A stretch of 54,940 nt of DNA from a phage, in assembly GCA_025829515.1 (NCBI GenBank), contig GCA_025829515.1_4865.2; one strand, written 5' to 3'. The number at the start of each line of letters is the position of its first letter. Position 1 is the stretch's first letter. Both the position numbers and the translations under genes were made by a program. Of this stretch, positions 1-54,940 are shown one piece after another. The notes beneath the pieces were generated by a model. The model had not been told where the DNA came from. It was given only the letters and a program-made list of their open reading frames with translations, and did not search any database.

Positions 1-1
1 G

Positions 2-943
2 CCGATTAACATCCCGCTGGAATCTATTCCGCTGTGGTGTGACATCCAGTACAGCGACGGAACCAAACGCCTACCTATCGATGGTTCGCGTGTGAAGTTT
101 AACGGTCTGCGTAACTCTGGTGCACATGACACGTTTTACATCGCTTCAAACGCCGGTAATGAGTTACCTTGCCAGTTAAGCTATCAGTTGGCTCGCGGTG
201 AAACCTACGGTGGTACTGACATTGTTAAAGATACAATTGTCAAAGACTACACCGCTGTAACCGAAACAGTCGATGGTGCTTATTCCATGAAGCTGTTTGT
301 GGTTCCGCGTTGGTTGGATGCGAACCGTGGTTATCGTCTGTCGTTCCTGCTGTACAACCTGACACGCGGCCAAGTCTACGACGCGACCGCAAACATCCAG
401 TACACCACAGGGACTACATTCGACCCACTGTTGATGGGTGTGAAACAGCGTCTGAATGTGCAGGTGGATATCAGCAAAGTAAATCCACAATTCCGCGCAT
501 TCATCCAGGCGCAGTCTTTCGCCATCACGTTAGTGAACCCAGGTAACGAGTTGAATACCAACTTCCTTATCGAATACCTGCCTGATGGGCTGGTCTACGG
601 TAATGAAATTTGGGCGGAGTTCAAATACTCTAACGTCAACTACTCCACGCTGAACCTTCGTTGTGGTTGTGCCTCTAAAGCCGAGTGGCTTAAAGCGTTG
701 TACGAGCCGATTTATCCGCTCTACGATCGTCGTAATGAATCTGAGGCTCCCGAGCCTACACACTTTGAGGTGCATGTCGGTGGTAAGGTTTACACCCACA
801 GCATCGATGAGTGGTTAAATGAGCAAACGGTAGATTATCGTATCGCTCTGGACGATTCGTTAGTTATTCGCTGGATTCGTCGCACTCCTACGGATACGCT
901 TAACCTCGCGGCTACGCCAATGCTGGCGCACCACATCGAGTAA
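2..943 (+). CDS. hypothetical protein, 5'-truncated at window edge
   Basis: Reading frame is open from nt 2 to the TAA at 941-943; the ORF track starts at the first ATG (92) but there is no upstream stop, so the gene likely begins outside the window. Confidence 0.5.
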   Translation, partial: PINIPLESIPLWCDIQYSDGTKRLPIDGSRVKFNGLRNSGAHDTFYIASNAGNELPCQLSYQLARGETYGGTDIVKDTIVKDYTAVTETVDGAYSMKLFVVPRWLDANRGYRLSFLLYNLTRGQVYDATANIQYTTGTTFDPLLMGVKQRLNVQVDISKVNPQFRAFIQAQSFAITLVNPGNELNTNFLIEYLPDGLVYGNEIWAEFKYSNVNYSTLNLRCGCASKAEWLKALYEPIYPLYDRRNESEAPEPTHFEVHVGGKVYTHSIDEWLNEQTVDYRIALDDSLVIRWIRRTPTDTLNLAATPMLAHHIE

Positions 944-950
944 CAAACCT

Positions 951-976
951 TCCTCCACCCCTTCGGGGGTGGAGGT
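951..976 (+). promoter_or_regulatory. GC-rich hairpin (cctccacccc-ttcg-ggggtggagg) without T-tract, between genes
   Basis: Perfect 10-bp inverted repeat with a UUCG loop directly upstream of the terminase start; no U-run, so more likely an RNA processing or stability element than a terminator. Confidence 0.35.
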
Positions 977-987
977 ATGGAGATTGT

Positions 988-3099
988 ATGATACTGCGAA
1001 AAAACGATTGGCGACACTATCCGGGGGCGATTGTTGACGATGTCACACCAAACGTCCACTTCCTTCAATTCGCCACAACACTACAAGGATTAGGTGTCCA
1101 GCATTGGTACGTCCACCTGGCATTACACAATCCCGAACTCCGTGGTGTTGATCCGTTTAGCCCGGATTTAACACTCGAACAAAAAGCGATGATTGTTACG
1201 GAGTGTGCGGAAAACCCATGGTACTTCTTCCGTGAGTGTGTCCGGGTCCCTGCGGATGGTGTAAAGAACGGGATGCCGTTTCGTCTAGACCGCGGTAACT
1301 TTTCGATGTATTGGATTTTCTTCAACAACATCGACGCCGCTATCGAGTTTCTCCGTCAGCATGGTAAGACTGTCGGGATGTCCGCATTGCTATTGTGGCT
1401 GATGCGCTTCCTGGAGAACTCACGTACGATTCTTATCACGAAGGGTCCTGCCCTGCGTGAAGAAACTATCAACAAAATGAAACAACTGCGTAACGCGTTA
1501 CCGGATTATCTCTGGCCTCATCACCCGGACGATCCTGATAACCGTGAGACATTTGCATGTCTAGCGCAGGGTAACAAACTTATCACCGGCATCGGTCAAA
1601 ACGATAAGGAAGCTGCGAACGGGGTAGGCCGTGGACTCACAGCCGGACGCCTGTTCTCGGATGAAGGACCGTTTACCAACAACATCCACCATATCCTCCC
1701 TGCTGCACTAGCATCGGGTACCGCGGCGCGTCGTATTAACGAAGCCGAAGGTGTTCCATACGGCAACGTCTTCGCAACAACGCCTGGGGATTTGGCGACA
1801 GAAGAAGGCGAGTACATGTACAGCCTGATGACGTCGGGGATTTCGTGGGATGAACGGTATATCGACATTCCGACTCGTGCACAACTGATTGACATGATTC
1901 GCAAAGGCTCTACTGCGAAGATTCCACGTATCATGTTCTACGTGAAATACAACCACCGCCAACTCGGTACCACGGACGAAGAACTCGCAGATATGATTGC
2001 GAACGCCCCAGGTACACCAGACCAAATCCGCCGTGACTTCGGTGGTGAATGGACAACCGGTGGTTACAACAAACCGTTCTCAGGCGATGATGCAAGACGT
2101 ATGAACGCCTCGCGTATTCGGGCAGCACAGAAAATTATCTCTGCTTCCAACTACGTAACGGATTGGTATTACACTGAAGAGCAGATGCTGGTTAAAATGC
2201 AAGACCGCCACATCATCGGTTTGGATACTTCCGAAGCCGTGGGGCGGGACGCCATTGCCATGTCAATCGTCAACTCTGTCACTGCCGAATATGCCGGCAA
2301 GCTCACCGTGAACGAAACAAACGTCATCGGGTTTGCGATTCACTTAGCAGACTTCATGATCGAATATCCGAACACGGTACTCATTCTGGAACGACGGTCT
2401 ACCGGCTCCTCGGTAGCAGATGCCATTATACTGCAGCTGCAATCTAAGGTTCGCGATTTGCATCGTCGTTTGTACGTGAAAGTGACCCAGGATTACTCAA
2501 GGAACGATGAACTTTACAAAGAGTTCCATCGTGGCCCTGTGGGCAGTCCAGAGCGCTTCTGGGACAAATTCCGTAAATACATCGGTTTCTCAACCGACCA
2601 GGATAAACGCCGTAAGTTGTATGGTGAAGTATTTACCACGGCGTTGCGTCTTTCTGCGGACTTACTGCGGTCAGGCGAATTGATCGACCAAATCCTCGGT
2701 CTCGTCGAACGAAACGGGCGCATAGACCACCGTGCATCCGGTCACGATGACCTGGTAATATCCTGGCTCCTGGCAATGTGGTTACTTCTGTTCGGCAACA
2801 ACTTAGGCCACTACGGTATAAGTAACAGCCGACTGATGATGCGCAACCGCAATATGCTCGGGGGCATGGCAGGTGAATTCGATGAAGAGGCTGCAGTCGA
2901 GGAAGAAGAAAAGCAACAACAACTGATGGGGCAAATTGAAACGATGATTAGGCAGAGTCAAGTTGTAGCCGACCCGGTACAACAGCTCATGTACAAGAAT
3001 CGTATTCAAGCGCTCGTCTCTCAACTCAACACTGACGTTCGTAACGTCGCATCGATGGAAAGCTTGAAAGAGCTAATCCAACGACAGAGGATGAAGTGA
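988..3099 (+). CDS. putative terminase large subunit (ATPase plus RNase H-like nuclease)
   Basis: 703-aa ORF; terminase-type deviant Walker A (LRQHGKT); C-terminal motifs GLDTSEAVGRD and GHDDLVISWLLA resemble terminase nuclease Asp motifs; ATG preceded by GGAG. Confidence 0.6.
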   Translation: MILRKNDWRHYPGAIVDDVTPNVHFLQFATTLQGLGVQHWYVHLALHNPELRGVDPFSPDLTLEQKAMIVTECAENPWYFFRECVRVPADGVKNGMPFRLDRGNFSMYWIFFNNIDAAIEFLRQHGKTVGMSALLLWLMRFLENSRTILITKGPALREETINKMKQLRNALPDYLWPHHPDDPDNRETFACLAQGNKLITGIGQNDKEAANGVGRGLTAGRLFSDEGPFTNNIHHILPAALASGTAARRINEAEGVPYGNVFATTPGDLATEEGEYMYSLMTSGISWDERYIDIPTRAQLIDMIRKGSTAKIPRIMFYVKYNHRQLGTTDEELADMIANAPGTPDQIRRDFGGEWTTGGYNKPFSGDDARRMNASRIRAAQKIISASNYVTDWYYTEEQMLVKMQDRHIIGLDTSEAVGRDAIAMSIVNSVTAEYAGKLTVNETNVIGFAIHLADFMIEYPNTVLILERRSTGSSVADAIILQLQSKVRDLHRRLYVKVTQDYSRNDELYKEFHRGPVGSPERFWDKFRKYIGFSTDQDKRRKLYGEVFTTALRLSADLLRSGELIDQILGLVERNGRIDHRASGHDDLVISWLLAMWLLLFGNNLGHYGISNSRLMMRNRNMLGGMAGEFDEEAAVEEEEKQQQLMGQIETMIRQSQVVADPVQQLMYKNRIQALVSQLNTDVRNVASMESLKELIQRQRMK

Positions 3100-3338
3100 T
3101 GACTCAACTCTACTACGCAATCGTGCTGGTAATGTGGATTTGCCTATACTTTGGCTTACGCCACACCATCGAAGTAATACGCATACACGCACAAAGCCAC
3201 GATGTCTGCACACGCACAATGCGGCTCGGACAGATTATCTGTAGCTTTGGCGTATTGCTTATCGGTGGACTATCGACCGCGGGGCTACACGTTGTGTATA
3301 CCCTACATCAAGTTGCCGTATCGGGAGCACTCGCCTGA
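3096..3338 (+). CDS. small hydrophobic protein (probable membrane protein)
   Basis: 80-aa ORF, ATGA overlap with the upstream stop, two hydrophobic segments, followed by a terminator. Confidence 0.4.
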   Translation: MMTQLYYAIVLVMWICLYFGLRHTIEVIRIHAQSHDVCTRTMRLGQIICSFGVLLIGGLSTAGLHVVYTLHQVAVSGALA

Positions 3339-3368
3339 ATCAACTTTAACTCGAAAAAATACGACGTA

Positions 3369-3410
3369 GCCACCTCTCCGAAACTGGAGAGGTGGCATTT
3401 TATTTTATTT
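3369..3410. terminator. rho-independent terminator, probably bidirectional
   Basis: 10-bp stem ccacctctcc/ggagaggtgg followed by a T-run on plus and a T-rich stretch on minus; lies between convergent genes. Confidence 0.6.
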
Positions 3411-4781
3411 CTGCAAAGAGCGGATCAAGAAGTACAACAGTAACGCATTACGTAAGGCAGCCAGAGCGGCTTCATGACGGATGTGTGTTTCCCGTGCGGC
3501 CAGTTTCTCAATCCGTTCACGCAACGATAACACGTATGGGTTAGGGGACTTCGAAGCCTGGTACAACGAACGCATACGCAGTAGAACCGTACTCGCATCG
3601 TTAAAGTTCAGACGAGAGGTAACAATTTCATCGAACGCGTGCGATAGCGTGTCCTCCATGATAGCGTTAATCTCATCACGCTTTTTGCCAAGCGGTAGAC
3701 TTGCAATATACGCCAGCAAAGTTTTCAGTGCCGCGGGAGATGCTTTGGGTACTAGCTCCAACACCACTTTTGCTAATTGCTCTTTGTAAAGATTGTTGAT
3801 ATCGTAAGACGCATCGAACAGATTCTGCTTAGCGATATCCAGCGCACCCACTTTGTCACGAATAATCGATTCGCCGTCTAACTCTATACGAGTTGACTGC
3901 GTAATCACACGGCTATTATCGCGACGTACTTTGTCCAGTACCGCGTAATAGTCCTTCACGGTTTGTTTGGTACGGGTGTTCAAGTCGGTGATGAAGCGCA
4001 GCACCAAATCCGGCGTATCGAAGCGTTTAACCGCATCGTAGTTTGGGTACTCTGGGGAACAGAAGTATTCTGAACGCTCCTGCATGTGCAAGCCCCAGTT
4101 ACCTAAACGTCGAATATCGAACTTTAACGACAGCATTGAATACGCAGCGTCGGCGGCGGCCATGTCGACCGGCTTGGGGAAGAAGTGGTAATATATACTG
4201 GAGTAGAATTTGAATTGCAGAAGCGTTACTAACGATACAGCCGCGGCGTGGATTTCACGATCGGCGAATTTCGACATCATTCGATGTAGAGTATACACCG
4301 TAGAGAGGTTATACGGATCACCCGCCACTGCCCAGTCGGTGTTAATCGTGCCCGATTCTTTAATCATCTCGAACAGATAGTCTTCGTCGACTTTCAAGAC
4401 ATCTTCAAAAAAGCGGTTACGGTCAGAATCGTAGAAACGAATGGTGTGGACGCCTAATAGATTAGACCCTAGCCACTCCACATTGCCTTCACGTTTAAGG
4501 ATGTTGTCTACGTGAAGTTGAATTTGCTTTGCAAAACGACGATCGATGACGACGTGTTTAAAGCATTCGTCAAACACTTTACGTAATCGGTCATTCTTCA
4601 TGGCTTCTGCAGCAACCACCAGTCCCATCGGGACGTAGCCGCCAAAACCATAGTCGTAATACAAGCCCGTAGAATACGTGTCATCGTCGAAGAATGGGTC
4701 ACGTCCGAATGATTCGACGGCAACCTTCACTCCGGTATCACGATAACAACCGGTACTGAAATCATAAACCAGTTCAGACAT
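3405..4781 (-). CDS. hypothetical protein
   Basis: 458-aa ORF; ATG at 4779-4781 (minus) preceded by AGAGG. Confidence 0.6.
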   Translation of the reverse strand: MSELVYDFSTGCYRDTGVKVAVESFGRDPFFDDDTYSTGLYYDYGFGGYVPMGLVVAAEAMKNDRLRKVFDECFKHVVIDRRFAKQIQLHVDNILKREGNVEWLGSNLLGVHTIRFYDSDRNRFFEDVLKVDEDYLFEMIKESGTINTDWAVAGDPYNLSTVYTLHRMMSKFADREIHAAAVSLVTLLQFKFYSSIYYHFFPKPVDMAAADAAYSMLSLKFDIRRLGNWGLHMQERSEYFCSPEYPNYDAVKRFDTPDLVLRFITDLNTRTKQTVKDYYAVLDKVRRDNSRVITQSTRIELDGESIIRDKVGALDIAKQNLFDASYDINNLYKEQLAKVVLELVPKASPAALKTLLAYIASLPLGKKRDEINAIMEDTLSHAFDEIVTSRLNFNDASTVLLRMRSLYQASKSPNPYVLSLRERIEKLAARETHIRHEAALAALRNALLLYFLIRSLQK

Positions 4782-4853
4782 GGCACTAAACCTCTAAAAA
4801 TTTACGGATATATGTTATCATACTGAGAGTATACCTGAAGGAGATTTTACCCA

Positions 4854-5987
4854 ATGATGAACTTTGAACGTAAGCACGCGTGGCAAGAAAAGCTACGCAC
4901 GGGGCAGATACATTCTGCCCAACAAGTGAAGATGTGGGTGCTGCCGCACGGCGTCATCTGCGAAATGGTCCAGGTCGGGGGATTACCTATTCTTCGAAAT
5001 GGCAAATACGATTCGATGAACACGGTACTCGCGCGCTTGCTGGCCGATGCAGGCATAATGGGTACCGTGATTTTATATTCAACCGCAACGATTCCTCAGA
5101 ACCTTTCTCGCTGGTTAACACATTGGCTTTCCAATGACCCTAGCGAGGACGATCCGTGGCTACGTTCGATGACAGTGACAACAATGGGTCAACGGCCGAC
5201 GAAACCCCTCCCATTCCAGGTCAATGTAATCGAACCAGCTATTCTGGAAGCGGGTGAAGTGTTTGAAGCAATCAAACATCGATCTCGCGATGTTAGCATC
5301 AGTCAGTTTCTTATCGAAGCGAATGATGTGACTTACCGGCTGGAGCCTGTACGACGTATGGACGCTCGTATCGTCGACTGCACAGAGTTCGGTTATGTCT
5401 TGCGTACACAGGGCAACCATACCTTCCTGGCATCGATGCTCTCTCGCCGCGTGCAGGGACAGTTAGCACACTACAAAGTGTCCCCTGCTGACCTCGTCGG
5501 TACCGACGTTAAGGTCGAATACACAATGTTTACCGAAGGGAATCGACTGTGTAATTTTAAGTCTCCGGTAGTCTATCGGAGTAAGGCACTTGATGCCTTA
5601 GGCGACCAGAATGTCCCGACATACGATGGCCCCTATCCGTTTAAATCGCAAGCATCTGCAAACCGTGCGCTCCTTACGGTAACTCGGTGTAAACGCGCAG
5701 CGATCACACGGACCGACGGGGAAATTTATGGTAAGGACACTGAGTCTGACGCAAAACTCTTTTCGTTCCGGCGTGGTGTGAAACCTGGATTGTATGCCGC
5801 GACGTTTGAAAAGGGGGATGACGTCGAGTTCTGGCAGTTCGACAGCGATTTTGCAGTAGATGCGATTGACCCAGATGCGTTAGTGAGTGTCATCACAGAC
5901 CAAATCTTTTACGCGACGGGTATGAGCCTGCTGGAAATCTTTTTAATGTACGATGCCAGATTACCTTCACAGTCAGTCAAAACGTAA
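4854..5987 (+). CDS. hypothetical protein
   Basis: 377-aa ORF; AAGGAG 7 nt upstream of ATG. Confidence 0.6.
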   Translation: MMNFERKHAWQEKLRTGQIHSAQQVKMWVLPHGVICEMVQVGGLPILRNGKYDSMNTVLARLLADAGIMGTVILYSTATIPQNLSRWLTHWLSNDPSEDDPWLRSMTVTTMGQRPTKPLPFQVNVIEPAILEAGEVFEAIKHRSRDVSISQFLIEANDVTYRLEPVRRMDARIVDCTEFGYVLRTQGNHTFLASMLSRRVQGQLAHYKVSPADLVGTDVKVEYTMFTEGNRLCNFKSPVVYRSKALDALGDQNVPTYDGPYPFKSQASANRALLTVTRCKRAAITRTDGEIYGKDTESDAKLFSFRRGVKPGLYAATFEKGDDVEFWQFDSDFAVDAIDPDALVSVITDQIFYATGMSLLEIFLMYDARLPSQSVKT

Positions 5988-5997
5988 GGAGCCTCCT

Positions 5998-6507
5998 ATG
6001 TTTACTGCGCCAACCGTGCAGGTGGGGCAAGGTCTTAACCTGGTGGTACACGACCAGCGGTTAATCGACCTCTGCGACACAAGCATAATTACTGCGATGA
6101 TGGACCATAACCCTTTAGGTGACTACGGAAATACCAGCGAGATTTTGGCTGTTGCTGCCGTCCTCCGTCGTATTTACGGTCAAATAACCATCGTAGATCT
6201 CTGTAACTTCATTGACAACCACAGAGATTTAACTAAAGGGTTGGTCGCACTTACTCAAGATGGGGTGTCAAGTTTTGACAGTTCTCTTGGTAATTTCCTA
6301 GACATCGGTTCCGGGTTCGACTCCGGGCTAATGTTCATCACTCGTGAACGCTACGTCGCCGTCTGGGAATTTCTGCAACGCATGGGTGTGCATGTTCCTG
6401 CAAAGATCATGCATTACCAAACTTACGACCTGAATATTTTCGGGGAGCCAGGGTTATGGATAAAACCAGTACACCTTGGCCTTGATGGCTACACCATCAA
6501 GTGTTAA
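5998..6507 (+). CDS. hypothetical protein
   Basis: ORF track starts at 5953, but the in-frame ATG at 5998 has AAGGAG 6 nt upstream and follows the previous stop at 5987. Confidence 0.5.
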   Translation: MFTAPTVQVGQGLNLVVHDQRLIDLCDTSIITAMMDHNPLGDYGNTSEILAVAAVLRRIYGQITIVDLCNFIDNHRDLTKGLVALTQDGVSSFDSSLGNFLDIGSGFDSGLMFITRERYVAVWEFLQRMGVHVPAKIMHYQTYDLNIFGEPGLWIKPVHLGLDGYTIKC

Positions 6508-6514
6508 GTCACTA

Positions 6515-6567
6515 GGCGTACTCTCTTCGGGGAGTACGCCAATCTTATTTTTTTTTATTTTTTTTTT
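6515..6567 (+). terminator. rho-independent terminator
   Basis: Stem ggcgtact/agtacgcc with cUUCGg-type loop followed by a long T-tract. Confidence 0.6.
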
Positions 6568-7164
6568 GGTTACTTTTTAACCAACCGGTTAAAGGGGTCT
6601 GGGAAGCATCAGAAAACGATTAGGTGGTATCGACGTAGGGTAGCTCGTTTTTGGCAGTTTATCGTTTTCTAGGGTCGGTTACGTGCGTTTTAGAGGGGGT
6701 TATGTATCGAGACAGAGAATTTATTTTTGTCGGGGCGAGGAAATTCAGGGAATGGGGATTCAGGATTGTATGTTTTTTAACCAGTTATTAAAAACGCTCT
6801 AGAAAGCGCTAGAACGAGATTTAACTCAGACCCAGTACACTTGGGTTCCCCCTACCGGAAAATCGCGCCAGCGGGCCGTTGAGAGCGCGAGAGTGCCATT
6901 CCCGTTTCGGTTCCGGGACGACGGTCGCGGCCGGCGACGACGATCACACGTTGGGTAGCACTTCGTGCCATGTCTGGGTGAAAACTGGATCGTTCTGTAA
7001 CCGACACACACTGTCGGTTACTTACGAGTTCTTTGGGTTGTTTAACTCGCTCTAAAATCCCCCTTAGGGGATAATTTAATCTAATTCTCAAAATTTCTTT
7101 TTAAAACAATCACTTAGATTGTTTTTTAGATTGATCCTGTGGATCGGGTCGAAGACCCTTTCCT

Positions 7165-7330
7165 TATACGCGTGCGCGTGCGCACACCCGTATCCTCCAG
7201 GATCTTTTAAAATATATAATAATATTAAATATAATAATACCTTTAGGTATTATATTTAATTATTATAATTATTTATATAAATAAATATATTAATATATTA
7301 AGATCTTAAAACGCGTGCGGGCGCGCGCGT
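7165..7330. other. AT-rich imperfect palindrome (~110 bp, >90% AT) flanked by alternating purine-pyrimidine GC tracts; candidate origin or DNA-unwinding element
   Basis: Left tract tatacgcgtgcgcgtgcgcacac (7165-7187) and right tract cgcgtgcgggcgcgcgcgtg (7311-7330) bracket a block centred on the hairpin aataatacc-ttt-aggtattat (7232-7252); GATC-containing repeats flank both sides. Confidence 0.45.
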
Positions 7331-8279
7331 GATCCTTATTAAGAGATCGTGATCGGACGGAAGACCGAGATCGGGTACCCTGTGTATTTTTTACGTGGTT
7401 TCCCTATCGTGTGTTCAGACCACCACTCGATGTCCAAAAACCCATAGCTTCGGTGGTCGCCTCCCTGGTCGGTAGACTCTGACAAGTCGACCCACAACAC
7501 CAACCCGTCCGGGGACGGATTTTTATTCCAACGACAAGCTCCACGAAAATCCCCGCAGAGGGACTCACTGCTGTGTGACTCACCGGCTCCTGGACGCCTA
7601 CGCCTCGAGCCGGTAATTTTTTGATTACGTGAGTTTGTTGTTATATGCGAATAGCGATTGACCGCGCCAATGGTCCAATCACTTTTAAACCCTGCACGCT
7701 AGGGCTCCAAGTCCTGGGACTGATACCCAGGACGCTTTTTCGAAAATACCTACCGTGGTGTCTTCGACAAAGCGCAATCTAACACTGCGTGATTTATTAT
7801 GTTCTGGAAAACTTTCGCCGTGGAACAGAACCGGTGAGCGTCGGCGGGGATTCCGACAATCACCACCCATTCAGGTACTCGGTAAATAACCGACCTGCCG
7901 ACGGTGCTACGTCGGGCGTAGTTCGGTTTGCGAGAGTGTCGAGAAAGTCGACTGCGCACCCATGACAAAATCCGAGTTGACCGTGGCAGCGCCAGAGGAC
8001 TGGGCAGCGGAGAGACGTCGTTGAACTTACCTCCGATAGTTATCGCTGATTCCGCTCTGGCGTCGGGCCAAAACTGATTCGAATTCGGCGTTGCGTCGAA
8101 AAGGGGTCTGCGTGTAGAACCGCAGACTTGGGGGATAACTCCAAAGTGGGGTGATCGGATCTTGACGGCTCGGAATAGACGAGAGGGGTGGGTACTCCCG
8201 TTGAGAAACGACGGTACCTGGCTGATTAAAATTTACAGATTCTGCGTGAGGTATGATAAACCAAACGGAGAATTAAACC

Positions 8280-8855
8280 ATGAACTTGTATCGCATCGGG
8301 TTTTACCGAAACGAGATGCCTGAATCGGTTTTGGTTGTCTTAGCCGAAAACGAGGAGCAGGCCAAATCCTTCTGGCCGGTTAGCGCAGAGCGTCCAGCGG
8401 TTGCGTGCTGCTACGACGGCGCTGTGTCTACCCCGATGGTTACGCCTGGGGTGGTTCTGAAGCAAGGCCGTTGGGATGATTATTCCCATCCCGGTTTGGA
8501 ATTTGTTTCCGAATCCGCCAGACACACCTGGAATCTTACCACGGGTAAAACCAGAGTGTACTTCGGCCACCAAGCCAAGCAACCGTCGCTCATCAAGCTG
8601 TACCTGGTTTACAGCGACGTCGCTACCGAAGACTATGTCGACGCCGGAATCATCGTCGGGGCAACAACCCCCGAGGCGGCATTCGCACATTGGGACGGTG
8701 ATAAACCCGGAATCGTTTCGGTCTGTGAGCTACCACTTGAAGCCGGTTTGGTTACGAACATCAAGTGTGAGCAAGGCCAGGAGCTGACTTGGATGCGCCA
8801 GGATTACCTGACGGAAACGACATTCGAGTACACACCGAGGAAGGTGACCCAATGA
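8280..8855 (+). CDS. hypothetical protein with internal duplication of a ~90-aa domain
   Basis: 191-aa ORF with GGAG RBS; N- and C-terminal halves share an LY...VxA..EEqA pattern, also present in the 9578..9820 product. Confidence 0.5.
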   Translation: MNLYRIGFYRNEMPESVLVVLAENEEQAKSFWPVSAERPAVACCYDGAVSTPMVTPGVVLKQGRWDDYSHPGLEFVSESARHTWNLTTGKTRVYFGHQAKQPSLIKLYLVYSDVATEDYVDAGIIVGATTPEAAFAHWDGDKPGIVSVCELPLEAGLVTNIKCEQGQELTWMRQDYLTETTFEYTPRKVTQ

Positions 8856-9343
8856 CGACGATAGCGTTCGATGGAAAAGTCTTAGCTGCTGACGGTCAGC
8901 TGACCCGCGGGTCGAATATCTGCAACCTGAACACCCAGAAGTTATTCATCTGCCCTTCTGACGAGGAATGGTGGATTACTGGTGAACGGATTGTGGCGTT
9001 CGGAGTAAGCGGTGACATCACAGGACAGTTGGCCCTGCTGGAAACGGTCCGCTTGAGACCCGGCTACAAGGGGTTAACGCAAAGCTCGCAGTTACCTGCG
9101 AAGATGGATTTTACTTTCCTGATGCTTCTGGCCTCAGGAAAAGCGATAGTCGGCGGAAAACGTGAAGACGACGTGACGTTGTGGTGGAGTGAAGCCACAC
9201 CGCCTCTGGCAACCGGAAGCGGTTACGAGTATGCGTTGGGTGCGATGAAGATGGGCGCGAATGCGGTTCGTGCTGTTGAGATTGCGTCCGAATGCGATAT
9301 CTACACCGGTGGTGAGATTAGCACTTACGAATTACGGAGGTGA
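8852..9343 (+). CDS. HslV-like Ntn-hydrolase (proteasome beta-type peptidase homolog)
   Basis: Start MTTIAFDGKVLAADGQ matches the HslV N-terminus MTTIVSV...AGDGQ with Thr2 as candidate nucleophile; GSG motif (LATGSGYEYA) and C-terminal CDIYTGGEISTYEL resemble HslV; ATGA overlap with upstream gene. Confidence 0.75.
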   Translation: MTTIAFDGKVLAADGQLTRGSNICNLNTQKLFICPSDEEWWITGERIVAFGVSGDITGQLALLETVRLRPGYKGLTQSSQLPAKMDFTFLMLLASGKAIVGGKREDDVTLWWSEATPPLATGSGYEYALGAMKMGANAVRAVEIASECDIYTGGEISTYELRR

Positions 9344-9435
9344 ATCATGCGGGAGTCAGAAGCACGCAAGCTTGACCCCATCAATCGCCTGCGATAACGG
9401 GGTAGCGCATCCGTATAAACACGTTCAAGAATTCT

Positions 9436-9511
9436 AGGAAAGTGACGCAATTGGTAGCGTACCGGTCTCCAAAACCGGCTGTTTAGAGTTCGAGTCTCTA
9501 CTTTCCTGCCA
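9436..9511 (+). tRNA. tRNA-Trp (anticodon CCA)
   Basis: Hand-folded cloverleaf: acceptor aggaaag/ctttcct, D-stem acgc/gcgt, anticodon stem ccggt/accgg with loop ctCCAaa, 5-nt variable loop, T-arm tagag-ttcgagt-ctcta, discriminator G and encoded CCA. Confidence 0.8.
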
Positions 9512-9577
9512 CATTTAGCCAACAAGGCCATGATTCAAAGCAGAATGACACCGAATGTCTAACTGCGGAGAATAATC

Positions 9578-9820
9578 ATGAACTTGTATTTGCTAGAACG
9601 AACTGACGATATCGGGTATGATGAATTTGATTCCATAATCGTGGCGGCTCCTACGGAGCAAGCTGCGTGTGCAATTCCTCCCGACTGTGGCCATTGGATG
9701 GACTGCCGCTGGTTACCGAAAGAGCGCTGGGATGAAGGGCTTACCCTGACCGTTACTCTTATCGGTACTACGCACTATCCTGCTGGGACCGTCGTTCATG
9801 AATCGTTCAATGCTGGCTAA
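9578..9820 (+). CDS. hypothetical small protein, paralog of the 8280..8855 repeat domain
   Basis: 80-aa ORF starting MNLY like 8280..8855; GGAG RBS; followed by hairpin 9823-9840. Confidence 0.45.
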   Translation: MNLYLLERTDDIGYDEFDSIIVAAPTEQAACAIPPDCGHWMDCRWLPKERWDEGLTLTVTLIGTTHYPAGTVVHESFNAG

Positions 9821-10865
9821 ACAGTGGGCTTCGGCCCACTAACCCTATTCGAGCCGTGATACTTACTCAGATTGTGCGGGTTGATGTCCCGCATGAGCCG
9901 GTAGCAGCTCAGACCTACGGTAGACCAATAAATCCGTAGCAGCCAGGTACACAAAGTACCAGGTCGCTTGTACAGGATGCTGGGTATCTGACCGGTCATA
10001 ACCTCATTCGATACGAGACACGTTTATGCATGAAATACTCCAGTACATCAGGATGTTGATTTCCAACGTCCGGTTCTGGGTATTCAATCATGTTTGGTTT
10101 ACAGGCGATGGGTTTTCCCGCAAGGGCCCCACTTACAGACTGGCGTCTCCACGACAACCGTCCCTAGGGGACAGGCAAGCACCGGCCCATTAAGCCGCTA
10201 CGCTACGCCTGTAAATCCACAATCTGATAACCGAATGGGATTGAGTTCCCAGTGTTAGGGTGACTGTGTGTCACCGTAGGCGCGGTACCTCATACGGCCG
10301 GTACGCCACGAATGTACGTGATAGCGGGTGGTGCTTGGAGACGCTAAGACCTGACCTTGCGGCCAGGCTCAGAAGAAGAAGTCCATCACCCGCATTCAGA
10401 AATGAATTTAGGTTAATTATTATTTATGGAAGTGATGAAATCGTTTACGTGATAACTTAGTAGTATGCAACGAACAATACCAGAGTGACTTTACGAGGTT
10501 ACTGTGGTATATGTCGGTGCGCCGGGCAACGTGTTGCCGCAGATAAGCCCGAGGGAGCTGAGTGCACTAACACACGCCGGGATGCATCGGCACCTTACAA
10601 TGGGAGCGCTGTCACCATCAGTGATGACAGGAGTGAAGGATTCGTACCTCACTCGACTGGGCGGAAGCCTGGGCGTTCCCCCATCTTCACATCATGGCCG
10701 GCTTGCCGGTTCAACGTAGACGTCTCGTAAGAGATTTCCAGTCAGGCAACTGATAACACACCTAAGCGTCGACCTTGGACGTATGGTGTCTGGTTAAGTC
10801 CCCCGAAACGGAAACCAGTAGGGGTGTGGTACGTTGAGTGTAACTATCATGATGCCATGAACAAT

Positions 10866-10935
10866 GGCTTTGTAGCTCAGGTAGGTAGAGCAACCTCTTC
10901 GAGGAAGGTCGCCGGTTCGAGTCCGGTCAAAGCAA
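10866..10935 (+). tRNA. tRNA-like element with canonical acceptor, D and T arms but a truncated anticodon arm (possible pseudo-tRNA)
   Basis: tagctcaggtaggtagagc D-arm and gccggttcgagtccggt T-arm are tRNA-typical, but only 14 nt (aacctcttcgagga) lie where an 18-nt anticodon arm should be; G1-A72 mismatch. Confidence 0.4.
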
Positions 10936-11009
10936 GAGCAGCGAAGTTAGAGGAATTAACACCCGACTCATAATCGGATATTTCGACGGTTCGAATCCGT
11001 CCGTTTGCT
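10936..11009 (+). tRNA. tRNA-like element, possible tRNA-Met/Ile2 (anticodon CAU), non-canonical D and acceptor arms
   Basis: T-arm gacgg-ttcgaat-ccgtc and anticodon arm cccga-ctCATaa-tcgga are recognisable; acceptor pairing imperfect and the 5' boundary is uncertain. Confidence 0.35.
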
Positions 11010-11390
11010 CGCCCCATTTGTGTTATCCTTATCCCGAAGGCATTCGAAATAAGACGCGTATCCACACACGGGTCAAGGGTAACACGAACCACTTCCGCGG
11101 TCACCGTGTCCATTGCCGCCTACCTGCATGGGCTGTCCTCCGACACGGTGACTTCGGGCCAACTTACAGGCCAGGGCCGTTTGGGTTTTTCTTACGCATC
11201 CATCCAGAGCCACCTCGCGCCCTAGTCTGTATACCCCTTTTCTGTTCCTGGTTTGCCAACTAAATCAATTAAGCCTGGTGCGTTGCCCTGGGAACAGAAA
11301 AACTTATTCGGTTACACACCGAACCCACCCACGAGGGATATGTCGTGGACTACCAATAGAAGCAGCAATAGTAGTAAGAAGGAAAGCAAC

Positions 11391-12215
11391 ATGTTTACAG
11401 TTAAACGTGTGATTGATGGTGACCGTATTATTACCGAACATGAAAAGGTACGTATCGGTGACCGTAAGTCTCGTGTATTCCGCGAGGCATTAAAAATGCT
11501 CGAGAACGAGCGCTTCGACATCGTTGTCGATGATGAAAAGTTAGCCCTTAATCCGGGGTTAAAACGCGTTGCCCCTGATGTGCCTGATCCGAACACCATG
11601 CATTTGTCTGACTACTATAGTTGGGCGTATCGCAGAGAGAAAAGTTGTGAAGACGCGCATTTATACTTAAAACAGCTGTTCCCTAACCTGGTATTGCCTG
11701 ACCATGATTCAGTCGGCGTTATTGATAACGACTATCAAACGTTTATGAACTATGTAGAGGCTAATCCGGGCGTAACTCGCATTTTGGTTTTAGCTGAAAA
11801 CCACAAGTCCACTGATGCTATTGTAAAACTGGTTATGAGCCAGCTTGCAGACGAAGGCACGATGTACAGCATCGACTACTATAAACCTTCTCCGGATAGC
11901 GATCTCGGTATTATTGTTTATACCTACGGTGAGTTACAACAGGTCGAACTGGAACCTGGTCCAGCGATGGAGTTCACCGACGTCCAGGAGCAGTCTCAGT
12001 GGGTTAACGGTGAGTGCGTTGTTACTGTTTTAAAAGGCGCGCGCCCTGGCGACCGGTCAGTCGATGAACTGATTGGCGCAATGTGCATCGAAGAAGAATC
12101 TGGATACGATCCTGATAACCAGATCAGTACCGGTGCGTTGTACGAACTGTTTTATAAAGGCGACGAAGTCTACGTGGTTAACTCTCACGGTAAGACTACC
12201 GACGTCCTTCGCTGA
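11391..12215 (+). CDS. hypothetical protein
   Basis: ORF track starts at 11253, but the first 46 codons are low-complexity; the in-frame ATG at 11391 has AAGGAAAG upstream. Confidence 0.5.
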   Translation: MFTVKRVIDGDRIITEHEKVRIGDRKSRVFREALKMLENERFDIVVDDEKLALNPGLKRVAPDVPDPNTMHLSDYYSWAYRREKSCEDAHLYLKQLFPNLVLPDHDSVGVIDNDYQTFMNYVEANPGVTRILVLAENHKSTDAIVKLVMSQLADEGTMYSIDYYKPSPDSDLGIIVYTYGELQQVELEPGPAMEFTDVQEQSQWVNGECVVTVLKGARPGDRSVDELIGAMCIEEESGYDPDNQISTGALYELFYKGDEVYVVNSHGKTTDVLR

Positions 12216-12305
12216 ATTAGCTAACGCCCAGTAGCTATGTTCCTGACGATTAGCCCTCGTCTGACCTTGTAAGACCTTGTAGATTTACATGCCAACACCA
12301 GGGAA

Positions 12306-12348
12306 GTCCTCACTCTTCGGAGTGAGGACAACTCTTTTATTTTTTTTG
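12306..12348 (+). terminator. rho-independent terminator
   Basis: Stem gtcctcact/agtgaggac with cUUCGg loop followed by a T-run. Confidence 0.65.
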
Positions 12349-12364
12349 TATTCCAAATATTCAC

Positions 12365-12380
12365 AGATAGATATTACCTA
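12365..12380 (+). promoter_or_regulatory. palindromic motif site A (agatagatattaccta, one mismatch to AGATAtTATCT core)
   Basis: Seven-member motif family; this copy is ~60 nt upstream of the 12439 start. Confidence 0.45.
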
Positions 12381-12438
12381 AGTGAGATGAGAAAGCCTCA
12401 TCTGAATTCCCCCAACTCGACTATAAAAGGTAAGCATC

Positions 12439-13386
12439 ATGTACAGACCAAGTAATCCTAGTGCTATTGAAGGATTAAACCAGGATGGCTTCAGCCTCGC
12501 AGAAGCAACCCGCATTCGACCTTTCTTACCTCGCAGATTCTTCCCTTTCGGTTCGTTATACAGAACGAATTTCGACGCCTGGGAAGCGATACGTGCTGTA
12601 AAAGATGCACTACAGTACAAGAACTTCGAATTCCGATTTGTTTTCAAATGGGTCAACGGCGAATTGCTCCACCACTTCGGATTCCAACAGAACGAGTTCA
12701 TTGAGTATACCTCACCTACGTACCACACCAGGTTCTTAAGTATCGAATTCGTTCGCCATTTCGGCGATGCACTCTTTACGGAACGGGCTACAGATGAAAA
12801 CCACGGACGTGGGCTGATGTTAACGAACGGCGCACTGCGCATCAAGATGAATCGTTTACGGGAAGCGTATAACCAGCTTATCAATCCTGAACCGGTAATG
12901 TTTCCAACTGTGGCTGATTTGAACATTACACCGCTCCAGTTACCTGTGGATGTGGATAGACCGATTCTGGCAATCCACGCTCTCCAGGCAGGCTATGCAA
13001 ACTGGTATAAAGAGCACAGTCTCCCGAACACCAGATTGAACATCGCACCGTTTGAGTTGTGCCTGTTCTTAACGTTACGCAAACAACTCGAGCCAGAAAA
13101 CTTAGACTTACGTTATCTGGCTAAAACAGATAGCGGTAGTTACTACCCAACGACCTGGATGCTGGCGGCTGTATTACCCGGCGGTGAAATTATCGGTAAC
13201 CCAGTCACCGATGTTCAACAGTTACCATCACCGTTAACACCACCGAAAGATTCAATCTATCCGTACGCTTCGTGGTACGCGAGCAGTATTGGCGTGAGAT
13301 GGTTAATGTTACACGTTCCTGAAGAGGTCTATAATTTATTCCCGCATGAGCAATGGCTCCGTGCGTATGAAAATCGGTTTGGTTAG
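12439..13386 (+). CDS. hypothetical protein
   Basis: 315-aa ORF downstream of terminator and motif site A. Confidence 0.6.
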   Translation: MYRPSNPSAIEGLNQDGFSLAEATRIRPFLPRRFFPFGSLYRTNFDAWEAIRAVKDALQYKNFEFRFVFKWVNGELLHHFGFQQNEFIEYTSPTYHTRFLSIEFVRHFGDALFTERATDENHGRGLMLTNGALRIKMNRLREAYNQLINPEPVMFPTVADLNITPLQLPVDVDRPILAIHALQAGYANWYKEHSLPNTRLNIAPFELCLFLTLRKQLEPENLDLRYLAKTDSGSYYPTTWMLAAVLPGGEIIGNPVTDVQQLPSPLTPPKDSIYPYASWYASSIGVRWLMLHVPEEVYNLFPHEQWLRAYENRFG

Positions 13387-13400
13387 TAGTCGATGCTTTT

Positions 13401-13436
13401 GAGGGAACTTCGGTTCCCTCTTTTTTTTTCTTTTTT
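13401..13436 (+). terminator. rho-independent terminator
   Basis: Stem gagggaac/gttccctc with UUCG loop and T-tract tttttttttcttttttcacg. Confidence 0.65.
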
Positions 13437-13460
13437 CACGACTGCCTCAGAATCTTATAG
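13421..13460 (+). promoter_or_regulatory. terminator-tail/promoter-like cassette (TTTTTTTTTCTTTTTTCACG-N12-TCTTATAG), copy 1
   Basis: Identical 20-mer plus TCTTATAG box also at 19421-19459; sits 13-33 nt upstream of the next gene start. Confidence 0.4.
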
Positions 13461-13472
13461 GAGGAAGTTACC

Positions 13473-13889
13473 ATGATTACGCAGTGCTACTACCAGACGC
13501 AAGATTTATTTAAAGCATTGGAAGAAAATAAGCTACCCACGACTTTAAGACCGCAGTGCAGTTATTCAAGAATGCTTGCAAGTGAGGTCTTTCCGGTGCT
13601 AATGCAGTTACCTCAATTCCAACCGTGGCTCGACTCGCTAGATGTGGTAGATGTTGTGGCTATCTACACTGGGTCAGACACACCAACAATAAATACAAGC
13701 GAGTGTTTATCCCGTAGCGAATCGTCGGCGATAAATGAAATGCCGCAGCTAATGCCTTCTTTATTCGATTCGATGTGCGCTGCAGTTATGCAGAAACGAC
13801 TACCTTATGAGGAAGTATTCGCCATTGTGTTAGACAGCATCCACGCAATGAATTATAAACACTATAAAACCCTCGGAACCTTACACTGA
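13473..13889 (+). CDS. hypothetical protein
   Basis: 138-aa ORF; AGGAGGA 8 nt upstream of ATG. Confidence 0.55.
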   Translation: MITQCYYQTQDLFKALEENKLPTTLRPQCSYSRMLASEVFPVLMQLPQFQPWLDSLDVVDVVAIYTGSDTPTINTSECLSRSESSAINEMPQLMPSLFDSMCAAVMQKRLPYEEVFAIVLDSIHAMNYKHYKTLGTLH

Positions 13890-13956
13890 CTTTTTTACGG
13901 CAGGCACCTATCTTGTAGGGAGTCTGTGCTGTAATAGATTCCAAAGGAGATGCTCG

Positions 13957-14346
13957 ATGAAAAACAAACTGCGTCCGCTGGACGTGATTATGGCGCATCC
14001 GGATACCCTCAAGAAAATTAAAGTGGTCAACGAACTTGACCGTGGTCTCCTGGATACTATTCAATGGGGTTTTACTTTCCACCCCGATGAAGAGAACAAC
14101 ACGCGTCAATTAGATGTCTGCGACGGCGTAGAAATCGATTGGTCTTCTAACGAAGGCTTTGATGATGTCGTCGATTATGTTAAACAAGCCACCGTTCCGC
14201 CTGTGTTCCCAGTAGCGGGTTTAGCGGAACACACAATTTCTCTCCGCCGACTGGTTAACGCTCAACCAGAAATCGTGCGTGAAGGTGAGGCGTGGACGTC
14301 AGGCATTACCCACCATCTTAAGGATGTGTTGGGTGTTGCCGGTTAA
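13957..14346 (+). CDS. hypothetical protein
   Basis: 129-aa ORF; AAGGAG RBS. Confidence 0.55.
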   Translation: MKNKLRPLDVIMAHPDTLKKIKVVNELDRGLLDTIQWGFTFHPDEENNTRQLDVCDGVEIDWSSNEGFDDVVDYVKQATVPPVFPVAGLAEHTISLRRLVNAQPEIVREGEAWTSGITHHLKDVLGVAG

Positions 14347-14356
14347 AAAAGAAGAA

Positions 14357-14398
14357 GTACCTCTACGCGAGTAGAGGTACGGAATCTTTCTTTTTTTG
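14357..14398. terminator. bidirectional rho-independent terminator
   Basis: Perfect 10-bp palindrome gtacctctac-gcga-gtagaggtac flanked by an A-run upstream and T-run downstream; lies between convergent genes. Confidence 0.65.
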
Positions 14399-15211
14399 TT
14401 ACGACTTGAAGCGTCCACCGTTCATGTAGTTCCAACGGTTTCCGATGTTGTCGTTGTGGACCAGGCAACGTTGCATTTTCGGCAAGGTGTCTTCGAACAT
14501 TTGACCGGCGTCCGAGTAACCTTCAATAACGTTTCTGAAGGCACCGAACTCCATACCATTTTCCAGTTTACCGGAATCCATGTCGAAGATCATGGTGTTG
14601 TAGATATATTGCTTAACAGCCATGACTGCCAGCTCACCTACAACCGGATAGAATGCTGGTTTGATTTCGTTCATCTCCTGGGACAGTTCGTACTTCACCA
14701 CGAGTTTGGTAGAGTAAACGAACATGCCTGGGTCTTTGATACGAATGGTATTCGGACCGAGCACTTCAACTTCTGGTGAGGCGATACGCGGCATCGCGGA
14801 TTGACTATCAACCACTTGTTGAGTGGACGCCAGTACGCCAGAGGTTGCACCGTCCAGATACGAACCCGCGGGTGGCATGGTGTACGCCTGTCCGGCAACA
14901 GGTGTTACAGAGATATGGGCGTCCAGAATTGGGCGACCACCTGTTTTGATGTCGTCGAGATAATACACGCGACTGAAATAATCTTGCGTGTCGTTATCCC
15001 AAGGAACACCTTGCAAATCTACTTCTTGATACTGCCCCATTCTGGAGATTTCAGGGACCAGAATTTCACGAATAACGCGTTGTTGAATTTCGTTATCTAC
15101 AGAGCTTGCAATTCCCAGTAACTTGAGGTTTTCTGGAACAAAAGCCGCCTGTAGAATCGGGGCAGGGATATGCTGTCTGATTTTACGCAGGCAGTAGTCG
15201 ATAACATTCAT
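14399..15211 (-). CDS. hypothetical protein
   Basis: ORF track extends to 15241 via a TTG; the in-frame ATG (plus 15209-15211) has AGGAG 7 nt upstream, giving MNVIDYCL... Confidence 0.6.
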   Translation of the reverse strand: MNVIDYCLRKIRQHIPAPILQAAFVPENLKLLGIASSVDNEIQQRVIREILVPEISRMGQYQEVDLQGVPWDNDTQDYFSRVYYLDDIKTGGRPILDAHISVTPVAGQAYTMPPAGSYLDGATSGVLASTQQVVDSQSAMPRIASPEVEVLGPNTIRIKDPGMFVYSTKLVVKYELSQEMNEIKPAFYPVVGELAVMAVKQYIYNTMIFDMDSGKLENGMEFGAFRNVIEGYSDAGQMFEDTLPKMQRCLVHNDNIGNRWNYMNGGRFKS

Positions 15212-15332
15212 TCTAAGGCTCCTATGAAGCTCGTAGGACAACTCATACCATCGGGTAATGGGATAGCATTACCTGACATTAAAATACGTTTTACGACCTT
15301 TATGTGCGCACCATACTCGAAGAAATTTTGCA

Positions 15333-15345
15333 TAGATATTATCTT
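15333..15345. promoter_or_regulatory. palindromic motif site B (perfect core AGATAtTATCT)
   Basis: Located in the divergent intergenic region between the minus gene starting at 15211 and the plus gene starting at 15375. Confidence 0.5.
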
Positions 15346-15374
15346 CGTGAATTATCCTTAAGGAGCATTTCTCG

Positions 15375-15695
15375 ATGACGCGCATGTTCTTTAATTTCTC
15401 TCCAGGGACAAATGAGCTGATTGTGCCTGCGGACATGTTACTGTGCGCGATACAAGAAGTTATTTATCCCGGCACGCATGAGTTTCCACGCGAGTGGACA
15501 CGCATTGCCGAAAGTTATTTTGGCACGGAAGCGTGGTTTGTTATTTCGGCGTTGGGCCGAAACCATAGCTATCCCTTTCATTACAAAAATGGAGTTGTGC
15601 AAACGTGGTCAGAATATACCTCGAACCAGCTGCGGTTCATTCTAGCTTCTGGGGGCCTGTCGATGCTTCCCAGTACGCTACCGCTCTGCGGATGA
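15375..15695 (+). CDS. hypothetical protein
   Basis: 106-aa ORF; AAGGAG RBS; first gene of a tightly coupled run of small genes. Confidence 0.5.
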   Translation: MTRMFFNFSPGTNELIVPADMLLCAIQEVIYPGTHEFPREWTRIAESYFGTEAWFVISALGRNHSYPFHYKNGVVQTWSEYTSNQLRFILASGGLSMLPSTLPLCG

Positions 15696-16255
15696 GCCAA
15701 AAAGAACGCGAGATGTTAACTGTACAACTGTTACACACTGCGCTCGAAGATATCTTTTACTCCGTTCCGGAAATGCCTAATGCACGTATGGAACCTTTGC
15801 TGGAACCTTATACTGACGCTTTTAATCTCACGATGATGTTGGTGGCTGACCAGATCATACTTCCACCGAAAACAGTTCCTGTGGAACGTACACACGTTTC
15901 CAGTGGCGGTTTGGGTACTCCGGTTAATAAGACGAAAGAGACCGTAGCGATTTTACGTTCTACCGAATATCTTATCGGATTAGCATTCGAAGACTGTTAC
16001 AACAGTTTCCTGGACAGTATCCATGCGCTTGTGGAGAATGCTGTGAAAGCCGCCAAACACCCGTTTAATCGTTATGCGACGATTAAACTGGAACCACACA
16101 TAACCCGTCGTGGGCAGGTGCAATCTCTGGAGTTACAAATTGGAGAAGACATCAGATTCATCCACTACCGCCAATGCTTCCCAAACAAACGATATCGTCC
16201 GTCTGGTACTGATCGATCACATTGCCTCGACGGCATACGTCAGGATATTGAATGA
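15692..16255 (+). CDS. hypothetical protein
   Basis: ORF track start 15605 overlaps the upstream gene by 90 nt; the in-frame ATG at 15692 forms an ATGA overlap with the upstream stop. Confidence 0.5.
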   Translation: MSQKEREMLTVQLLHTALEDIFYSVPEMPNARMEPLLEPYTDAFNLTMMLVADQIILPPKTVPVERTHVSSGGLGTPVNKTKETVAILRSTEYLIGLAFEDCYNSFLDSIHALVENAVKAAKHPFNRYATIKLEPHITRRGQVQSLELQIGEDIRFIHYRQCFPNKRYRPSGTDRSHCLDGIRQDIE

Positions 16256-16268
16256 CCCCAGCGACATC

Positions 16269-16577
16269 ATGTTCAGCATGTATGATGTTAACACGGGGTT
16301 GAAGCATATCATTCTCTGTATGCTCGAATACATGATTCCGACATTTACAGAACACGGTGCGTGGGACACAGAAACAGTCTCACTGATTGTTAGGTGTTAT
16401 CGTCCCAGAAGTCATTCGCGGGAAATCCACACCATCGCGTCACACGTTCATCGTGCTATCTGTGAGGAAATGGGCATTCCTCCGAAAGGGTATCGGTATC
16501 ATTATAATCAAGCAGACAGAATTCTCCGTTTCATTCCACGTAAGGTAACCGATGTCTATGATGACGGTTTATACTGA
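16269..16577 (+). CDS. hypothetical protein (start uncertain)
   Basis: ORF track start 16110 overlaps the upstream gene by 145 nt; first in-frame ATG after the upstream stop is 16269. Confidence 0.4.
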   Translation: MFSMYDVNTGLKHIILCMLEYMIPTFTEHGAWDTETVSLIVRCYRPRSHSREIHTIASHVHRAICEEMGIPPKGYRYHYNQADRILRFIPRKVTDVYDDGLY

Positions 16578-16959
16578 GTTCGTGCGATTGACTTGCCGAC
16601 TCACCGCACTCGTCAAAGAGAATCTCGGCATCGATTACCAGGATGCTGCGGTAGAGCTTGACGACTATATCGAGCAAATTGTTCGGTTGCATGTTCTGCG
16701 GAAAAAATATGGCGTTATCGATAGCATGATACGCCAGTTCTTTATGGAGTATGTTCACGATAACCCAATCATTACTCCAACCACGTCGGCAAAATACTGG
16801 GCTCTTTGTCGATTTGAGTTGTTGATACGGGACACCGATTGCATCTGGCAAGCAATCGACGAGGACATGACTTATTTACCACAATCCGACTTCCTCCTTT
16901 GGCATGTAGGAGATGGTGTCTGGAAAATGTTAACTACAGGGGTTACTTACAATGATTGA
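16552..16959 (+). CDS. hypothetical protein
   Basis: 135-aa ORF with short overlap to the upstream gene. Confidence 0.5.
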   Translation: MSMMTVYTEFVRLTCRLTALVKENLGIDYQDAAVELDDYIEQIVRLHVLRKKYGVIDSMIRQFFMEYVHDNPIITPTTSAKYWALCRFELLIRDTDCIWQAIDEDMTYLPQSDFLLWHVGDGVWKMLTTGVTYND

Positions 16960-17461
16960 GCGATCTCATTTTTATATCCCCGGCTATCAGTTATTGGCTG
17001 GGCCGTTAACGGAGTTTTCGCCAAACGATGTGCTCCGCGAAGTGAATGACGATTTGAACTCGATAATCAATACCGCCATGAGCTTCGTGGAACGTGGAAC
17101 CATTGGTAGTGAGTTAAAGTTTATGATGAACAATACCTTTGGGTTTGTTTCTCGTACACTGAATGCGCACGGCGTTGTGTTGGAAAATGAGCAAGTAACC
17201 ACTTACGGCACCGCAATTCAAAACATCGGTCGTGCGTATATGACCGCCGTATCGCAGTCTCCTTATTGGTTTACTCACTACGGTCGTTGGGTCGGTGCAC
17301 AATACACAACGCGCAATCCGGCGGATGTCGAATTCTTATTAGACTATAACGGTGGTGATAAATTCCCACAGTTTGCCAGCCAAGAAGCGTACGAGCGAAT
17401 CACCCCACAACTTCTGCCTGTTATCGATTTGCTTATCGGTAATCTCGGAGGTCGTGTATGA
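16952..17461 (+). CDS. hypothetical protein
   Basis: 169-aa ORF; start overlaps the upstream stop. Confidence 0.55.
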   Translation: MIERSHFYIPGYQLLAGPLTEFSPNDVLREVNDDLNSIINTAMSFVERGTIGSELKFMMNNTFGFVSRTLNAHGVVLENEQVTTYGTAIQNIGRAYMTAVSQSPYWFTHYGRWVGAQYTTRNPADVEFLLDYNGGDKFPQFASQEAYERITPQLLPVIDLLIGNLGGRV

Positions 17462-17946
17462 GCGTTCTGTTTGATGTGGCGGATATTGCGAACCAATATA
17501 GCGCGACTCGGTTTTACGAGCATGTTCGTGAAGCGGCATTGCGTGTACTGGAAGCCAGTAACCTGGAGATTGATGAAACACAGATACGTGATTTTTATCA
17601 ACGTTTTGCGTTTGCGTATATCATCGGTGTGAAAACTCGTGACCCTTCGACGATGGTTGATTTGTTACAGGAAGACACGCTTGAACCTCTGGGCAATTGG
17701 GAGTTGGTGACCGATGGTCTGTCCGTTGACCAGTTCGCTAAGGAAACGTCTGTCGATACGACGTTTCTGGCAGCACAAGGTTCGCCCGAACAACATCAAG
17801 CCGCCTTCGGCGCTGCGGTAAGTTTGCTGGCCGAAGAGTTAACAAACTTAACTGGTTTTGCTGGACTGATAGAGTCGCTGTATCCGGGGCGATATCAAAC
17901 GTATGTAGGTGATAGTTTTAACGATGTGGTGTTAATCTGCGAATGA
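17458..17946 (+). CDS. hypothetical protein
   Basis: 162-aa ORF; ATGA start/stop overlap. Confidence 0.55.
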   Translation: MSVLFDVADIANQYSATRFYEHVREAALRVLEASNLEIDETQIRDFYQRFAFAYIIGVKTRDPSTMVDLLQEDTLEPLGNWELVTDGLSVDQFAKETSVDTTFLAAQGSPEQHQAAFGAAVSLLAEELTNLTGFAGLIESLYPGRYQTYVGDSFNDVVLICE

Positions 17947-18374
17947 AACTGTACATGACCATAGGCGAAGTCTTCAAATATGAGTCGTTGTTGGCACGGG
18001 CCGAGATTGCTGATACTAGCGAGATCGAGCCCGCTGTCGCTTATTTGTTTCTGGCCAGTTACGCCGAATTAACGGTACGTTCTATTGTTAATGGGCTAGG
18101 TAAGGGTAAGAACTTTCTTACTTTTATCCCCCCAGACCCTGCGTTGATACTGGAACAGTTGCGCGGGCTGTGGGGTACTGAAAAGGTGCTGCCTCTAAAC
18201 TGCTACAGCATGAGCAGTGGGATTAAGGATGATGTTCGGTTCTATGAAATCCTTTCCGTGATAGAACGTGTGTGGGGCATGGCTGGCTTGACTCCAGAAG
18301 ACGGAGCAAAAAAGACAAAGGTTTCACTCCTTATGAATGAAATTGGCAACGCACTCATCTGTGTTGAATGTTAA
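17943..18374 (+). CDS. hypothetical protein
   Basis: 143-aa ORF; ATGA start/stop overlap. Confidence 0.55.
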   Translation: MKLYMTIGEVFKYESLLARAEIADTSEIEPAVAYLFLASYAELTVRSIVNGLGKGKNFLTFIPPDPALILEQLRGLWGTEKVLPLNCYSMSSGIKDDVRFYEILSVIERVWGMAGLTPEDGAKKTKVSLLMNEIGNALICVEC

Positions 18375-18383
18375 GGAGTACGA

Positions 18384-18983
18384 ATGATCTACAAGGTGAT
18401 CGCCAACCACTTGATTAATGTGGACTTGGGGGTCGTGGGGTATCTTCCGGACGGTATGCGGTTTTTGGATTTGGTGGTTGACACCGTGGTCCGCCTACCG
18501 CGTATCACCGTGGAGATACCCGTAAAAGAATTGGACCAGGACGAGATACACGAACTTATACGTGAAACGCTGACTAGCTATACGTACGAGTTTCGTTGCA
18601 TGTTGCCTCGCACCGACCTTACGTTCTTGCACGACTTCTTTACGTTACTGACTGACGAGTACCGTCGGTGGAAGTTTAATGTTGCAATGGAAGCCAGCAC
18701 TGAGTCACATTTTAACGGGCTGACACCATTGTTAGATTTAGCGTTGGTGTACAAAGAGCAAGACAGTTCACACTGGGCTACGCTCAAGCACTACACGTTG
18801 GATCTAATGGCGACCGCCGTAACGGAGGCAGTTATGGCGCATTATGTTGAGCCGGTGAAGATGTTCTTAGAGGCGCATAATGGCGCTATCCGTACGTTGG
18901 TTCTCAAGGTGGACTTCCCGAAAACACCAGTGACCAATGCTTTGGATATGAGGCTGCTTATTGATGTTCCTGAGGAGGAATAA
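18384..18983 (+). CDS. hypothetical protein
   Basis: 199-aa ORF; AAGGAG RBS. Confidence 0.55.
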   Translation: MIYKVIANHLINVDLGVVGYLPDGMRFLDLVVDTVVRLPRITVEIPVKELDQDEIHELIRETLTSYTYEFRCMLPRTDLTFLHDFFTLLTDEYRRWKFNVAMEASTESHFNGLTPLLDLALVYKEQDSSHWATLKHYTLDLMATAVTEAVMAHYVEPVKMFLEAHNGAIRTLVLKVDFPKTPVTNALDMRLLIDVPEEE

Positions 18984-19393
18984 TGTTCGATTTACGCACA
19001 CTGGTCGCTGGGCAAAAAGTTAACATTGTTTACGACACCCCTTTGAAAGGGCAAGAGACGCGTGTAATTATTCTGGCAACCGGCGTTGGCTACGAGATGG
19101 CCAAAAGTTATATGGATGTGATGGCGGAGCAGAAGAATATCTACTCGTCCATCGTTTCCCAGCCAGAAGATAATGTGAACAAATACACGTATCTGATTTT
19201 CAAAGGTGTTGACGGCAAACCAAAAGTCGCTGCCGATGCCTGGATTCGTGATGTTCAGATTATCGAAAACACGAAGGTGCGCTTCACCGTCACCCTGGAT
19301 AACAAACAGGAGATTGACGACCTTAAACGTGCCCTGGCTGCCAATGGTTTCAATGACGTCGATTTTGAAATCGTTGAGAGTATTGCCGGTTAA
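18983..19393 (+). CDS. hypothetical protein
   Basis: 136-aa ORF; TAATG overlap with the upstream stop; followed by a terminator. Confidence 0.55.
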   Translation: MFDLRTLVAGQKVNIVYDTPLKGQETRVIILATGVGYEMAKSYMDVMAEQKNIYSSIVSQPEDNVNKYTYLIFKGVDGKPKVAADAWIRDVQIIENTKVRFTVTLDNKQEIDDLKRALAANGFNDVDFEIVESIAG

Positions 19394-19399
19394 AGTAAG

Positions 19400-19436
19400 C
19401 CCACTCTTCGGAGTGGGTTATTTTTTTTTCTTTTTT
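19400..19436 (+). terminator. rho-independent terminator
   Basis: Stem cccactc/gagtggg with UUCG loop and long T-tract. Confidence 0.65.
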
Positions 19437-19459
19437 CACGTATCCCGCAAGTCTTATAG
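19421..19459 (+). promoter_or_regulatory. terminator-tail/promoter-like cassette (TTTTTTTTTCTTTTTTCACG-N11-TCTTATAG), copy 2
   Basis: 20-mer identical to 13421-13440 with the TCTTATAG box at near-identical spacing. Confidence 0.4.
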
Positions 19460-19485
19460 CTGAGTAAAAAACCAAGGGGCCAGAC

Positions 19486-21765
19486 GTGGACTACAATTCA
19501 CCATTTCGTCTTAGTCAAGACGAGTATCATCGCGACATTGACGTTATCGATGCGTACTACGAACAACTGGCGCTCTACATTCATACCGTCACCAACGGGA
19601 AATATTCTTTGGAGTTCTGTCGACAGCAGGTCGAAGAAATGTTCCAACCTGGTGGTGAGTTAGTACACGAATTTCCCGTGTGTAAGATGTGGGTGCGCAA
19701 TCAAAAGACCGGCGATCGCGAAGAAAAATACACCACGGTAGATAAACTGTTCCGTACAGTGATTGATAAGCAGATTATCTCTGCGCCGTCGCTGACCTTT
19801 TATCTGCCTGAGCACGTCAAGCGCTCTAAGCTTGCTGAATTTACCGCAGAGAACGTGCGTAAGCGTGCGGTTGTTAAGAAAGAGATGTACGCAGCAGGTG
19901 CTGCGGGTAATGAAGTTCTGCGTATTAACAAAAAGAACGAACAGAACGCTGTTAAGACGTTGAACAACGGGATGTCGGGTGCATTCTCATCACCGTACAC
20001 GGTAATCTTTAACCAGTCTTCGCACTCTGTATTGACGTCAACCTGCCGTACGGCTACATCGTTCGGTAACGCGGGTAACGAACGTCTACTGGGCGGTAAT
20101 CGTCACTACGACACGCCGTCCCGTGTTATCGACCACTTACTGTCTATTGGTACACTGACTAACTTTGCGGAGTTCAAGAAGTGTATGGAACTCTATAACC
20201 TCCACTACCCAACAGTGGACGAGGTTATGGAAGTGGTTATGTACTCTGCAGAGTTTTACTTCCGTAACGACGAAGGGCTGGAGTTCATTCGTCACTACGT
20301 CGGTAATTGTAGCCCGCTGGTACGTGCAGCGTTTGTCTACATGGGTGACTTCTACCACCTGGCGAAATACAACGATGAATTCATGCGCGGATTTATCGGT
20401 GCGCTGATTGCCGAGGAGATGGAAGACGAGATCACCGATTGGGATGCTGCTGAGCGCTCTATCGACGGTGACATGCAGATCATTATCTCGCAGTTCCGTA
20501 CTGATATCGTGCCGTTAGGTAAGTCGTTCTCTGACGTTAAACTCAAAGACGAAAACACGAACAAAGCGGAACCGTGGGATAAGCAGGAAAAATACAAAGA
20601 GCTGATTCGCTCAGCGGTGTATCTGCAGAAAACCATCGGTAAGTACGCGTGCTTGATTCGTAATATCCTGACTACCAAAAACCTGCCGATTAACATTGCC
20701 AGGATGCCTGACGTGGTTCGTCGTGTCGGTGTGGTATCTGATACCGACTCCACGATGATGACTGCACAGTGGTGGGCACAGTGGTATACCGGTCAACATT
20801 ACGGTCGTGAAGCTACGCGCGTATCGGATGCGATGATTTATATTGCAACCCAGCACTTACGTCATCTGATGGCGAGTATGTCGGCGAACATCGGTGTGGC
20901 GAAAGAGCGTCTGTTTTTGTACGCAATGAAGAACGAATTTAAGTTCGACTCCTTTGCGTTAACCACAAAAGCAAAACACTACTTCTCCATCATCACTGGC
21001 CAGGAAGGACAATTGAAGTCCGACCCTGAGTTAGAAGTTAAAGGTGTGTCTTTACGTACGTCGAACATACCGCCTGTGGTCATGAAAGAGTTCAAACGCA
21101 CGATTAAAGAACTCTGTGAGATTGTAGCGCGCGGCGATAAGATTAAGATTCTGCCTCTGCTGGAAAAGGTTGCTGCAATTGAGCACGTTGTGGTGGACTC
21201 TATTCGTGCTGGTAAAGCAGGCTACCTGAAAACAACCAACGTCAAAGACCGTAGTGCGTACTCTGAAGATGATGAAAAGAGCTACCACTACCACCGCATG
21301 TACAACGCCATCTTTGGACCGAAGTACGGCTACCTGGACGAACCGCCTTATGACGCCGTGAAACTTCCGGTAAACCTGGAGAACAAAACAGCCGTTAAAG
21401 AGTGGCTGGAAAACATTAAAGACCCGATGATTAAGACCACTGCAACACGGTGGTTCGAAGAGAACAACTATCGCACCTATCGTACTCTGATACTGCCAGA
21501 GTTCTTGGTGGAAAACTTCGGTATTCCTCCGGAGCTGATTGATGCTGCAGACACACGTCGAAGCGCATTCTCCACAGTAGAACCTTACTATCACATCCTG
21601 GAATGTCTGGGTGTCTTCATGATGGACAAGAACAGAACTCGTCTGCTTTCGGATTACTACGGCGAGTCCGTAGACTCGGTCAAGGAAGAATTAGGTAGCG
21701 GCGAGTACGTTAAGAAATCTGAACGTGATGGAGAGGAAGAGGATGGGGAAGAAGCGGAGGAGTAA
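19486..21765 (+). CDS. large hypothetical protein (759 aa) with weak DNA-polymerase-like motifs
   Basis: GTG start with AAGGGG RBS; contains KTLNNGMSGAF (resembles family-B motif KxxxNSxYG) and VVSDTDS (resembles YGDTDS); acidic C-terminus; assignment not verified. Confidence 0.55.
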   Translation: MDYNSPFRLSQDEYHRDIDVIDAYYEQLALYIHTVTNGKYSLEFCRQQVEEMFQPGGELVHEFPVCKMWVRNQKTGDREEKYTTVDKLFRTVIDKQIISAPSLTFYLPEHVKRSKLAEFTAENVRKRAVVKKEMYAAGAAGNEVLRINKKNEQNAVKTLNNGMSGAFSSPYTVIFNQSSHSVLTSTCRTATSFGNAGNERLLGGNRHYDTPSRVIDHLLSIGTLTNFAEFKKCMELYNLHYPTVDEVMEVVMYSAEFYFRNDEGLEFIRHYVGNCSPLVRAAFVYMGDFYHLAKYNDEFMRGFIGALIAEEMEDEITDWDAAERSIDGDMQIIISQFRTDIVPLGKSFSDVKLKDENTNKAEPWDKQEKYKELIRSAVYLQKTIGKYACLIRNILTTKNLPINIARMPDVVRRVGVVSDTDSTMMTAQWWAQWYTGQHYGREATRVSDAMIYIATQHLRHLMASMSANIGVAKERLFLYAMKNEFKFDSFALTTKAKHYFSIITGQEGQLKSDPELEVKGVSLRTSNIPPVVMKEFKRTIKELCEIVARGDKIKILPLLEKVAAIEHVVVDSIRAGKAGYLKTTNVKDRSAYSEDDEKSYHYHRMYNAIFGPKYGYLDEPPYDAVKLPVNLENKTAVKEWLENIKDPMIKTTATRWFEENNYRTYRTLILPEFLVENFGIPPELIDAADTRRSAFSTVEPYYHILECLGVFMMDKNRTRLLSDYYGESVDSVKEELGSGEYVKKSERDGEEEDGEEAEE

Positions 21766-21821
21766 GAATAAGTCACGATCGTGTGTACCACAAACAATAA
21801 CCGTTACGGGGGTGGAAGGGT

Positions 21822-22022
21822 ATGTATCGAAATAGTGGGAAGTCCACAGAGATGATAACCGCAATCCGTCGCGACCTCGAAGAACGGGGTTGCGTGGATA
21901 TTGAGTTACATCAGGCAGGCGAAACGGTGCATATCACGGCATTGGATGCCAAACGGAAACGTAGTATCACTGTGTGGGGTAAACCATACGCAAGTGATTT
22001 TACGGAGACGATAAAATACTAG
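21822..22022 (+). CDS. hypothetical small protein
   Basis: 66-aa ORF with GGAAGGG upstream, followed by a terminator. Confidence 0.4.
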   Translation: MYRNSGKSTEMITAIRRDLEERGCVDIELHQAGETVHITALDAKRKRSITVWGKPYASDFTETIKY

Positions 22023-22047
22023 ACAGACAAAAAATAAAAAAAAAGAA

Positions 22048-22073
22048 CTACACACCGAAGTGTGTAGTTTTTG
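22048..22073. terminator. bidirectional rho-independent terminator
   Basis: Stem ctacacac/gtgtgtag flanked by an A-run upstream and T-run downstream; between convergent genes. Confidence 0.6.
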
Positions 22074-22121
22074 TATATAGTATGAATACTCGAAAGAGTG
22101 TTCGCGAGGAGAGAGTAAGTC

Positions 22122-23189
22122 TTATTTTTCTTCTAGCTCTGTCGTCAACGGGATAATCAAATCCCGTTGGATAAAGTTATAGAAGGATTTAGTCAGACGT
22201 GTGAGGACTTTAGAGTCCACATAACGCGCCAAATCAACCAACATCGTACGTTTATGCTTTTCCATATTCCCCTGGTTGTATTGAAGACAAAACAGTGCCC
22301 AGTACCAGTTCACCATGTTCTGGTGCCAGGTGTTCTGCAGTGTTTGACCTGGTTCTCGAAAGACAATCAGTTCCAGTGCTGTGTGGCCTTCTTCATCAGG
22401 GTGTTGGAAGAACAATGGGATGTTGTTTAAGACTTGTCCCGGTAACGGGTTGGCAGCCAGTAGTTTACTACGGATGCCTTTTGCGTGCTTCACAGCTAAA
22501 GCTTGAAGCGGCGGAACAGGAATGACACGTAATGTTTCATCCGGTTCAATCTCTTTCCCGAAGGCTATCGCACGATGTATATTTACAAAGGCGATATCCA
22601 TGTAGCTCGGCAACATGCGAGAGATCACATGTCGTTGGAGATACACAGGTGTGGCAATAGGTTCGGTACCGCGACTGTAGTGCTGCTGACCTTTGACATA
22701 TTGCCAAAGCAAAGCAACCAGGTTGATTTCGATCACCGTAACACCTCGGGGCCGTCCGTCACCGAACTTCCAATTGAGGTTGGTATACTCGTGGTAGAGG
22801 TAACGTGCGGGGGTGTAGTCGCGGAACGAAAGGTCTGGATTTACTGGGCGGGCTACGAGAGAGATTACCTCATCTTGGCCCTGGATAAACTTGCTATTAA
22901 AGATTTGACCGTACTCACCAACAGACGTCAAGCGTAAGGCGTTACCGATCTGAACAAGTTTGCGACGGCAAGCCCATTCGATGTCTTCGTACTCTGGTTC
23001 ACCGGCATAGCCGATGGCAGACAACACCTCTTGCAACAAATGGCCATTACCAGCACTGCGATTAAGCTGTTCGTAGTAGTTGCGTATACGCTGGCTGTTG
23101 TTTTTTACGTGAGCCGCTAATGTTATAGCGGAGGGGTCCGTGCTGTGACCCTTTATGGCCACTTGGTTTAACTCGGCTTGGCTGAACAT
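22122..23189 (-). CDS. hypothetical protein
   Basis: ORF track extends to 23210 via GTG; the in-frame ATG (plus 23187-23189) has AAGGAG 7 nt upstream, giving MFSQAELNQ... Confidence 0.6.
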   Translation of the reverse strand: MFSQAELNQVAIKGHSTDPSAITLAAHVKNNSQRIRNYYEQLNRSAGNGHLLQEVLSAIGYAGEPEYEDIEWACRRKLVQIGNALRLTSVGEYGQIFNSKFIQGQDEVISLVARPVNPDLSFRDYTPARYLYHEYTNLNWKFGDGRPRGVTVIEINLVALLWQYVKGQQHYSRGTEPIATPVYLQRHVISRMLPSYMDIAFVNIHRAIAFGKEIEPDETLRVIPVPPLQALAVKHAKGIRSKLLAANPLPGQVLNNIPLFFQHPDEEGHTALELIVFREPGQTLQNTWHQNMVNWYWALFCLQYNQGNMEKHKRTMLVDLARYVDSKVLTRLTKSFYNFIQRDLIIPLTTELEEK

Positions 23190-23241
23190 GGCAGACTCCT
23201 TAGATTCCACATAGGAAGTCAGTCACAGTCAAAAATATCTC

Positions 23242-23256
23242 AGATTGATATTATCT
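23242..23256. promoter_or_regulatory. palindromic motif site C (cagattgatattatct, one mismatch)
   Basis: About 55 nt upstream of the minus-strand gene start at 23189, in a divergent intergenic region. Confidence 0.45.
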
Positions 23257-23337
23257 ATGTGACAGTTCCTGAGAAATGTCTGGACTATGTGCCTTGTAAG
23301 TAAGCGACGGCGTACTTGCATTCCATGAAATTACAGG

Positions 23338-23350
23338 CAGATATTATCTC
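23338..23350 (+). promoter_or_regulatory. palindromic motif site D (perfect core AGATAtTATCT)
   Basis: About 50 nt upstream of the highly codon-optimised 617-aa gene. Confidence 0.5.
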
Positions 23351-23395
23351 TGCGAACCGAACTATGATTGCAATCACTATTAAGGAATATTTAAA

Positions 23396-25249
23396 ATGGT
23401 AAAAATCGTTGACTCTAACAACAACGCTCAGCAGAACAACACTCAGACTCAAGACACCGCACCACTGGGCGGTCTGGGCAACGAGACTGTAAAAGTGCAA
23501 ACTGCTGTGCCGGGTACTTCTACTGTCAGCCAATTCGATAACGCATTTGGCATCCGCAACATCAGCACCTATGCAATGCACTTCGTCAACCTCCTGGACG
23601 AGCTGAAGAAAAGCAACGAATACCTCAACGCATTCCGCTGGGGCACCATCGCTGGCGTGGGTAACGAAATGGGTTCCGCGGCGTATGTCGCAGGCCAATG
23701 GCAGGGCCACTGGCTGTATGGTATCATCTTCTTTGAACGCGGTCAGTCTCTGCGTCTGAAAGAAACTACCAACAACGGCCAGGAAGACTACTACACCATC
23801 ACTGAACTGTTCAACAAAGACGTGCTGGCAGTAGTACAGAAAAACATCATGGAAGCGCATGGTCTGACCAATGCGAACTTCATGATCATCAACTCCGTAC
23901 CAGACCTGGGTAAAGTTCTGGATGCTGAGTGGGCACGTACTCTGATGGGTCAGATGATGATGGGCATCTTCGGTCGTATCGCAGGCTACCTGGGTACGCT
24001 GAACCTGCGTAAGCATGACCGTTATCAGGCTGCAGTAATGCCGCTGGAAGATGGTGCGGTTGTGGATGCTAACGGCCACGCACAACGTGCTGATTTCGCA
24101 ATCACCGTTGAGCACAGCCCAAGCAACGTATCCGACGCCACTCCGACTCTGCTGGACACCAATCAGGTACAGGTGTATCCGCGTGTATCCGGTACTGGTT
24201 TCGTCAACATGCGTTTCACCGGTCAGAAGCCTGTCGTTAACGGCGTCTACGACCTGAAACAGCTGCAGGCTGAAATCGTAGTAAGTCTGGTCGATTCTCA
24301 AACTGAAGGTGCAATGGCACCGTATGAACGTCAACTGCTGCTGCTGGCTGCATTTGCAGAAATCGCGGCAATCGGTGGCTGGCGTGACCTGTTTGTGAAA
24401 CGTCTGAACAAACAAGATCGCAAGTTCTCCCGTGTGGCAGAATACCTGTCCTGGGGTGCTGACGCTCGTCCTGATGTATCCAAAATCGACGGTAGCCGTG
24501 AAGCTATCGAAGGTTGCCTGGATATGTTCGCACCGCGTGAAGCAGCACTGGTAGTTAGCCATCGTGCCGGTAACGGTCTGGGTGGTCTGTCTACTATGCT
24601 GTCTGAAATTGCGGTCGGTTACGACAACTCTCTGAAACAGCTGCTCGCTATTCTGAATTCCATGTCCCCGCGTGATCAGAACGGCGAAGTTGTTGCAGCG
24701 ACCAGCTTCACTGCAGTATTTGCTTCTGCACTGAAAGCACAGCTGGGCGATGCCTTCAATGGTACCATCCATTGCAGCCACATCGTGAAAGCAGCCGTAC
24801 CGACTGTTTCCGGTGTTTACACCGGTACTGCACAGAAACGTAGCTTCCAGGATATGGACCTGATTTCCGTTGTTACCAAACTGGGTGATAACGCGAACGA
24901 CGTCTATAGCTACCTGAACGCACAGTCCTACAGCCACCGTGAACTGAACGAGCGTCAACAGCGTATCTACATGCTGAAACTGGCCGCTTCTCTGTTCGCA
25001 TCCAAAGCACCGCAAGCTACCGGTGAATCTCTGGATATGGCTATCAACCCGATCTTCGGTAAATGCCTGCTGGACTTCGTCCGTAACAACTGCACCTGGT
25101 CTATGACTGGTGTAAATGCCTACAACACGATGGCGACCTCTCTGTTCTTCAACAACGGTGGGGAAGACTTCACGCTGTCTGGCAACGGCCTGTCTGCAAG
25201 CGGTTCCGATTTCGGTCTGGGCGTGTCTCTGAGCAACTTCAAACTGTAA
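23396..25249 (+). CDS. abundant 617-aa protein; candidate phage-nucleus shell protein (chimallin-like) by synteny, alternatively a major structural protein
   Basis: Strongly biased codon usage (ctg, cgt, ggt, aaa) implies very high expression; AAGGA RBS; lies immediately upstream of the RNAP beta' N gene, as chimallin does in phiKZ; no sequence-level confirmation. Confidence 0.6.
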   Translation: MVKIVDSNNNAQQNNTQTQDTAPLGGLGNETVKVQTAVPGTSTVSQFDNAFGIRNISTYAMHFVNLLDELKKSNEYLNAFRWGTIAGVGNEMGSAAYVAGQWQGHWLYGIIFFERGQSLRLKETTNNGQEDYYTITELFNKDVLAVVQKNIMEAHGLTNANFMIINSVPDLGKVLDAEWARTLMGQMMMGIFGRIAGYLGTLNLRKHDRYQAAVMPLEDGAVVDANGHAQRADFAITVEHSPSNVSDATPTLLDTNQVQVYPRVSGTGFVNMRFTGQKPVVNGVYDLKQLQAEIVVSLVDSQTEGAMAPYERQLLLLAAFAEIAAIGGWRDLFVKRLNKQDRKFSRVAEYLSWGADARPDVSKIDGSREAIEGCLDMFAPREAALVVSHRAGNGLGGLSTMLSEIAVGYDNSLKQLLAILNSMSPRDQNGEVVAATSFTAVFASALKAQLGDAFNGTIHCSHIVKAAVPTVSGVYTGTAQKRSFQDMDLISVVTKLGDNANDVYSYLNAQSYSHRELNERQQRIYMLKLAASLFASKAPQATGESLDMAINPIFGKCLLDFVRNNCTWSMTGVNAYNTMATSLFFNNGGEDFTLSGNGLSASGSDFGLGVSLSNFKL

Positions 25250-25278
25250 TCGAATCGGTTACTGAGTAGTTAGGAAAC

Positions 25279-25317
25279 GGACGGGGGCTAACGCCTCCGT
25301 CCTTCCCTCTTTTTTTG
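25279..25317 (+). terminator. rho-independent terminator
   Basis: GC-rich stem ggacggggg/cctccgtcc followed by a T-run. Confidence 0.6.
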
Positions 25318-25331
25318 TTGAGGTTGACAGA

Positions 25332-27283
25332 GTGAGAAAGGTACCAAAATTCTACGGAATATCCGGCCGGTTGGTTAGTCAGGATAACTATTTGTCCGAT
25401 TTGCAAATAGAAGCTGCAGCCAAAGGTATTAAACCACCCACTATTATTAACGATGTCGCCGTTAACGGGGATGCTATCGAGGTTGCTGAACTTATCGATC
25501 GCATGGTACAGAACAGAATCGTTGACGAAGAACTGAACTCTGCACCGATTTGTAGTTTGGATTGTCCGGCACCGATCGCGCATCGTTACAATCTCGGTTG
25601 TAAGTGTCCGACGTGTGGCTATGTTGTAACTGAACATCGAATTGAATCCGATGTCTGGTTACGTGCACCCGATGAAATGGGTAACTTCGTCAACCCACGA
25701 TTCTGGGCAATGTTCAATGCTTTCTTTAATAGCAAGTTGAAGAAGTTTGAACGTAACAAGGTCACTATCGAACGCGGTAATGACTTGATGATGTGGATGA
25801 TTGACCCGTATTACCGTATAGAAGAACCAGACGGTAAACGCGCACATGCTGTGAAACGTGTATTGGAAGAACATGGTTTCGTTCGTGGCTTGCGCAATCT
25901 GGTTGATAACCACGTTAGTATCTTTAACATCCTTACCACGCCAGAAGCCTGGAAGGAAATCTTCGCACCTAATCGGCATAACGCCGCTGAAGGTGAACGC
26001 TTACGTTTACAATGGAAGGAGCTATTCGAAACGCAACGTCACGCATTCTTCCCAAGACACTTACCGCTAATCTCCTCTAAACTTATCGTTACTGAGGAAG
26101 GTCGTCGTGGTGTCATGGTAGACCCAGTGTTCACGGGTGCTATTGATGCGGTGAAAAATATCGCGTTGCTCTATACGCGGCGTAAAGCGATCGAACCACG
26201 TTTTCTGATTAGTCGTGCTTTGAAGGCGAACCGTCAGCTAACGTACTTCCACATGGACTTCCGTCGTGAGTCTATGGAAGGTAAACCGGGTGACTATCGT
26301 GCGAAATTGGGTTCTACCCATATCCCGTTCGGTGGTCGTGCAACCATCTCACCTATCTCAGAACCACATGATGCCTGGAAGTTAAAAGCACCATGGCGTT
26401 GGATGGTTGGGTTGATGTCGACCCACATCGAGAACAAACTGCTACGACGCGGTTATTCGTCACGGCAGTGTGAACGTATCGTTGCGAAAGCGGCAATGCA
26501 GTATGACCCGCTTGTAGATGAAATCTTTAAAGAACTGATTCGTGAATCCCCAGGCGGTCTTGGGATCATGGTCATACCGTTACGTAACCCAACGCTGGTA
26601 CAGTTGTCTATTCAAACGCTGTACATCGATGAAGTTGTTACCGATGTTAACCAGTGTTCGCTGCGTATCTCTGACCGTGTGATCAAGATGGCTAACGGTT
26701 CGAAAAGAGCCCCATCGGACGGGAAACCTCTGATGCGTATTCTCCTGAAATGCTGGGAAACCCTAAAGCGTATCTACCAGAAATGGGGACGAAAGTCTGA
26801 AACAACAGATACGATGACCTACGCTAAACAATACTGCTAACGGTTGTGATAATGGGTAATCAGCAGCGAAGCCTCGTGAGAGGAACGTTCAACGACTATC
26901 GCTGAAATGCGAGTAGGGGTCCCAGTGGACTTCGAAGTGGGAGAACACCTAAGGCGATAGCTATGGTGAAGATATAGTCTGTGCCTTATCGAGAGATAAG
27001 GAGGGTGTCTTAGCACACCTGCTGTATACGGAAACGGTATACGGTGGACAAACAGGATTTCGATGGCGACCAGTTCCAGGTACGTTTGCCAGTCGATGAA
27101 ACTGAGATGAAGTTGGCGCTCCAATTCCGTCCAGATAACGGCTTTATGTCTTCTACTGATGTGGACCGCGTAGAACACGGCATGGTTTTACATAACGAGC
27201 TAATCAGTATGCAGAACCAGTTCCTTATTGAAGCAGATGAGGATGATGAAGAAGGCATTCCGTTGGAAGCGGTGATGGGCTAA
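25332..27283 (+). CDS. multisubunit RNA polymerase beta'-like N-terminal fragment, interrupted by a group I intron (exon 1 ~25332..26662, exon 2 ~27037..27283)
   Basis: Exon 1 has a beta'-type zinc ribbon (CSLDCPAPIAHRYNLGCKCPTCG), FRRESMEGK...GGRATISPISEP and IPLRNPTLVQLSIQ (cf. E. coli NRAPTLHRLGIQ); downstream frame encodes DFDGDQFQVRLPVDETEMKLALQF (cf. [26 protein letters not shown]); the two parts are in different frames ~370 nt apart and the second has no RBS. Confidence 0.65.
26663..27036 (+). ncRNA. putative ORF-less group I intron (boundaries +/- ~10 nt)
   Basis: Core elements in canonical order: P-like ggacgggaaa (26717-26727), Q-like aatcagcagcgaagcc (26858-26873), R-like gttcaacgactat (26887-26899), and aagatatagtc (26969-26979) identical to the Tetrahymena intron S element; gactat and atagtc can form P7; a U-ended exon 1 and G-ended intron restore the frame. 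Confidence 0.55.
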
Positions 27284-27296
27284 TAGGAGTATTGTA

Positions 27297-27878
27297 ATGT
27301 GGCTACAAGGTAGCACGGTGTGGACGAAACAGACCGAAGGTAGCGGGGCACTCAGCGTATTCAAAGAATCGTTTTCGCTGTCTAGCCTGGCACCCGATCT
27401 CGTTGACCGTGTAAAAGAACATTGTCAGGACTTAATCTCACTGGAGCGTTTCCGTGAAACATTCAGTACCGCACGTAAATTACGTTATAGCGATGCGGTA
27501 GAGATGGTAAGACAGATCGAAGAGTTGGGTGAATTCCAGTTCGCCAATGCTGCTTTACAGCCATTCCTCGTTGCCATGCCGGAATATCGTAAGTTGTATA
27601 ATGACGGTATGGCGACTGGTTATGAGAACGGCTTTTCTCGGTTGGATGTGTTCAAAGGCAATGCGTATATGCGTACCGATGACCACTTCCGCGAAGCAAC
27701 ATCGGGCATTTCGACGAAGTACGATGAAGATAAGATTTGGCAATGGGCTACCAATGAAGATCGTGCAGTACGACTGAGTCGAATCGATAAAGTGGATATT
27801 CAACTTAACTGGGCACGCATGTCAGCTTTCGACTGGGAAGATGGTGATCCCTGTTCGGAACTTGGCGCGACGTGTTAA
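27297..27878 (+). CDS. hypothetical protein
   Basis: 193-aa ORF; TAGGAG RBS. Confidence 0.55.
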   Translation: MWLQGSTVWTKQTEGSGALSVFKESFSLSSLAPDLVDRVKEHCQDLISLERFRETFSTARKLRYSDAVEMVRQIEELGEFQFANAALQPFLVAMPEYRKLYNDGMATGYENGFSRLDVFKGNAYMRTDDHFREATSGISTKYDEDKIWQWATNEDRAVRLSRIDKVDIQLNWARMSAFDWEDGDPCSELGATC

Positions 27879-27883
27879 AAAAG

Positions 27884-27912
27884 ATGGGGCTTCGGCCCCT
27901 CTTTTTTTCTTC
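27884..27912 (+). terminator. rho-independent terminator
   Basis: Stem ggggc/gcccc with UUCG loop followed by tctttttttcttc. Confidence 0.6.
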
Positions 27913-27960
27913 ACTGGGGGCTGTATGCAGCATCCTACCTTGAATTTGACAGGAGCTAAC

Positions 27961-28347
27961 ATGATTGCGGTAGGAACCTTATCCACACGTGGCTGGGCAC
28001 GTACACCCCAGGAAAAGGCGCGTGAGTTGATGAACCATTACACCGAGTCTGGCTATAGCCAATCGGTGGTTTATCGTGGGAACATTAAATCACTTGCGTA
28101 TACGCAAGCTGTGTTTGCACAAGATCCCGACGGGATGGTTGCCCAGATTAAAATGGATTTGGAGAACCTCTACGGGAACGTATTTCCTGCTGGCGTTGAA
28201 GTTGAAACCAGCTGGGAGTTTTTAAAAGATTCAGATGTGCGTTACCGCATCTTCATTAGTGTCCGTGTGCAAGAAGTTGTAGACGGTGAATGGTACGATG
28301 TTGAGCGGTACGTGGATACCGAGTCGAGTGCGATTGAGGATATGTAA
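27961..28347 (+). CDS. hypothetical protein
   Basis: ORF track start 27841 runs through the terminator; in-frame ATG at 27961 has AGGAG upstream (alternative ATG at 27925). Confidence 0.5.
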   Translation: MIAVGTLSTRGWARTPQEKARELMNHYTESGYSQSVVYRGNIKSLAYTQAVFAQDPDGMVAQIKMDLENLYGNVFPAGVEVETSWEFLKDSDVRYRIFISVRVQEVVDGEWYDVERYVDTESSAIEDM

Positions 28348-29021
28348 TGAGCCAGGAACCTACATTTAACGGTGTACCGTTAAGTCAGATGAATGAGCAG
28401 ATGCGCTTTGAGTATAACAAACTCAAAGAGATTGAAAACGATTTGGCGGAAAGCCAGAACGTCTGTAGTGTCTTCACCGAAGCACAGTTCCGTCGACAGG
28501 GCTTACCACTGCTGTCCGGGATGCTTGATGGTACTTTTAACGAAGAGACCTGGACGGCTTACGTAGGAAGTCCATTTGTACCCCTACAGATTGTGGACGA
28601 TGCTGATAACAGCAAACTGCTATTTACCATCCCTGCTCTGCTGAACACCGGCCGCTCGTTAATCACCGTTGACGGCGAACCCTCCCTCTCCGATGAGACT
28701 GAGTACATCCGTCGTCAGGTTGATGTGATTGCAACCGTCGGTGAAACCCAGATGTACAAGATGATCGATTACACCTTAACCGGGATCGAAAATATGTCTC
28801 TGGCTGAAAATTCAGTTCGTGCGAAGTACATTATTGACTTGCTGAACTGGATTTTCCGACGCTACGGTGTGGGTGGTCAATTGCCATATCCGGAAGGGTT
28901 GGTTGAATACGTCGATAAAATTACCGGCGGTAAAAACACGGCGACAGCTGCAGAGACTTCGGTGCAAGCCCCAGCTCAAACGCAGCCAATCGTAGGGATC
29001 GGTGATGGAGAAGATTACTAA
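28347..29021 (+). CDS. hypothetical protein
   Basis: 224-aa ORF; TAATG overlap with the upstream stop. Confidence 0.55.
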   Translation: MSQEPTFNGVPLSQMNEQMRFEYNKLKEIENDLAESQNVCSVFTEAQFRRQGLPLLSGMLDGTFNEETWTAYVGSPFVPLQIVDDADNSKLLFTIPALLNTGRSLITVDGEPSLSDETEYIRRQVDVIATVGETQMYKMIDYTLTGIENMSLAENSVRAKYIIDLLNWIFRRYGVGGQLPYPEGLVEYVDKITGGKNTATAAETSVQAPAQTQPIVGIGDGEDY

Positions 29022-30153
29022 ACCTCCTAAGAAACCAGAAGGTGTTAAGCGCCTTTTGAACACTAACGATATCCATTTGTTGCATAAGCGTGTGCCTACT
29101 TGGCACATCGTGGATGTGATACGTGAGGTACTCATTAGCTGCGAAAATACGCTTGACGCCTTTTATATAGCAGGGGATTTATTTGATGATTCCCGACATC
29201 TTCGCCAGGAAGATTCTCAAGAAGCTGTGGGCTTCTTGACGTGGTTGCTCCAGTGGTCTAAGGCCACTAATACCGCAGTTCGCATCGTTGAGGGAACACC
29301 GTCCCATGACCATGGCCAGTCCAAAATAGTTGAGTCGCTGAACATCAGTATAGGCGCAGACTGTTTGTATTTGGCAGGGATCGGGATATTTTACGATCCG
29401 GCTCTCGATGCGATGGTAGGTTGGGTGCAGGACGAATATAAAGCTGCTGGCGTCGATGAAATTAATGCTGCTGCCACTGAGGCAGAAATGGCAGAACTGA
29501 TGGCGACACGAGGCTTGGAGAAGTTAGACTTTATCTTCATGCACGGCTGCTTCCAGTTTCAACTCCCTGTCGAGTCCCCTCGTTCTTTCCACGAGGAGTT
29601 CTGGTTGCCGAGAGTCAAGCACCTGATATTTATCGGGCATGACCATCGACCCAAGGAATTAGACAAGATAAGAGTTGTAGGTAGTCCTGAGCGACTATCT
29701 CAAGGTGAAGAGGAGGACAAAGGCGTAGCTCTTGTCGATTTCACCGATACGGTTGCCAGGGATTATTTCCTGGTTAACCCACGCGCGTGCCCGCAGAAAA
29801 AGATTCGGGCACAGGAAGACTTTGATGCGCAGTTAGCAGCTTGTCTTTCTGCATTAGAATACATCGACAATCATCCCTCGTCCGCTATTGGGCGATTTGA
29901 GGTCGAGTATTACGCAGGCTCACCGATGGCCGAATACGTCAGTCGGTGGAAAAAAGAATACACGTTCCACATTTCTGGAGAGCGTGTGCGCTCCTCTGAA
30001 GAGGAGGAGTTGTTAGTGAAGAGTTTTTCGAACGAAGCCCCAGTGTACGAAAAACCTACTCCTGAGAACTTCGAACGGTTGGTTCTCGAAGAGCTAACAT
30101 CAGTGAAGTACGACCCTGATGTTGTTACTGCAATCATTAGGAAAATAGAATGA
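29005..30153 (+). CDS. calcineurin-like metallophosphoesterase, SbcD/Mre11-like nuclease
   Basis: Ordered phosphoesterase motifs: TNDIHL (D-x-H), AGDLFDD (GDxxD), EGTPSHDH (GNHD-like), FMHGCF, FIGHDH (GHxH). Confidence 0.65.
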   Translation: MEKITKPPKKPEGVKRLLNTNDIHLLHKRVPTWHIVDVIREVLISCENTLDAFYIAGDLFDDSRHLRQEDSQEAVGFLTWLLQWSKATNTAVRIVEGTPSHDHGQSKIVESLNISIGADCLYLAGIGIFYDPALDAMVGWVQDEYKAAGVDEINAAATEAEMAELMATRGLEKLDFIFMHGCFQFQLPVESPRSFHEEFWLPRVKHLIFIGHDHRPKELDKIRVVGSPERLSQGEEEDKGVALVDFTDTVARDYFLVNPRACPQKKIRAQEDFDAQLAACLSALEYIDNHPSSAIGRFEVEYYAGSPMAEYVSRWKKEYTFHISGERVRSSEEEELLVKSFSNEAPVYEKPTPENFERLVLEELTSVKYDPDVVTAIIRKIE

Positions 30154-30986
30154 ATCCAATCAGTGTTGATCGCACTTTCGGGTTCTATTCAGTGTCAATC
30201 GCCAGTTCGCTGGCGTTTGAAGGTCTGCTGCATACCGGCGAATACGCCGACTGGAAAGGCGAATTGCCTATCCATTCCTATCAGGAAATATACCTGAATC
30301 TCCGGACATTGTTCCGTAACGCCTTCTATGCGTTTGAAGAGAATAGAGAACGGTTAACACCCGACGTGATGCTAACATCGATTGAAGAAGATATTAATAA
30401 TCTTACGGCTACCGCGAGAGCGGTAGCCCCTTCGGTGTTATGCGTTCCGTACCTTTGTAGCTATCGTAGCGCTAACAAAGTGTTTCCCGAAGCCTCGTTC
30501 AAAAACATTGCAGGCGGTCAGGATAAGATGACGCCAAACCAGCTGCACTATAATGCACTGGAACACGACACCTTAAAAATGTACGGTGAGAAACACGAAA
30601 ATGACTTCCGTCAATTCGATGTTTTCCCAGAGGGTAGCCGCGACACACTGTTACTGACCCACATGCCAGCTGATCTCCTGGCACGTAAAGATTTCCCTAA
30701 ACTGGGTTTGTTGGAATCGCACACCGGTAAAGTGAAAACACAGCTGGAGTGGTACACCAAACTTAACGGGAAACCCCAACATATTCCGTTTAACAAAGCG
30801 TTCCTGACGTTGTTTGGCGACGGGATAATGTTTTCACCCCTCGATCGCAAAACGCGTGGGGTGGTGTTAAAAACCGCAGAGAAGTACAGCTGGAAACAGG
30901 ATACCACAATGGACCGTATTTATAACTGTCTAAAACTGGTGAATGAGCCATTTGTAATTGAACTGCTCCGCAGGCTTATGAAGTAA
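30150..30986 (+). CDS. hypothetical protein
   Basis: 278-aa ORF; ATGA overlap with the upstream gene. Confidence 0.55.
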   Translation: MNPISVDRTFGFYSVSIASSLAFEGLLHTGEYADWKGELPIHSYQEIYLNLRTLFRNAFYAFEENRERLTPDVMLTSIEEDINNLTATARAVAPSVLCVPYLCSYRSANKVFPEASFKNIAGGQDKMTPNQLHYNALEHDTLKMYGEKHENDFRQFDVFPEGSRDTLLLTHMPADLLARKDFPKLGLLESHTGKVKTQLEWYTKLNGKPQHIPFNKAFLTLFGDGIMFSPLDRKTRGVVLKTAEKYSWKQDTTMDRIYNCLKLVNEPFVIELLRRLMK

Positions 30987-31051
30987 GTTAAAATTTACGT
31001 TAGTGGGACATCATGTGTGAACCACTAGACTGCTTTTCCGAAAAGGATGAA

Positions 31052-31723
31052 ATGATGATTAACCAAGAAATTTTCAAAGACAAATGGCTTTACCCGCAGA
31101 CCGAACCGGATCAGCAAAACCGTACGCGTAAACTCAACATCGAACCGAATGATTTCAACGGCGATGTTGAAACTATGAAGTTTAGCTACTCCTTTGGTAA
31201 GGGCGAAGGTCTCTATTTCTCTGCGCCGATTACGGTTTGCCGTACCATTATCGAAGCTCTGCAGGATTGTCTGCGTAAGAGCGAAAAGAGTATGCTGAAG
31301 TTTACTAACGAAAACGGCAACAAACCGCCCGTTAGTCTGATTGTTGGCCGTGAAGACAACCTGGTACCGTTCATCGCTATTGCCGGTGAAATCCAGGGCG
31401 TTGGTGCCCGCCAGAAGAAGTTCTACTTCTCCTACCCGAAAGGTTTCCGTATTTTCCGCGACGGCCAGCAGGTTTCTGATTTAGAACTTGCCGAGCGCTG
31501 CGCACGTGCGTTTATCACTAACTTCGAGAAGTTCTTACAGAACCTGGAAGAGAAATATAAGCCGCGTGAATTCCAGCAAGGTGGTGGTAGCTTCGGTCGT
31601 GGTGGATACGGTGGTGGCCAGGGTGGTGGCCAGGGTGGTGGTCAGCGTAGCGGCGGCGGTTATCAACAGCAGCAACAATCTGTACCTCCAGCAACCACTG
31701 ATTCTTACGACGAGTTCCTCTAA
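31052..31723 (+). CDS. hypothetical protein with Gly/Gln-rich disordered C-terminal tail ending in an acidic tip (possible ssDNA- or RNA-binding protein)
   Basis: AAAAGGA RBS before ATG 31052 (track start 31013); codon-optimised; C-terminus GGGSFGRGGYGGGQGGGQGGGQ...DSYDEFL resembles SSB-type tails. Confidence 0.5.
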   Translation: MMINQEIFKDKWLYPQTEPDQQNRTRKLNIEPNDFNGDVETMKFSYSFGKGEGLYFSAPITVCRTIIEALQDCLRKSEKSMLKFTNENGNKPPVSLIVGREDNLVPFIAIAGEIQGVGARQKKFYFSYPKGFRIFRDGQQVSDLELAERCARAFITNFEKFLQNLEEKYKPREFQQGGGSFGRGGYGGGQGGGQGGGQRSGGGYQQQQQSVPPATTDSYDEFL

Positions 31724-31804
31724 GAAACAAAATAAAAAATACGCCCAAGGGAAACCTTGGGCTATTAACGCTTATGCGTGGTCCTGCAACACACACTGTA
31801 AGAA

Positions 31805-31824
31805 GATTTAGATAGATATTATCT
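31805..31824 (+). promoter_or_regulatory. palindromic motif site E (gatttagatagatattatct)
   Basis: Perfect core; 20-mer identical to site F; ~40 nt upstream of the 31859 start. Confidence 0.5.
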
Positions 31825-31858
31825 CAGTGCAATCGACTATTCGCGGAGTTCAACTATA

Positions 31859-33493
31859 ATGAAAATTATGAAGATTAAAGACCGGATGACAATCGAGCAT
31901 CATGGTCAAGAGGTCACATTTATTGGCTTACGTTATCGGAAGGATAACAACGCACCCGACTACATCACTGTTAAAGGTAAACAGATTGCACGCGACAACA
32001 TTCTCTTCATGGAATTACAACGCGTGTGGGATTATTTAACGCCAGACGAACAAGATGAACTGTTCATGGCGTATCTGATGCTGGACGAGCTGGCAAACGA
32101 ATCGACGGAAACGCAGCGTAAGCACATGCCGAAGATTGTGCAGACGATTGCGAAGTTCCACAAGGCCGAAGTGTATCGTAAGCTGTATCCCATCGATAAG
32201 CTGTGGATTCCGCAGAACATGGAAGATACGCACGATGAAATGAACAGTAATTATCCGGAAGCGATGACGTACATTCGTCCGGACTATTACGAGTTGTTGA
32301 TACTGGTCCTGATGATTAAACCGTATATTCCGGTGTTCCTCACCATGGGGACGTTCCCGATAGGTAAGAACTTGCCAATCGAAACACATCGGAAAATGGT
32401 GTACAATCTGACATACTGTCTGGAGATGCTTCAAGACACAGAAGTCATGTCTTTACCTGCTATTCCGAAACTGCGTGGATTCCTACAGACAGTGATGGAA
32501 AAGGTAGAAAAAGAACTGGCAAACAAAGGTACGAACAGCACCAGTTTGTCGGTACTAGCTACGGTGCGGGGCTATGGCACGGATATGATGGAAGATTATA
32601 TCCTGGCGTATGCTATTATTAAATTGTTGGCTGTCCGTGAAGTCGGTGGTGAATTACCGGTTGAAATCATGGTTAACAACAATATCGTCACCGGCATGTA
32701 TTTTCTGGTTAAACAAGAGATTGAAACAGGTTTTGCAAACAAAATCTCTAACCAGCCGGTGCTGTTAAAAGCGCATCCGGAAAGTGTGGTATTCAATGGC
32801 GAAAAGGGTAAGATAAACGCCATGGATTTGGTGCAGGCACGTTCTCCTGCACAGATGAAAGAATACGTCCGTACCGAGTACGTATTTAAAGAATACCGCT
32901 CTTTCTTGAAAACAATGCGTCTGGATAATGCCGCTCCAGCAGATGTTAAGTTATTGATTGATTCGCAACTGGCAACACACGACGGTCCTGTCTATACGTT
33001 GCACGAATGGTTAGTCGCATTAGCACTCCATCGTAGCGTGCATTATAAGACGTATACTGAATGTGGACCAGAAGCGTTTCGCTACGGTATGGCATTGGCG
33101 CAGGCAACTTATCTCAATTATGGAATGTATGACGTTGCGCAACTGTTAAGTTGCAATATGGTGCGTTCTGAGATGTCTGCCGGCTATGCAGCCGACCCAA
33201 TTCGATCTGAACTCAAAGCAGATTTAGATAGATATTATCTTCAGGAGTATCGCAACCCGCGTAATCTCGAACCGCAATCTACACCACGGGAATCACTGAC
33301 CTTGTTACACAAGGATCACATCAACCCGTATCTGTTCCATCTCAGGGCTACACCAGAAGCAGCTGCGCTGCTGAAGTGTGAGACGGATCAGCCAAACTAT
33401 ATACCTCACTTGTCACTGCACAATAGCCTGGCGGAGTTTATGGTGTTGAATGCACGTCGCAAGTTAGAAGAAGTTGAATGGTTTAATTCTTAA
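31859..33493 (+). CDS. hypothetical protein
   Basis: 544-aa ORF downstream of motif site E. Confidence 0.6.
   Translation: MKIMKIKDRMTIEHHGQEVTFIGLRYRKDNNAPDYITVKGKQIARDNILFMELQRVWDYLTPDEQDELFMAYLMLDELANESTETQRKHMPKIVQTIAKFHKAEVYRKLYPIDKLWIPQNMEDTHDEMNSNYPEAMTYIRPDYYELLILVLMIKPYIPVFLTMGTFPIGKNLPIETHRKMVYNLTYCLEMLQDTEVMSLPAIPKLRGFLQTVMEKVEKELANKGTNSTSLSVLATVRGYGTDMMEDYILAYAIIKLLAVREVGGELPVEIMVNNNIVTGMYFLVKQEIETGFANKISNQPVLLKAHPESVVFNGEKGKINAMDLVQARSPAQMKEYVRTEYVFKEYRSFLKTMRLDNAAPADVKLLIDSQLATHDGPVYTLHEWLVALALHRSVHYKTYTECGPEAFRYGMALAQATYLNYGMYDVAQLLSCNMVRSEMSAGYAADPIRSELKADLDRYYLQEYRNPRNLEPQSTPRESLTLLHKDHINPYLFHLRATPEAAALLKCETDQPNYIPHLSLHNSLAEFMVLNARRKLEEVEWFNS
33221..33240 (+). promoter_or_regulatory. 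palindromic motif site F, embedded in the 3' part of CDS 31859..33493
   Basis: Exact 20-mer gatttagatagatattatct, here encoding DLDRYYL; ~270 nt upstream of the 33506 start. Confidence 0.4.
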
Positions 33494-33505
33494 GGAGTAT
33501 TTAAA

Positions 33506-35206
33506 ATGCAGCTTGTAAATCTACTGATGTATCCGGTCTACGATGTTCCAGAGCAAGTTCGTCGCCGCATCGGCTTTAACGCATCTACGGGTGCGCTGGA
33601 TGACTTAGCAGCAGCGGTTGAACTGGGCGGGGAAAAAGCTGTGGGGACACAGCAGTATCAAGAAGCGTTATCTGCCATCGTGGGCTTCGATGGCACCCAG
33701 AATGGTTTTGAGCGTCCATTCATCAACGTGTCCGATGATGACAATCGTCCTGTACAGTTCCAATGGGAATCACGTGATACCGGTATCTTTAACTTCGTGG
33801 CGGTGTTTATTGCTAAACCTCTGAATGCAACACGCACTCAGGAAACGCAATACATCGTCTCCGGTTATACCAGTCAGGCAGAAACCAGCCTGGGTAGCCT
33901 GCTGCCGGACGATATGGTGTTGTACATTAACGACATCTACGGCTTACAGGCAACGTATACACACGATGCCCTGGGCGGCAAAACATTGAACCCAGACTCA
34001 TTCCGTCTACTGGATAACTACGTTTTATCGAAAGCGCTGTCTGTTGAAGGTCAAACAGAAAGTACGGTAGATATCATTTCGATCGCGAAAGCAGCGGACA
34101 TGGTAAAACGTATTGAAATGAATAGCGGTGAGAAGTTCGTCCCAACGAGCGACTCTGTGCTATCCGCAACCAGTAGCTCTGCACCACAGTTGATGGTATC
34201 CCAACTCCAGCGTCCAGAAAACTACGTATCTGCCATCAGTAATGCGTATCTGGCAAGCTCTGGGGTAGATACCGAACTCGGTAGCGTGGAAAGCTTCTTT
34301 GCAGGTAATAACTCCATCGGCGTTGAATCTGAATTGAAGCAACGTGGTGTTATCCGTAACTACAGCAACCACGAACTGATTGCTGCGATGCGTCAAGCAC
34401 TCCAGAACGGGATGTCTGATGTATCTGGCGGCTGGAAAGCAACCAGTAAGGCGACGTTCCGTTTGGCTGATTTGCGTAATGCGATTGTCAACCCAATGCG
34501 GTTGGATGAATGTATCCGTGAATCGCTGGCGCTGGCAAGTCGCCGTGGGTTGGGTGCAGGGCTGGTTAACCAAACCGACCACTGGATTGGACGTAATGGC
34601 TTCTCCACGCAGGGTAGTCTAGTTGCGTATGATCTGGCTATGTCTATCGGGCCGATTATGTCACGTAACCTGATTGGTGAAGTGAGCTTTGTCTTTGATA
34701 ACCGCAACACAGATATCATGATAGAGCCTACGCTGGAAGTTATTCCTAACTCAGTCAGCAGCATCACGCACCATCAGTTACCTGCTGCGTTAGGTCGTCG
34801 TTTCTTGCAGAACATGAAAGAAGCGATGGTTCAGGTTACTAAACATAACCATATTCGCTGCCACATGCTGGTCACCGCATTGTTGGGGACCGTTACTCGT
34901 ATTGAAATCCGTGTCGACGACGAACCGCTGGAATATTACACCTACGCGTCGTTTATGCAATTCCGTCTTCATACCGGCAACACCACCGATCTCAAATACG
35001 TTGGTGAGCTGGCACAGAACACCGCAACGCTGTTGAAAGCCGTGGAAGAAGGTTATACAGAATTCGAGAAAGGCCAAGGCCGGGGTCGAATGCTATCTAA
35101 CATTCCAACTAACACAGGTGGCTTAGATCCTCTCGGAGGTCTTGACCTGGGTGGTGGCTTAGGCGGTATAGGCGGAAACGGACTCGGCAACGGTCTCATT
35201 GATTAA
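33506..35206 (+). CDS. hypothetical protein with Gly/Leu-rich C-terminal tail
   Basis: 566-aa ORF; AAGGAG RBS; C-terminus GGLDPLGGLDLGGGLGGIGGNGLGNGLID. Confidence 0.6.
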   Translation: MQLVNLLMYPVYDVPEQVRRRIGFNASTGALDDLAAAVELGGEKAVGTQQYQEALSAIVGFDGTQNGFERPFINVSDDDNRPVQFQWESRDTGIFNFVAVFIAKPLNATRTQETQYIVSGYTSQAETSLGSLLPDDMVLYINDIYGLQATYTHDALGGKTLNPDSFRLLDNYVLSKALSVEGQTESTVDIISIAKAADMVKRIEMNSGEKFVPTSDSVLSATSSSAPQLMVSQLQRPENYVSAISNAYLASSGVDTELGSVESFFAGNNSIGVESELKQRGVIRNYSNHELIAAMRQALQNGMSDVSGGWKATSKATFRLADLRNAIVNPMRLDECIRESLALASRRGLGAGLVNQTDHWIGRNGFSTQGSLVAYDLAMSIGPIMSRNLIGEVSFVFDNRNTDIMIEPTLEVIPNSVSSITHHQLPAALGRRFLQNMKEAMVQVTKHNHIRCHMLVTALLGTVTRIEIRVDDEPLEYYTYASFMQFRLHTGNTTDLKYVGELAQNTATLLKAVEEGYTEFEKGQGRGRMLSNIPTNTGGLDPLGGLDLGGGLGGIGGNGLGNGLID

Positions 35207-35218
35207 GGATTATTAACC

Positions 35219-36586
35219 ATGAAATTGATTGAATTCTACCGTTCGTTTCTGACCTCGCTCGGATACGGATTCGAAGGTGACATGCTGACTATCGATGATG
35301 GTCATCCGGCAATGTTCACCTACAACAAAGTGAAGCGCCGCTTGGTGCTTCCAACTGCAGCGATGATTAAGCGTGGGTTGGAAGATGACGAAGGTAGTGA
35401 ATGTCATGCGTTCCACCCACTGTGTGAATCGGTACTGGCTGGCGAATCTGGAACGATTCGTTTCCTGAAGAAAGCCATCAACGCGAACCTCTTCCTGAAA
35501 AGCTTCGAGTTAATCGATGCGATTTTGGAAACAGCAGCCGAAGGAAAAAATATCCGTCTGGCAGCGTACAAGAAGTTTTTAAGCGATGTGGTTTGTGCTG
35601 ACCTGAAAGATCCAACGATGGATAAGAAACTGGTTCAGAGCTGGCACGCAGTGAAGAACTACGTTTACGGGTTGCTGGAAGAAGATAAAAAGACAAAGAT
35701 CACCAGTATCTTCATCTCCAGCGATATGACCATTGAAGGTATCAAATATATCCGTGTGGCGAACTACAAACACATGTTTGAAGAAGAGTCACTGGATGGT
35801 ACGGCAACATTCTTCGGTGCCAAGCTCCAGCGTAAGCAGGATAAGGTCATTATCTTTAACCTGCTAACTGCAGTGTTTGGTTGGTATCCTTCGGTTACGG
35901 GTTCTAACGATCCGCGTCCGTACTTCGGTTCTTTGGCACGCGGTTGGGCACAATACGTGACCAACTACAATCAAGTGGTTCGTGGTCTGCGTGACCACAC
36001 TCCACTGCGTCCGTTAGAAGAAGAATGGATTGGCCAACTGGATAACATGAGCGTTTATGATAACGTTATCCAAACTCTGCCGTATAATACCGGCCCACGC
36101 ACCGATCAGGCAACAGACACCACCGCAACGGATTTCCGTATCGGGCGTACACCTGCCGGCACAAAGCCGGTCGTTGCTTTAGCTTCTCAACAAGCTCCGC
36201 AGGAAAATCTTGATCTCAACGATCCGGTAAACTATTTCCGTGCGAAGAAAGCGCAACAGGCGTCTTCAGCTAATAGCTTCAATGCGTTAGCACCGAAGAT
36301 TCAGGAAGCGCTGCGTGAGAACAACGGCCATTTACCGAAAGGGACAATTAAAGAACTGTCTCTCGGTGAAGCGCTGCGTGGTAATGCGGTGACGAAAGAA
36401 AGTGGTCTGGGTTCTGGTTTGCTGGGAAGTAGTAATAATCTCTTGGGGGGTAGCACGCAGTTGGGCGGCGGTAGCACCAACCTCTTAGGAGGGAGTAGTG
36501 ACGTGTTAGGTGGTCTGGGTGGTTTAGGTGGCGGAAGTAGCAGCAGTTTAGGCAACCTACCATTCTCATCAGCTAATTTACGTTAA
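35219..36586 (+). CDS. hypothetical protein with Gly/Ser/Leu-rich C-terminal tail
   Basis: 455-aa ORF; AAGGA RBS; C-terminal ~70 aa of LLGG/SGLG repeats. Confidence 0.6.
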   Translation: MKLIEFYRSFLTSLGYGFEGDMLTIDDGHPAMFTYNKVKRRLVLPTAAMIKRGLEDDEGSECHAFHPLCESVLAGESGTIRFLKKAINANLFLKSFELIDAILETAAEGKNIRLAAYKKFLSDVVCADLKDPTMDKKLVQSWHAVKNYVYGLLEEDKKTKITSIFISSDMTIEGIKYIRVANYKHMFEEESLDGTATFFGAKLQRKQDKVIIFNLLTAVFGWYPSVTGSNDPRPYFGSLARGWAQYVTNYNQVVRGLRDHTPLRPLEEEWIGQLDNMSVYDNVIQTLPYNTGPRTDQATDTTATDFRIGRTPAGTKPVVALASQQAPQENLDLNDPVNYFRAKKAQQASSANSFNALAPKIQEALRENNGHLPKGTIKELSLGEALRGNAVTKESGLGSGLLGSSNNLLGGSTQLGGGSTNLLGGSSDVLGGLGGLGGGSSSSLGNLPFSSANLR

Positions 36587-36596
36587 GCGTTAGAAA

Positions 36597-36626
36597 GAAG
36601 GGACTGGGCGTCCCTTCTTTTTTTCA
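36597..36626. terminator. bidirectional rho-independent terminator
   Basis: Stem aagggac/gtccctt flanked by an A-rich stretch upstream and T-run downstream; between convergent genes. Confidence 0.6.
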
Positions 36627-36947
36627 AGATTCTACGATAGTCGATAAGATGTTACTTACCACACCGACACTAGGAACCAATAAGGTTCTTATCTCTGGCG
36701 TGAAATCAAACGGAGTAGAAATTCCGTTCATTAACATCATCGGATAAATAATACTATTATCGTACTGTTTGAGACGACAGTACGCGTAGAAACTGTGTAC
36801 CTCTGGGTAGGCATATTTTGGGTCAACAACTTCTTCTGTAGTATCTGGGTGTTTGCGAAGGAAGTCTGTATAGTCATGCAACACCTTATACTTGGTCGAA
36901 TCAGGCGAAGGTATTATTTCGGATAAGGTAGCAAATTTATCTAGCAT
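36624..36947 (-). CDS. hypothetical protein
   Basis: 107-aa ORF; ATG (plus 36945-36947) preceded by AAGGAGA on the minus strand. Confidence 0.55.
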   Translation of the reverse strand: MLDKFATLSEIIPSPDSTKYKVLHDYTDFLRKHPDTTEEVVDPKYAYPEVHSFYAYCRLKQYDNSIIYPMMLMNGISTPFDFTPEIRTLLVPSVGVVSNILSTIVES

Positions 36948-36967
36948 CGTCTCTCCTTAAAATAAAA

Positions 36968-36984
36968 CAGATAGATATTATCTT
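36968..36984. promoter_or_regulatory. palindromic motif site G (cagatagatattatctt)
   Basis: Perfect core in the divergent intergenic region between 36624..36947 (minus) and 37014 (plus). Confidence 0.5.
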
Positions 36985-37013
36985 ACCGAGGTAACCAAAA
37001 GGAGCATTTACGA

Positions 37014-39251
37014 ATGAAAACACCAGTCGAACTCATGTCAAGCGTTGCTGACCGTGAGGTGAATATCACTGGCGTATCTGGGGCACGTGCCTCAATGGTG
37101 GGTGGACATATGAAGTCGGCGGTACCACTGGACAATCCAGATCCGACTATCCATTTTACCGGCGCTGATGTGAACTACCACGATTATTGTTTTAACGATA
37201 TCGTGGAAGACAGTGGTACCGTGTGCAGTTACACAACCAAAGAAGGTGTTACTCGTGCAGCTGTTTTTGCACGCTATGGTCGTGAAGGGGATCACGATCC
37301 GCTCCAACATGTTATCTTCTTCACGCGCGCAGATTTAACCAACCAGCGCAAAGTGATGATTGATGTAATCGATATCAAGTATTACACCAACCACGATAAC
37401 ATTTTCTCGTCTAAGAAAGAGGCTACTGGGAAACTTCAGGCGTTGCTGCGCGGGCAGACTCAGCACCTGGAAAAAGATGAAATGCTTACCGTGCTGCCGG
37501 CACAGAAAGACGGTGAGTTTGTCGATGGGGTCAACCTGCACACCGTGACAATGTCGCACCCGGACATTATCGAGGACTCGTACACCATCTCCGAAACTGC
37601 AGCGAAGGCGATGCACGCTTATGGTTTGCGTGCAATTGACTTTACCCTGCGCGACGACGAGTACCTGCTTGACACGTATGGGACAACGGGTATTGATGGC
37701 GTTCGTCGACCACAGTACCTGCCCAATAAAGGACAGGCAATTCGTGATGATGGGTTGGTTATTGCCGCGCGCCGTTTCGATAAGCTATGGGCAGCCATTG
37801 ACTCGCACGTAGGTGAAACACAACATATCTCTCCGCACTTCGACCGTTGTGAGTATGTTGATGCTGACCCTGAGCATTACAAAGCGCGTCAGGCTGGCGA
37901 CTTTGAAAAGATGGAACGTACTGGTTCTCGTGTCGTTGATATTCAGGTATGGCGGGACGAAACCAAATGCGATCGTGGTGTTAACAATATCGCATGTACC
38001 GAAGAGAACAAACGCGAGTTAGATCACTACGCGAACGCTTTGAAACGTTTTTACAATGATATCGTGCGGTTCTATTTTGCGATGTCCAAGGACAAGAATA
38101 TTGTCTGGTCACCGAAAGCGTTTGAGATTCTTGACAAGGCGTTCTGTTCTGAGACGTATGAAGTCTATAACGACTTCCGTGAAGAGATTGGTCGTGAATA
38201 CGATGAAGCCATGCGTAAAGGTGAGTATAACCGTTCTGCTGATAAGAACGTGTTAAACAAACTGGCGCAGCCGGTTCAGCGTGGTCTCTGGGACCCAATT
38301 GGTAGTTACACGATACGCATCGTGGTACGTTATCCAATCCCAGTTACCGTCTCATCGAAAATCACCGACCGTTCAGGTACAAAAGGTATCGTGGGCGCAG
38401 TGCGGCCTGATGAAGAAATGCCGATTAACGAGTTCGGAGAACGTGTGCACGTCATTCGTTCCATGAACGCCGTAATTCGTCGTTCGACTTATGCTGCGCT
38501 GTTCCACATGTATTGGTCTGCTGCATCCGAGCAGTTGAAGATGCGGTTGAAACCATTACTTGCTGCCAACCAGGTTGATGAAGCCTGGGAAATCCTGATG
38601 GACTATATCGATCGCTATAACCCACGCTGGACATTCTATCTCAATGCCAGTCACCCAGATACTGAGTCACGTCTGGAACTCTTTAAAGAGATTTACGACT
38701 TCACGATTCGTATCTGGCTTCCCCACGAATTGAATGCCACCCAGGTAGAAATCTGCCGTGCTCTAGGCGAGTATGCACCACGCAAGTCTAAGCTACTGAT
38801 TACTAACTATCAGGGTGAGAAAGAGTGGACGAAGAACCAGTTCTACGTCGGCATGGTAGAGACTCTGCGCCTGGATAAAACCGGTCGTGAGTTCTCCAGT
38901 ATCTCGTCGATGTACACGAACTATTTGGGTTGTATTGATGCATCCAACCAAGGACGTGGTTCATATCCGATTAACCTGAAAGGGTTGAAGTGGGGTGGTC
39001 CTTCCGAGCAGCGTCTTACCGACGGCTTTGGTCCGGGCAACTTCCCCGAAACTCATGACCGCGCTAATAACCCTGCGGTACACCGTGCGATCGTAACGGG
39101 GTTGTATAACTCGCCAACACCAACCAATCCGGGGGTGCTGGTCGATCGTAAGAAACTGCCAATGGGAGATTCGCAGATTGACAGGATGATACGTAACATC
39201 CATCGCTGTGAAGGTTTTGAATTAGTGCGTCCAATTCGGGAGGATAAATAA
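37014..39251 (+). CDS. multisubunit RNA polymerase beta-like subunit fragment (C-terminal region homolog)
   Basis: [38 protein letters not shown] aligns with E. coli beta [74 protein letters not shown] aligns with [33 protein letters not shown] RBS. Confidence 0.65.
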   Translation: [745 protein letters not shown]

Positions 39252-41356
39252 TGGCGGGTCGTTCTGTACACGTGCGTGATTTGCGTATGCTTAACTCTGA
39301 TCAGGTGTGGAAACTACGCGGGCGTTATTACGTGACATTCGACGATGGTAAGTCGTTGGAAATGTCTAGTCGCCACATCAAACTCAGCTGGCCGTATTGG
39401 GGTGTGTCGCGTCTGTATCCGCAGGTGCCCACTCCATCGACCATGGCGTATCGTCCAGGTCAGGTAGCAACAGATGACCTGCATCTGGACTTTATGTCGG
39501 AAGCAGCGGTACTGGCCCGTAAAGCAGGTGTCGACCTTGCTGAAACGCGTTATATCCTGAGTCAACATGTCTACGCCGATGCGTTCAACATGACAGTGAA
39601 GAACTTGCTGTCGTATTGTACGACAATCGACTTTGACACGATGATGGAGATCTACGACCACCCGAACTTCGAACTCATCCGTCAGTGGGAAGTGCAATAC
39701 CCTACTGGCTACGATGAAGATGGTCAGGATATGGTTGAAGAAGCGTACAAGCTTATCGAGAAAATCTTCAAAGACCCTGCGCTACGGTATAACCCGGTCG
39801 TGATGTCGGTACTGGACGGTACTGTGAAGATGAACCAGGTACTGCAAGCCTTCGTGCGTGGTAAAACGTCAGAAATTGACTCACGTGTATACACCAATCA
39901 GGTGTGGGAAGGCTTCTTTACCGGAATGCACTCGGTTATTTCGCGTTTGAAAGAATCCGGTGCAACATCACGTTCCCACTTGTACAACACTGACAAGATT
40001 GCCGAAGCAGAATACGCCTCACGTAAACTGCAGCTGGCAGCAAACGTACTGATGTATTTCACGTACGACGACTGCGGTACAACTCACGCACACCGCTACA
40101 CGTTTAAGGATACGCAGCTGGATGAGCGTGCCTATAAAGCGATGGTGGGGATGCGTTATCGTTTAGAAGGCGATAATGGTCCGTGGTTGAGATTTGAGAA
40201 AGGTGGATACGCAGACCTGGTTGGTAAACCGCTGGTCTTCCGTAGTGCAATGACCTGTAAAGAGATGGCGAATCAGTCCATCTGTGCGACCTGCATGGGG
40301 GATTTGATTTATAACCTCTCTGAAGGCACGTCACCGGGTCACCTGGCATCCACTTCCATCTCAGAAAAGGGTACACAGGGAATTCTCTCCACCAAGCACC
40401 TTGACTTCTTGCGTTATCTGCTCAACCTGGTACTCACGCCGAGAATGCGTGAGTACATGACCGAATACAAACATAACTCTCTGAAAGGGTTGTGCTTGCT
40501 ACCAAAACCACAGCGTGGTAATTGGTCAGAATACGAGTTGGTCGTTACCGACAAAGTTTATTCGGAGCTGAGCCAGATTGCGTATCATGAAGATCTCGAT
40601 GCAATCGATGAAACAGCATTGCCGGAAATCACCGACTTGACATTCCAGCGTCGTTTAGAAGATGGGCAAATCATCGCTGCAGATTCTATCGATGTGCGAA
40701 TGGGTGTTTGTGGGAACTTCTCTAAACCGTTCTTGCATTACTTCTTGAAACAACGTGCGAACATTCGTATCGAGAAGAAGACGGTTCAGATTCCTTTGAA
40801 AGGATGGAACCCGAAACACCCGGTACTGGTCTACACCAACCGTTCTGAATCGATGGCAGAATTCGTGGCAGGGTTAGAAACCAAGCTACGTTCAATCGCA
40901 GCCGATAAGAACGAAGACATTGTGGAAATCATCAACACAGCCTCGACTGTGAAGTTGAACAAGAAACAAGGTCGTGTGAAACCGGTAACGTTGGTTGAAA
41001 TGGGTGGTGCTACAGAGAAACAGTGTACTTATGCGTTGATGGATACGTTTAAGTACATCCAGCGTAAGCTGAGCGGTATACCGATGACGCACATTGCGAT
41101 TATGTTGGCGATATCTCGTGTAGAGTCACCAACCAATCCGTTCCCGGCAGTAGGATTTGACAGTGAGGATTCTACTAATGCCACCGGGAAACGGTTTGTC
41201 GATCACAACACGCTCATTAGTTTGCGCTCGGCAATTCCGATGTTGTTGTTTGAAGGACAGCAGGGGAATATCGATCGCGTTGGTTTTTATACCGAGTACA
41301 AAATCCCGGCATCGTTGTACGATGACCTAGGAGCCGCTGTGGTAATTGAGTTGTAA
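39251..41356 (+). CDS. multisubunit RNA polymerase beta'-like C-terminal fragment (trigger-loop region)
   Basis: CATCMGDLIYNLSEGTSPGHLASTSISEKGTQGILSTKHLD aligns with E. coli beta' [42 protein letters not shown]; TAATG overlap with the upstream gene. Confidence 0.65.
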   Translation: MAGRSVHVRDLRMLNSDQVWKLRGRYYVTFDDGKSLEMSSRHIKLSWPYWGVSRLYPQVPTPSTMAYRPGQVATDDLHLDFMSEAAVLARKAGVDLAETRYILSQHVYADAFNMTVKNLLSYCTTIDFDTMMEIYDHPNFELIRQWEVQYPTGYDEDGQDMVEEAYKLIEKIFKDPALRYNPVVMSVLDGTVKMNQVLQAFVRGKTSEIDSRVYTNQVWEGFFTGMHSVISRLKESGATSRSHLYNTDKIAEAEYASRKLQLAANVLMYFTYDDCGTTHAHRYTFKDTQLDERAYKAMVGMRYRLEGDNGPWLRFEKGGYADLVGKPLVFRSAMTCKEMANQSICATCMGDLIYNLSEGTSPGHLASTSISEKGTQGILSTKHLDFLRYLLNLVLTPRMREYMTEYKHNSLKGLCLLPKPQRGNWSEYELVVTDKVYSELSQIAYHEDLDAIDETALPEITDLTFQRRLEDGQIIAADSIDVRMGVCGNFSKPFLHYFLKQRANIRIEKKTVQIPLKGWNPKHPVLVYTNRSESMAEFVAGLETKLRSIAADKNEDIVEIINTASTVKLNKKQGRVKPVTLVEMGGATEKQCTYALMDTFKYIQRKLSGIPMTHIAIMLAISRVESPTNPFPAVGFDSEDSTNATGKRFVDHNTLISLRSAIPMLLFEGQQGNIDRVGFYTEYKIPASLYDDLGAAVVIEL

Positions 41357-41359
41357 ACC

Positions 41360-41386
41360 GAGGGGCCTTGCGCCCCTCTTTTTTTG
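41360..41386 (+). terminator. rho-independent terminator
   Basis: Stem gaggggc/gcccctc followed by a T-run. Confidence 0.6.
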
Positions 41387-41402
41387 TGCGAAGAGGGGCA
41401 GC

Positions 41403-43109
41403 ATGGTAGAAATTCAAATGACTTACACGAGTATGGGGGTACGGGTTGAAGTCCCCATCCGCCAGGCTGAAAGGGCCATACTCGCGTGGGCCGAAGAGAA
41501 TATGCACGCCCCAAAGATGGGCAAGCAACATGGACGAATAACTACGGAACGCGGCGATGCGTACTACGCCCACATTCCGTCTTTAAGGACATTCATTTTC
41601 CATAAAGTGTTCGCTGAGAAGATTAAACATATCCTCCAACGGGCAGCAATTGAATACGCTTTTCAGTACAAGCTTACAGAGCACCATCCCGAACGTGCAG
41701 AACCTTATAAGTGTACGTTTGATAATTACGGATTCGATCTCGAGGTCACCGATCCTAACTCGCGTTTCTATTATCAGAACGAAGTTAGCGAAGCGGCGAT
41801 GACCCCAGGTCGACAGCAGACAATATTTGCCATCCAGACCGGAGCTGGGAAATCTAAAAGCTTCATGAAAGTGGTTGTTAAGAAGGGTGTTAGGACAGGT
41901 CTTATCATTCGACCGACCTATGTTCCGAAGTGGATATTCGATACCACTGAAGACCCGACGGGCTTAAGGGAATCTCGCGACGGCGTGCTGGTTTGTACCG
42001 GTGTACAGGCCATCTACGACGCTCTGGAGATGGGTAAATCGGGTGAGCTGGATAGACGTGGGATTAAGCTGATAATCCTCCCTACGGTGACGCTACAGCG
42101 TTTCTTGAAGGAGTATATCAACACAGCCGCAACTAACCCTGTAGATTTGGATACGTTTTACGACGTACTGGGTATCGGGTTGTTGGGAATGGATGAGGTG
42201 CATGAGCATTTCCACCTGGTCTACATGGCAGGCGTAATGCTTAACCCGCCACCAAGTATTGAAATGTCTGCAACGCTAACTCCTGGTTCCAGTAAAGCGT
42301 TTATCGCTGAACGGTACATGGAGCGTTTCCCAATGGAGTGCCGTATCAGTATCCCTATCGTTCCGGTAGTCGACGTGAAAGCGTTGTACTACCGTTTAGA
42401 TGATAAGAAGTTTGCGTGGTGGGCGTCGAAGATGACGCCGTATAACCACAAACTCTTCGAAGGGAAACTGATTAAAGAGAACTTACACTTAGAATACGCA
42501 AACATGATTTGGGATGTGGTTGAGAAATCGTTTCTTAAGCGGTATCAGCCGGGTCAGAAATGTTTGATACTCTTTGCAACCGTTGCAATGTGTGAGTTCT
42601 TTACCGAGTATGTGAAAGATAAGTTGTCGCGTGACCCTGTATTTCACGCCTTAATGGTGTCGAAATATAATGCAGGTGATTCGTATGACGACTTTATCCA
42701 AGCAGACTTCTCTATCTCCACACCGGGGAAAGCGGGGACTGCGGTCGATAAACCTGGGTTGGTGCACATGTACATCTCAACCCCGGTAGAAGACCAGCAA
42801 CTGAACGAACAGATGGCCGGTCGTCCACGTAAGATTCTCCACAACGAGTGGGGTGAAATAGACCCAACGGTGTGGTTATTCCATGCGTATAACGTACCGA
42901 AGCATTGCAATTACCTGAATGCCCGCCAGAAATCACTCAAGGATGTCGTATTGTCGTTCCGCATCGCGACATCCCCCTACGTTGTAAGGAAATCACATGC
43001 TCACTCCGCCGCGTCCAGCAGAGCCACTGCCACCCTACATCGGAATGACTTTAGCAAGTTTTCTCGAAAACATTCTAAAGGCGTATCCCGGCGTAGAAGA
43101 CGTCGCTAA
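41403..43109 (+). CDS. DExH-box (SF2) helicase
   Basis: Walker A AIQTGAGKS and Walker B LGMDEVHEH; ORF track start 41346 runs through the terminator, the in-frame ATG at 41403 has GAGGGG upstream; the last ~40 codons are Arg-rich with rare codons and overlap the next ORF. Confidence 0.6.
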   Translation: MVEIQMTYTSMGVRVEVPIRQAERAILAWAEENMHAPKMGKQHGRITTERGDAYYAHIPSLRTFIFHKVFAEKIKHILQRAAIEYAFQYKLTEHHPERAEPYKCTFDNYGFDLEVTDPNSRFYYQNEVSEAAMTPGRQQTIFAIQTGAGKSKSFMKVVVKKGVRTGLIIRPTYVPKWIFDTTEDPTGLRESRDGVLVCTGVQAIYDALEMGKSGELDRRGIKLIILPTVTLQRFLKEYINTAATNPVDLDTFYDVLGIGLLGMDEVHEHFHLVYMAGVMLNPPPSIEMSATLTPGSSKAFIAERYMERFPMECRISIPIVPVVDVKALYYRLDDKKFAWWASKMTPYNHKLFEGKLIKENLHLEYANMIWDVVEKSFLKRYQPGQKCLILFATVAMCEFFTEYVKDKLSRDPVFHALMVSKYNAGDSYDDFIQADFSISTPGKAGTAVDKPGLVHMYISTPVEDQQLNEQMAGRPRKILHNEWGEIDPTVWLFHAYNVPKHCNYLNARQKSLKDVVLSFRIATSPYVVRKSHAHSAASSRATATLHRNDFSKFSRKHSKGVSRRRRRR

Positions 43110-43380
43110 GAAACTCTGCACCGACGCCACTATCAACCAGGCGTTTCATTACTACATGGTCACTGAACATTACAGCGGCCTGTTCCTTAACCAACGCGGG
43201 TTGACGTATTACGTCACCCGCACGTCAAGTATCCGTAACACTTCGTCGTACGAGTTATATACGTACGTGTTGTGGAATGAGAACCCGGCCGGTAGTGTCG
43301 ATCAGAATCCAAAGATGGCTTATCGTCTTTACTCTGAAAAATGGCACGATTGGGTGACTGTTCCACACGATGCAAGTTAA
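43045..43380 (+). CDS. hypothetical protein (start uncertain; overlaps helicase 3' end in another frame)
   Basis: Frame-1 ORF 42997..43380 has better codon usage than the helicase frame across the overlap; candidate starts at 42997 or 43045. Confidence 0.35.
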   Translation: MTLASFLENILKAYPGVEDVAKKLCTDATINQAFHYYMVTEHYSGLFLNQRGLTYYVTRTSSIRNTSSYELYTYVLWNENPAGSVDQNPKMAYRLYSEKWHDWVTVPHDAS

Positions 43381-43389
43381 TCACGTTTT

Positions 43390-43412
43390 GGGTGTATATT
43401 GTGTATACACCC
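43390..43412. promoter_or_regulatory. perfect 9-bp inverted repeat gggtgtata-ttgtg-tatacaccc upstream of the 43441 gene
   Basis: Perfect inverted repeat ~30 nt upstream of a start codon with no T-tract; candidate operator or RNA hairpin. Confidence 0.35.
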
Positions 43413-43440
43413 AACCCCTAATTGCAAAAGGATTATTACG

Positions 43441-44061
43441 ATGAGTCGTCGCAAAAAGAAACCCGCTTATAACCCACGTAAAGACGCACGCGATTTCGTC
43501 AAAGCGATGATGCAGTCTGTGTTGAAAAAACAAGCTGTGTTTATCGAAAGTACCGAATTCCTGTCAGGCAAAATTGATCGGGAGCGTGAAGTAACTGAAG
43601 CCATTGCGCACGAAGAGCTGAAAGCTTTCACGTTGAAAGCGCTGGATGAAGCACAAGCGGCATTCCTCGGCATGTGCCAACAAGGCAAAGAGCTGTTCGG
43701 TAAACTGATTGTTGAGGCAGATGCTAAGGCTGTGCCGGTGTTTGACATGCTGAACGATAACAGCAAAACCTGGAAAGAGGTTAAAGACCAGTTCCATGTC
43801 GACCACACCGAGCTGTCTTTGATTGACCAGCGGGCGAATATGCTCGCGATGGATATCCAGGGCACCAGTATCGAAATCTTCTCTACGTATAACGCGAAAG
43901 TGAAGTTCGTGAAGCAGGCGCTGAATAACGGGCATACCGTGGAACAAGCCGAAGTTCTGTTGGCTGAAGCTCTGGCTAATAATTCGAAAGAACTCCCTAA
44001 AAACGCCATCGTCGATCACAACGACGTCGTAGTAGAAACCGAGGAAGCGGCACATGTCTGA
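43441..44061 (+). CDS. hypothetical protein (basic N-terminus MSRRKKKP)
   Basis: In-frame ATG at 43441 with AAAAGGA RBS; ORF track start 43399 lacks an RBS. Confidence 0.55.
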   Translation: MSRRKKKPAYNPRKDARDFVKAMMQSVLKKQAVFIESTEFLSGKIDREREVTEAIAHEELKAFTLKALDEAQAAFLGMCQQGKELFGKLIVEADAKAVPVFDMLNDNSKTWKEVKDQFHVDHTELSLIDQRANMLAMDIQGTSIEIFSTYNAKVKFVKQALNNGHTVEQAEVLLAEALANNSKELPKNAIVDHNDVVVETEEAAHV

Positions 44062-46021
44062 GATCCAAGATCAGCGTCCGGGTAATGCCCGTCGCCCTAA
44101 TCCCGATCAGCCAGCCCCTGTGGCGGCTGCTACCCAACAAGAGATGATTCTTCCGACCGTGCCTGATGACGCGAATCCGGATGCAATCATCATGGCTATT
44201 AAACAAGCCAACCCCGATTTTTCTTTTGCCCGTGCAGAAGAAGTTTATCACCAACATTATCATCAGCCGGAGCCTAAGCTCGAGCGTCCGACGTTTGTAG
44301 AAGAAGCTTTGCCCGAACCGGCACCGGTACAGCCTGTAGCCCAGACCTTCTCTGAACAGGTGCACGAGCATATTCATCACGCCCCAGAACCGGTGGTAGA
44401 GAAAGCGCCTGCGGTAGAACCTGCTCCGCAGCCAAAAGCTCCGGAGGCGGTTGCACCGGCACAGCCGGCTGTAAAAGAAATGGAAGACGCAGCACCGAAG
44501 GTTCCGGAACAACAACAGGTGCGTGAGATTGACTTCGGTAATACCCATTTAGCTGAAACCGCCGAAATGGGTGAAGATGAAGCTGATCGTATCCTGACAC
44601 AGTCGAAGATGTTGATTGGTCTGAAACAAGACCCTAACATCATTGCAGACTCTCTGCAAAAGTTCCTCGGTAATATTAAACGTTCACCGAAAGACGGTCG
44701 GCTGCTGTTCGAAAGCCCTGAACAACAACAGGTTTACGACGACATCTATCGTGCTTTGAACATGACACCGCCACGTCTACAGGACGGCGTACCGGCATTC
44801 GCTGGTGCACTGGACCGTGGTGACACCGCTTGGGAACAGCGGGTGATGTTGCCGGACGGTAAGGCATCTGGTGCTATTGCACCGCGTGACAATATGCACA
44901 CTGGCGCGCTGGCTGCTTTGCGTCGTGTACGTAAGTCAGGTATTCCGAACATGGTTTGGCTGCCGGCCACAGGTATCTACGTGGGCTTCCGCGCACCGCA
45001 TGAACGCGACCTTTGTGATTTCGACATGCGTCTAACGCTGGAAACTGCGACCATCGGTATGCAGACCTACGGATTGATGCTGTCGTCGTCTTCTGGCGTG
45101 TACATGCGTCACATGGTTGAATTCGCACTTCAGTTTGTTACCGAAGCAACCATCGATTGTGCAGGTAACGATCTGCGTACGGTGCTGTTGGATACCATTG
45201 ATCTGGCTGACTACTGGCTGGTTATTCTGGGTCCGTTGCAGGCGAAGTGGCCGTCTGGTATTCCATGGACGCTGATGTGTGGCGAAGACGGTTGCACTCA
45301 GCAGGAAGATGTGAAGCTGAATATCGCACGTTGTATCCGTTTTGGTTCCGGTCTGTTTAGCGACCTGCAGAAACAACTGTGGGCACGTCAGCGCGGTACT
45401 GAGCGTCCAGTGATTTCTATTGCTGAACAGCGCGAATATATCGCGGCGCATCAGGTTGACCCATCCTCGGTATTTGAATACCACGACGTGCGTGTTGAAT
45501 TTGGCCGTTCTACCCTGGGTAGCTTCTTTGACTCCACCGAGAAGTGGATTGAAGACGTTAACGCGTCAACTACGGCAGCGCTGTCTGAATTTGCTACCGA
45601 GCGTGAACGTGAATCCCATATGCGTTTAACTGCGGAAGCCCGTCGCTTAACGCGCTACGCTCACATGGTGAAATCTATCACTGTTAATGAGCAACGTGAA
45701 GTAAACGGTGAAATGCAGGTTATCCCACAAACTGAAACCGACACAGCGAAAATCGTTGAGATGCTGGAAGAGCTGTCTTCCGACCGTATCTACGTTGGCC
45801 AGTTTGAAAACGCAATTGCTGAATACAACGAACGTACACGTTTAGCGGTATTCGGTTACATGGGTAAACGCTGCCCGGCGTGCGGTAAAACACACGGCGA
45901 GAAAGACGGTCTGTATCGTGGTATTGTTACCATCTCACCGGACAGGGTTTTTTTCGTGCTCTCTCGAGTGGTGTCCGAGATTCAGAAATTCTTGCTGGAT
46001 CAATACGCCGATATTGGCTAG
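44054..46021 (+). CDS. hypothetical protein with Pro/Ala-rich linker and C-terminal CxxC zinc-ribbon-like motif
   Basis: 655-aa ORF; PEPVVEKAPAVEPAPQPKAPEAVAPAQPAV low-complexity segment; CPACGKTHGEKDG near the C-terminus. Confidence 0.6.
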   Translation: MSEIQDQRPGNARRPNPDQPAPVAAATQQEMILPTVPDDANPDAIIMAIKQANPDFSFARAEEVYHQHYHQPEPKLERPTFVEEALPEPAPVQPVAQTFSEQVHEHIHHAPEPVVEKAPAVEPAPQPKAPEAVAPAQPAVKEMEDAAPKVPEQQQVREIDFGNTHLAETAEMGEDEADRILTQSKMLIGLKQDPNIIADSLQKFLGNIKRSPKDGRLLFESPEQQQVYDDIYRALNMTPPRLQDGVPAFAGALDRGDTAWEQRVMLPDGKASGAIAPRDNMHTGALAALRRVRKSGIPNMVWLPATGIYVGFRAPHERDLCDFDMRLTLETATIGMQTYGLMLSSSSGVYMRHMVEFALQFVTEATIDCAGNDLRTVLLDTIDLADYWLVILGPLQAKWPSGIPWTLMCGEDGCTQQEDVKLNIARCIRFGSGLFSDLQKQLWARQRGTERPVISIAEQREYIAAHQVDPSSVFEYHDVRVEFGRSTLGSFFDSTEKWIEDVNASTTAALSEFATERERESHMRLTAEARRLTRYAHMVKSITVNEQREVNGEMQVIPQTETDTAKIVEMLEELSSDRIYVGQFENAIAEYNERTRLAVFGYMGKRCPACGKTHGEKDGLYRGIVTISPDRVFFVLSRVVSEIQKFLLDQYADIG

Positions 46022-46065
46022 ACCAGGAAGACGTTCCGTCCGAGCAAATCATTACAACGCTCAAG

Positions 46066-46437
46066 ATGGATACCACCTCTCTCTTCAAGCAGCGTAGCAC
46101 ACGTCCTATTACGTATCAGGAAGCCCATAACGAGCTTCTGGAAGCGTATGACCGTACACTGGCTCTTAATACCGGCGACCATCAGGTAGGGTTGTCGGAT
46201 TTTGAAAACCCGGTATACGGTAGTCTTTACGATATCTGGTACGCCACTTACTTACGTGAAGAGGTCGGTGAAAACTACCGGATGTCGATAGACGAGTTCC
46301 TCGACCGTCCCCGCTGGCAGATACTGCTGATGCTCGACAATATCCGTCGTCGCAAAGCGATTATCGCCAAAGCCGGCGAACAGGTGGCAGGTGAACGTGC
46401 GCTAAAGGAGCTGGAGAAAGATCTGACGGGACATTAA
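46066..46437 (+). CDS. hypothetical protein
   Basis: 123-aa ORF followed by a terminator. Confidence 0.5.
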   Translation: MDTTSLFKQRSTRPITYQEAHNELLEAYDRTLALNTGDHQVGLSDFENPVYGSLYDIWYATYLREEVGENYRMSIDEFLDRPRWQILLMLDNIRRRKAIIAKAGEQVAGERALKELEKDLTGH

Positions 46438-46445
46438 TAGAAATT

Positions 46446-46476
46446 CGGGGCTTCGGCCCCGTTTTCTTTTTTTTAT
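46446..46476 (+). terminator. rho-independent terminator
   Basis: Stem cggggc/gccccg with UUCG loop followed by ttttcttttttttat. Confidence 0.65.
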
Positions 46477-46490
46477 TCGCCTTGGTATGA

Positions 46491-47375
46491 ATGCCCTTTT
46501 CACTATGGAACAGAGCCATGATTGATATTTATACCGACTATGCGGCTGTATTGACAGTCAACCGTCACGAAGGTCGTGCAGCACCGATGCTAGATTTAGT
46601 GACGCTCGGTATGGATTACGGTTACGATGTGGCGTTATCCGATGTTTATAGCAACCCGTTGTCTGACCCTGCGGACGAAACTGTTCGTCTGGAATCCATT
46701 ATCGTGAAGGTAGCGGTTGGGTTAGGCAACCGCCTCGGTATCGGACTTAATCCACAAATCGTCTTCCAGAAACCGAAAGAAACCGTACGTATCCTTCACG
46801 GTGTGTTGGAAGCCTTCGAAGAGTTCGAAGACAGTGATGCCCTTTACGGGATTGTCTCCTCTGGTGAGACACCAGAGTATATCCTGGAGAACATGTGTCG
46901 TTATGTTTACGGTGACGAAAACCTGCACTTCGAAGACCTGATTACTGTTGTCAGCCCACGCGTGCTTACCGTGATGGAAAACTTCTTAGCGGCAGAGTCG
47001 TTGGAAAGCCAGAAAAGAAATGGCGATGATGAGCGCCAAGCGCGTATCGTCACTTACTTGCGGTTGTTCCCTGAGAACCCGTCAGCGTTTGTCTTTATGA
47101 ATCTGCCTGCTGAACCAGACTTAACAGTGGTGCAACAATCGTTAGAATTTCGCGTAGAAGACATTAGCGAAATTGATTTGCTGACAATGTATGCAGTAGG
47201 CTTATCGATTATTCCTCATGCGGAGTTTGACGGGGCTTACGGTGACTTAGAAAAGAACCTTGCCTTGTTGAACGTCGACAACGTCCCGCCTGGAGAAATC
47301 TTGCGGAAAGGATTGGAAGCGTTGAAAGTCATATACGCTAGTGGGGACGCGGAGGTAGATGATGAACAAGATTGA
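46491..47375 (+). CDS. hypothetical acidic protein
   Basis: 294-aa ORF; start uncertain (alternative ATG at 46518). Confidence 0.5.
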   Translation: MPFSLWNRAMIDIYTDYAAVLTVNRHEGRAAPMLDLVTLGMDYGYDVALSDVYSNPLSDPADETVRLESIIVKVAVGLGNRLGIGLNPQIVFQKPKETVRILHGVLEAFEEFEDSDALYGIVSSGETPEYILENMCRYVYGDENLHFEDLITVVSPRVLTVMENFLAAESLESQKRNGDDERQARIVTYLRLFPENPSAFVFMNLPAEPDLTVVQQSLEFRVEDISEIDLLTMYAVGLSIIPHAEFDGAYGDLEKNLALLNVDNVPPGEILRKGLEALKVIYASGDAEVDDEQD

Positions 47376-48657
47376 TTATCTGGTTGCTGCGTGTAAAGCA
47401 GAAGCTTGGCGTAGACTGGTGTGGCGTATTGCGGTTTTCAACGTGGCTATCTTTAATGAAAAAGGTGAGCCACCTGAGCAATACGACCTGAACTACATTG
47501 ACGGCTTACCCCACTACTGGGAAAACGAAGAAACCAAGTGGGTGCCGATTGAAGGGTGCAAAAAAGATGAAGAGCTGTTCGTGCCGGAAGAGCAGTTTGA
47601 ATTGCGTCCTGAGATGTACCCAGGTTTAGCTGGTCCCATTCCGACTACCGTGGGTCGCTATGTCTTTAACTGGATTGCTATCTATTACGCTTTCGGTACC
47701 CGTCTCCCGTATCTGGCAGAGTCTCGTGACCCGCTAGCCTACCGTAAAGAGATGTATGAGCGTTGTGTGGAATATGATGACACCGATCCAGACAACGAAG
47801 ACGCGATTCGACCGTACATGATAGGACGCTTTGTAGGGGGTCTACACGAGCTTGCTCCGTTGTGTCGTGGGATTGCCCCAACAGGAACTATTAGAAGCCT
47901 TACAACGCATCCTGACGCGTATAAGGTACGAGATGCGTTGCTGTTGAAGCACAAAGACGAACTGGATAACCCTGCGGTTATCGTTATGATTGAAAAAGCT
48001 CTCGACGAACTTGATAAAGAGTGGTTGAGTGGCGACCAGTCCGTTGAGTTCTACAGCTCGCCTAAAGCGCGTATGCGTCGCCGTAAGCTGATGCTGATGT
48101 ACGGTATTCAGACCGCTTTTAAAGAAGGGGCAGATTTTACCTTAATCCCAACGAGTCTGATGGAAGTTGATCAGACCGGGATGAAGTATCTGGTAGAGAA
48201 ATTCAATGATACGCGAGAAGGTTCCTTCATGCGTGGTGCAGAAACTGCCAAGGGCGGGGAGCAAGTACGTATCATCCAGATGATCTTCCAGAACCACAAA
48301 ATCGTACCTGGCGATTGCGGGACAAAACTGACACATGCACTTGTAATTAACCAGTATAACTACAAGCGTTATGTTGGCATGAACGCGATGATTAACGGTA
48401 AAGTTACCCAACTTACTGAAGAGTATTTGAAAACACAATTTGGTAAAGTTGTTCGACTCCGCCGACCCATCTTATGTCAGCAAGGTCACGTAGACTGTTG
48501 TGCGGCGTGCGCCTCTGCACACAAAGCAGAAGAGCCACGGGCAATCGCTGCGGATATCTCTTCCGGCTTCTCGAACGTTATGACCACTGCAATGGGTGCG
48601 ATGCACGGTCGCGAAACCGTGGTTAAAGAGTACATCCCTAAATTCCACATCACCTAA
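47359..48657 (+). CDS. hypothetical protein with C-terminal Cys cluster
   Basis: 432-aa ORF; GGAGG RBS; CQQGHVDCCAACASAH motif. Confidence 0.55.
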   Translation: MMNKIDYLVAACKAEAWRRLVWRIAVFNVAIFNEKGEPPEQYDLNYIDGLPHYWENEETKWVPIEGCKKDEELFVPEEQFELRPEMYPGLAGPIPTTVGRYVFNWIAIYYAFGTRLPYLAESRDPLAYRKEMYERCVEYDDTDPDNEDAIRPYMIGRFVGGLHELAPLCRGIAPTGTIRSLTTHPDAYKVRDALLLKHKDELDNPAVIVMIEKALDELDKEWLSGDQSVEFYSSPKARMRRRKLMLMYGIQTAFKEGADFTLIPTSLMEVDQTGMKYLVEKFNDTREGSFMRGAETAKGGEQVRIIQMIFQNHKIVPGDCGTKLTHALVINQYNYKRYVGMNAMINGKVTQLTEEYLKTQFGKVVRLRRPILCQQGHVDCCAACASAHKAEEPRAIAADISSGFSNVMTTAMGAMHGRETVVKEYIPKFHIT

Positions 48658-48670
48658 GGATTGTTTCCTC

Positions 48671-49171
48671 ATGACTAAGAAAGACACTACTACCCTTGAC
48701 CCGCGTACAGAAGGCGTGGTCCGTGATAGCGCTTCTTACAGCAACGACGACCAATATCGTGTTAAACTGATCACCACGATGCTCGATGAAGCAGGTAACA
48801 ATGCCGGCCCACGTAAACCATCTGGTACCCAGGCTGAGAAAGATGCGTATAATAAGCTGCATCACTCTTTCCGTGAGCTGTTTAAACTGCGCGGTCAGGC
48901 CTTCCTGGATGGTTTCTACGCCTTCGTAGAAGCGGCTAATAAGCATCGTAACGGTATTTTCTACGCACCGGCTGCTAATAACCGTATCAGTGAGAACTTC
49001 CCGAATCGTGACGAGCGTGAAGTCTTCGTTATCTTTATTAACATGCTGATTCGTTACGCACGTTGCGCCGATAAAGGCCGTTTCCGTGATACCAACGATG
49101 TTGACCGCCTGGCCCGTCGCCTGAACGACCCGGACCTGCGTTCGCTGGTTATGCACGCCTTTGGCGGTTAA
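48671..49171 (+). CDS. hypothetical protein
   Basis: In-frame ATG at 48671 with AAGGA RBS (track start 48596 lacks one); optimised codons. Confidence 0.55.
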   Translation: MTKKDTTTLDPRTEGVVRDSASYSNDDQYRVKLITTMLDEAGNNAGPRKPSGTQAEKDAYNKLHHSFRELFKLRGQAFLDGFYAFVEAANKHRNGIFYAPAANNRISENFPNRDEREVFVIFINMLIRYARCADKGRFRDTNDVDRLARRLNDPDLRSLVMHAFGG

Positions 49172-49178
49172 ATAAAAG

Positions 49179-49220
49179 TACCTCTCTACCCTAGGGTAGA
49201 GAGGCCTTTCTTTTTTTGTT
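49179..49220. terminator. bidirectional rho-independent terminator
   Basis: Near-perfect palindrome cctctctacc-ctag-ggtagagagg flanked by an A-rich stretch upstream and T-run downstream; between convergent genes. Confidence 0.65.
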
Positions 49221-51005
49221 TTAGAACCCGCAGATGTACTCCATAGGCTCTGTCACTACTTCCCCTTGCTTACGTAAGAACGTAGACAGGACAGTGTCTT
49301 TGTCCGGTAAGCAGAAGAAGTCTGTCGCTATTTCCATGGCATTAACTCGCCCAGCAGTTAAGTTGACGCCCGTGCGACGTCGAATCTCTTCACTAACCCC
49401 ATTGATGGATAGCAGTTCAATGAGTGTGGTCTCACGAGACTGGTTCATCATGTTTGTGGCCGAAGGGTAGGCCTGGGTTAAGTCCGCATCCGCAGTTTGA
49501 CCACGGAACGCAGAGTAATATTCGTCAATCTCCTCCAGAATGTTGTTCAGACCGTTCTCAGCATTCATACATGCTGTCAGGGTAACAATCCAACCGTCCG
49601 TACCGATAACTTCTTCATCGTAATCGTTACGCATTGCAGACCCTACGGAACCGATGACGTATCCTTTGTCATACAGATAATAGGTAAAGGCCACGCAGAT
49701 ACGTTTTGGTAGCGACGGGAAGATATCGTACATCGAGAAACCTGCCAGAATGGATATTGCCGAAGACAAGTCGTTCGTCTTCTTATCCAACAACACGATT
49801 AACAAGTTATCCATCATGTTGTATACGGCATATTCGGCAGGGTAGTCCCGTTGTGCTTTTATGTGCCATTGCAGGTTATCTTCATACGGCAGTCCGGGAA
49901 TGTCGAGTTTGTGTAAACCGAGTTCGGTGTACAGTATGGCAGATAACTTGTACGAAGGACGTTGCCCTTCGTGGACACGCAACGAACGGAATAACACCAT
50001 GGCATCCACACAGTAGAAAGACGCAGTACAGTAGAGTACGTGCCACTGTTGTGACGGTGCTTTGGTGAGTGACTTGGATTCCGTCTTTTTGTTCGCCTGG
50101 TCTTCTTTAAACCACAGACGACGGTATTTCTCCGGCACATCCGGATGGTTAAAGACGCCCAGTGGATCGATACCTTCTTTCTGCAAGGTTTCCAACATGC
50201 GTGAAATATCGAACTGGTGGTTCCATGCGACCAGCAAATCAGGAAGACGCGGATGAATCTCTTCGAACATCCTGACGATGCACTGCCCTGCCGTAGCGCA
50301 GGTATAGGTGAAGATTTTATAACCACTGATAATGTCTTTGGTCTTTGTCACCTTTTCGCCGGTCTTTTTGTCTTTCTCATCGAATTCGATTTTGCTTAAG
50401 AGTTCCTGCGCTTTTTTGAGAATGACTTCTTCCGCGTTTTTACCGATGCGGTCCATGTAGTTCTTAGCACCAAAGAAATGGATTTCGTCGTCTAAGATAA
50501 ATGACACGATCCACGGTTCCTTCGTGCCGTCCATTTCGTTGGTCTCCACGTCGTATACGCAAAGACGGTTAGGGCTGATGTTGTTCGGCCAGCGCTTTAA
50601 ATATTTCTGTTTAATCCAGCTGGTAATCGGTAAGTCGGCCCAATAAACGTACGGGCTAGTACAGACACGCCGCAGGTTCTTTTTCGGGTCAGGGAAACGT
50701 GCACCTAAACCCATCTGCAACGTCTTCGCCATCTGCGCATCAGTAGTCCAGAGTTCTTGACATTTTCCTTTTTCTTCGAACTCTTTTTTCTCCTGGTGGT
50801 TACGATATTCTTCACGGGTAACGTACACCGGACGCTTTAAATTCTCACGCATTACCAAGCGCGGGATAAGCCTGCCATCCTTAGTATGGATGACCTCTTT
50901 GATGAGGACAAAGTCATTTTCTTTTTCTTCGTCCGTCGCATAAGCGACGTGTTTGCACTCTTTAGCGATGACATCCTCGGGTGCGTAATAGGTATTGATT
51001 TCCAT
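49221..51005 (-). CDS. DEDD-family 3'-5' exonuclease domain protein (possible exonuclease part of a split family-B DNA polymerase)
   Basis: Exo I LCVYDVETNEMDG, Exo II LVAWNHQFDISRM, Exo III YAVYNMMDNLLIV at polymerase-like ~115-aa spacing; ATG at plus 51003-51005. Confidence 0.6.
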   Translation of the reverse strand: MEINTYYAPEDVIAKECKHVAYATDEEKENDFVLIKEVIHTKDGRLIPRLVMRENLKRPVYVTREEYRNHQEKKEFEEKGKCQELWTTDAQMAKTLQMGLGARFPDPKKNLRRVCTSPYVYWADLPITSWIKQKYLKRWPNNISPNRLCVYDVETNEMDGTKEPWIVSFILDDEIHFFGAKNYMDRIGKNAEEVILKKAQELLSKIEFDEKDKKTGEKVTKTKDIISGYKIFTYTCATAGQCIVRMFEEIHPRLPDLLVAWNHQFDISRMLETLQKEGIDPLGVFNHPDVPEKYRRLWFKEDQANKKTESKSLTKAPSQQWHVLYCTASFYCVDAMVLFRSLRVHEGQRPSYKLSAILYTELGLHKLDIPGLPYEDNLQWHIKAQRDYPAEYAVYNMMDNLLIVLLDKKTNDLSSAISILAGFSMYDIFPSLPKRICVAFTYYLYDKGYVIGSVGSAMRNDYDEEVIGTDGWIVTLTACMNAENGLNNILEEIDEYYSAFRGQTADADLTQAYPSATNMMNQSRETTLIELLSINGVSEEIRRRTGVNLTAGRVNAMEIATDFFCLPDKDTVLSTFLRKQGEVVTEPMEYICGF

Positions 51006-51075
51006 GGTCTACTCTCAAATATGGTGTCTGCTATACTGATTTGTGGGTAACGTATTTTCTAAAAGGAACGTCTAA

Positions 51076-52425
51076 ATGGGACACTGGCAAAAGCACATAA
51101 CCTCGTTGGCCGACGCGAAAGCCGTGGCCTCGGAATCCATCGGATTCCAAGATAAAAAGAAACTCGCCTCTTTGGCGGAAGTGGTACGTAAGTTCCGTGA
51201 TGCGGGCGACTTCTCGCCAGCGGGTTATCAGAGTTCTGGTATTGCTGCCTGGGTCTTTGACAACAACGGTATTACAGTCCTGCCTCGTAACGGGTCCGAC
51301 TTAGGTGTGGCGGACGTTGTGTTTGCGGGTGTGGAGCCACCGAAGCTCGACGCGAACAACCCAATCATCGCCGACCTGCAACGCAAGATGGTGCAGGGTA
51401 ACACCGACCTGGATGTCTACAGTAAGTTCTTAAAAGAGAACGAACTGAACGGCGAGTTCGACGATAAAAATGCGAAGCTTTCAGGCGAACTCAGCAAGGT
51501 GCCGTCCCCACTTTGGCTGACCCCGAAACTACTGACCAGTATCGACTTAACGGATTTAGAAGTCGCGGCGATTATTCTACATGAAGTCGGCCACGTCTAT
51601 TACTATTTCCGTACCTTGATGCGTACGGTGGTAACGAACCTGATTGCGGATGCTGCAGCGAACCGCATGATGCAAACCGAAGACCCGACAGTGCGTTTAA
51701 AAGTCGTAAAAGACGTTGAACGTATGCTGAACACCAAAGTGAATCAGCCGGAAACTATCTGCAAAGAGATGTCTAAAGAGAACATCTACATGCATCTGGT
51801 GACAGACATTCTGCTTGAGCGTCCGTTTGTTACCGGTTCGGAAGGGTTCGCTAACCGTACCTGGGAACGTGCTGCAGATGACTTCGCAGCTCGTTTTGGT
51901 GCAGCCCCGTACCTGGCGTCAGCCCTGTACAAAATCGAAACGTCCCAATTCTATCTCTGCCGGAACGCGTCGTACATGAACTACGGTGTGCATCTGATGC
52001 TGGAAATGCTTAACGTTTCGCTGCTGATTGTGGCTTCGACTAATCCAGTTGGCCTGTTCTTCACGACTATCTCGGTGGCGTTCGGTCTGATTGTGAACGA
52101 CCCACGCAACACCATCTACGATCCGCCGCAGGAACGTTTTGAGACGATGCGCCGTAACTTAGTGGAAGAGCTGAACACCTTAAAAGGTAGCACCACGAAA
52201 GAAGCGAACGAACATCGTAAACGTATTCTGCAGGGCATTGCGTCTATCGACGAATTACTGAAAACCGTGAAAGACAAAGACAACGTCTTTAGCTTCATCA
52301 TGAAAACGCTGACCCCTGGCGGTCGCCGTGAGCGCGCTGGTGTGGATTATCAGCGTACGATGGAGCGTTATCTTTCTAATGACCTGCGTGTGGCTTCTGC
52401 GAAGCTCGCCACGGTAAAGTCGTAG
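51076..52425 (+). CDS. HExxH-motif protein (putative zinc metallopeptidase)
   Basis: 449-aa ORF; AAAAGGA RBS; AAIILHEVGHVYYYF contains HExxH; hydrophobic segment near the C-terminus. Confidence 0.55.
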   Translation: MGHWQKHITSLADAKAVASESIGFQDKKKLASLAEVVRKFRDAGDFSPAGYQSSGIAAWVFDNNGITVLPRNGSDLGVADVVFAGVEPPKLDANNPIIADLQRKMVQGNTDLDVYSKFLKENELNGEFDDKNAKLSGELSKVPSPLWLTPKLLTSIDLTDLEVAAIILHEVGHVYYYFRTLMRTVVTNLIADAAANRMMQTEDPTVRLKVVKDVERMLNTKVNQPETICKEMSKENIYMHLVTDILLERPFVTGSEGFANRTWERAADDFAARFGAAPYLASALYKIETSQFYLCRNASYMNYGVHLMLEMLNVSLLIVASTNPVGLFFTTISVAFGLIVNDPRNTIYDPPQERFETMRRNLVEELNTLKGSTTKEANEHRKRILQGIASIDELLKTVKDKDNVFSFIMKTLTPGGRRERAGVDYQRTMERYLSNDLRVASAKLATVKS

Positions 52426-52463
52426 GGGAATCTTCGTCCACAGCACCTCGCGTGTTGTGGGTG

Positions 52464-52889
52464 ATGCTGCCGTACCACTGGAAGGTGCTGTCAGCCAGTC
52501 AGATTGACCGTGACTTATACGGCGACCGTATTGGAACTGACACACCGACCCTCGAAGCGTATGCGACGCGCGCAGAGGCGGTTAAAGCGGGTATCGAGTA
52601 CGCCTGTCGAACTAATCGTTCATCGGCACCGGGGCAGCCTATCGCTTCCGTACGCGTACAACAGCGCGGCAACGAGCTATTGTTGAAATCGAACGGTTAC
52701 TGGAACAATATTTCGATGCAGGACAGCTTGCATCTGTATCGGATTGATCCTAGTAAATGCTCCGAACCCTGGCAGCAAGCCTACGAAGGTTCCCCCGAAT
52801 ATTACACACGTGGCGTGACAGACTACGAAGAAGTCTACTTCGACACGATTCACAACCACATCAAAGAAGCCGGTCTTACCGTTTCTTAA
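52464..52889 (+). CDS. hypothetical protein (start uncertain)
   Basis: ORF track start 52452 is GTG; first ATG in frame is 52464; no clear RBS. Confidence 0.4.
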   Translation: MLPYHWKVLSASQIDRDLYGDRIGTDTPTLEAYATRAEAVKAGIEYACRTNRSSAPGQPIASVRVQQRGNELLLKSNGYWNNISMQDSLHLYRIDPSKCSEPWQQAYEGSPEYYTRGVTDYEEVYFDTIHNHIKEAGLTVS

Positions 52890-52904
52890 GTAAGGGTACT
52901 TAAC

Positions 52905-53348
52905 ATGACGCATAAAGTTTCTTTAAATAACCTGGTACTGGATTTCAAACGTACCAACGAAGGGAAAGGTGTACACGCCCAGCGTGCTTTGACCGGTCTG
53001 GTTGCTTTCTCACTGGCGTATAACGCGGTATTGGCTGACAATGGCCAATATGGCGCTGCAGAGGCCGCTGGGACGTTTTTACGTCCGGTAATGCGTAACA
53101 TCGTCTCTGACGTTAACGAGCTGTACTGTGTTGATTTAGGCGTGATTGAGGACATGACCGTGGGTCTGTACTGCAATCGTTACTGCAACGTGTATGGCGG
53201 CGCTAAAGCTCTGGAAAGTTTCTCAGTTCGTGAGATTTTCAACCAGGCACTCGGGGAAGATATCTGGGAAACCGTCGGTCTGTGGATTAGCCGCTTTATG
53301 GAAGTGGTTGGTTTCTACATGGCAGAACTGAAAGGGCAGATTTCATGA
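52905..53348 (+). CDS. hypothetical protein
   Basis: 147-aa ORF; AAGGG RBS. Confidence 0.5.
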   Translation: MTHKVSLNNLVLDFKRTNEGKGVHAQRALTGLVAFSLAYNAVLADNGQYGAAEAAGTFLRPVMRNIVSDVNELYCVDLGVIEDMTVGLYCNRYCNVYGGAKALESFSVREIFNQALGEDIWETVGLWISRFMEVVGFYMAELKGQIS

Positions 53349-54940
53349 GCATGGAAATGACAGGTAACGCCACCCACCCCAAATGGCGTTTGGGGGAGAT
53401 CGGTGAAGTCCTGCGTTCACGTATGGCCGAGCGTATTGATTCTGTCAACCAGCTCAATCTGTACATGCAACGCAACGAAGCCGACTTAATCTACGGCTCT
53501 CGACTGATTCTGCAAATCGACGCGATTCTTGACGAAGTTCGTCGCGCAGGTCTGTCGAAAGATGTCGCTGTCGCGGTTGAATCTTCTCGCCCAGGTACAA
53601 TTCCCGAAGCCGTTCGCAAAATCCTGACCTCGAACTATACCCGCACGCACCAGAAAGAGACTATTGTTGCGCTCGAATCCTGGGCAAATGCAGGTAAAGT
53701 GGGATTGGTTGTGCTGATCATGACCGCGATTATCAAAATTATCGGTTGGATTATCAGCAACGGTAACGGGTTTGCTGGTAATGGCGAATTCGACGGCGAA
53801 GGTTACGCTGAGAAAGTCGGCGAAAAAGCAGAGAGTTTCTCCCAGACCGAAAATACCATCATCGGTCAGCTGAAAATCAGCGCAGTGAAAGATGCATACA
53901 TCGAAGCCTCTAAGGGTCTGAAAGGTCGTGACCTGGAAAACCTGAACTTGGCTATCGCGATGGCCGACGAAGTGTTTACGAACATGAACGCGGAAGAGTA
54001 TCTGAACGACTTGAGCAGCGCGCTGGGTCGTTCGCCGTTCACTGAATTGTTCAAAGGTTACACTAAGAAACGCCAATCGAGCCAGCAGGTTATTCACGAT
54101 CTGTTAGACACCCTGTTACAACACAACGTGACGTACGGTATCTACCCGATTGAAGTGGGTAAGAAAGCCTGGCAGGCGTTACCGAAGTCTGCTCGCGAAG
54201 CCGGTGTGCGTATTCCGAACCTGTTGAACTTCCATCAGATGTCGAATGTTGCCAGCGAACTTATCGGTTACTTTGGCTCGCTCCAGAGTGCCTTTAAAGC
54301 GATGATTGACCCAAGCGTCGCCGAAGGTTTTAAGAATCAGCAAGGTTCAACCACCACGCACAACGGTAAGCAAGTTAACAAAGCAGCACACGACACCGCG
54401 CTTATTTTCGGTCAGGCGTTAGCGCAGCTGAACACCACGATGAACTTCATCATCAGCGACGTTTCCCGCAAAGGATTCGAATACGCTACTGCGCCTTTGG
54501 TCGTTATCCCAGAAAACAAAGTTCGCGGTTTAGTGGGTCATGACGATGGTGTGGACTTCGTGCCTGGTAAGGTATTGGTTAATGCACAAGCATCTGCGTT
54601 CTTGGGACGCGAGTGCTTAGAGCAAATGCGCCAAGCGGGCACGTTATCGGTTGGCGACGAACGTGAGTTGCTGGCTGTAGTGGTAACGTTAGGTAAACAA
54701 GGCTTTACCAACGACACCGCCGCGACTAACCTGAACCGCTACAGTGCACTGGATAAGGCAGTTAATAACACGATTAAAGTGTTGGAGCAGTTCCAGAAAG
54801 CAACCAAGGATAACGCTGAATACGTTAACCTGATTAGCGAAGTCATTATGAACGAGCTTAATCAACCTTCTGGTCTGCGCACTGACGGTCGTGAACTCTC
54901 GATGGTGTTATTCTCCCCAGACGGTGACGAAGACCTCTTC
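53345..54940 (+). CDS. hypothetical large protein, 3'-truncated at window edge, with a predicted transmembrane helix
   Basis: Not in the ORF track because no stop occurs before the window end; hand translation from ATG 53345 (ATGA overlap with upstream stop) is open for 532 codons; GLVVLIMTAIIKIIGWII hydrophobic helix; the track's minus ORF 53486..54097 is its antisense shadow. Confidence 0.55.
   Translation, partial: MSMEMTGNATHPKWRLGEIGEVLRSRMAERIDSVNQLNLYMQRNEADLIYGSRLILQIDAILDEVRRAGLSKDVAVAVESSRPGTIPEAVRKILTSNYTRTHQKETIVALESWANAGKVGLVVLIMTAIIKIIGWIISNGNGFAGNGEFDGEGYAEKVGEKAESFSQTENTIIGQLKISAVKDAYIEASKGLKGRDLENLNLAIAMADEVFTNMNAEEYLNDLSSALGRSPFTELFKGYTKKRQSSQQVIHDLLDTLLQHNVTYGIYPIEVGKKAWQALPKSAREAGVRIPNLLNFHQMSNVASELIGYFGSLQSAFKAMIDPSVAEGFKNQQGSTTTHNGKQVNKAAHDTALIFGQALAQLNTTMNFIISDVSRKGFEYATAPLVVIPENKVRGLVGHDDGVDFVPGKVLVNAQASAFLGRECLEQMRQAGTLSVGDERELLAVVVTLGKQGFTNDTAATNLNRYSALDKAVNNTIKVLEQFQKATKDNAEYVNLISEVIMNELNQPSGLRTDGRELSMVLFSPDGDEDLF

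Follow-up and report, generated by a model that had tools for sequence, protein, structure and literature searches.

The locus described here is best read against a small number of described systems: the replication origins oriC of E. coli, oriR of P1 and those of T4 and T7, the primer RNA of ColE1, and the packaging site pac of P1, in which 4 + 3 TGATCA/G hexamers are arranged around the cut site. In terms of transcription, the phiKZ promoter elements TATG(+1) and a TAC at −22 resemble a promoter of this locus, P_R (PMC7598289, PMC8244752). Nucleus-forming jumbo phages are under intensive study, and SPN3US is the genetic model for the enterobacterial jumbo phages. For the nucleus-forming group, recent reviews list neither an origin nor a pac site, and hardly any non-coding RNAs. 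Our literature searches on the SPN3US origin, transcriptome or termini returned nothing relevant; in the library searched, they found no paper pairing SPN3US with 'origin of replication', and they found no published description of the locus.

The DNA analysed, a window of 54,940 nucleotides, is from an SPN3US-type (Seoulvirus) nucleus-forming Salmonella jumbo phage. We focus here on positions 6508–8279, the largest gene-free stretch of the phage, which shares 98% identity with Salmonella phage SPLA5c and for which sequence comparison gives 63 matching phage records. A preliminary description of the window had seen no plausible open reading frame (ORF) in this region, and this stands: the longest ORF on either strand has 79 aa (6852–7091, minus strand), and codon-phase bias is absent, with mismatches of 96/94/81 by phase versus 57/48/173 in the neighbouring gene. 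The 3-nt substitution periodicity seen in the flanking coding sequences is absent from the locus, where identity to SPAsTU is 71% versus 75% in the neighbouring gene. Hidden coding is thus ruled out by the ORF list together with the missing codon-phase bias. The accompanying statement that coding density exceeds 90% elsewhere is roughly correct, apart from a second ORF-poor stretch at ~9820–11250. Furthermore, a syntenic non-coding locus occurs in Seoulvirus, Erskinevirus, Machinavirus, Wellingtonvirus and a fifth lineage, an E. coli 'plasmid' record that is really a phage, and these related genomes are without ordinary genes here. The syntenic stretch carries no annotation in close relatives, and ORF calls made at the locus in relatives are short and non-conserved only. 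Across these lineages the conservation of the locus comes close to that of the neighbouring genes, and the flanking proteins are just ~50–60% identical between the genera over which it stays conserved. The non-coding locus at 6508–8279 is real and ancient, and it has two layers: structured RNAs, established by comparison, and a proposed DNA core (Table 1).

None of the neighbouring proteins has a Pfam, NCBIfam or PDB sequence match. The adjacent, conserved 377-aa gene product has an ATP-dependent DNA-ligase fold and was set aside on this ground as an initiator or small terminase, while the model of a 169-aa neighbour (pLDDT 52) is too poor for structure search. Lineage-specific extra upstream ORFs are found at the locus in SPAsTU, pEa29, Huxley and phiEaH2, and Kwan has an HNH endonuclease gene inside it. 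Degenerate tRNA-like matches are seen in a nearby stretch.

Table 1. Features of the non-coding locus, in window coordinates, with the strand where one is assigned and the basis of each call
Feature	Position	Strand	Basis
Intrinsic terminator of the upstream 184-aa gene	6515..6571	+	terminator scan; sequence
Extra ~200-nt unit, Seoulvirus only	6572..6771	+	box count, internal repeats
Left conserved non-coding segment	6772..7164	+	13-sequence alignment A5
Box TTTCTTTTTAAAACA-N3-ACTTA	7094..7116	+	nearly invariant columns in A5
GATC cluster, 8 sites	7131..7372		motif count
Left GC tract, 23-nt perfect alternating purine-pyrimidine	7165..7187		run-length scan
Box L, GTATCCTCCAGGATCTTTTAA (contains GATC)	7190..7210		invariant left boundary of AT block
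AT block (107 nt, 94% A+T, 31 TA steps)	7205..7311		composition, stability
Central mini-hairpin ATAATACC-TTTA-GGTATTAT	7234..7253		sequence; inverted repeats I2, I5; ssDNA fold
Right GC tract, ACGCGTGCGGGCGCGCGCGTG	7311..7331		terminator scan; repeat D2
Box R, CGTGATCCTTATTAAGAGATC (two GATC)	7328..7348		invariant right boundary
Promoter P_R, TTTTTTAC-N15-TGTG	7387..7413	+	motif class; predicted start ~7413
Small RNA A (predicted)	7413..7524	+	terminator scan; ends inferred
Segment B	7525..7622	+	sequence
Promoter P_C, TTTTTTGATTAC-N15-TATG	7617..7647	+	alignments; class assigned by eye
Small RNA C (predicted), GCGAATAGC...	7647..7739	+	terminator scan
RNA-D, ~490-nt structured RNA candidate	7740..8228	+	15 non-redundant sequences
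Downstream-gene promoter, AAAATTTAC-N15-TATG	8228..8279	+	relaxed motif match

The locus opens with the terminator of the upstream gene, an 11-bp GC-rich hairpin (6515–6540) followed by a long T-run, and a hairpin with T-run follows the upstream gene at the same place in all relatives. The extra unit that comes next, kept in SPAsTU and pEa29, opens with ACTTTTTAACCA and is a partial duplicate of the following segment: the ACTTTTTAACCA box occurs at 6572 and at 6772 (single or clustered in other genera), and repeats D10 and D15 tie 6633–6687 to 6948–7026. In every genus, ~400–470 nt separate the ACTTTTTAACCA box from the AT block, and the left conserved segment carries hairpins at 6830–6846 (ACCCAGTACACTTGGGT), 6958–6968, 6997–7021, 7057–7072 and 7146–7158. 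RNAalifold on alignment A5 gives pairs with compensatory changes and G-U pairs in this segment, a compensatory example being GTAACCGACA/TGTCGGTTAC versus GTATCCGACA/TGTCGGATAC, and we regard the segment as a candidate plus-strand structured RNA. Its nearly invariant box at 7094, ~90 nt left of the AT block and with a single good match in the 239-kb genome, is a possible promoter or protein site. The left boxes at 6574, 6774 and 7094 are without the T(A/G)TG element, and membership of the ACTTTTTAACCA and TTTTTAAAACA boxes in the strict promoter class, described below, is not supported.

To the right of this segment lies the AT-rich core. In 100-bp windows, duplex stability falls to its minimum for the 239 kb in the AT block, at −88 kcal/mol; the mean is −140 (sd 6), which is 8.5 SD away, and the next-lowest 100-bp duplex is at −111 kcal/mol. 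The block is the sole tract of more than 100 bp and at least 85% AT in the 239-kb relative; the 54.9-kb window has three tracts of at least 87% AT, the other two being a terminator T-run and a second, overlapping tract within this block. A GC value of 0.27–0.29 is given alongside the block. TA steps are many, and no helical A-tract phasing or curved-DNA phasing was found in it. The sequence of the block varies between lineages while its composition is retained, and its length is 95–107 nt in three genera, 64–66 nt in Wellingtonvirus and ~190 nt in the E. coli 'plasmid' phage. We propose, from composition and stability, that it is a DNA-unwinding element. All G and C residues of the block belong to the central mini-hairpin and to the GATC at 7302–7305. 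The mini-hairpin sits in a larger imperfect palindrome (7210–7274), and the strand 7160–7345 folds with z = −4.9. Equivalent GC-centred mini-hairpins are present in relatives (ATATCCCGTAGGGATAT, AATATCTTTAGATATT, AAACCCTACGGGTTT, ACTACTACGTAGTAGT), and the ~65-nt AT block of Wellingtonvirus is without them.

Two GC tracts and two boxes bound the block. The left tract contains the palindrome GTGCGCAC, and in the whole related genome no alternating purine-pyrimidine run exceeds it in length; every lineage has an alternating palindromic GC tract at the left, with differing sequences (CGCGTACGTACGCG, GCGCGTACGCGC, CGCGTGCACGCG, CGTGCGCGCACG). The right tract, of 21 nt, is a direct repeat of the left tract (D2) and can fold into an 8-bp hairpin; GGG breaks its alternation, leaving runs of 9 and 12. 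A palindromic GC tract at the right is kept in other genera. A long-range cruciform joining the two tracts folds well here but was rejected, its inner arms being unconserved in other genera. Box L, with invariant columns T(C/A)CAGGATCTTTT in 11–13 sequences of four genera, is unique in the genome and absent from the E. coli 'plasmid' phage. Box R is also unique in the genome, is conserved in alignment A8 and is degenerate or lost in the pEa4/ChrisDB/Caitlin lineage; a search of IMG/VR with the exact pattern GCGTGATCCTTATTAMGAG retrieved relatives alone. Both boxes are conserved in sequence, without pairing, and are presumably protein-binding sites. From its composition and conservation we infer that the core, 7165–7348, is a single-copy element acting as DNA.

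The core also lies in a concentration of GATC sites, found on both flanks of the AT block (7133, 7142, 7201, 7302, 7331, 7345, 7351 and 7369). Eight sites fall in 300 bp (7131–7430), versus a background of 2.1 per kb, and nowhere else in the window or the related genome are they as crowded; genome-wide, GATC occurs at 0.53 of expectation. Direct repeats, GATCGGGTCGAAGACC and GATCGGACGGAAGACC, lie on the two sides of the block, and GATC-containing 16-mers are the sole repeat family. The contexts are mixed (TGATCC, GGATCG, AGATCT), with TGATC(C/G) in three of the eight, and in one lineage (pEa4/ChrisDB) most sites are lost and only 2–3 occur. The phage encodes a Dam-family methyltransferase (241 bits against TIGR00571), which the four genera all retain; since no lineage lacks Dam, a correlation of its presence with GATC richness is uninformative. 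Much of the preliminary description is borne out by these features: the ~110-bp block of more than 90% AT, with its central hairpin, and the GATC-containing repeats bracketing it, seen here as the direct repeats and the eight-site cluster. Its Z-DNA-prone tract corresponds to the long GC-rich alternating run at 7165–7187, a property kept in relatives, Z-DNA itself being predicted. The '20–23 nt' that it gave for the alternating tracts is exact for the left one only, since the right one is interrupted at GGG.

On the right of the core, the locus is punctuated by predicted promoters and terminators. The promoter class TTTTTTAC-N15-T(A/G)TG, derived by sequence enrichment only, has 10 matches versus 1.85 ± 1.1 expected (~five-fold), located upstream of genes in the correct orientation. 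P_R is the sole strict match in the window; it reads away from the AT block, into two or three predicted short RNAs ahead of RNA-D, and its position is conserved in all genera, a short and constant distance from Box R, just to the right of which lies a hairpin with T-run (7351–7393). The window copy of P_C fails the strict pattern, and in SPAsTU and pEa29 it consists of an uninterrupted T-run followed by AC-N15-TATG. For the downstream gene, the predicted start is at ~8255, with a 25-nt leader containing GGAG and an ATG at 8280, and this organisation recurs in relatives, where TTTTTTAC is complete. An early-promoter cluster was rejected for this locus, as the early motif of the clade, AGATA(T/G)ATATTA(C/T)(C/T)TA, does not occur in it, against 9 copies elsewhere. 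The terminator scan gives 10 terminator-like sites versus 3.5 expected. Predicted RNA A ends in a hairpin (7505–7518) and T-run, conserved in Seoulvirus. Segment B ends in a long hairpin, CCGGCTC...GAGCCGG (7583–7613), followed by TTTTTT, with its stem ends CCGG(C/C)/GGCCGG retained and its interior variable. Predicted RNA C ends in a hairpin (7711–7733) and T-run, and its block TATGCGAATAGC and the hairpin with CTTTTTCGA are conserved across genera.

The largest element of the right half is RNA-D, with an invariant core GGCTCGGAA(T)AGACGAGAGGGG at 8167–8188 and a terminal helix at 8189–8219. In alignment A4, 10 of the 33 predicted pairs have compensatory (double) changes. Paired cells amount to 96.1% versus 86.9% in shuffles, a level reached by 0 of 500 shuffles, covariation is 0.383 versus 0.220, and slid controls are 40–55% paired. 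About one fifth of the paired cells are G-U, and because G-U pairs are common, the predicted structure is specific to the plus strand. RNA-D ends just ahead of the next gene's own promoter; directly upstream of it no promoter motif was found. Rfam gave no match in the window, 6508–8279 included, at the gathering threshold and, at permissive thresholds, best sub-threshold E values of 0.9–9.6 for the region, where ARAGORN found nothing. Searches for the RNA-D core in representative bacterial genomes gave chance matches only, and two metagenome matches (L030, L038) were discarded as spurious. Judged by these covariation patterns, both halves of the locus encode structured RNAs on the plus strand. 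The preliminary description had offered structured non-coding RNA as one possibility and had pointed to several further hairpins; the plus-strand covariation, the conserved promoter and terminator punctuation and the excess of terminator-like sites agree with it on both counts.

For the core, the reading that we put forward, tentatively and with a probability that falls somewhat short of even, is a replication origin flanked by transcription and built around a DNA-unwinding element. It has an AT region of minimal stability and clustered GATC together with a Dam-family enzyme, and for nucleus-forming phages it is the strongest origin candidate to date. From these features we would infer protein binding, unwinding, priming and a role for methylation. 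Binding of a phage protein to Box L, Box R or both would help to open the AT block, which the GC-rich palindromic 'clamps' would bound, and negative supercoiling behind RNA polymerase leaving P_R would help as well; transcripts entering from the left may contribute. On the exposed single strands, the GC-centred mini-hairpins could form and act as loading or priming signals. The phage's Dam-family methylase could mark the GATC cluster, and the methylation state could then time re-use of the site. When the preliminary description likened the AT core to an origin or other cis-acting site, it named an architecture that agrees with all the features computed here. Classical origin features are missing: no iterons or repeated initiator sites are present, Box L and Box R being single and unlike each other, no DnaA boxes with up to one mismatch occur in 6508–8279, and no initiator gene is recognisable. 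Further points speak against an origin. The strict promoter P_R points out of the block, unlike the arrangement at T4 and T7 origins, and several elements are not universal: the mini-hairpins are missing from the 65-nt block of Wellingtonvirus, Box R and most GATC sites from pEa4/ChrisDB, and Box L from the 'plasmid' phage. The genes on the two sides of the locus have the same orientation, and whole-genome GC skew was discarded as an origin indicator because it tracks the plus-strand gene bias and thus follows transcription only. The genome encodes T4-like recombination genes (UvsX, SbcCD-like, RuvC-like), and recombination-dependent replication of the T4 kind might do without a fixed origin.

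The same core could be a P1-type packaging-initiation (pac) site, with the flanking RNAs as unrelated neighbours. In this case, terminase would read clusters of GATC elements flanking a central region that is cleaved, and cutting would depend on Dam methylation, which would restrict packaging to concatemers that are fully methylated. The core is indeed single-copy, GATC clusters on both flanks coexist with a phage Dam methylase, and the large-terminase gene lies 3.4 kb upstream (window 988–3099); many GenBank records also open inside the block, at window positions ~7097, ~7233 and ~7296. However, these record starts reflect convention or assembly breaks rather than physical ends, and we dropped them as evidence for DNA ends: in Erwinia records bp 1 was set by alignment to the phage family, with headful packaging assigned by phiKZ terminase homology (PMC6256631), near-identical phages have record starts at unrelated positions in other assemblies, and AT-rich palindromes probably break short-read assemblies. 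Furthermore, the GATC contexts are mixed instead of forming one hexamer family, one lineage has 2–3 sites only, the flank spacing varies from 64 to 190 nt, and no small terminase is known or adjacent, the neighbours being the ligase-fold protein and unassigned proteins. We consider a pac site quite unlikely.

A role confined to RNA and transcription is also to be weighed, with the AT block and its GC hairpins as parts of non-coding RNA genes, or as spacers or regulatory DNA between them, that have no role in replication or packaging; they could, for instance, be an upstream activating or easily melted region for P_R, a precursor processing site or a transcription insulator. Structured plus-strand RNAs on both sides of the block, the hairpin with T-run at 7351–7393, which could end transcripts crossing it, and the fixed short distance between P_R and Box R in all genera are consistent with this, as is the fact that the other low-stability spots of the genome are promoters. 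On the other hand, some 10 other promoters of the same class and 9 early promoters do without a 100-bp AT block, GC palindromes or a GATC cluster, and Box L and Box R are kept as sequence without pairing. In Machinavirus, moreover, the mini-hairpins CCCGTAGGG and CCCTACGGG are mutual reverse complements and therefore present the same hairpin on each DNA strand, a property that a single transcript could not use. A locus restricted to RNA strikes us as unlikely. That the whole locus is decayed or selfish DNA, made of gene, tRNA or mobile-element remnants with no present function, is disfavoured and in our view extremely improbable. The lineage-specific insertions (extra ORFs, and the HNH gene of Kwan) and the degenerate tRNA-like matches nearby would fit decay, but neutral DNA would be unalignable over such distances, and the locus is conserved over genera whose flanking proteins are ~50–60% identical, with compensatory changes in stems and invariant boxes.

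The origin reading can be extended to join both layers in an RNA-driven origin of the chimalli-type jumbo phage clade, a combination that we regard as very doubtful. The ~430-nt left RNA would, like ColE1 RNA II, anchor on the GC palindrome and prime in the Dam-marked block; the strand-symmetric mini-hairpins would recruit phage helicase or primase on each strand; and RNA-D would be a new large class of phage RNA, regulating or scaffolding replication inside the phage nucleus. More generally, the locus provides a precise candidate start point for replication (or packaging) in SPN3US and adds a set of conserved structured RNAs, including one of ~490 nt, without a counterpart among curated families. 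It also supplies working consensus sequences for early and middle-type promoters of the phage group. If the core is an origin, phage-dependent replicons and engineering landing sites would become possible, and the licensing of replication inside a protein-bounded compartment could be studied. If it is a pac site, the assumed sequence-independent headful packaging of phiKZ-like phages would be overturned.

Compared with the known systems, the core shares with E. coli oriC and P1 oriR an AT-rich unwinding region of low stability and a concentration of GATC with a Dam-family methylase available, and, as with gidA at oriC, a flanking promoter reads away from the element. Unlike these origins, it lacks DnaA boxes and iterons, has conserved boxes on both sides and GC palindromes bounding the block, and would operate in a protein-walled phage nucleus, presumably with phage-encoded factors. 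With T4 oriF(uvsY)/oriG(34) and the primary origin of T7 it has in common a promoter of a phage-RNA-polymerase class beside an AT-rich unwinding element; here, however, P_R (7387–7413) is downstream and points outwards, no strict promoter leads into the block, and the block itself has double the length, with GC palindromes and conserved boxes on either side. P1 pac likewise has GATC elements on the two sides of a ~100-bp centre, an own Dam methylase and headful packaging, whereas the present core is without the uniform TGATCA/G hexamer, lies neither in nor beside a small-terminase gene and has variable spacing.

In its RNA layer, the locus recalls ColE1, where RNA II is a structured primer RNA of ~550 nt upstream of the origin: a conserved plus-strand segment of fixed length (~400–470 nt), a candidate structured RNA, leads into a GC tract and then an AT element. 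Unlike in ColE1, no equivalent of the antisense RNA I was seen. The motif TTTTTTAC-N15-T(A/G)TG joins the two elements of phiKZ middle and late promoters, TAC near −22 and T(−3)ATG(+1) (PMC7598289, PMC8244752), and sits upstream of replication-type genes, although here, unlike in phiKZ, it is an enrichment-derived consensus. Finally, the RNAs of the locus are structured and phage-encoded, as are many phage sRNAs, and RNA-D is far larger than is typical of them.

The region at 6508–8279 is a conserved, multi-part non-coding locus, which is real and holds more than the preliminary description saw in it. That description had found no gene there, and the longest ORF on either strand is indeed at most 79 aa. 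The gap recurs without ordinary genes at the same place in several genera: ~1.7 kb lacks credible genes in SPAsTU and in Erwinia phage pEa_SNUABM_29, the locus also occurs in phiEaH2 (Erskinevirus), Huxley and pEa_SNUABM_4 (Machinavirus), Kwan (Wellingtonvirus) and IMG/VR and metagenome contigs, and the small ORFs annotated there in some relatives show no conservation. Compared with SPAsTU, the right half is 71% identical versus 75% for the adjoining 377-aa gene, and its mismatches fall evenly over the codon phases (96/94/81), whereas the gene has the usual third-position excess (57/48/173). Judged by these sequence comparisons, the locus is non-coding and under selection. It is also carried by a circular RefSeq 'plasmid' of 221,873 bp from an E. 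coli clinical isolate (NZ_CP173450.1, 149300–155244), together with the ligase-fold gene, the left RNA hairpins, the right boundary of the AT block (Box R), an expanded AT block and RNA-D, a structured RNA candidate; evidently, this 'plasmid' is the genome of a jumbo phage from another related lineage. The syntenic gap of Derbicusvirus is only ~550 bp (Cronobacter phage CR5, 1943–2490; Erwinia phage Derbicus, 1950–2480 of the compared sequences), and Box R, its left counterpart Box L and RNA-D are absent from it. A tract of ~115 bp in it, rich in purines and in A+T and with recurring words like GGAT(A/G)A, precedes hairpins and a promoter of the early type and is possibly an analogous element.

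Salmonella phage SPLA5c is 98% identical over the 2-kb stretch around the locus; of the 63 phage records that match this stretch, most belong to Salmonella phages of the SPN3US type (genus Seoulvirus) or to jumbo phages of Erwinia. The group is that of the phiKZ-related phages with multisubunit RNA polymerases, and formation of a phage nucleus has been shown for Asesino, a member of the sister genus (PMC11724907). Matches to the LR5359xx records (Salmonella phages SPFM1, 5–10, 12, 14, 15, 20) are broken into 18–31 short pieces and the neighbouring gene also matches them in fragments only, which suggests sequence-quality problems at one end of these assemblies. The 377-aa neighbour has a confident structure prediction (pLDDT 84.7), and its closest counterparts in the PDB are without exception ATP-dependent DNA ligases (those of Chlorella virus, T4, T7 and ASFV; E 1e-6 to 1e-4), which lends mild support to a replication neighbourhood; no KxDG adenylation motif was seen in the protein by eye, so it could be ligase-like but divergent or inactive. 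Elsewhere in the window, a group I intron probably splits a gene for a subunit of a phage RNA polymerase, since SPLA5c has the pieces on its two sides annotated as distinct 'RNA polymerase beta subunit' genes. A second ORF-poor stretch has two weak matches to the Rfam tRNA model, neither called by ARAGORN; the corresponding position in SPAsTU holds tRNA-Tyr, Glu, Asp, Ile and Gln, so the two matches could represent tRNA genes that are unusual or in decay.

Features of the locus and its surroundings (window positions)
Feature	Position	Strand	Remark
Large-terminase gene	988–3099		
377-aa gene	4854–5987	+	phrog_8136; conserved, protein of unknown function; precedes locus
184-aa gene			conserved; precedes locus
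Extra ~200-nt unit	6572–6771		partly duplicated; in Seoulviruses
Left GC tract	7165–7187		perfect alternation, 23 nt
AT block	7205–7311		107 nt, 94% A+T
Central hairpin	7234–7253		ATAATACC-TTTA-GGTATTAT; within larger imperfect palindrome
Right GC tract	7311–7331		alternation interrupted at GGG
Predicted promoter (P_R)	7387–7413		just right of AT core; sole strict match in 55-kb window
Second promoter copy	7617–7647		recognised by eye
Relaxed promoter copy	8232–8255		precedes downstream gene
Second ORF-poor stretch	~9820–11250		
Weak tRNA-model match	10866–10935		40.9 bits
Weak tRNA-model match	10938–11009		30.6 bits
Early-type motif	12365, 23242, 31810, 36969	+	
Group I intron	26680–27001	+	Rfam RF00028, 69.4 bits, full-length match

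The preliminary description of the core, with its AT block of more than 90% A+T, central hairpin, GATC-containing repeats and further hairpins, is accurate save for one point: of the two alternating purine-pyrimidine tracts only the left is perfect. This left tract is the longest such run in the whole related genome. Eight GATC sites lie within 7131–7430 (background 2.1 per kb), terminator-like hairpins number 10 versus 3.5 expected, and the strand at 7160–7345 has a much more stable predicted fold than shuffled sequences (z = -4.9). The AT block alone among the AT tracts of the complete 239-kb SPLA5c genome exceeds 100 bp, and it is by a wide margin the least stable 100-bp duplex there (-88 kcal/mol; genome-wide mean -140, sd 6); the next least stable, at ~-111 kcal/mol, are early promoters. 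Across lineages its sequence is not conserved and its composition is kept (84–96% A+T), with a length of 95–107 nt in three genera, 64–66 nt in Wellingtonvirus and ~190 nt in the E. coli 'plasmid' phage. TA steps are many, there is no helical A-tract phasing, and nearly all of the few G/C bases are arranged as small GC-centred hairpins. In Machinavirus (L005, L034, L039), two mini-hairpins, CCCGTAGGG and CCCTACGGG, are mutual reverse complements, so that each strand would carry one such hairpin, the same on both and with a G-N-A triloop; L008 and L026 have CTC-TTC-GAG or CTC-TAC-GAG as the second hairpin. Seoulvirus and Erskinevirus have YC-TTTA-GR hairpins in direct orientation, and the Wellingtonvirus block has no mini-hairpins. 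Box L (TCCT(C/A)CAGGATCTTTTAA) and Box R (CGTGATCCTTATTA(A/C)GAGAT), which bound the block, are invariant across genera and occur once each per genome, and the GC tracts outside them stay alternating and palindromic despite differing sequences. GATC, at about half its expected frequency genome-wide, is densest at the core, and a phage-encoded Dam-family methyltransferase (Pfam PF02086; TIGR00571, 241 bits, cut-off 115) is kept in all four genera.

The octamer TTTTTTAC occurs 14 times in SPLA5c, mostly in intergenic positions upstream of plus-strand genes, and the fuller pattern T5-6 A1-2 C, N13-17, T(A/G)TG occurs 10 times versus 1.85 +/- 1.1 in Markov simulations, with correct orientation, also for the two minus-strand genes that have it upstream. 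This pattern combines both features of the phiKZ middle and late promoters, namely a TAC element near -22 and T(-3)ATG(+1) (PMC7598289; PMC8244752). The position of P_R is kept in every genus. A second motif, AGATA(T/G)ATATTA(C/T)(C/T)TA(G)GTGAG, is strongly conserved upstream of plus-strand genes, with nine plus-strand copies in SPLA5c (16498, 69913, 78416, 86291, 107832, 127238, 175721, 193570, 233132); it is probably the early (virion RNA polymerase) promoter of the clade, and phiKZ has a comparable AT-rich early motif. No copy of it lies in the locus, which rules out the AT block as an early-promoter cluster.

The suggestion that the locus might encode structured non-coding RNA is supported by covariation. 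The right half (7330–8279) is alignable across all genera, and in 15 non-redundant sequences of the 3' module of RNA-D (7740–8228), 33 pairs are predicted by RNAalifold, of which 10 show compensatory double changes; in the terminal helix (8189–8219) both sides are changed in up to 8/15 sequences. Paired cells amount to 96.1% versus 86.9% in column shuffles (0/500 reach the observed value), the covariation score is 0.383 versus 0.220, and only 40–55% of cells pair when partners are slid by 1–3 columns. About one fifth of the paired cells are G-U, which the complementary strand would turn into A-C mismatches, and the predicted structure thus belongs to the plus strand. Since the downstream gene has its own promoter copy, RNA-D would be separate from that gene's mRNA. 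The left half (6772–7164) is a conserved 400–470 nt from the ACTTTTTAACCA box to the AT block, with several hairpins showing compensatory changes and G-U pairs. No Rfam family matches the locus RNAs. In Erwinia phage Kwan (compared sequence L006, 3903–4412), an inserted HNH endonuclease gene interrupts the region homologous to RNA-D, separating its central part from the invariant 3' module, and Wellington-like metagenome contigs without it are contiguous at that position.

A single copy, extreme meltability, conservation of composition only, sequence-specific boundaries, GC clamps and methylation sites together point to a cis element acting at the DNA level and meant to open. We rank a replication origin first, as the best available explanation, while holding it tentatively. 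Against it stand the lack of iterons, DnaA boxes and a recognisable initiator, the same gene orientation on both sides of the core with an uninformative GC skew, and the loss of individual core features in some lineages. A purely transcriptional role of the AT block is less probable; it leaves unexplained that none of the genome's other promoters is built in this way.

The main rival at the DNA level, which we consider improbable, is a Dam-controlled pac site like that of P1, with which the core shares flanking GATC clusters; the core also lies near the terminase gene. GenBank records of many near-identical phages do start inside the core, at ~7097, ~7233 and ~7296 (SPN3US; Proteus phage 7, SPFM2; SEGD1, EC001, JN03, Lh1B, SPFM17), but these are not evidence for DNA ends: the start of the Erwinia phage records was set by aligning them with the phage family (PMC6256631), and other near-identical assemblies open elsewhere. 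The starts look like convention together with assembly breaks at an AT-rich palindrome, and they split the locus across record ends, where it is easily overlooked.

Reviews of jumbo and nucleus-forming phages from 2025–2026 mention no origin and make only a passing note of phiKZ non-coding RNAs, and our literature search found no paper pairing SPN3US with 'origin of replication'. The locus is of clear interest for jumbo-phage biology and is directly testable with existing methods. A promoter reading into the AT block could not be established. If the core is an origin, the adjoining promoter, reading away from the AT block, would supply negative supercoiling, a role that we liken to that of gidA, which supplies it at oriC, and transcripts from the left could possibly contribute, as in T4, T7 or ColE1.

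Follow-up and report, generated by a model that had tools for sequence, protein, structure and literature searches.

A compact proteasome-like peptidase encoded by a Seoulvirus: fit to the PPH family and relation to HslV and HslU

HslV is encoded in an operon with hslU and forms a dodecamer of two hexameric rings that is activated by HslU and ATP. A phage gene whose product resembles HslV, with no HslU-like gene at its side, raises the question of what kind of proteasome-like protein it specifies and whether this protein would work with an unfoldase at all. Such a gene lies in a stretch of 54,940 nucleotides, here called the window, which megablast assigned to the genus Seoulvirus (SPN3US-like Salmonella jumbo phages, ~240 kb) at 96-98.9% DNA identity. 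No deposited genome was identical to the window in this search, the best match being the one at 98.9%. Seoulvirus has been placed in the Chimalliviridae, the nucleus-forming phages, and the window spans only ~55 kb of a genome of roughly 240 kb. The first-pass annotation, made from the letters alone, had read the gene as that of an HslV-like peptidase which may co-opt host HslU (ClpY) or act alone.

The gene, its annotation and its neighbours

The open reading frame was confirmed at the coordinates originally given, on the plus strand from the ATG at 8852 to the TGA at 9341-9343, with a product of 163 aa. The longest mechanical reading frame over this region opens at the TTG at 8789. The correct start is nonetheless ATG 8852 and not this TTG: in 191 of the 195 relatives the initial Met is followed at once by Thr-Thr (M-T-T-I/V-A), and the Shine-Dalgarno-like stretch in front of it supports the same choice (Table 1). 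The chemistry of the family also requires a threonine immediately behind the initiator methionine. All the motifs on which the initial reading had relied were found in the product, namely MTTIAFDGKVLAADGQ, GSG at residues 122-124 and CDIYTGGEISTYEL. Comparison with the SPN3US orthologue revealed 20 synonymous and 4 non-synonymous codon changes, the latter conservative, and third codon positions account for 19 of the 25 base differences. The open reading frame is a real gene under purifying selection.

SPLA5c, many SPFM phages and EC001 encode products with which the protein shares 100% identity. The RefSeq label of SPN3US gp001 is 'peptidase HslV family', equivalent labels are found in SPLA5c and the SPFM phages, and PHROG 1040, which bears the same name, matches the peptidase with an E-value of 1.5e-37. 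Since this RefSeq and GenBank annotation already existed, the finding is correct but a rediscovery: gene, annotation and family were all public, and the peptidase is an ordinary annotated member of a described family rather than a new kind of element. The remark that a jumbo phage may have 'HslV without HslU' is likewise in print (PMC7823757). Literature searches on phage HslV-like and PPH proteins returned annotations only and no experimental study of a phage member; the paper on JSS1_004 merely mentions the hslU and hslV genes of the host. The additions made by the present analysis are modest: the protein was explicitly shown to fall outside HslV and to fit the PPH family, HslU homologues were seen in related jumbo phages, three Seoulviruses among them, at a great distance from the peptidase gene, and pSal-SNUABM-04, reported to be without HslU, was recognised to have an HslU homologue gene labelled 'putative DnaA protein'.

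The 191-aa open reading frame upstream of the peptidase gene matched no Pfam, NCBIfam or PHROG family and showed no similarity to the genes that flank the peptidase in other phages. It occurs in only 27 Seoulvirus records and is missing from SPN3US, which makes it an accessory neighbour rather than a conserved partner. On the 3′ side, the gene had been described as adjacent to a tRNA cluster. One solid tRNA-Trp gene was found there, which upholds the adjacency, but the rest of the supposed cluster comes down to two weak tandem tRNA-like Rfam matches at 10866-11009 that ARAGORN did not call.

A conserved partner gene was not found in any of the contexts compared: the flanks in Seoulvirus, Jerseyvirus, Jedunavirus, Elvirus and three metagenomic phage contigs have no detectable similarity to one another. 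The neighbours, mostly small unannotated genes, differ in every lineage examined, and such varying surroundings fit an accessory, host-directed function. A common N-terminal motif (MNLY.../MKLF...) in three neighbouring open reading frames was considered and rejected, BLAST giving E-values of 0.01-0.4 and jackhmmer no support.

Table 1. Coordinates and properties of the features at the peptidase locus. Positions are those of the window; conservation was counted over an alignment of 195 relatives.
Feature	Position	Strand	Remarks
Upstream open reading frame, 191 aa	8280..8855	+	Stop overlaps the peptidase start (ATGA)
Shine-Dalgarno-like purine-rich stretch, GAGGAAGGTGA	8837..8847	+	4 nt 5′ of the ATG; read from the sequence
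CDS of the PPH-type ('HslV family') N-terminal-threonine peptidase, 163 aa	8852..9343	+	Orthologue of SPN3US gp001, YP_009153295.1
Thr2 codon, predicted catalytic N-terminal nucleophile	8855..8857	+	Thr in 193/195, Ser in 2; aligns with beta5 Thr1
Asp14 codon, equivalent to HslV/proteasome Asp17	8891..8893	+	Asp in 193/195; aligned to HslV Asp17 by hhalign
Lys30 codon, equivalent to HslV/proteasome Lys33	8939..8941	+	Lys in 195/195; aligned to HslV Lys33
Gly51, equivalent to Gly47 (oxyanion hole)			Gly in 104 and Ala in 83 of 195
Gly54			Gly in 195/195
Gly122-Ser123-Gly124 codons, GSG motif	9215..9223	+	Both Gly in 195/195; aligns with HslV GSG 123-125
Ser123, equivalent to HslV Ser124/proteasome Ser129			Ser in 174 and Thr in 16 of 195
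Asp149-Thr152 (D-I-Y-T) codons, equivalent to proteasome Asp166 and Ser169	9296..9307	+	Aligned to R-D-x-x-S-G-G of beta5 in the profile alignment
tRNA-Trp (anticodon CCA)	9436..9511	+	ARAGORN; Rfam tRNA 63.6 bits; 92 nt 3′ of the peptidase stop

Fold, family and active site

Direct comparison of the sequence with known proteins gave little. BLASTP of the peptidase against E. coli HslV returned an E-value of 15, and phmmer against the PDB sequences returned nothing significant. The NCBIfam HslV equivalogs TIGR03692 and PRK05456 scored 16.3 and 16.1 bits, against cut-offs of 157.75 and 137, and the Pfam family Proteasome (PF00227; MEROPS family T1) scored 12.9 bits, below its gathering cut-off of 22.4 for this sequence. 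Precomputed PF00227 matches are present in some of its relatives, and a family profile built from a 52-sequence homologue alignment matched, among PDB entries, the proteasome subunit beta5 (E = 2e-13) and HslV of T. maritima (E = 7e-12). Because some relatives carry PF00227 matches and the family profile matches beta5, homology to the proteasome superfamily is clear, although the sequence itself stays below the Pfam threshold. The same alignment compared with E. coli HslV by hhalign gave a probability of 97% (E = 7.6e-11), and the family profile matched beta5 as well as it matched HslV.

A confident AlphaFold2 model computed on the 52-sequence alignment (mean pLDDT 93.2, pTM 0.88) found its best Foldseek match in HslV, chain G of 1G3I, HslV being marginally the best structural match. 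A structure prediction without an Ntn-hydrolase fold had been named as grounds for giving up the initial idea; the model has the fold of a proteasome-type Ntn hydrolase, and the idea passes this check. The claimed alignment with bacterial HslV was upheld by profile and by fold but not pairwise, the only levels at which the kinship is visible being those of profile and fold.

The family that the protein resembles most was described by Fuchs, Alva and Lupas (2021) in a survey of proteasome-like proteins (PMC8665760). In this survey PPH is a compact phage family of ~140 residues, found in tailed phages and in prophage regions of Proteobacteria, which is placed in 'group I' alongside HslV, BPH, AAH and CPH (PMC8665760). 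PPH proteins are without a propeptide and without the C-terminal elements S12 and H5; helix H2 is missing in PPH and RPC only, RPC being distinguished by a C-terminal extension, and for PPH neither an AAA+ partner nor an informative gene context was reported (PMC8665760).

Matched to this published description feature by feature, the peptidase agreed in each feature that could be tested, and it fits PPH. DSSP assigned helices in the model to residues 56-66, 125-133 and 138-148 only, with none between 67 and 124, so that a single helix (56-66) occupies the region expected to hold H1 and H2, and hhalign left residues 79-97 of HslV without a match in the peptidase. Model confidence was lowest in the loop that replaces H2, with pLDDT values of 76-80 in the segment 61-80. 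The chain starts with M-T-T and ends 3 residues past its last strand (157-160). An independent profile, built from 133 compact relatives whose median length is 147 aa, gave the peptidase 115.8 bits and E. coli HslV 39.0. As to distribution, 287 phage records matched the peptidase at E<=1e-5 and 792 at E<=10, and the hosts named in these counts are Proteobacteria; the phages of the relatives infect Salmonella, Escherichia, Klebsiella, Erwinia, Pseudomonas, Vibrio, Caulobacter, Xanthomonas, Rhizobium and Aeromonas. Metagenomic contexts of relatives are phage-like. An exhaustive profile search yielded 994 clusters (50% identity) at E<=1e-30, most of the listed members having 137-160 aa. This phage family of proteasome homologues is thus a large one, with 994 clusters and several hundred phage genomes.

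The peptidase is not an HslV orthologue, given scores of about 16 bits against HslV cut-offs of 137-158 and the missing helix H2.

Most of the 195 aligned relatives are below ~50% identity to one another, and the catalytic residues are near-invariant among them (Table 1). The position of Thr2, proposed from the start as that of the catalytic nucleophile, is occupied by Thr or Ser in all 195, and its role in catalysis is the one predicted by its alignment to Thr1 of beta5. At the position of Asp149, Asp is found in 179/195 and Asn in 13/195; at position 152, 123 relatives have Thr and the remaining 72 have Ser, and a hydroxyl residue is thereby present in 195/195. Methionine aminopeptidase prefers a small second residue, and the methionine of E. 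coli HslV is removed likewise. By analogy with this specificity, removal of Met1 would expose Thr2 at the N-terminus. The near-invariance of the catalytic set argues strongly for a working active site and against a pseudo-enzyme. BPH, the nearest characterised stand-alone relative, is proteolytically inert in standard assays although its Thr1 is reactive (PMC5777263), and for this reason we infer protease activity of the phage enzyme from conservation.

HslU homologues in jumbo phages and the docking elements

The earlier observation that no HslU-like ATPase is visible in the window was borne out by phmmer, for ~55 kb of a genome of ~240 kb. With sensitivity set to its maximum, and with the MET_P1 protein, RAY gp116 and HslU of E. 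coli as queries, the searches found no HslU-like open reading frame in the window and none in the complete genome of SPLA5c, which is 98.5% identical to the window around the peptidase gene. The SPLA5c genome contains one copy of the peptidase, with no second paralogue and no annotated AAA+ protease partner. The missing HslU gene in the window says little, because in sister Seoulviruses and in jumbo phages related to them an HslU homologue is encoded ~103 kb away from the peptidase gene.

Such homologues were detected by tblastn in many jumbo phages, among them the Seoulviruses MET_P1_082_240, SPLA3 and phage 1252. In these three the gene lies ~103 kb from the peptidase gene, outside the region that corresponds to the window; their product has 586 aa, and that of MET_P1_082_240, annotated 'hslU', matches E. 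coli HslU with an E-value of 1.1e-53. Erwinia phages of the Machina type have the same spacing, with the peptidase at position 1 and the HslU homologue at ~105 kb. SPLA5c has a clean deletion of ~1.74 kb that removes the HslU-like gene and keeps its first 38 nt. The shared spacing of ~103-105 kb and this clean deletion indicate that an HslU homologue was present ancestrally and was later lost within Seoulvirus, and the closest relatives of the window differ in whether they have it.

Erwinia phage RAY gp116, described as belonging to the 'HslVU protease family', co-localises with DNA in the phage nucleus. As a candidate homologue of the peptidase it was rejected: it is an HslU homologue (E = 3e-64 against E. 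coli HslU), and its localisation data are therefore not transferable to the peptidase.

The presence of an HslU homologue and the peptidase in one genome raises the possibility of a phage HslUV-like pair. Both genes occur in at least 18 jumbo phages: Caitlin, Parshik, Huxley, Machina, ChrisDB, pSal-SNUABM-04, SPAsTU, MET_P1_082_240, SPLA3 and phage 1252, as well as pEa_SNUABM_4, 6, 8, 9, 10, 29, 42 and 43. The peptidase without a phage HslU is found in ~30 Seoulvirus records, in Elvirus phages and in hundreds of phages of 40-60 kb; Asesino, Stratton and phiEaH2 apparently have the peptidase only, with no HslU homologue among the matches listed. Conversely, Agricanvirus (the RAY group), Wellington, Kwan, Derbicus, EarlPhillipIV, Phobos and CR5 have an HslU homologue and do not appear among the peptidase matches. 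Across phages the association of the two genes is loose.

The structural elements through which HslV engages HslU were examined in the hhalign alignment and in the model. In HslV, Ala79 and Lys80, located on H2, belong to the pocket for the HslU tail (PMC6429459), and Arg86, Arg89 and Lys90 on the same helix lie at the pore entrance, where mutations cut activity severely and the region is restructured on HslU binding (PMC5777263). The H2 residues Ala79, Lys80, Arg86, Leu88, Arg89 and Lys90 have no counterpart in the peptidase, and Gln114 of HslV aligns to Ser113 in a variable column. The pocket residues Phe54 and Phe57 are replaced conservatively by Leu60 and Leu63 in the hhalign alignment. 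On the side of the ATPase, the phage HslU homologues are without the C-terminal ...SRFIL tail: the MET_P1 protein ends in ...RGRVWTENA, and RAY gp116 has ~14 extra residues beyond the position equivalent to that tail. Co-option of host HslU through canonical docking is disfavoured, because H2 with Ala79, Lys80 and Arg86/Arg89/Lys90 has no counterpart. Of the two options offered by the first-pass annotation, acting alone is closer to the reading that we favour, in which the peptidase has no partner or a non-canonical one.

Proposed activity, alternatives and known systems

We favour, with moderate confidence, an active N-terminal-threonine peptidase that is independent of a partner or non-canonically partnered, and that does without canonical HslU docking. 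The residues and the fold were computed here, and catalysis is what they would predict. The peptidase would be made during infection without a propeptide, and the methionine aminopeptidase of the host would remove Met1, so that Thr2 becomes the N-terminal nucleophile. Besides Thr2, catalysis would involve the residues Asp14, Lys30, Ser123, Asp149 and Thr152 and the backbone at Gly51, in the manner known from HslV and from the beta subunits of the proteasome. A ring-shaped homo-oligomer is probable by analogy with HslV and BPH, but the protein would not be the proteolytic half of a canonical HslUV machine. Peptides or unfolded proteins could be its substrates, or else one specific protein of the host or the phage. 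The peptidase is under purifying selection in Seoulvirus lineages in which the phage HslU-like gene has been deleted.

The main alternative is that the peptidase is the core of an HslUV-like ATP-dependent machine. It would be served by a phage HslU homologue in those phages that have one (MET_P1_082_240, SPLA3, phage 1252 and the phages of the Machina/SPAsTU type) and by host HslU where it was lost (SPN3US, SPLA5c and possibly the phage of the window). True HslU homologues do exist in jumbo phages, as RAY gp116 and the MET_P1 protein demonstrate, and their co-occurrence with the peptidase at a syntenic distance might go back to an ancestral partnership in which the interface was non-canonical. 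The hosts that are known are all Proteobacteria, which generally have HslUV, and both the marginally best structural match to HslV and the conservative exchange of the two pocket phenylalanines agree with such a machine. Against it stand the absence of H2 with the six residues listed above, the variable column at Gln114, phage HslU homologues that have no docking tail, and gene distributions that are unlinked, many phages having one gene only; in addition, the RAY homologue is located with DNA in the phage nucleus. We regard this reading as unlikely, but an unfoldase-dependent machine keeps an appreciable probability because both genes co-occur in relatives. A more elaborate history, which we consider doubtful, is that the SPN3US/Machina supergroup ancestrally had a non-canonical 'viral HslUV', that most Seoulviruses deleted the ATPase, and that the peptidase now works alone or has been re-wired to host HslU. 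The two proteins concerned are an H2-less peptidase and an HslU homologue whose intermediate domain is giant and which has no tail for canonical docking. If this were true, the virus would encode a proteasome-like degradation system whose docking mode is new, and the retained peptidase might, for example, destroy host defence or quality-control proteins.

Two further functions were considered. The protein could be a connectase-like, sequence-specific processing enzyme or transpeptidase that cuts or ligates one phage or host protein, and not a compartmentalised protease of general action, given that a monomeric ligase of high specificity is known within the proteasome-like family (PMC8665760). 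The lineage-specific insertions at residues 37-47, 68-75 and 101-104 lie beside the active-site sheet, and the loss of H2 could alter or abolish ring assembly; we nonetheless hold this function to be improbable. A catalytically irrelevant decoy or scaffold, titrating host HslU or another host factor, appears highly improbable. Phages often encode mimics of host proteins, and the close structural relative BPH shows no activity in standard assays. However, a decoy would not need the conserved catalytic set, which is kept in 195 sequences down to the second-shell residues Ser123, Asp149 and Thr/Ser152, and the helix that contacts HslU is the very one that is missing. SPN3US is a genetically tractable model phage. 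Since natural Seoulvirus variants with and without the phage HslU homologue are also available, the gene is a convenient entry to the questions of what use a virus makes of a proteasome-like peptidase and whether such a peptidase requires an unfoldase.

Among the known systems, the beta subunits of the 20S proteasome (beta5/beta5i and archaeal beta) are unlike the peptidase in having ~200 aa, H2, H5 and propeptides, and in assembling with alpha rings. Compared with HslV (ClpQ; MEROPS T1B; PDB 1G3I, 1M4Y), the peptidase scores ~120-140 bits too low under the HslV models, is undetectable by pairwise BLAST, has no adjoining hslU, and is without H2 and its residues of the HslU pocket and pore. The betaproteobacterial BPH (PDB 5OVS, 5OVU), a cellular protein that forms heptameric double rings, retains H2 and carries a pore loop that is long and acidic, whereas the phage protein is without H2. 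Connectases are recognised as monomers with a two-helix insertion between S3 and S4 over the active site and without the H1/H2 pair, a combination that the peptidase does not show. The phage HslU homologues (RAY gp116, MET_P1_082_240) belong to the same jumbo-phage supergroup and often to the same genome as the peptidase, but they are ATPases that most Seoulviruses do not have; their intermediate domain is much enlarged, and the C-terminal tail for canonical docking is missing.

The closest likeness is to PPH. Two differences were noted: the peptidase has 163 aa rather than ~140-147, and a position that is Trp in 169/195 relatives is Thr65 here. The greater length is due to the lineage-specific internal insertions named above, which occur in at most ~23 of 195 relatives, residues 68-73 in only 2-3. 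PPH proteins and the peptidase share a compact single-domain proteasome-like fold without a propeptide, the set of Thr1, Asp17 and Lys33 with the oxyanion position of Gly47, the loss of H2 and of the C-terminal S12 and H5, an occurrence in tailed phages of Proteobacteria, and a genomic setting with no AAA+ gene adjoining.

Surroundings of the peptidase gene

The gene for the HslV-like threonine peptidase is preceded by a 191-aa ORF, the end of which overlaps the peptidase start by the tetranucleotide ATGA. No family match for this ORF was found in Pfam, NCBIfam or PHROG. It occurs in just 27 Seoulvirus records, and SPN3US lacks it. Three other phage lineages show a similar arrangement, in which an unrelated gene precedes the peptidase gene and overlaps it by 4 nt.

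ORF-poor stretches flank the peptidase locus on both sides, at window positions 6508-8279 (1.8 kb) and 9821-11252 (1.4 kb), and 13 terminator-like hairpins were counted between 6400 and 11400, where 4.9 ± 2.6 were expected. An Rfam search around the locus returned tRNA as the sole family. Two of the tRNA-like matches are weak and lie in tandem; ARAGORN called no tRNA at either position. These two elements may be degenerate or unusual tRNAs. In other Seoulvirus records, the wider region carries annotated tRNA-OTHER, Ile, Asp or Asn.

Features located in the window and in related phage genomes
Feature	Sequence	Position	Strand	Evidence
191-aa ORF	window	8280-8855	+	
tRNA-like element	window	10866-10935	+	weak Rfam match, 40.9 bits
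tRNA-like element	window	10938-11009	+	weak Rfam match, 30.6 bits
Putative group I intron	window	26680-27001	+	Rfam match, 69.4 bits, E 1.3e-15
HslU homologue gene	OQ383623.1	81569..83329		
HslU homologue gene	SPLA3	115433..117190		
HslU homologue gene	phage 1252	54442..56199		
HslU homologue, full-length	MT710307.1 (Salmonella phage pSal-SNUABM-04)	106144..107871		tblastn

A probable split polymerase gene and irregular deposited genomes

Two ORFs, at about 25498-26835 and 27102-27278 of the window, flank the group I intron match, and both are annotated as 'RNA polymerase beta subunit' in the near-identical genome of SPLA5c. A phage RNA polymerase subunit gene is likely split by the intron.

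The LR5359xx records (SPFM1, 5-10, 12, 14, 15 and 20) matched the window in many short pieces only, and their peptidase versions are truncated or scrambled. These irregularities look like the product of frameshift-rich assemblies and not biology.

The HslU homologue

Three Seoulviruses (OQ383623.1, SPLA3 and phage 1252) encode a 586-aa protein that matches E. coli HslU with an E value of 1.1e-53 and is a true homologue of this ATPase. In SPLA5c, the gene has been cleanly deleted (about 1.74 kb), with its first 38 nt left in place. Salmonella phage pSal-SNUABM-04, described in print as having no HslU subunit gene (PMC7823757), carries a homologue with 49% identity (tblastn) to the Seoulvirus protein, annotated as 'putative DnaA protein'. 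Compared with HslU, the Seoulvirus protein has a much larger intermediate domain and does not possess the canonical C-terminal docking tail.

Follow-up and report, generated by a model that had tools for sequence, protein, structure and literature searches.

RESULTS

The kilobase between the tRNA genes

The stretch of DNA that we analyzed (the window, 54,940 nucleotides) is 99% identical to SPN3US-like jumbo phages and thus comes from an SPN3US-type giant Salmonella phage. SPN3US serves as a genetic model for the giant phiKZ-related phages (PMC5105663). The gap at 9821-10865 is flanked by a tRNA-Trp gene (9436-9511) and a pair of tRNA-like genes, as the original prediction had placed it. The first tRNA-like gene (10866-10935, + strand; 40.9 bits with the Rfam tRNA model) has intact acceptor, D, and T arms and an anticodon loop of only 3 nt, and its homologs carry insertions of 38 to 60 nt at the anticodon position. 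In the second (10938-11009, + strand; 30.6 bits), the anticodon arm, with CAU, is invariant and the acceptor stem is bulged. ARAGORN rejects both. A full tRNA array lies directly 3′ of the homologous block in Seoulvirus, Machinavirus, Erskinevirus, and Wellingtonvirus relatives, and relatives have 6 to 12 tRNAs at the equivalent place, whereas the phage studied here has one good and two defective tRNAs. Other genera have TerB, TciB-like, and TAXI genes between the pair formed by tRNA-Trp and an 80-aa ORF and the RNA element that we call motif A, and two relatives have HNH endonuclease genes inserted near the equivalent locus. Many records of this phage group conventionally start within a few kilobases of the region. 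All of the public records that we examined leave the kilobase blank or fill it with inconsistent "hypothetical protein" calls.

The conserved 80-aa ORF (9578-9820) is followed directly 3′ of its stop by a perfect hairpin with a UUCG loop, AGUGGGC-UUCG-GCCCACU (9823-9840, + strand), which we read in the sequence and which the alignment shows to be retained in SPAsTU and pEa_SNUABM_29. This hairpin is probably the transcript 3′ end or a stabilizer of the 80-aa ORF gene.

The original prediction described the region as GC rich and hairpin dense. The GC content proved only slightly elevated (51.6%, versus 48.6% for the window), and we counted 13 perfect 5-bp hairpins, compared with a mean of 10.7 ± 5.2 in other 1045-nt windows, 24% of which have at least 13. 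The hairpin density of the lone sequence is no higher than chance. Folding z-scores against shuffles were marginal for 9872-10025 (−1.8) and no better than shuffles for 10194-10400 (−0.4). The three hairpins singled out by the prediction were located at 10160 (gtccc-tag-gggac), 10259 (ggtgac-tgtgt-gtcacc), and 10525 (ggcaac-gtg-ttgcc). Comparison with relatives identified those at 10160 and 10259 as conserved helices with compensatory changes; the hairpin at 10525 is unconserved even inside the genus.

Motif A, a covarying element that can stand alone

Covariation in 19 sequences identified a structured RNA of about 150 nt, motif A (9872-10020, + strand). It consists of hairpin H1 (9875-9893), a junction helix CGGU/ACCG (9899-9902 with 9991-9994), hairpin H2 (9915-9920 with 9934-9939), and the stacked helices H3/H4 (about 9944-9950 with 9984-9990, and 9959-9962 with 9980-9983), all on the + strand. 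H3/H4 enclose an invariant internal loop, ACACAAAG, and are followed by a conserved AUUCGAU tail. Over 27 pairs in the 19 sequences, pairing was 94.7%, compared with 32 to 44% when the partners were slid; the 94.7%, like the corresponding value for motif B, is inflated because the structures were built from subsets of the same alignments in which pairs were counted, while the slide controls and compensatory counts are robust. Compensatory changes occur at 20 of the 27 pairs, and the motif A model (R2) scores 96 to 147 bits in every relative. Comparison of frames across relatives found no conserved ORF in motif A on either strand, and two minus-strand ORFs (9817-9999 and 9996-10157) that are open in the window are closed in the relatives.

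Motif A does not always have the same neighbors. In SA002 and pEa_SNUABM_48 it lies 23 nt 3′ of tRNA-Tyr, with neither motif B nor the small ORF described below, and the next ORF, about 190 nt downstream, is a different gene. SA002 gave no match to the motif B model (R1), and the Petsuvirus phages Sureiya and OBP matched neither R1 nor R2.

A small conserved ORF

The original prediction saw no convincing ORF in the region. No ORF exceeds 81 codons, but there is a 55-codon ORF at 10026-10193 (+ strand; MHEILQYIRMLISNVRFWVFNHVWFTGDGFSRKGPTYRLASPRQPSLGDRQAPAH), and 17 of 17 relatives keep the same frame open, with lengths of 55 to 69 aa. Its N-terminal half is conserved at the protein level, with the motif W-x5/6-[WR]-[FLV]-[TSA]-G; indels in the 3′ half of the aligned genes are multiples of three; and the UAA stop is invariant and is located in the loop that a conserved stem (CGG...CCG) closes. 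Differences at codon positions 1, 2, and 3 number 155, 85, and 229, and there are 117 synonymous codon changes. The claim was therefore partly wrong, since the frame is conserved and substitutions are biased by codon position, a coding signature by which 10026-10193 reads as an overlooked 55-codon gene. A protein conserved in one frame among relatives, which the prediction had named as evidence against itself, was found across 168 of the 1045 bases, those of the small ORF, and nowhere in the rest. The ORF matches phrog_26199, of unknown function (E = 1e-4 to 5e-8), and only some relatives have it annotated, as a hypothetical protein. A protein search recovered nothing beyond the query's own entry, since the word index has low sensitivity for proteins of 60 aa. 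In Machina-type phages, UAUAUAUGC occurs mainly at the start of the small ORF and before the next gene; a promoter role for it could not be established.

Motif B overlaps the small ORF

The C-terminal half of the small ORF overlaps the 5′ third of a second structured RNA of about 300 nt, motif B (10096-10400, + strand), identified by covariation in 16 sequences. Its elements, all on the + strand, include a GNRA-capped hairpin, CCC-GCAA-GGG, present in most lineages and replaced by other sequence in Erskinevirus/Wellingtonvirus relatives; a hairpin at 10160-10172; the stem-loop bearing the small-ORF stop; an invariant hairpin, GGGA-UUGAGU-UCCC (10231-10244); a hairpin at 10259-10275; a swappable hairpin (about 10277-10310); and a long 3′ helix (10324-10336 with 10379-10393) that encloses the conserved strands GGUGCUUGGAG and CAGAAGAAGAAGUCCAUC. 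Pairing over 52 pairs in the 16 sequences was 97.3%, inflated as for motif A, compared with 31 to 49% when slid. Compensatory changes were found at 17 of the 52 pairs in the 16 sequences (an 11-sequence version was also made), and several helices never vary and so are neither supported nor refuted by the pair counts. Model R1 scores 244 to 313 bits in the 16 sequences and about 155 to 160 bits in degenerate Wellington-type copies.

Because its 5′ third overlaps a translated-looking ORF, coding constraint may account for part of the conservation of motif B, and ribosomes on the small ORF would melt that third. Past 10193, frames compared across relatives revealed no conserved ORF on either strand of motif B. 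The sequence 3′ of motif B varies by lineage, being a ParB-like gene, tRNA-Gly, or an AT-rich spacer; in Asesino and phiEaH2 the motif ends 6 to 7 nt upstream of tRNA-Gly.

Genus-specific sequence from 10401 to 10595

In the window, motif B is followed by an AT-rich spacer (10401-10476, + strand), recognized by a dip in GC content to 44 to 45% and by conservation in Seoulvirus. A small hairpin lies within it, together with the motif UUAGGUUAAUUA and a conserved AGUAGUAUGCAACGA; in SA002, motif A is followed by a similar motif, UUAAGUUAAUU. The spacer may hold transcription signals for the phage's own RNA polymerases. A promoter-motif check found no second copy of the conserved UAGUAUGCAAC in the window, and a scan for sigma-70 promoters and terminators gave matches at chance level, although its relevance is doubtful for a phage with its own RNA polymerases.

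Two stem-loop domains were modeled by RNAalifold at 10477-10595 (+ strand), a long hairpin spanning about 10477-10510 and, at about 10512-10592, a branched stem that includes the unconserved ggcaac-gtg-ttgcc hairpin. Conservation of this block is limited to Seoulvirus. It is 80 to 86% identical to SPAsTU and pEa_SNUABM_29, in which it ends at the start of a tRNA-Tyr gene. Compensatory changes were seen at 3 of the 56 modeled pairs in four sequences, and the model points only weakly to folded domains here.

A cloverleaf in a tRNA slot

RNAalifold and RNAfold both predicted an 85-nt cloverleaf RNA ending in CCA at 10602-10683 (+ strand). An 8-bp acceptor-like stem is combined with a D-like arm and a long anticodon-like arm, whose loop is AUUCGUA, and the place of the T arm is taken by a 6-bp stem with a GGAA tetraloop. 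The cloverleaf is 95% identical in SPAsTU, where it is directly 3′ of tRNA-Gln, and 83% identical in pEa_SNUABM_29. The Asesino copy (90.6% identical) fills the gap between tRNA-Ile and tRNA-His with spacers of 4 to 5 nt. Five of the 28 consensus pairs show compensatory changes in four sequences, and the folding z-score is −2.8. ARAGORN gave no hit to it, the Rfam tRNA model did not match it at E ≤ 10, nor in Asesino or SPAsTU, and it is unannotated in 30 of 30 phage records. Both the cloverleaf and the next tRNA-like gene are preceded by an ACAAU leader.

The remaining sequence, up to the tRNA-like pair, is a lineage-specific filler of about 180 nt (10684-10865, + strand), for which a homology search found homologs only in near-identical phages and no protein-family match. 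SPN3US lacks both the cloverleaf and 10684-10865, with the gap bounded by the direct repeat ACAAUGG. Therefore, neither the cloverleaf nor the filler is essential, and the filler is dispensable.

Strand, family, and distribution of the elements

Within the supported helices there are 79 G·U cells versus 6 A·C cells. Since G·U far exceeds A·C, the + strand is the RNA strand. The Rfam scan that the original prediction had proposed yielded no Rfam 15 family for motif A, motif B, or the cloverleaf; the runs covered the whole window (gathering score), 9500-11300 (E ≤ 10), and five relatives (E ≤ 1). Matches at 9500-11300 and in the five relatives were to tRNAs only, and the tRNA model found no further tRNA remnant in the region. 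The models for ROOL (RF03087) and GOLLD (RF01998) had no match in the window, at 9500-11300 (E ≤ 10), or in the five relatives (E ≤ 1). Neither tmRNA nor RNase P RNA was found: ARAGORN reported no tmRNA, and Rfam gave no hits in the window, at 9500-11300, or in the five relatives. The group I intron model (RF00028) detected an intron at 26680-27001 in the window (69.4 bits), so the test works; it had no match at 9500-11300, and no split gene flanks the region.

The prediction had named small RNAs or decayed mobile-element remnants as common contents of such a position in phages. The former suggestion held up, in that most of 9872-10683 consists of cross-genus RNA elements with strong covariation and a clear + strand signature. 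The latter found no support: the nine ORFs of 43 to 81 aa in the region had no Pfam or PHROGs match with E below 0.05, and so none to HNH, GIY-YIG, LAGLIDADG, or transposase families, in a test that does pick up the intact HNH_3 genes of relatives, and the region lacks a group I intron signal. The intuition about location was nonetheless reasonable because of the HNH endonuclease genes nearby in two relatives.

Host mimicry was checked by comparing 9872-10400 with 5,426 E. coli genomes by blastn, which gave no match. Scans of IMG/VR and JGI metagenomes with the motifs returned the same phage group only; loci L027-L029, L031, L033, L037, and L039 were set aside as chance matches, L039 being eukaryotic-looking. 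Our comparison covers relatives from 4 to 6 lineages, and its depth is limited because the families occur only within a single group of related enterobacterial jumbo phages. Possible contacts between motifs A and B (long-range or kissing pairs of AGCCAG/UUGGUU and of an ACACA internal loop with a UGUGU hairpin loop) were rejected, being unsupported by variation in SPAsTU, pEa_SNUABM_29, and locus L016. Resemblances noted by eye were likewise rejected: RNase P CR-I shares only the 6-nt AAGUCC, and the 23S GTPase-center RNA and the TPP riboswitch share short strings only, none with model support.

DISCUSSION

Comparative evidence indicates that this seemingly empty kilobase holds at least three conserved, folded RNA elements outside known families. 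The alignments show conservation and base-pair covariation in each module, a + strand signature, the modular independence of motif A, the exact tRNA-like placement of the cloverleaf, and the coding signature in the small ORF. With three unmatched folded elements and an overlooked 55-codon gene, the region is a new example of the structured RNAs found at phage tRNA islands.

In T4, species I and II are stable RNAs that are processed together with tRNAs. The map of the T4 tRNA region shows them as "RNA species I and II" (PMC2330249). The present elements would resemble them as small stable RNAs among phage tRNA genes, from the same precursors, but are predicted from sequence, whereas the T4 RNAs have documented expression and processing, and SPN3US-type phages are not related to T4. 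ROOL and GOLLD, which occur in phages and prophages and have no known function, are "often near tRNA islands" (PMC12286853). Like them, the elements described here are large structured phage RNAs with several domains and with conserved and variable parts, and were discovered by covariation, not by function. Like ROOL, they are phage encoded beside a tRNA island; the block is directly upstream of tRNA arrays in all relatives, a feature of context. However, they have no covariance-model similarity to ROOL or GOLLD even at E ≤ 10. ROOL is about 580 nt, compared with about 150 and 300 nt for the present modules; here one module overlaps a conserved small protein gene, and motif A can stand alone. 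The hosts differ as well: ROOL and GOLLD belong to phages of Lactobacillales, the rumen, or the sea, and the present elements belong to enterobacterial jumbo phages. The cloverleaf, in turn, resembles tRNA (RF00005) in its four arms, 7- to 8-bp acceptor stem, 3′ CCA, and position in a tRNA slot, and its shape could be recognized by RNase P. It differs from tRNA in having no T loop, no spacer between the acceptor stem and D arm, and an over-long anticodon arm.

We favor, with somewhat more confidence than doubt, the interpretation that the region is a noncoding extension of the tRNA island carrying independently conserved RNA modules, most likely processed, stable, trans-acting RNAs. It would be read rightward, in the same direction as the flanking tRNA genes, through motif A, the 55-aa gene, motif B, whose 5′ end falls within the 3′ half of that gene, and the cloverleaf, with genus-specific stems and dispensable filler completing the series. 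The modules would be made within long tRNA-island transcripts, which host enzymes could cut: RNase P at tRNA 5′ ends, 3′ trimming enzymes, and RNase E in AU-rich spacers. The products would be discrete, stable, folded RNAs acting in trans, for example, in translation, tRNA handling, or counter-defense. Cotranscription with the tRNAs, processing to stable RNAs, and a role in trans are thus what we consider most likely, with transcript ends, stability, and processing proposed from position only. The positions that suggest tRNA-type processing are the close approach of motif B to tRNA-Gly in Asesino and phiEaH2, that of motif A to tRNA-Tyr in SA002, the tRNA slot of the cloverleaf in Asesino and its place after tRNA-Gln in SPAsTU, and the ACAAU leader shared by the cloverleaf and the next tRNA-like gene.

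Regulation in cis is a less probable alternative, in which motif A is a riboswitch-like or protein-binding 5′ leader controlling the small ORF and motif B is a structured 3′ untranslated region or a translation-coupled attenuator. As an attenuator, motif B would set read-through into the downstream tRNA array. Much of the arrangement is consistent with this. The ORF starts about 27 to 35 nt past the motif A junction helix in five lineages, and a small conserved hairpin/AUUCGAU tail precedes the start. Like riboswitches and ribosomal protein leaders, motif A is compact and usually sits just upstream of an ORF start, and its multihelix junction with invariant unpaired nucleotides is aptamer-like. 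Downstream, a conserved loop contains the ORF stop, and the ORF extends into the first helices of motif B, so that translation and folding of the overlapped part would be mutually exclusive. However, motif A occurs without the small ORF or motif B in SA002 and pEa_SNUABM_48, the gene downstream of motif A is inconstant, and what follows motif B differs among lineages. Motif A matches no described riboswitch or leader class in Rfam, and the Trp codons of the peptide are unclustered, unlike those of classical attenuators. The independence of motif A also counts against the idea that 9872-10400 is a single multidomain "ornate" RNA of about 530 nt, with motifs A and B as domains and the small-ORF region as a variable linker, which we think improbable. 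Motifs A and B are contiguous and colinear in all Seoul-, Machina-, Erskine-, and Wellington-type phages that we examined, beside a tRNA island as are ROOL and GOLLD, and the GNRA tetraloops and swappable hairpin are features typical of RNAs that make tertiary contacts. GOLLD, too, is conserved in its 3′ region, less so in its 5′ region, and has a linker, sometimes with a tRNA (PMC12286853). But the "linker" here carries a clear protein-coding signature, no robust covarying helix links A and B, and in Machina-type phages motif A is separated from the ORF by a sequence that resembles the signal preceding the next gene. Such an RNA, ROOL/GOLLD-like in size and context, might assemble into higher-order particles, which in ROOL and GOLLD take the form of self-assembled homo-oligomeric cages. 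We give equally little weight to a version in which motif A, motif B, and the small ORF form a dual-function RNA of about 530 nt that encodes a peptide, folds into a tertiary or oligomeric particle, and handles tRNAs or ribosomes in infected cells; if true, SPN3US-type jumbo phages would have a new class of large "ornate" RNA joined to their tRNA island.

Two further explanations deny the region any role as RNA. That it is the functionless remains of lost genes, lost tRNAs, or a mobile element, with hairpins by chance, is very improbable for the region as a whole. The higher tRNA counts of relatives, the TerB, TciB-like, and TAXI genes inside part of the island in other genera, the HNH endonuclease genes inserted nearby in two relatives, and the ordinary hairpin count are all compatible with decay, as is the stretch at 10684-10865, which has no homolog past near-identical phages and is deleted in SPN3US. 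Against decay, pairing at 94 to 97% (inflated as noted above) is kept through dozens of two-sided substitutions in lineages only 50 to 60% identical in the block, the cloverleaf is 90 to 95% identical between genera, the ORF fragments match no protein family, and Rfam recovers no further tRNA remnant. By this covariation, decay is refuted for 9872-10400 and 10602-10683, and it is possible for 10684-10865. A DNA-level element, such as a replication origin, a packaging site, or an array of inverted repeats bound by protein, is hardly credible. The region is rich in inverted repeats and within a few kilobases of the conventional record start, but the asymmetry of G·U over A·C cells fits a + strand RNA and not cruciforms or symmetric protein sites, and the GNRA and UUCG loops, the CCA-ending cloverleaf, and its placement in a tRNA slot are features of RNA.

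Natural variants are at hand for functional comparison: SPN3US without the cloverleaf and SA002 with motif A alone. The hairpin of motif B that exists in three interchangeable versions offers a further natural comparison. Annotation pipelines should include these RNA elements and the 55-aa gene. The region adds a Gram-negative, genetically tractable case to the unexplained association between tRNA islands and structured RNAs that is seen with ROOL, GOLLD, and T4 species I and II.

A coding-poor gap of ordinary composition beside the tRNA genes

The window comes from an SPN3US-type jumbo phage: 9400-11300 shares 99% identity with Salmonella phages SPFM and SPLA and 95-97% with SPN3US, SEGD1, and Proteus phage 7. 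All genes flanking the region under study (9821-10865) read rightward. It is preceded by an HslV-like peptidase gene (8789-9343, +), tRNA-Trp (9436-9511, +), and a conserved 80-aa ORF (9578-9820, +) and followed by two tRNA-like sequences (10866-10935 and 10938-11009, both +), a second noncoding gap (11010-11252), and a 320-aa ORF that starts at 11253 (+). The 80-aa ORF, which belongs to phrog_5444, a family of unknown function, adjoins tRNA genes in all lineages looked at, among them SA002, Sureiya, and OBP.

The original prediction described this region as GC-rich and hairpin-dense. The three hairpins it quoted were found, at 10160, 10259, and 10525. However, the GC content is 51.6%, compared with 48.6% for the window, and the 13 perfect short hairpins are not exceptional against the 10.7 ± 5.2 of other 1-kb windows. 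Folding energies were not clearly better than those of shuffled controls (z = -1.8 and -0.4). The window sequence alone gives no statistical ground for naming the region structured: the gap is genuinely coding poor, with ordinary GC and hairpin density.

A scan of 9500-11300 with Rfam 15 at E<=10, of the kind originally suggested, matched no family but tRNA, and neither did scans at E<=1 of the homologous stretches from five relatives. This library did pick up a group I catalytic intron at another site in the window (26680-27001, +; Intron_gpI, 69.4 bits, E=1e-15). ARAGORN found no tmRNA, and 9872-10400 has no similarity to Escherichia coli genomes.

The region is conserved upstream of tRNA arrays

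In other Seoulvirus lineages (SPAsTU and Erwinia phage pEa_SNUABM_29), 9821-10595 aligns at 76-80% identity, and the alignment stops exactly at the start of the real tRNA array (Tyr, Glu, Asp, Ile, Gln, Asn). By blastn, the core of the region was also found in Machinavirus, Erskinevirus, and Wellingtonvirus phages of Erwinia and Salmonella, always just upstream of the tRNA array; the relatives' records annotate it inconsistently, as nothing, as a + strand ORF, or as a - strand ORF. The alignments consist of near-invariant blocks split by hairpins, both sides of which change in step. Scanning IMG/VR and JGI metagenomes with the conserved motifs returned the same phage group only.

Two covarying RNA motifs flank and overlap a small gene

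In motif A (9872-10020, +), a 5' hairpin and a junction helix (CGGU/ACCG) are combined with another hairpin, whose 13-nt loop is conserved, and with a stacked pair of helices surrounding the invariant internal loop ACACAAAG. Its covariance model, built from 11 sequences, retrieved 19 distinct copies at 96-147 bits. In the 19-copy alignment the 27 pairs are 94.7% canonical, and sliding the partners by 1-3 columns lowers this to 32-44%; both sides change at 20 of these pairs, and no shuffle reached the covariation score. The same model detected motif A in Salmonella phage SA002, where the junction helix becomes CGAU/AUCG, and in Erwinia phage pEa_SNUABM_48, phages of a different group (288-294 kb). 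There it begins 23 nt past tRNA-Tyr and motif B is absent; therefore, motif A is an independent module.

The order of the 80-aa ORF and motif A differs, with the ORF first in the window and motif A first in SA002. We also observed more perfect hairpins within the 180 nt that follow motif A in SA002 (locus L049, 5813-5990), CCAUCAC...GUGAUGG and GAUCCGGGUACGUCCCGGAUC, together with an AT-rich UUAAGUUAAUU motif resembling one past motif B in the window. This stretch is 89% conserved in pEa_SNUABM_48.

Motif B (10096-10400, +) contains GNRA-capped hairpins, an invariant GGGA-UUGAGU-UCCC hairpin, a swappable hairpin, and a long 3' helix enclosing the invariant strands GGUGCUUGGAG and CAGAAGAAGAAGUCCAUC. 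Its model retrieved 16 distinct sequences at 244-313 bits and scored degenerate Wellington-type copies at ~155-160 bits. The 52 pairs are 97.3% canonical, compared with 31-49% when slid, with two-sided changes at 17 of them (a version with 11 sequences was also computed); again, the covariation score was reached by no shuffle. Two of the originally quoted hairpins are helices of motif B, whereas the third, within 10477-10595, is unconserved. In Asesino and phiEaH2, motif B stops 6-7 nt ahead of the first base of tRNA-Gly.

The swappable hairpin (~10277-10310) exists in three unrelated, interchangeable versions distributed against phylogeny. The window version (GGCGCGGUACCUCAUACGGCCGGUACGCC) is near-exact in the distant phages pSal-SNUABM-04 and Asesino and at three further loci of distant phages (L016, L020, and L022). 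Close relatives have another version in its place: one case is Machina, whose block shares 92% identity with that of pSal-SNUABM-04, and another is SPAsTU and pEa_SNUABM_29 compared with the window. This pattern points to modular exchange.

In the supported helices of both motifs, G·U cells number 79 and A·C cells 6. Such an asymmetry is the mark of an RNA read from the + strand, in the tRNA direction, and speaks against an element that acts as DNA. Covariation and wobble asymmetry together rule out both neutral decay and DNA-level readings of the conserved modules.

Nothing in the region is open beyond 81 codons, in keeping with the statement that there was no convincing ORF, but that statement missed a small ORF at 10026-10193. 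By three-frame translation of 12, later 17, relatives, a single frame is open for 55-69 codons in every one, with 2-6 stops in the other frames. The N-terminal half is conserved as protein, with an amphipathic stretch followed by W-x5/6-[WR]-[FLV]-[TSA]-G-x-G. Within clades, differences at codon positions 1, 2, and 3 number 155, 85, and 229, and there are 117 synonymous codon changes. Amino acids vary in the C-terminal half, where indels are all multiples of three, and every version ends in one invariant UAA in the loop of a conserved stem. The ORF also matches a family of unknown function, phrog_26199, and by these sequence criteria it is a real small gene. A conserved protein in one frame, named in advance as evidence against a noncoding region, is thus present for 168 of the 1045 bases; in motif B past 10193, no frame is conserved across relatives on either strand. 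The first third of motif B falls inside this ORF, and therefore translation and folding there are mutually exclusive.

A cloverleaf fills a tRNA slot in Asesino

Beyond an AT-rich spacer (10401-10476), the stems at 10477-10595 are kept only within Seoulvirus, with little covariation available. They are followed by an 85-nt cloverleaf (10602-10683, +) with an 8-bp acceptor stem, a CCA tail, and a "T arm" consisting of a 6-bp stem with a GGAA tetraloop. The element is 95% identical in SPAsTU, directly after tRNA-Gln. In Asesino it is 90.6% identical and fits precisely into the slot between tRNA-Ile and tRNA-His. Such conservation is typical of tRNAs themselves, in genomes whose block otherwise shows 50-60% identity. 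Covariation was seen at five pairs in an alignment of four sequences. Neither ARAGORN nor the Rfam tRNA model accepted the element, and it is left unannotated in all of 30 phage records. The adjacent 10684-10865 has homologs only in near-identical phages. Both are missing from SPN3US and are therefore dispensable.

The SPN3US gap (10604-10860) is bounded by a direct repeat, ACAATGG (RNA: ACAAUGG), at 10597-10603 and 10861-10867, which is the 5' leader of the cloverleaf and of the next tRNA-like gene. This suggests that one unit was lost (or gained) through recombination between leaders. That next gene (10866-10935) has normal acceptor, D, and T arms and an anticodon loop of just 3 nt. At the anticodon position its homologs carry insertions of 38 nt in SPAsTU (L005, ~4093-4200) and ~60 nt in Asesino (L007, 3807-3927), the latter annotated as a 121-nt tRNA-Ile(aat). 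Rather than a simple pseudogene, this first gene resembles a conserved tRNA-shaped RNA that does not decode. The second gene (10938-11009), also rejected by ARAGORN, has a CAU anticodon arm that is invariant across genera and an acceptor stem with two-sided changes between relatives; this gene may encode a functional, if unusual, Met/Ile2-type tRNA. The gap that follows (11010-11252), which shows 76% identity to pEa_SNUABM_29, holds a long inverted repeat (ggtcaccgtgtc...gacacggtgac, ~11089-11144) and may be one more conserved RNA element.

Unannotated gaps of ~1 kb also lie beside tRNA genes in the Petsuvirus jumbo phages Sureiya (L047, 7409-8508) and OBP (L048, 7883-8921), with a homolog of the 80-aa ORF close by. 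Neither gap matched the models of motif A or motif B; they may hold other RNAs.

A proposed release of the modules from the tRNA island

Motif A, motif B, and the cloverleaf are very probably functional RNAs. We propose that the modules would be transcribed together with the tRNA island and that the host tRNA-processing machinery would release them as stable folded RNAs, because all of them lie on the tRNA strand, abut tRNA genes or fill tRNA slots depending on the lineage, and are conserved as RNA. In the main rival, motif A would serve the small ORF as a leader and motif B would serve it as an attenuator or a structured 3' UTR; this reading is favored by the tight A-ORF-B spacing in five lineages but sits poorly with the occurrence of motif A alone in SA002-type phages and with the variation of the downstream genes. 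A single 530-nt "ornate" dual-function RNA is possible but unsupported. We hold the processed, trans-acting model with moderate confidence, and release from the island seems to us, as a whole, a reasonably likely explanation.

The original interpretation offered small RNAs or decayed mobile-element remnants and overlooked one ORF. The conserved, covarying modules bear out the small RNAs. Remnants find no such backing: the nine further ORFs of the region have no match in Pfam or PHROGs, and there is no trace of a decayed homing endonuclease. Intact HNH_3 (+ NUMOD4) homing-endonuclease-like genes, absent from the window, are inserted in the tRNA region of Salmonella phage 1252 (L003, 3169-3708) and pEa_SNUABM_29 (L004, 3322-3858).

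Our literature search found no published description of these RNA elements. Tests for membership placed the elements in neither ROOL nor GOLLD. Together with RNA species I and II of the T4 tRNA cluster (PMC2330249), the ROOL and GOLLD RNAs are the closest precedents, with a kinship in kind and context only. As RNA families the elements are new; their kind, structured RNAs attached to phage tRNA islands, is already known.

Follow-up and report, generated by a model that had tools for sequence, protein, structure and literature searches.

Introduction

Dimeric tRNA precursors of bacteriophage T4 have spacers of fewer than 5 nt, and their processing relies on host RNase P and on CCA addition. Processing depends on intact tRNA structure and on CCA, and damage to the tRNA structure results in less mature tRNA (PMC11143913). 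In the T4 pair tRNA-Thr-tRNA-Ile(CAU) the gap is a single nucleotide and the tRNA-Ile lacks an encoded CCA. RNase P uses the 12-bp stack of the acceptor and T stems as a ruler, its GGU motif pairs with D73-C74-C75 of the substrate, and its RNA subunit is contacted by leader bases -1 and -2; acceptor stems of 8 bp end up only in tRNA-His and tRNA-Sec (PMC11143913). Besides its tRNAs, T4 produces two stable RNAs, RNA C and RNA D (also called species 1 and 2), whose role is unknown (PMC3014915). These lie 1 nt after tRNA-Arg, and close to the 3' end of RNA C there is a T arm resembling that of tRNAs. A further kind of tRNA-like RNA is represented by mascRNA and menRNA, which derive from MALAT1 and MEN-beta. 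Neither is aminoacylated. RNase P and RNase Z release them and CCA is added afterwards, the RNase P 5' cut also forming the end of the neighbouring RNA (PMC11693755).

Here we analyze two tandem tRNA-like elements, TLE1 and TLE2, in a 54,940-nt stretch of phage DNA (GenBank assembly GCA_025829515.1, contig GCA_025829515.1_4865.2), referred to as the window. Covarying tRNA shapes, conservation, the lack of an encoded CCA and a likeness to tRNA-Ile(CAU) were observed for this pair. It is a genuine and conserved variant of phage tRNA-cluster RNAs that had not been characterised before, and neither an artefact nor a case of simple decay. We estimate at roughly 55% the probability that the two form a co-transcribed dimer like those of T4, in which TLE2 would be a non-canonical, tRNA-Ile2-like decoder and TLE1 a non-decoding partner that acts through its acceptor/T-arm half.

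Results

The region from 9300 to 11400 is 99% identical to Salmonella SPFM phages and 96% identical to SPN3US, and the window thus belongs to an SPN3US-like (Seoulvirus) jumbo phage. Relatives have a complete tRNA cluster at this site, with genes for Tyr, Gln, Asp, Ile, Glu, Ser, His and sometimes Met and Gly, and with TLE1-TLE2-tRNA-Asn at its end. In SPN3US-type phages, including this one, the cluster is reduced to tRNA-Trp, TLE1 and TLE2. The tRNA-Trp(CCA) gene (9436..9511, plus strand) is found by ARAGORN and by the Rfam tRNA model RF00005 (63.6 bits), and has an encoded CCA (...CUUUCCU-G-CCA). As the sole standard tRNA remaining in the cluster region of the window, it serves as a comparison for the two elements. 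Relatives have kept genes for Tyr, Gln, Asp, Ile, Glu, Ser, His and Asn that SPN3US-type phages lack, which would suit an origin of TLE1 and TLE2 as functionless leftovers of a lost cluster. However, an Rfam search of 9300-11300 at E values up to 10 found no further tRNA relics; thus the lost genes vanish and the pair persists. We are inclined to view TLE1 and TLE2 as one conserved unit, the core of a tRNA cluster that was mostly lost in the SPN3US lineage.

Existing records label this site inconsistently. Those of the SPFM phages and SPN3US have a minus-strand “hypothetical protein” at the site, to which SPN3US adds a “tRNA-OTHER”. Proteus phage 7 has “tRNA-Asp” and “tRNA-Ile”, several other relatives have no annotation, and homologs of TLE2 carry tRNA-Met or tRNA-Ile labels. 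SPFM phages have been credited with one tRNA (PMC6614189), and in the papers examined on the SPN3US-type phage group we found tRNA counts from gene finders only, and no RNA-level data. It is very improbable that the locus encodes the 78-aa minus-strand protein of SPN3US and the SPFM phages (10877-11113), its tRNA likeness being incidental. An ATG-started ORF does exist and several records list it as a hypothetical protein, but the length differences among TLE1 homologs are not multiples of three, so that no reading frame is conserved on either strand. Moreover, substitutions follow the RNA pairing and other annotators call tRNAs here. The indel lengths were used for this comparison since a test for stop-free stretches in the ORF was uninformative. 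Pfam searches with the minus-strand ORF and with eight neighbouring or intron-flanking ORFs returned no match. A scan for sigma-70 promoters and terminators found background levels only. ACAATGG was considered as a possible promoter element or processing signal, but with 9 matches in the window versus 7.5 expected it shows no enrichment.

Both elements score above the RF00005 gathering score of 29, in agreement with the sequence-only reading, which had proposed two tandem tRNA-like elements with canonical T arms: 40.9 bits for TLE1 (E value of 2.8e-5 over the whole 54.9-kb window) and 30.6 bits for TLE2 (E value of 0.019 over the same 54.9 kb, with a matched span of 10938-11009). Neither is a standard, high-scoring tRNA. 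With default settings, ARAGORN reports only tRNA-Trp in the window; in relaxed and mitochondrial modes it reports TLE1 and TLE2 only at relaxed thresholds, as forced folds.

TLE1 (10866..10935, plus strand) is a 70-nt anticodon-less tRNA-like RNA, and its unconstrained minimum-free-energy (MFE) fold is the same cloverleaf as the one described here. Six acceptor pairs (10867-10872 with 10928-10933) leave G10866 opposite A10934, a G1·A72 mismatch, next to the discriminator A73 (A10935). The acceptor is followed by U8 and A9 and by the D arm (10875-10891; GCUC-AGGUAGGUA-GAGC), and a variable loop, AGGUC, precedes the T arm (10911-10927; GCCGG-UUCGAGU-CCGGU). In place of an anticodon arm there is an 11-nt mini-hairpin (10894..10904; CCUC-UUC-GAGG), which with its flanks (A-CCUC-UUC-GAGG-A) spans 13 nt instead of the normal 17. 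This hairpin and the 1-72 mismatch had been noted from the letters, and our folding agrees. TLE1 thus lacks the canonical anticodon-arm feature (5-bp stem, 7-nt loop, U33 and purine 37), and, as the hairpin consists of a 4-bp stem and a 3-nt loop only, it has no anticodon and cannot decode.

Other assignments for TLE1 were considered and rejected. The Glu/UUC and Ser/CGA tRNAs suggested by relaxed ARAGORN are forced folds and therefore provide no credible anticodon. A tmRNA would have G3·U70 where TLE1 has C3-G70, and ARAGORN reports no tmRNA. The best match to YrlA/Y RNA (RF02553), at 10805-10921, reaches 15.5 bits (E value of 9.5) against a gathering score of 69, and matches to plastid-UTR and miRNA families in 9300-11300 are far below threshold. 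A covariance model of the top half of TLE1 found no second copy in the window; it recovers all TLE1 homologs, but also ordinary tRNAs.

TLE2 (10936..11013, plus strand) is a non-canonical tRNA(CAU). It had been described as poor in acceptor and D pairing, which does not hold. Once G10936 and A10937 are counted, its terminal helix (10936-10943 with 11002-11010) has 8 bp and one bulged U and is backed by compensatory changes in relatives, and its D arm (10946-10960) has four clean pairs, GUUA/UAAC, with GG in the loop. The anticodon arm (10962-10978) carries the expected CAU at 10969-10971. Its loop, CUCAUAA, is canonical, and its stem (C·A, C-G, C-G, G-C, A-U) opens with a C27·A43 mismatch. A 6-nt variable loop, a T arm (10985-11001; GACGG-UUCGAAU-CCGUC) and the 3' flank GCC (11011-11013) complete the element. 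The score of 30.6 bits is the lowest among TLE2 homologs, and canonical tRNAs in the clusters of relatives score 47-76 bits with the same model. TLE2 departs from universal tRNA features in having A or G in place of U8, in the window a bulged base and the 6-nt variable loop, and a 13-bp acceptor/T stack compared with the normal 12, formed by the 8-bp helix with its bulge on a 5-bp T stem.

The numbering of TLE2 depends on the register chosen. An “RCC” anchor would place its 5' end at G10936 and yield the 8-bp stem. The 12-bp ruler would place it at A10937 and yield 7 bp with a His-like G-1:C73, and Rfam begins at G10938 in the window but in Machinavirus follows the A register. A pair between G10936 and C11010 is present in all 16 sequences (16/16); compared with tRNA-His, the bases that follow are GCC and not CCA, and the anticodon is CAU and not GUG. 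The MFE fold of the whole dimer does not consist of two cloverleaves and is no better than that of shuffled sequences (z = 0.34). Thermodynamics alone is therefore uninformative for the dimer, and we relied on covariation.

A sensitive DNA search produced 28 related loci, which together with the window make up 29 sources. They come from Seoulvirus (SPAsTU, MET_P1_082_240), Machinavirus (pSal-SNUABM-04, Huxley, Caitlin, ChrisDB and the pEa_SNUABM phages), Erskinevirus (Stratton, phiEaH2) and a few metagenome contigs. All 29 (29/29) have TLE1 and TLE2 head to tail, usually with a canonical tRNA-Asn downstream. The junction, A72-A73/G-A at 10934..10937 on the plus strand, which is the putative RNase P cut site, reads AA/GA in 28/29; the exception (L025) reads AA/GU and still pairs, as U·G. 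Between genera, DNA-level alignment is confined to the TLE region: flanks do not align, and the downstream neighbouring protein is about 27-36% identical. A search for relatives with this protein returned only SPN3US itself. When the TLE2 anticodon arm was used as a pattern against IMG/VR and metagenomes, only 10 loci matched, nearly all in the same phage group. A related 221-kb E. coli replicon, recorded as a “plasmid”, has a TLE2 homolog with an AAU anticodon, annotated tRNA-Ile, and no TLE1, which means that TLE1 is not strictly required for TLE2. The gene directly before this homolog, hypothetical in the record, is by eye presumably hslV-like.

The alignments comprised 18 distinct sequences for TLE1 and 16 for TLE2. 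For the six acceptor and five T-stem pairs of TLE1, every cell of the alignment is paired (198/198), and compensatory double changes are seen in 9 of the 11. Their covariation score of 0.641 compares with a mean of 0.253 in shuffled alignments, with none of 500 shuffles as high and slid-partner controls reaching at most 0.16. In TLE2, double changes affect eight pairs, of which four belong to the T stem, three to the terminal helix and one to the anticodon stem. The covariation score of TLE2 is 0.242, again unmatched by any of 500 shuffles, with slid-partner controls of at most 0.074. Such changes are found even within Seoulvirus, where T-stem pairs of the window differ from those of MET_P1_082_240 and SPAsTU (A-U to C-G; C-G to G-C or A-U).

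These data bear directly on the suggestion of the sequence-only reading that the elements are decaying tRNA genes, which we now consider improbable. TLE1 does lack an anticodon, TLE2 of the window is bulged and barely above the Rfam threshold, and TLE2 of EC001 and of phage 1252 has a rearranged 3' half with T-stem mismatches. Yet compensatory changes have kept the stems paired across three genera, despite drift in the neighbouring protein and flanks that cannot be aligned. Comparison of the homologs thus indicates that the pair is kept by selection and is not decaying. Since lesions are found in some close relatives, there may be lineages in which TLE2 is failing or no longer needed.

Outside its top half, TLE1 is hypervariable, and its body has been replaced wholesale even among members of one genus. 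Lengths among relatives are 65, 66, 67, 70, 72, 77, 92 and 108 nt. The mini-hairpin loop is UUC, AUC or UUU in close relatives, SPAsTU has the same hairpin arm with a structured 38-nt insertion, and pSal-SNUABM-04 has a 6-bp stem with a 5-nt loop. Huxley and pEa_SNUABM_6 combine an irregular arm with a long variable arm, and the compact forms of Caitlin, ChrisDB and Stratton (65-67 nt) have a D arm that is a 5-bp hairpin with GG kept in its loop. Of 12 forms folded, 10 have a four-way cloverleaf as their MFE structure, the exceptions being pSal-SNUABM-04 and pEa_SNUABM_6. In contrast to the body, the end of the molecule is nearly constant: position 1-72 is an unpaired G·A in 18/18, A73 is invariant, and G2-C71 and C3-G70 are mostly kept, while every other acceptor pair has changed.

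This constant scaffold with a variable body raises the possibility, which we regard as rather unlikely, that TLE1 acts in trans as a mimic of tRNA. It would then be a stable small RNA without an anticodon whose acceptor/T-arm half engages a host or phage tRNA-binding factor, and the adjacency of TLE2 would simply be the way in which TLE1 is produced. Its target could be a defence toxin that attacks acceptor ends, the CCA-adding enzyme, or an enzyme that reads an initiator-like 1x72 mismatch. The constancy of the initiator-like acceptor end and the exchange of the body would be better accounted for by such a role, and the end of TLE1 does match part of the initiator tRNA acceptor-end set, in which the 1-72 mismatch is a recognition element for formyltransferase (PMC9976931). 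Precedents come from T4, whose tRNA region likewise yields stable RNAs without a known role (PMC3014915), and from mascRNA, a stable, non-aminoacylated, protein-binding tRNA-like RNA (PMC11693755). However, no partner was found, the Pfam searches of neighbouring genes having given nothing, and the variation of the body could be neutral mosaicism in a recombination-prone tRNA cluster. In addition, the GG start and weak acceptor end might mark the RNA for CCACCA tagging and decay, as for menRNA (PMC11693755).

A broader version of this idea, to which we give slightly less credence still, is that TLE1 stands for a family, not described so far, of tRNA mimics that lack an anticodon and act in trans in jumbo phages of the SPN3US, Machina and Erskine types, and that TLE2 has an 8+5 bp acceptor/T helix as seen otherwise only in tRNA-His and tRNA-Sec. 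These are nucleus-forming phages. In such a family, the acceptor/T-arm minihelix with G1·A72-A73 would be the constant part and the body a swappable one, for example in a decoy for a defence enzyme that targets acceptor ends.

In TLE2 it is the anticodon arm, including the invariant C27·A43, that is the most conserved block. Its 17 nt, CCCGA-CUCAUAA-UCGGA, are identical to those of an E. coli chromosomal tRNA-Ile(CAU) that adjoins a tRNA-Arg. From the Ile identity set (PMC9976931), TLE2 has U12-A23, C29-G41 and C34, A35, U36, A37 and A38. An invariant C4-G69 is added if numbering starts at G10936, the discriminator then being G; numbering from A10937 gives C73 and A4-U69. An A at the discriminator position occurs only in one homolog (L029). 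Four Machinavirus phages have a long extra arm in the variable region of TLE2. Further lesions are C33 and C38 in the anticodon loop of Huxley and Parshik, and of Machina, judged by an identical DNA-search match.

Based on these features, TLE2 is probably a working, although non-canonical, CAU tRNA rather than a defective one, and most likely of the tRNA-Ile2 type. Like tRNA-Ile2 (CAU with lysidine made at position 34 by TilS, charging by IleRS; ileX/ileZ type), it has the loop CUCAUAA, C29-G41, U12-A23 and the matching anticodon arm, and homologs are annotated as tRNA-Ile. It differs in its discriminator, which is G or C whereas Ile and Met tRNAs have A73, and in having no U8, a 13-bp acceptor/T stack, an acceptor bulge and no encoded CCA. 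The AUA codon is not enriched in the phage, accounting for 8.7% of Ile codons (4.8 per thousand).

This lack of AUA over-use weakens the codon-supply rationale and, together with the non-canonical body and the strong conservation of the anticodon stem-loop, would fit TLE2 as a non-decoding decoy, or as a resistant substitute, for a host Ile2- or Met-type tRNA attacked by a tRNA-targeting defence such as an anticodon nuclease. We consider this improbable: a resistant substitute must still decode and so merges with our main explanation. Furthermore, we know of no nuclease specific for tRNA-Ile2.

Neither element encodes CCA in any homolog. CCA is encoded in 48/48 canonical tRNAs of the relatives' clusters and in the tRNA-Trp of the window. 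In the window, GAG comes after TLE1 and GCC(C) after TLE2; in relatives, the TLE2 helix is followed by G-C-C, or in a few by G-C-U or G-U-C.

Discussion

We favour a model in which TLE1 and TLE2 would be transcribed together as a head-to-tail dimer, with host RNase P recognising each tRNA-shaped body. A single cut between A73 and G would then form two ends at once, 3' for TLE1 and 5' for TLE2. As CCA is encoded by neither, both RNAs would have to be completed by host enzymes for 3' trimming and CCA addition. TLE2 would read AUA after lysidine modification. The selected part of TLE1 would be its acceptor/T-arm half together with the D/T elbow, as read by processing enzymes, and TLE1 would probably be a structured partner upstream of TLE2 that secures its correct processing and its stability. 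Given that no CCA or other spacer separates the units, G1·A72 and A73 would supply the leader of TLE2, the mismatch keeping A72 and A73 single-stranded as a two-base, minimal RNase P leader. On balance we lean towards these proposals for co-transcription, cleavage sites, modification, charging and the role of TLE1. A role as a processing helper does not by itself explain why G1 is invariant. The early suggestion of processing signals or tRNA mimics is apt for TLE1, which is non-decoding and keeps the parts that tRNA-processing enzymes read. TLE2 is better described as a probably working CAU tRNA than as a defective one.

Recognition of a conserved dimer corrects annotations that range from hypothetical protein through tRNA-OTHER, tRNA-Asp, tRNA-Ile and tRNA-Met to nothing. 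SPN3US has genetics, and the locus offers a tractable model for the role of non-decoding tRNA-like RNAs in phage tRNA clusters, a question unanswered since T4 RNA C and RNA D. It is also a model for how RNase P handles zero-spacer dimers and for whether a tRNA that lacks U8 and has 8 bp in its terminal helix is able to decode. If TLE1 were a trans-acting mimic, an RNA player would be added to the conflict between jumbo phages and their hosts.

Among known RNAs, the acceptor end of TLE1 resembles that of initiator tRNA-fMet in its 1-72 mismatch with A72, in A73 and in the mostly kept G2-C71 and C3-G70. A similarity to the E. coli initiator sequence extends to the variable loop and 3' end (AAGGUCGyCGG...GCAA). 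TLE1 differs in having G1 and not C1, no CAU, no three G-C pairs in an anticodon stem, and C11-G24 instead of R11:Y24, and because of these differences its methionylation is not expected. TLE2 has CAU, but with its stem of C·A, C-G, C-G, G-C and A-U it does not fit the initiator type either.

RNA C and RNA D of T4 are likewise non-decoding small RNAs that abut a tRNA at the end of a tRNA cluster. However, they are 139 and 119 nt long compared with 70 nt for TLE1 and are much less tRNA-like, without an Rfam tRNA match at E values up to 1 where TLE1 reaches 40.9 bits. Read by eye, rnaC and rnaD show no sequence similarity to TLE1, and the TLE1 top-half model matched only true tRNAs in the T4 locus. 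Their likeness to TLE1 is positional and functional only. In functional terms, mascRNA and menRNA are closely analogous to TLE1, sharing an acceptor stem, a T arm, the two elbow guanosines of the D loop and a compact arm that is not an anticodon arm. They differ in being eukaryotic and unrelated by descent, and the neighbour that shares the cut is an upstream long RNA there and a downstream tRNA here.

The T4-type dimers tRNA-Thr-tRNA-Ile(CAU) and tRNA-Pro-tRNA-Ser share with this pair the head-to-tail tRNA shapes, a spacer of 0-3 nt and the setting in a phage tRNA cluster, and the downstream unit has CAU and no encoded CCA, as in T4 tRNA-Ile. The pair described here differs in that TLE1 has no anticodon loop and a conserved 1-72 mismatch, the units have neither spacer nor CCA, TLE2 has an 8-bp terminal helix, and dimer processing is proposed by comparison with T4. 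The likeness extends to gene order and sequence. The T4-like phage NBG2 has its genes arranged as Thr-Met(CAU)-Tyr-Asn, and the order described here resembles Thr-Ile(CAU)...Asn; in blastn the window pair aligns across the junction to Thr/Met(CAU) of NBG2; and the D arm of TLE1 and its stem CCUC/GAGG resemble T4 tRNA-Thr (CCUCA-CUUGUAA-UGAGG). Based on the T4 and NBG2 order, the alignment across the junction and the tRNA-Thr likeness, the pair likely originated from a Thr-Ile2-Asn module whose first member lost decoding and kept its shape.

Structured elements around the tRNA cluster

Additional predicted structures were found on either side of the anticodon-less tRNA-like element TLE1 (10866-10935) and the abutting element TLE2 (10936-11013), which has a CAU anticodon. 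Upstream, an 82-nt element on the plus strand (10602-10683) is preceded by an ACAATGG leader, as is TLE1, and has a folding z of -2.6. Its predicted fold is a cloverleaf in which an 8-bp closing stem (GGGAGCGC/GCGUUCCC) encloses three hairpins, one of them closed by a GGAA tetraloop where a T loop would be expected, and the 3' end is left as a free CCA tail. The element was unmatched in Rfam. The related phage SPAsTU also has it, with a G-C pair there swapped for A-U, and it is missing from SPN3US through a deletion between the two ACAA(T/C)GG repeats.

A third, unannotated cloverleaf was found just 5' of TLE1 in Machinavirus, at about 1422-1499 of the pSal-SNUABM-04 locus (L004), as well as in four other related loci (L005, L006, L019 and L025). 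It has a GGUUCCC/GGGAAUC acceptor, a hairpin with a GG-containing tetraloop where the D arm would normally be, one arm of 7 bp with a 12-nt loop, a GUGG-UUCAACU-CCAC T arm and an encoded ACCA.

Directly 3' of the tRNA cluster lies a long hairpin (11017-11090, plus strand), kept in nine relatives from three genera. In the RNAalifold consensus, 6 of the 17 pairs show compensatory changes, and the pairs close a conserved interior (UCCCGAAG...CAUUC). This hairpin may represent a third structured RNA; alternatively, it may regulate the tRNA cluster or act as its terminator. Between it and the next gene is a perfect 12-bp inverted repeat on the plus strand (11095-11157; GGTCACCGTGTC...GACACGGTGACC), with a loop of ~37 nt separating the two arms.

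Variation among related genomes

The protein encoded downstream of the TLE pair (11394-12215, plus strand) is a hot spot of local divergence, sharing only about 76% identity with its closest relatives, against 99% for the upstream DNA; it was unmatched in Pfam. Further downstream, an RNA polymerase beta-subunit gene is interrupted by a group I intron (26680-27001, plus strand; RF00028, 69.4 bits), which EC001 and SPLA3 also carry. Since only about 86% of the query was covered in SPN3US and several SPFM and SPLA phages, the intron is polymorphic and probably mobile.

The 3' half of TLE2 differs in Salmonella phage 1252 (L027) and EC001 (L026), where the sequence (CCCUGCCACUUGCUC) gives a mispaired T stem, and in phage 1252 a 540-nt ORF is inserted just 3' of TLE2 (L027 826-1365). 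This has the appearance of a tract of recombination or co-conversion. Finally, a 221,873-bp E. coli replicon annotated as a plasmid (NZ_CP173450.1) lacks TLE1 but carries a homolog of TLE2, whose anticodon is AAU, directly after a gene that reads as hslV-like from its sequence and is annotated as hypothetical in the record. This replicon looks like a related jumbo-phage genome that was deposited as a plasmid.

Follow-up and report, generated by a model that had tools for sequence, protein, structure and literature searches.

Early promoters of jumbo phages are best studied in the Pseudomonas phage phiKZ, in which the virion RNA polymerase (RNAP), once injected, transcribes from 28-32 AT-rich promoters centred near -10 without need of host RNAP or protein synthesis (PMC7598289; PMC8244752). 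The count goes back to Ceyssens et al. 2014 and Wicke et al. 2021, as relayed in these two articles. The consensus early promoter of phiKZ is tatattaaaaaaaatttaagatgtatattacaaatgtg (PMC12676376 Table S1), and by definition of the class, primary transcripts begin ~7 nt downstream of the element. By 2017 none of the virion RNAPs in this phage group had been obtained in purified form (PMC5312081), so that recognition of the promoters by this enzyme is a deduction even for phiKZ. Bioinformatic searches can detect a similar motif in all jumbo phages that encode an RNAP (PMC7598289). In the Bacillus jumbo phage AR9, the early operons are preceded by an AT-rich motif near -10 that is over-represented; it was predicted bioinformatically, then confirmed by dRNA-seq and primer extension, and assigned to the virion RNAP (PMC5312081; PMC7598289). 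AR9, likened here by description, differs in its consensus, its uracil-containing genome and the lack of a nucleus.

Putative early promoters of the form TTTGAGATTTATATTAC-N4-GTG also stand before gp124 (gp68-like) and gp128/129 (non-virion RNAP beta) in the 33 kb of the 201phi2-1 (Serwervirus) genome that was covered. Long, highly conserved phage-specific words that recur across a genome and are read by a phage polymerase are further known from T7-type phages and N4, the enzymes of which are single-subunit; the N4 polymerase is also injected, and this virion RNAP reads a DNA hairpin. The 'PeSL' cassettes of T4-type phages combine an early promoter with a stem-loop, the promoters in T4 being of the host sigma-70 type.

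The stretch of phage DNA analysed here (the window, 54,940 nt) shares 95-98% identity over aligned blocks, about 97%, with the Salmonella jumbo phage SPN3US (Seoulvirus, Chimalliviridae). This phage has genes for two multisubunit RNAPs, one of the virion and one non-virion, the virion set being gp240/241/218/42/244 (PMC5105663); annotation, PHROG/Pfam and BLASTP likewise revealed two split beta/beta' sets, one virion and one non-virion.

A sequence scan of the window recovered, each in its place, all seven copies of a 5-1-5 palindrome listed in a preliminary description. Five are exact copies of AGATATTATCT, at positions 15334, 23339, 31814, 33230 and 36973, and two carry one mismatch, at 12369 (AGATATTACCT) and 23246 (TGATATTATCT); all seven lie on the + strand, with the central T on that strand in each. 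The claim of recurrence beyond chance is borne out, as evident from five exact occurrences of AGATANTATCT against 0.04 expected and 12 one-mismatch strand-hits against 0.5 expected from dinucleotide-preserving shuffles, none of 100 shuffles attaining either the exact or the one-mismatch count. The extended form cAGATAGATATTATCT is likewise present, all but one of the seven copies (33230, within ORF 31859-33493) are intergenic, and three of the intergenic regions are divergent (15334; 23246/23339; 36973). The distance of 35-60 nt to the next gene, counted from the last base of the 11-mer to the ATG that follows on the + strand, is roughly right for most copies (31-60 nt in five) and fails for 23246 (140 nt) and 33230 (266 nt).

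An eighth, more degenerate copy (ATATGTTATCA), absent from that description, was located at 4810-4820 upstream of ORF 4854-5987. Conservation also reaches beyond the 11-mer in an asymmetric manner, for ~20 nt on its upstream side and 6 nt on its downstream side, a feature which had been missed; the 11-mer is the mere centre of an asymmetric element of ~35 nt. Its eight occurrences, with position weight matrix (PWM) scores and predicted starts, are as follows.

Element 1: 4791-4828, + strand, CCTCTAAAAATTTACGGATATATGTTATCATACTGAGA; core 4810-4820; PWM 38.3; predicted start G 4825 (+), 29 nt before ORF 4854-5987
Element 2: 12350-12387, + strand; core 12369-12379 (AGATATTACCT); PWM 49.3; predicted start G 12384 (+), 55 nt before ORF 12439-13386
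Intrinsic-terminator-like hairpin: 12306-12329, + strand; 10 bp with a TTCG loop, followed by a T-rich tail
Element 3: 15315-15352, + strand; core 15334-15344; PWM 40.6; predicted start G 15349 (+), 26 nt before ORF 15375-15695
Element 4: 23227-23264, + strand; core 23246-23256 (TGATATTATCT), distal member of a tandem pair; PWM 42.8; predicted start G 23261 (+), 135 nt before ORF 23396; kept in six relatives
Element 5: 23320-23357, + strand; core 23339-23349, proximal member of the tandem pair; PWM 36.2; predicted start G 23354 (+), 42 nt before ORF 23396; kept in six relatives
Element 6: 31795-31832, + strand; core 31814-31824; PWM 40.4; predicted start G 31829 (+), 30 nt before ORF 31859-33493; kept in six relatives
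Element 7: 33211-33248, + strand; core 33230-33240, in the 3' part of ORF 31859-33493; PWM 38.7; predicted start G 33245 (+), 261 nt before ORF 33506-35206; orthologous intragenic position occupied in 6/6 relatives
Element 8: 36954-36991, + strand; core 36973-36983; PWM 33.6; predicted start G 36988 (+), 26 nt before ORF 37014; kept in six relatives

The region of element 1 is divergent with the minus-strand ORF 3405-4781. The strong terminator-like hairpin closes the upstream unit ~20 nt before element 2, the predicted transcript of which opens with a 7-bp hairpin within 12384-12403. ORF 15375-15695, behind element 3, heads a co-directional cluster reaching the DNA polymerase gene (19486-21765). 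The genes behind elements 4 to 8 include the following.

23396-25249, + strand: homologue of SPN3US gp22 (617 aa), probable nuclear-shell protein chimallin
25332-27283, + strand: non-virion RNAP beta'-N gene, PHIKZ055 homologue (BLASTP E = 2e-41; PHROG 'RNA polymerase beta subunit')
31859-33493, + strand: PHIKZ068 homologue, fifth non-virion RNAP subunit (BLASTP E = 9e-13)
37014-39251, + strand: non-virion RNAP beta gene, homologous to PHIKZ071 and 073 (BLASTP E = 3e-19 and 2e-12)
39251-41356, + strand: non-virion RNAP beta'-C gene, PHIKZ074 homologue (BLASTP E = 1e-41)

ORF 23396-25249 stands where phiKZ has PHIKZ054, immediately before the PHIKZ055 homologue, and this synteny, together with a profile match to PHIKZ054 that is weak (E = 0.022, 130 columns), suggests that it probably encodes chimallin; no likeness to chimallin was recorded by BLASTP or among PDB sequences. 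The PHIKZ055 homologue is split by a group I intron at 26680-27001 (Rfam RF00028, 69.4 bits), and Pfam and PHROG RNAP domains were found in the genes of 37014-41356. ORF 33506-35206 is at the PHIKZ069/Imp1 position by synteny. In phiKZ, gp68 is needed by the non-virion RNAP for promoter recognition (PMC13282480). The homologues of PHIKZ055, 068, 071/073 and 074 are all placed behind one of the predicted promoter elements.

A PWM scan of the 240-kb SPN3US genome revealed 23 sites with scores of 31.8-48.5, the next best match scoring 17.3. All 23 are on the + strand, on which scores range from 31 to 49 as compared to 11-17 (maximum 17.3) on the reverse strand, and the window contains eight sites of the family. 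According to the annotation, 21 of the 23 are fully intergenic and each has a + strand gene downstream, the start codon of which follows after 26-135 nt in 22 cases and after 261 nt in the remaining one; several sites come after T-runs. A tandem pair precedes gp76-gp77, of which gp77 is the non-virion RNAP beta-N subunit (PMC5105663). In the 37-55 kb part of the window, the PWM scan detected no site ahead of structural genes or those of the virion RNAP.

Five window sites are matched at orthologous positions in relatives that together represent five genera (STsAS, Asesino, Caitlin, Kwan, CR5 and Phobos), whereas the motif is absent from the two orthologous places examined in the more distant relative Ea35-70. 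The flanks of the sites diverge and the invariant columns cluster in the motif, the mean column identity in two alignments being 69% and 76%. In the conservation set of 55 sites (23 of SPN3US and 32 orthologous sites of relatives), every site is on the strand of its downstream gene, and the G at core+14 is invariant (55/55). Hairpins of at least 5 bp beginning at nucleotide 1-2 of the predicted transcript were found at 9-10 of the 23 SPN3US sites as compared to 9.9% of random positions, with the highest frequency for starts at +14 to +16. This suggests that the invariant G is the +1 position, and the exact starts listed above are predicted on that basis. When numbered from this G, the element consists of an invariant A near -29, an A/T tract (about -28 to -22), tTCAGATA (-22 to -15), (G/T)ATATTA(T/C) (-14 to -7), and four weakly constrained bases followed by (G)T-G(+1)-A, i.e. 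GTG-A.

The SPN3US consensus is identical to that of the phiKZ early promoter at 25 of 35 positions, gap-free and in the same register. Individual window sites agree with the phiKZ consensus at 16-25 of 35 positions, as compared to 9.0 +/- 2.6 (maximum 19) for random window positions; element 4 is the best match (25/35). With a PWM derived from ten phiKZ sites, which were picked by ourselves from the TATATTAC word and intergenic context rather than from a published list, the top nine matches in SPN3US were members of the present family in the same register, and in the window alone the sole site above the best shuffle (15.3) was the best site (20.2). Shared with phiKZ are the A/T tract, TTT-(A/C/G)AGAT-N, (T/G)ATATTA(C/T), N4 and (G/T)TG, a similar number of sites per genome (23 in SPN3US, 28-32 in phiKZ), co-orientation and short leaders. 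The genes served also correspond: TATATTAC sites precede PHIKZ054 (chimallin) and PHIKZ068 (the latter at 57984), the orthologues of which follow the sites described here, and gp124 and gp128/129 of 201phi2-1 are orthologues of the genes behind elements 6 and 8. SPN3US and the window display the AT-rich TATATTAC-type element of ~10 nt with a T/A-rich stretch upstream, in 23 and eight co-oriented copies, respectively, at a short distance before operons, among them those of the non-virion RNAP.

The two systems differ in that an enterobacterial Seoulvirus is concerned here and a Pseudomonas Phikzvirus there, and in the main core, which is GATATTATCT in the present case and TATATTAC in phiKZ as well as in 201phi2-1, the 5-1-5 dyad being an accidental product. 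The CAGATA block is more strongly conserved in the SPN3US group. In comparison to T7-type and N4 promoters, the enzyme is a split beta/beta' multisubunit polymerase, and the conserved positions demand no hairpin.

The placement of the sites, their strict co-orientation, their conservation across genera and the in-register match to the phiKZ consensus lead to a promoter reading, and the proposal of a phage-specific promoter in the preliminary description is well supported by them. In this SPN3US-like phage of the nucleus-forming kind, the copies are very probably the -10-like centres of early promoters that serve the virion RNAP after its injection, with both the reader and the early timing being what we infer from these comparisons. 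The multisubunit virion RNAP is packaged in the head and enters with the DNA; it would recognise the elements directly after injection, without host RNA polymerase. Rightward transcription would then proceed into short 5' leaders (26-135 nt, in one case 261 nt) with Shine-Dalgarno sequences. In the window, the units so expressed would include the four non-virion RNAP subunit genes, the probable nuclear-shell gene, the Imp1-position gene and the cluster ending in the DNA polymerase gene; middle and late transcription would afterwards pass to the non-virion enzyme.

The symmetry of the core had also led to the proposal of a binding site for a dimeric regulator, i.e. an operator on which a phage or host repressor or activator acts upon its neighbours, including both genes of a divergent pair. 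Five perfect 5-1-5 dyads and three divergent intergenic regions in the window, the symmetry of element 4, which reaches ~11-1-11 with a single break (TCAGATTGATA-T-TATCTATGTGA), and at least one helix-turn-helix protein encoded by SPN3US agree with such a role. However, the dyad is not conserved: full complementarity of the five pairs was seen in 10 of the 23 SPN3US sites and in only 4 of the 32 orthologous sites of relatives, in which the outermost right position (column 30) is unconstrained while its left partner (column 20) is kept in 28/32. Changes that break the dyad are uncompensated (G21 to T with C29 unchanged; T28 to C with A22 unchanged). The flanks are asymmetric as well, with 1.5-1.7 bits in columns 17-19 as compared to 0.1-0.8 bits in the mirror columns 31-33, and the invariant A and the A/T tract are on one side only. 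An operator could work in either orientation, whereas 55/55 sites point towards the gene they precede, and in phiKZ the same element, lacking the dyad, is the type mapped as early promoter. The operator proposal is thus not upheld and is exceedingly improbable.

Use of the sites by Salmonella RNA polymerase at the start of infection, as host sigma-70 promoters with TATTAT as -10, is also extremely improbable. TATTAT does agree with TATAAT at 5/6 positions, among them the A of position 2 and the T of position 6, and the upstream A/T tract could serve as an UP element. A sigma-70 consensus scan nevertheless called none of the eight sites and revealed no enrichment of sigma-70 promoters across the region (19 against 24.8 +/- 4.5 and 25 against 24.4 +/- 4.9 in shuffles), and the PWM columns hold no conserved -35-like hexamer 16-18 nt upstream. 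Six to seven SPN3US sites have TATTAC, without T at -7, and in CR5 and Phobos the hexamer at the orthologous sites reads TTTTAT or TGTTAT, without A at -11. The conserved positions (CAGATA, the invariant A at -29 and G at +1) far exceed what sigma-70 reads, and host RNAP is not needed for phiKZ development (PMC7598289). Assignment of the sites to the non-virion RNAP, as promoters of the middle or late class instead of the virion-enzyme class, would be compatible with both enzymes being phage-encoded, and the present measurements do not discriminate the reader of the motif; tandem or extra sites occur at two window genes, and in phiKZ an early promoter and a middle one both serve gene 54 (PMC8244752). 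The motif, however, fits the phiKZ early consensus and neither the middle signal (TACT/AT-rich near -22 to -24) nor the late signal (TATG at the start) (PMC7598289; PMC8244752), and structural and virion RNAP genes have no motif before them. It does precede the non-virion RNAP subunit genes, which need a pre-existing enzyme because no polymerase can produce the first copy of itself; their first expression must come from another enzyme. This assignment is therefore very improbable.

Within the preferred reading of virion RNAP early promoters, the sites may be of more than one kind. Six SPN3US sites outside the window are near-identical, PeSL-like cassettes before small genes, in the order promoter, hairpin from +1, AATCGACTATTA and Shine-Dalgarno sequence. 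It is conceivable, though rather unlikely, that Seoulvirus early promoters form two discrete sequence classes, possibly two kinetic or strength tiers of virion-RNAP transcription. A 'dyad' class (GATATTATCT) would then precede the conserved early operons of the core, namely those of the nuclear-shell gene, all non-virion RNAP genes, the Imp1-position gene and the DNA polymerase cluster, and a phiKZ-like class (TATATTACYTAGGTGAGA), fused to the +1 hairpin and the fixed leader (AATCGACTATTA plus Shine-Dalgarno), would precede small accessory genes. The tiers could correspond, for example, to immediate expression in the injection vesicle and delayed-early expression; the phiKZ-like class could be a candidate mobile promoter-leader cassette, and, as a weaker variant, dyad cores in divergent intergenic regions could fire both ways.

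The signal is of a known kind, real but ordinary, and does not overturn current understanding. The SPN3US group is a genetic model for giant phages, for which the literature searched yielded neither a transcript map nor, for SPN3US or any Seoulvirus, mapped transcript 5' ends or timing of expression; the eight window sites and the 23 of SPN3US, each with a predicted start nucleotide, constitute a testable promoter map for it. The consensus could also be a portable early promoter for engineering phages of this group, for which there is precedent in phiKZ. Enterobacterial Chimalliviridae and the Pseudomonas phages phiKZ and 201phi2-1 share the early-promoter architecture in register and before the same genes, and this conservation narrows the positions which the virion RNAP must read to the A at -29, the A-T-n-T-n-A core and the G at +1.

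Comparison of the window with Salmonella phage SPN3US (NC_027402; Seoulvirus) revealed 95-98% identity over the aligned blocks, in a permuted arrangement in which window 1-7039 corresponds to SPN3US 233376-240413 and the remainder to SPN3US 1-46482. SPN3US is among the phiKZ-related, nucleus-forming jumbo phages, and encodes a multisubunit virion RNA polymerase and a second, non-virion polymerase (PMC5105663, PMC7598289). Identical proteins are carried by contigs of ~240 kb from well over a hundred isolate assemblies of Salmonella enterica and E. coli (193, 46 and 603 exact-protein contigs for the products of 23396-25249, 31859-33493 and 33506-35206, respectively), an indication that host isolates are frequently sequenced together with this phage.

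The exact 11-mer AGATATTATCT was found in the window at 15334, 23339, 31814, 33230 and 36973, with one-mismatch copies at 12369 and 23246, all seven on the + strand. The coordinates in the preliminary description and its cAGATA extension of the core are correct. Its claim of a recurrence far beyond chance also holds, as evident from 100 dinucleotide-preserving shuffles, none of which equalled the observed counts (expected, 0.04 exact and 0.5 one-mismatch matches). The setting is mostly intergenic and partly divergent, as had been described; the exception at 33230, inside ORF 31859-33493 (the gp68-like gene), had been allowed for.

Conservation in the aligned copies reaches well past the 11-mer. 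The full-genome motif scan proposed in the preliminary description was carried out with a position weight matrix (PWM), built from the sites and iterated over the whole SPN3US genome (L001-L005). It returned 23 sites with scores of 31.8 to 48.5, all on the + strand; the next-best score in 240 kb, 17.3, comes from a true site read in reverse. The same scan of the window recovered the seven earlier sites and one extra at 4810-4820, upstream of ORF 4854-5987. The consensus of 55 sites, 23 from SPN3US and 32 from relatives, a.Tc.AaaaaatttcaGATAgATaTTATCtt.gtGA, contains six invariant positions, namely an A 15 nt before the core, A-T-n-T-n-A within it, and a G at core+14, present in 55/55 sites. 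The sites fall into two discrete classes, the dyad-looking GATATTATCT, which is the sole class within the window, and TATATTACYTAGGTGAGA, with six SPN3US sites outside it. Outside the window, SPN3US carries six near-identical cassettes, at 56299, 65418, 94244, 113991, 165692 and 223282, each placed before a small gene; one of these genes codes for an HTH protein. Every cassette combines TATATTACYTAGGTGAGA with a hairpin, then AATCGACTATTA, then a Shine-Dalgarno sequence, and the six look like promoter-leader modules that are duplicated or mobile.

Judged by the SPN3US annotation, 21 of the 23 sites fall entirely between genes, one lies over the last codons of a gene and one is intragenic, and a + strand gene comes after each. 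The PWM scan placed no site before the structural and virion-RNAP genes at window 37-55 kb. Four window genes behind the sites are homologues of subunits of the non-virion RNA polymerase (nvRNAP), as judged by BLASTP against phiKZ proteins:

Window genes behind the sites with homology to phiKZ nvRNAP subunits
From 25332, PHIKZ055 homologue (E = 2e-41)
31859-33493, homologue of PHIKZ068, the subunit required for promoter recognition (E = 9e-13)
37014-39251, homologue of PHIKZ073 and PHIKZ071 (E = 3e-19 and 2e-12)
39251-41356, PHIKZ074 homologue (E = 1e-41)

A tandem site pair is also present upstream of SPN3US gp76-gp77, of which gp77 is the remaining beta fragment of the non-virion RNAP (PMC5105663). 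Beyond the window, SPN3US 72491-72738 contains, downstream of the first promoter in a tandem pair, a Shine-Dalgarno sequence together with an ATG at ~72541; these suggest that a small ORF, absent from the annotation, lies between gp76 and the major head gene. The tandem pair 23247/23340 of the window precedes ORF 23396-25249, which occupies the position of phiKZ gene 54, with the gp55 homologue as its immediate downstream neighbour. Its protein gave no significant BLASTP match to PHIKZ054, the nuclear-shell protein chimallin, and no match in NCBIfam or Pfam; neither it nor a 7-sequence profile matched PDB sequences, and 'hypothetical protein' is the name given throughout its cluster members and the phage records. 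A weak match to PHIKZ054 was obtained with hhalign (E = 0.022). Synteny and this profile match suggest that the ORF may encode chimallin.

A group I intron at 26680-27001 (+) (Rfam RF00028, 69.4 bits, E = 1.3e-15) splits the nvRNAP beta'-N gene, the PHIKZ055 homologue. This intron is polymorphic among Seoulvirus strains, since SPN3US is missing a stretch of ~360 bp (window 26692-27056) that other strains cover. At ~7200-7310, near SPN3US record coordinates 100-210, the window contains a ~110 bp block of almost pure A/T with the inverted repeat AATAATACC-TTT-AGGTATTAT, with GC-rich ACGCGTGCGCG-type repeats and GATC sites on its flanks; the block may represent an origin or a site connected with packaging. 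Rfam detected three tRNA genes in the window, of which the third is only just over the family threshold (30.6 vs 29 bits), as compared to two (tRNA-Trp, tRNA-OTHER) in the SPN3US record:

tRNA genes of the window (Rfam)
9436-9508, +, tRNA gene
10866-10935, +, tRNA gene
10938-11009, +, tRNA gene

Conservation of the element was followed in syntenic regions of 41-43 kb from STsAS, Asesino, Caitlin, Kwan, CR5 and Phobos, representing five genera, whose nvRNAP gene regions display 66-80% DNA identity to the window. The five window sites at 23-37 kb have counterparts at the orthologous place in 6/6 relatives, always on the coding strand, and in two intergenic alignments the invariant columns cluster in the element, the Shine-Dalgarno sequences and the start codons. 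No motif was found in Ea35-70 before its gp68-like and nvRNAP-beta genes. The intragenic element (33211-33248) occupies the same place of the gp68-like gene in all seven genomes, the window included, where it overlaps a D-R/I-Y-Y peptide. The codon AGA is changed to ATA in CR5 and Phobos, which alters the amino acid and is the G-to-T swap tolerated by the promoter family; constraint on the protein and constraint on the DNA cannot be told apart fully at this site.

The early promoters of phiKZ number 28-32 and have an AT-rich element, centred close to -10, with a T-rich stretch upstream of it; they are used by the injected virion RNAP, independently of host RNAP and protein synthesis, and bioinformatic searches can recover a similar motif from every jumbo phage that encodes an RNAP (PMC7598289; PMC8244752; PMC10914365). 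When the consensus phiKZ early promoter of a recent engineering study, tatattaaaaaaaatttaagatgtatattacaaatgtg (PMC12676376 Table S1), was anchored on the core, 25/35 positions were identical to the SPN3US consensus without gaps. The eight window sites match it at 16-25 of 35 positions, as compared to 9.0 +/- 2.6 for random window positions (maximum 19 in 20,000 trials). With a matrix made from ten phiKZ sites only, the top nine SPN3US matches were family members in the same register. Placement is also alike, with TATATTAC sites in the same sequence context before PHIKZ054 and PHIKZ068, among others, within phiKZ's first 100 kb, and TTTGAGATTTATATTAC-N4-GTG before the gp68-like and nvRNAP-beta genes of 201phi2-1. 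Consensus match, matrix ranking and placement together argue that the element is the form which the phiKZ-type early promoter takes in Seoulvirus. At least 120 stretches of IMG/VR viral contigs contain CAGATAGATATTATC, one match apiece; in all but three contigs these look like matches that a 15-mer would make by chance in so large a collection.

The preliminary description had also offered the palindrome as a binding site for a dimeric regulator, a reading to which the 5-1-5 symmetry of the window copies lends itself. All five dyad pairs are complementary in just 10/23 SPN3US sites and 4/32 sites of relatives. The outer right dyad position of the relatives is T9/A8/C10/G5, whereas its mirror position is A in 28/32, and the class switch from G21 to T and T28 to C goes without compensation at the mirror positions. 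Alignment columns 17-19 are rich in information content, while their mirrors are near zero. The palindrome itself is thus not the functional unit, an operator is not supported, and the dyad is a by-product of the particular -10-like word of Seoulvirus. An extended 11-1-11 palindrome (TCA...TGA) was rejected, as its mirror columns 31-33 are nearly unconstrained. As for a host sigma-70 promoter, a sigma-70 consensus scan called 0/8 window sites, and sigma-70-like promoters in the scanned region were in no excess over shuffles. No -35 element is conserved, the hexamer of the second class has no T at -7, and that of the orthologous CR5 and Phobos sites has no A at -11. These observations argue against recognition as a sigma-70 promoter.

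With the invariant G as +1, (G/T)ATATTA(T/C) would lie at -14 to -7 and CAGATA at -20 to -15, and the predicted leaders would be 26-135 nt long (261 nt for the intragenic site). A hairpin of at least 5 bp starts from nucleotide 1-2 of the predicted RNA at 9-10 of the 23 sites, as compared to 9.9% of random positions, and the frequency of 5'-end hairpins peaks for assumed starts of +14 to +16. The invariant G and the hairpins are thus indirectly consistent with a start at this G. Such stem-loops, seen at window 12384-12403 and SPN3US 56299, 65418, 94244, 113991, 165692, 223282, 92545 and 161924, could be protective at the 5' end of early mRNAs. Directly upstream of site 12370 lies a strong terminator-like hairpin (12306-12329). 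A leader motif, (A)ATCGAC(T/C)AT(TA), occurs at window 12417-12424 and 31833-31840 and in ~11 SPN3US leaders; on several genes it stands 12-20 nt ahead of the Shine-Dalgarno sequence, whether an early promoter is upstream or not.

The full-text literature search returned no phage paper with the motif as GATATTATCT or TATATTAC, and no start-site map for the Seoulvirus/SPN3US group. The kind of element is already known, and reviews credit all phages of the group with such motifs; the SPN3US motif sequence was not found in the literature searched. Less ordinary are the conservation of register across genera, the conserved intragenic promoter in the gp68-like gene, and the two classes, one including a promoter-hairpin-leader cassette. 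A phage-specific, oriented signal of ~35 nt precedes the units encoding the second polymerase and other early functions, and its architecture is homologous to that of the mapped phiKZ early promoters, which supports the phage-specific promoter proposed in the preliminary description. The injected virion RNAP (SPN3US gp240, gp241, gp218, gp42 and gp244) would bind this element, and transcription would start at the invariant G.
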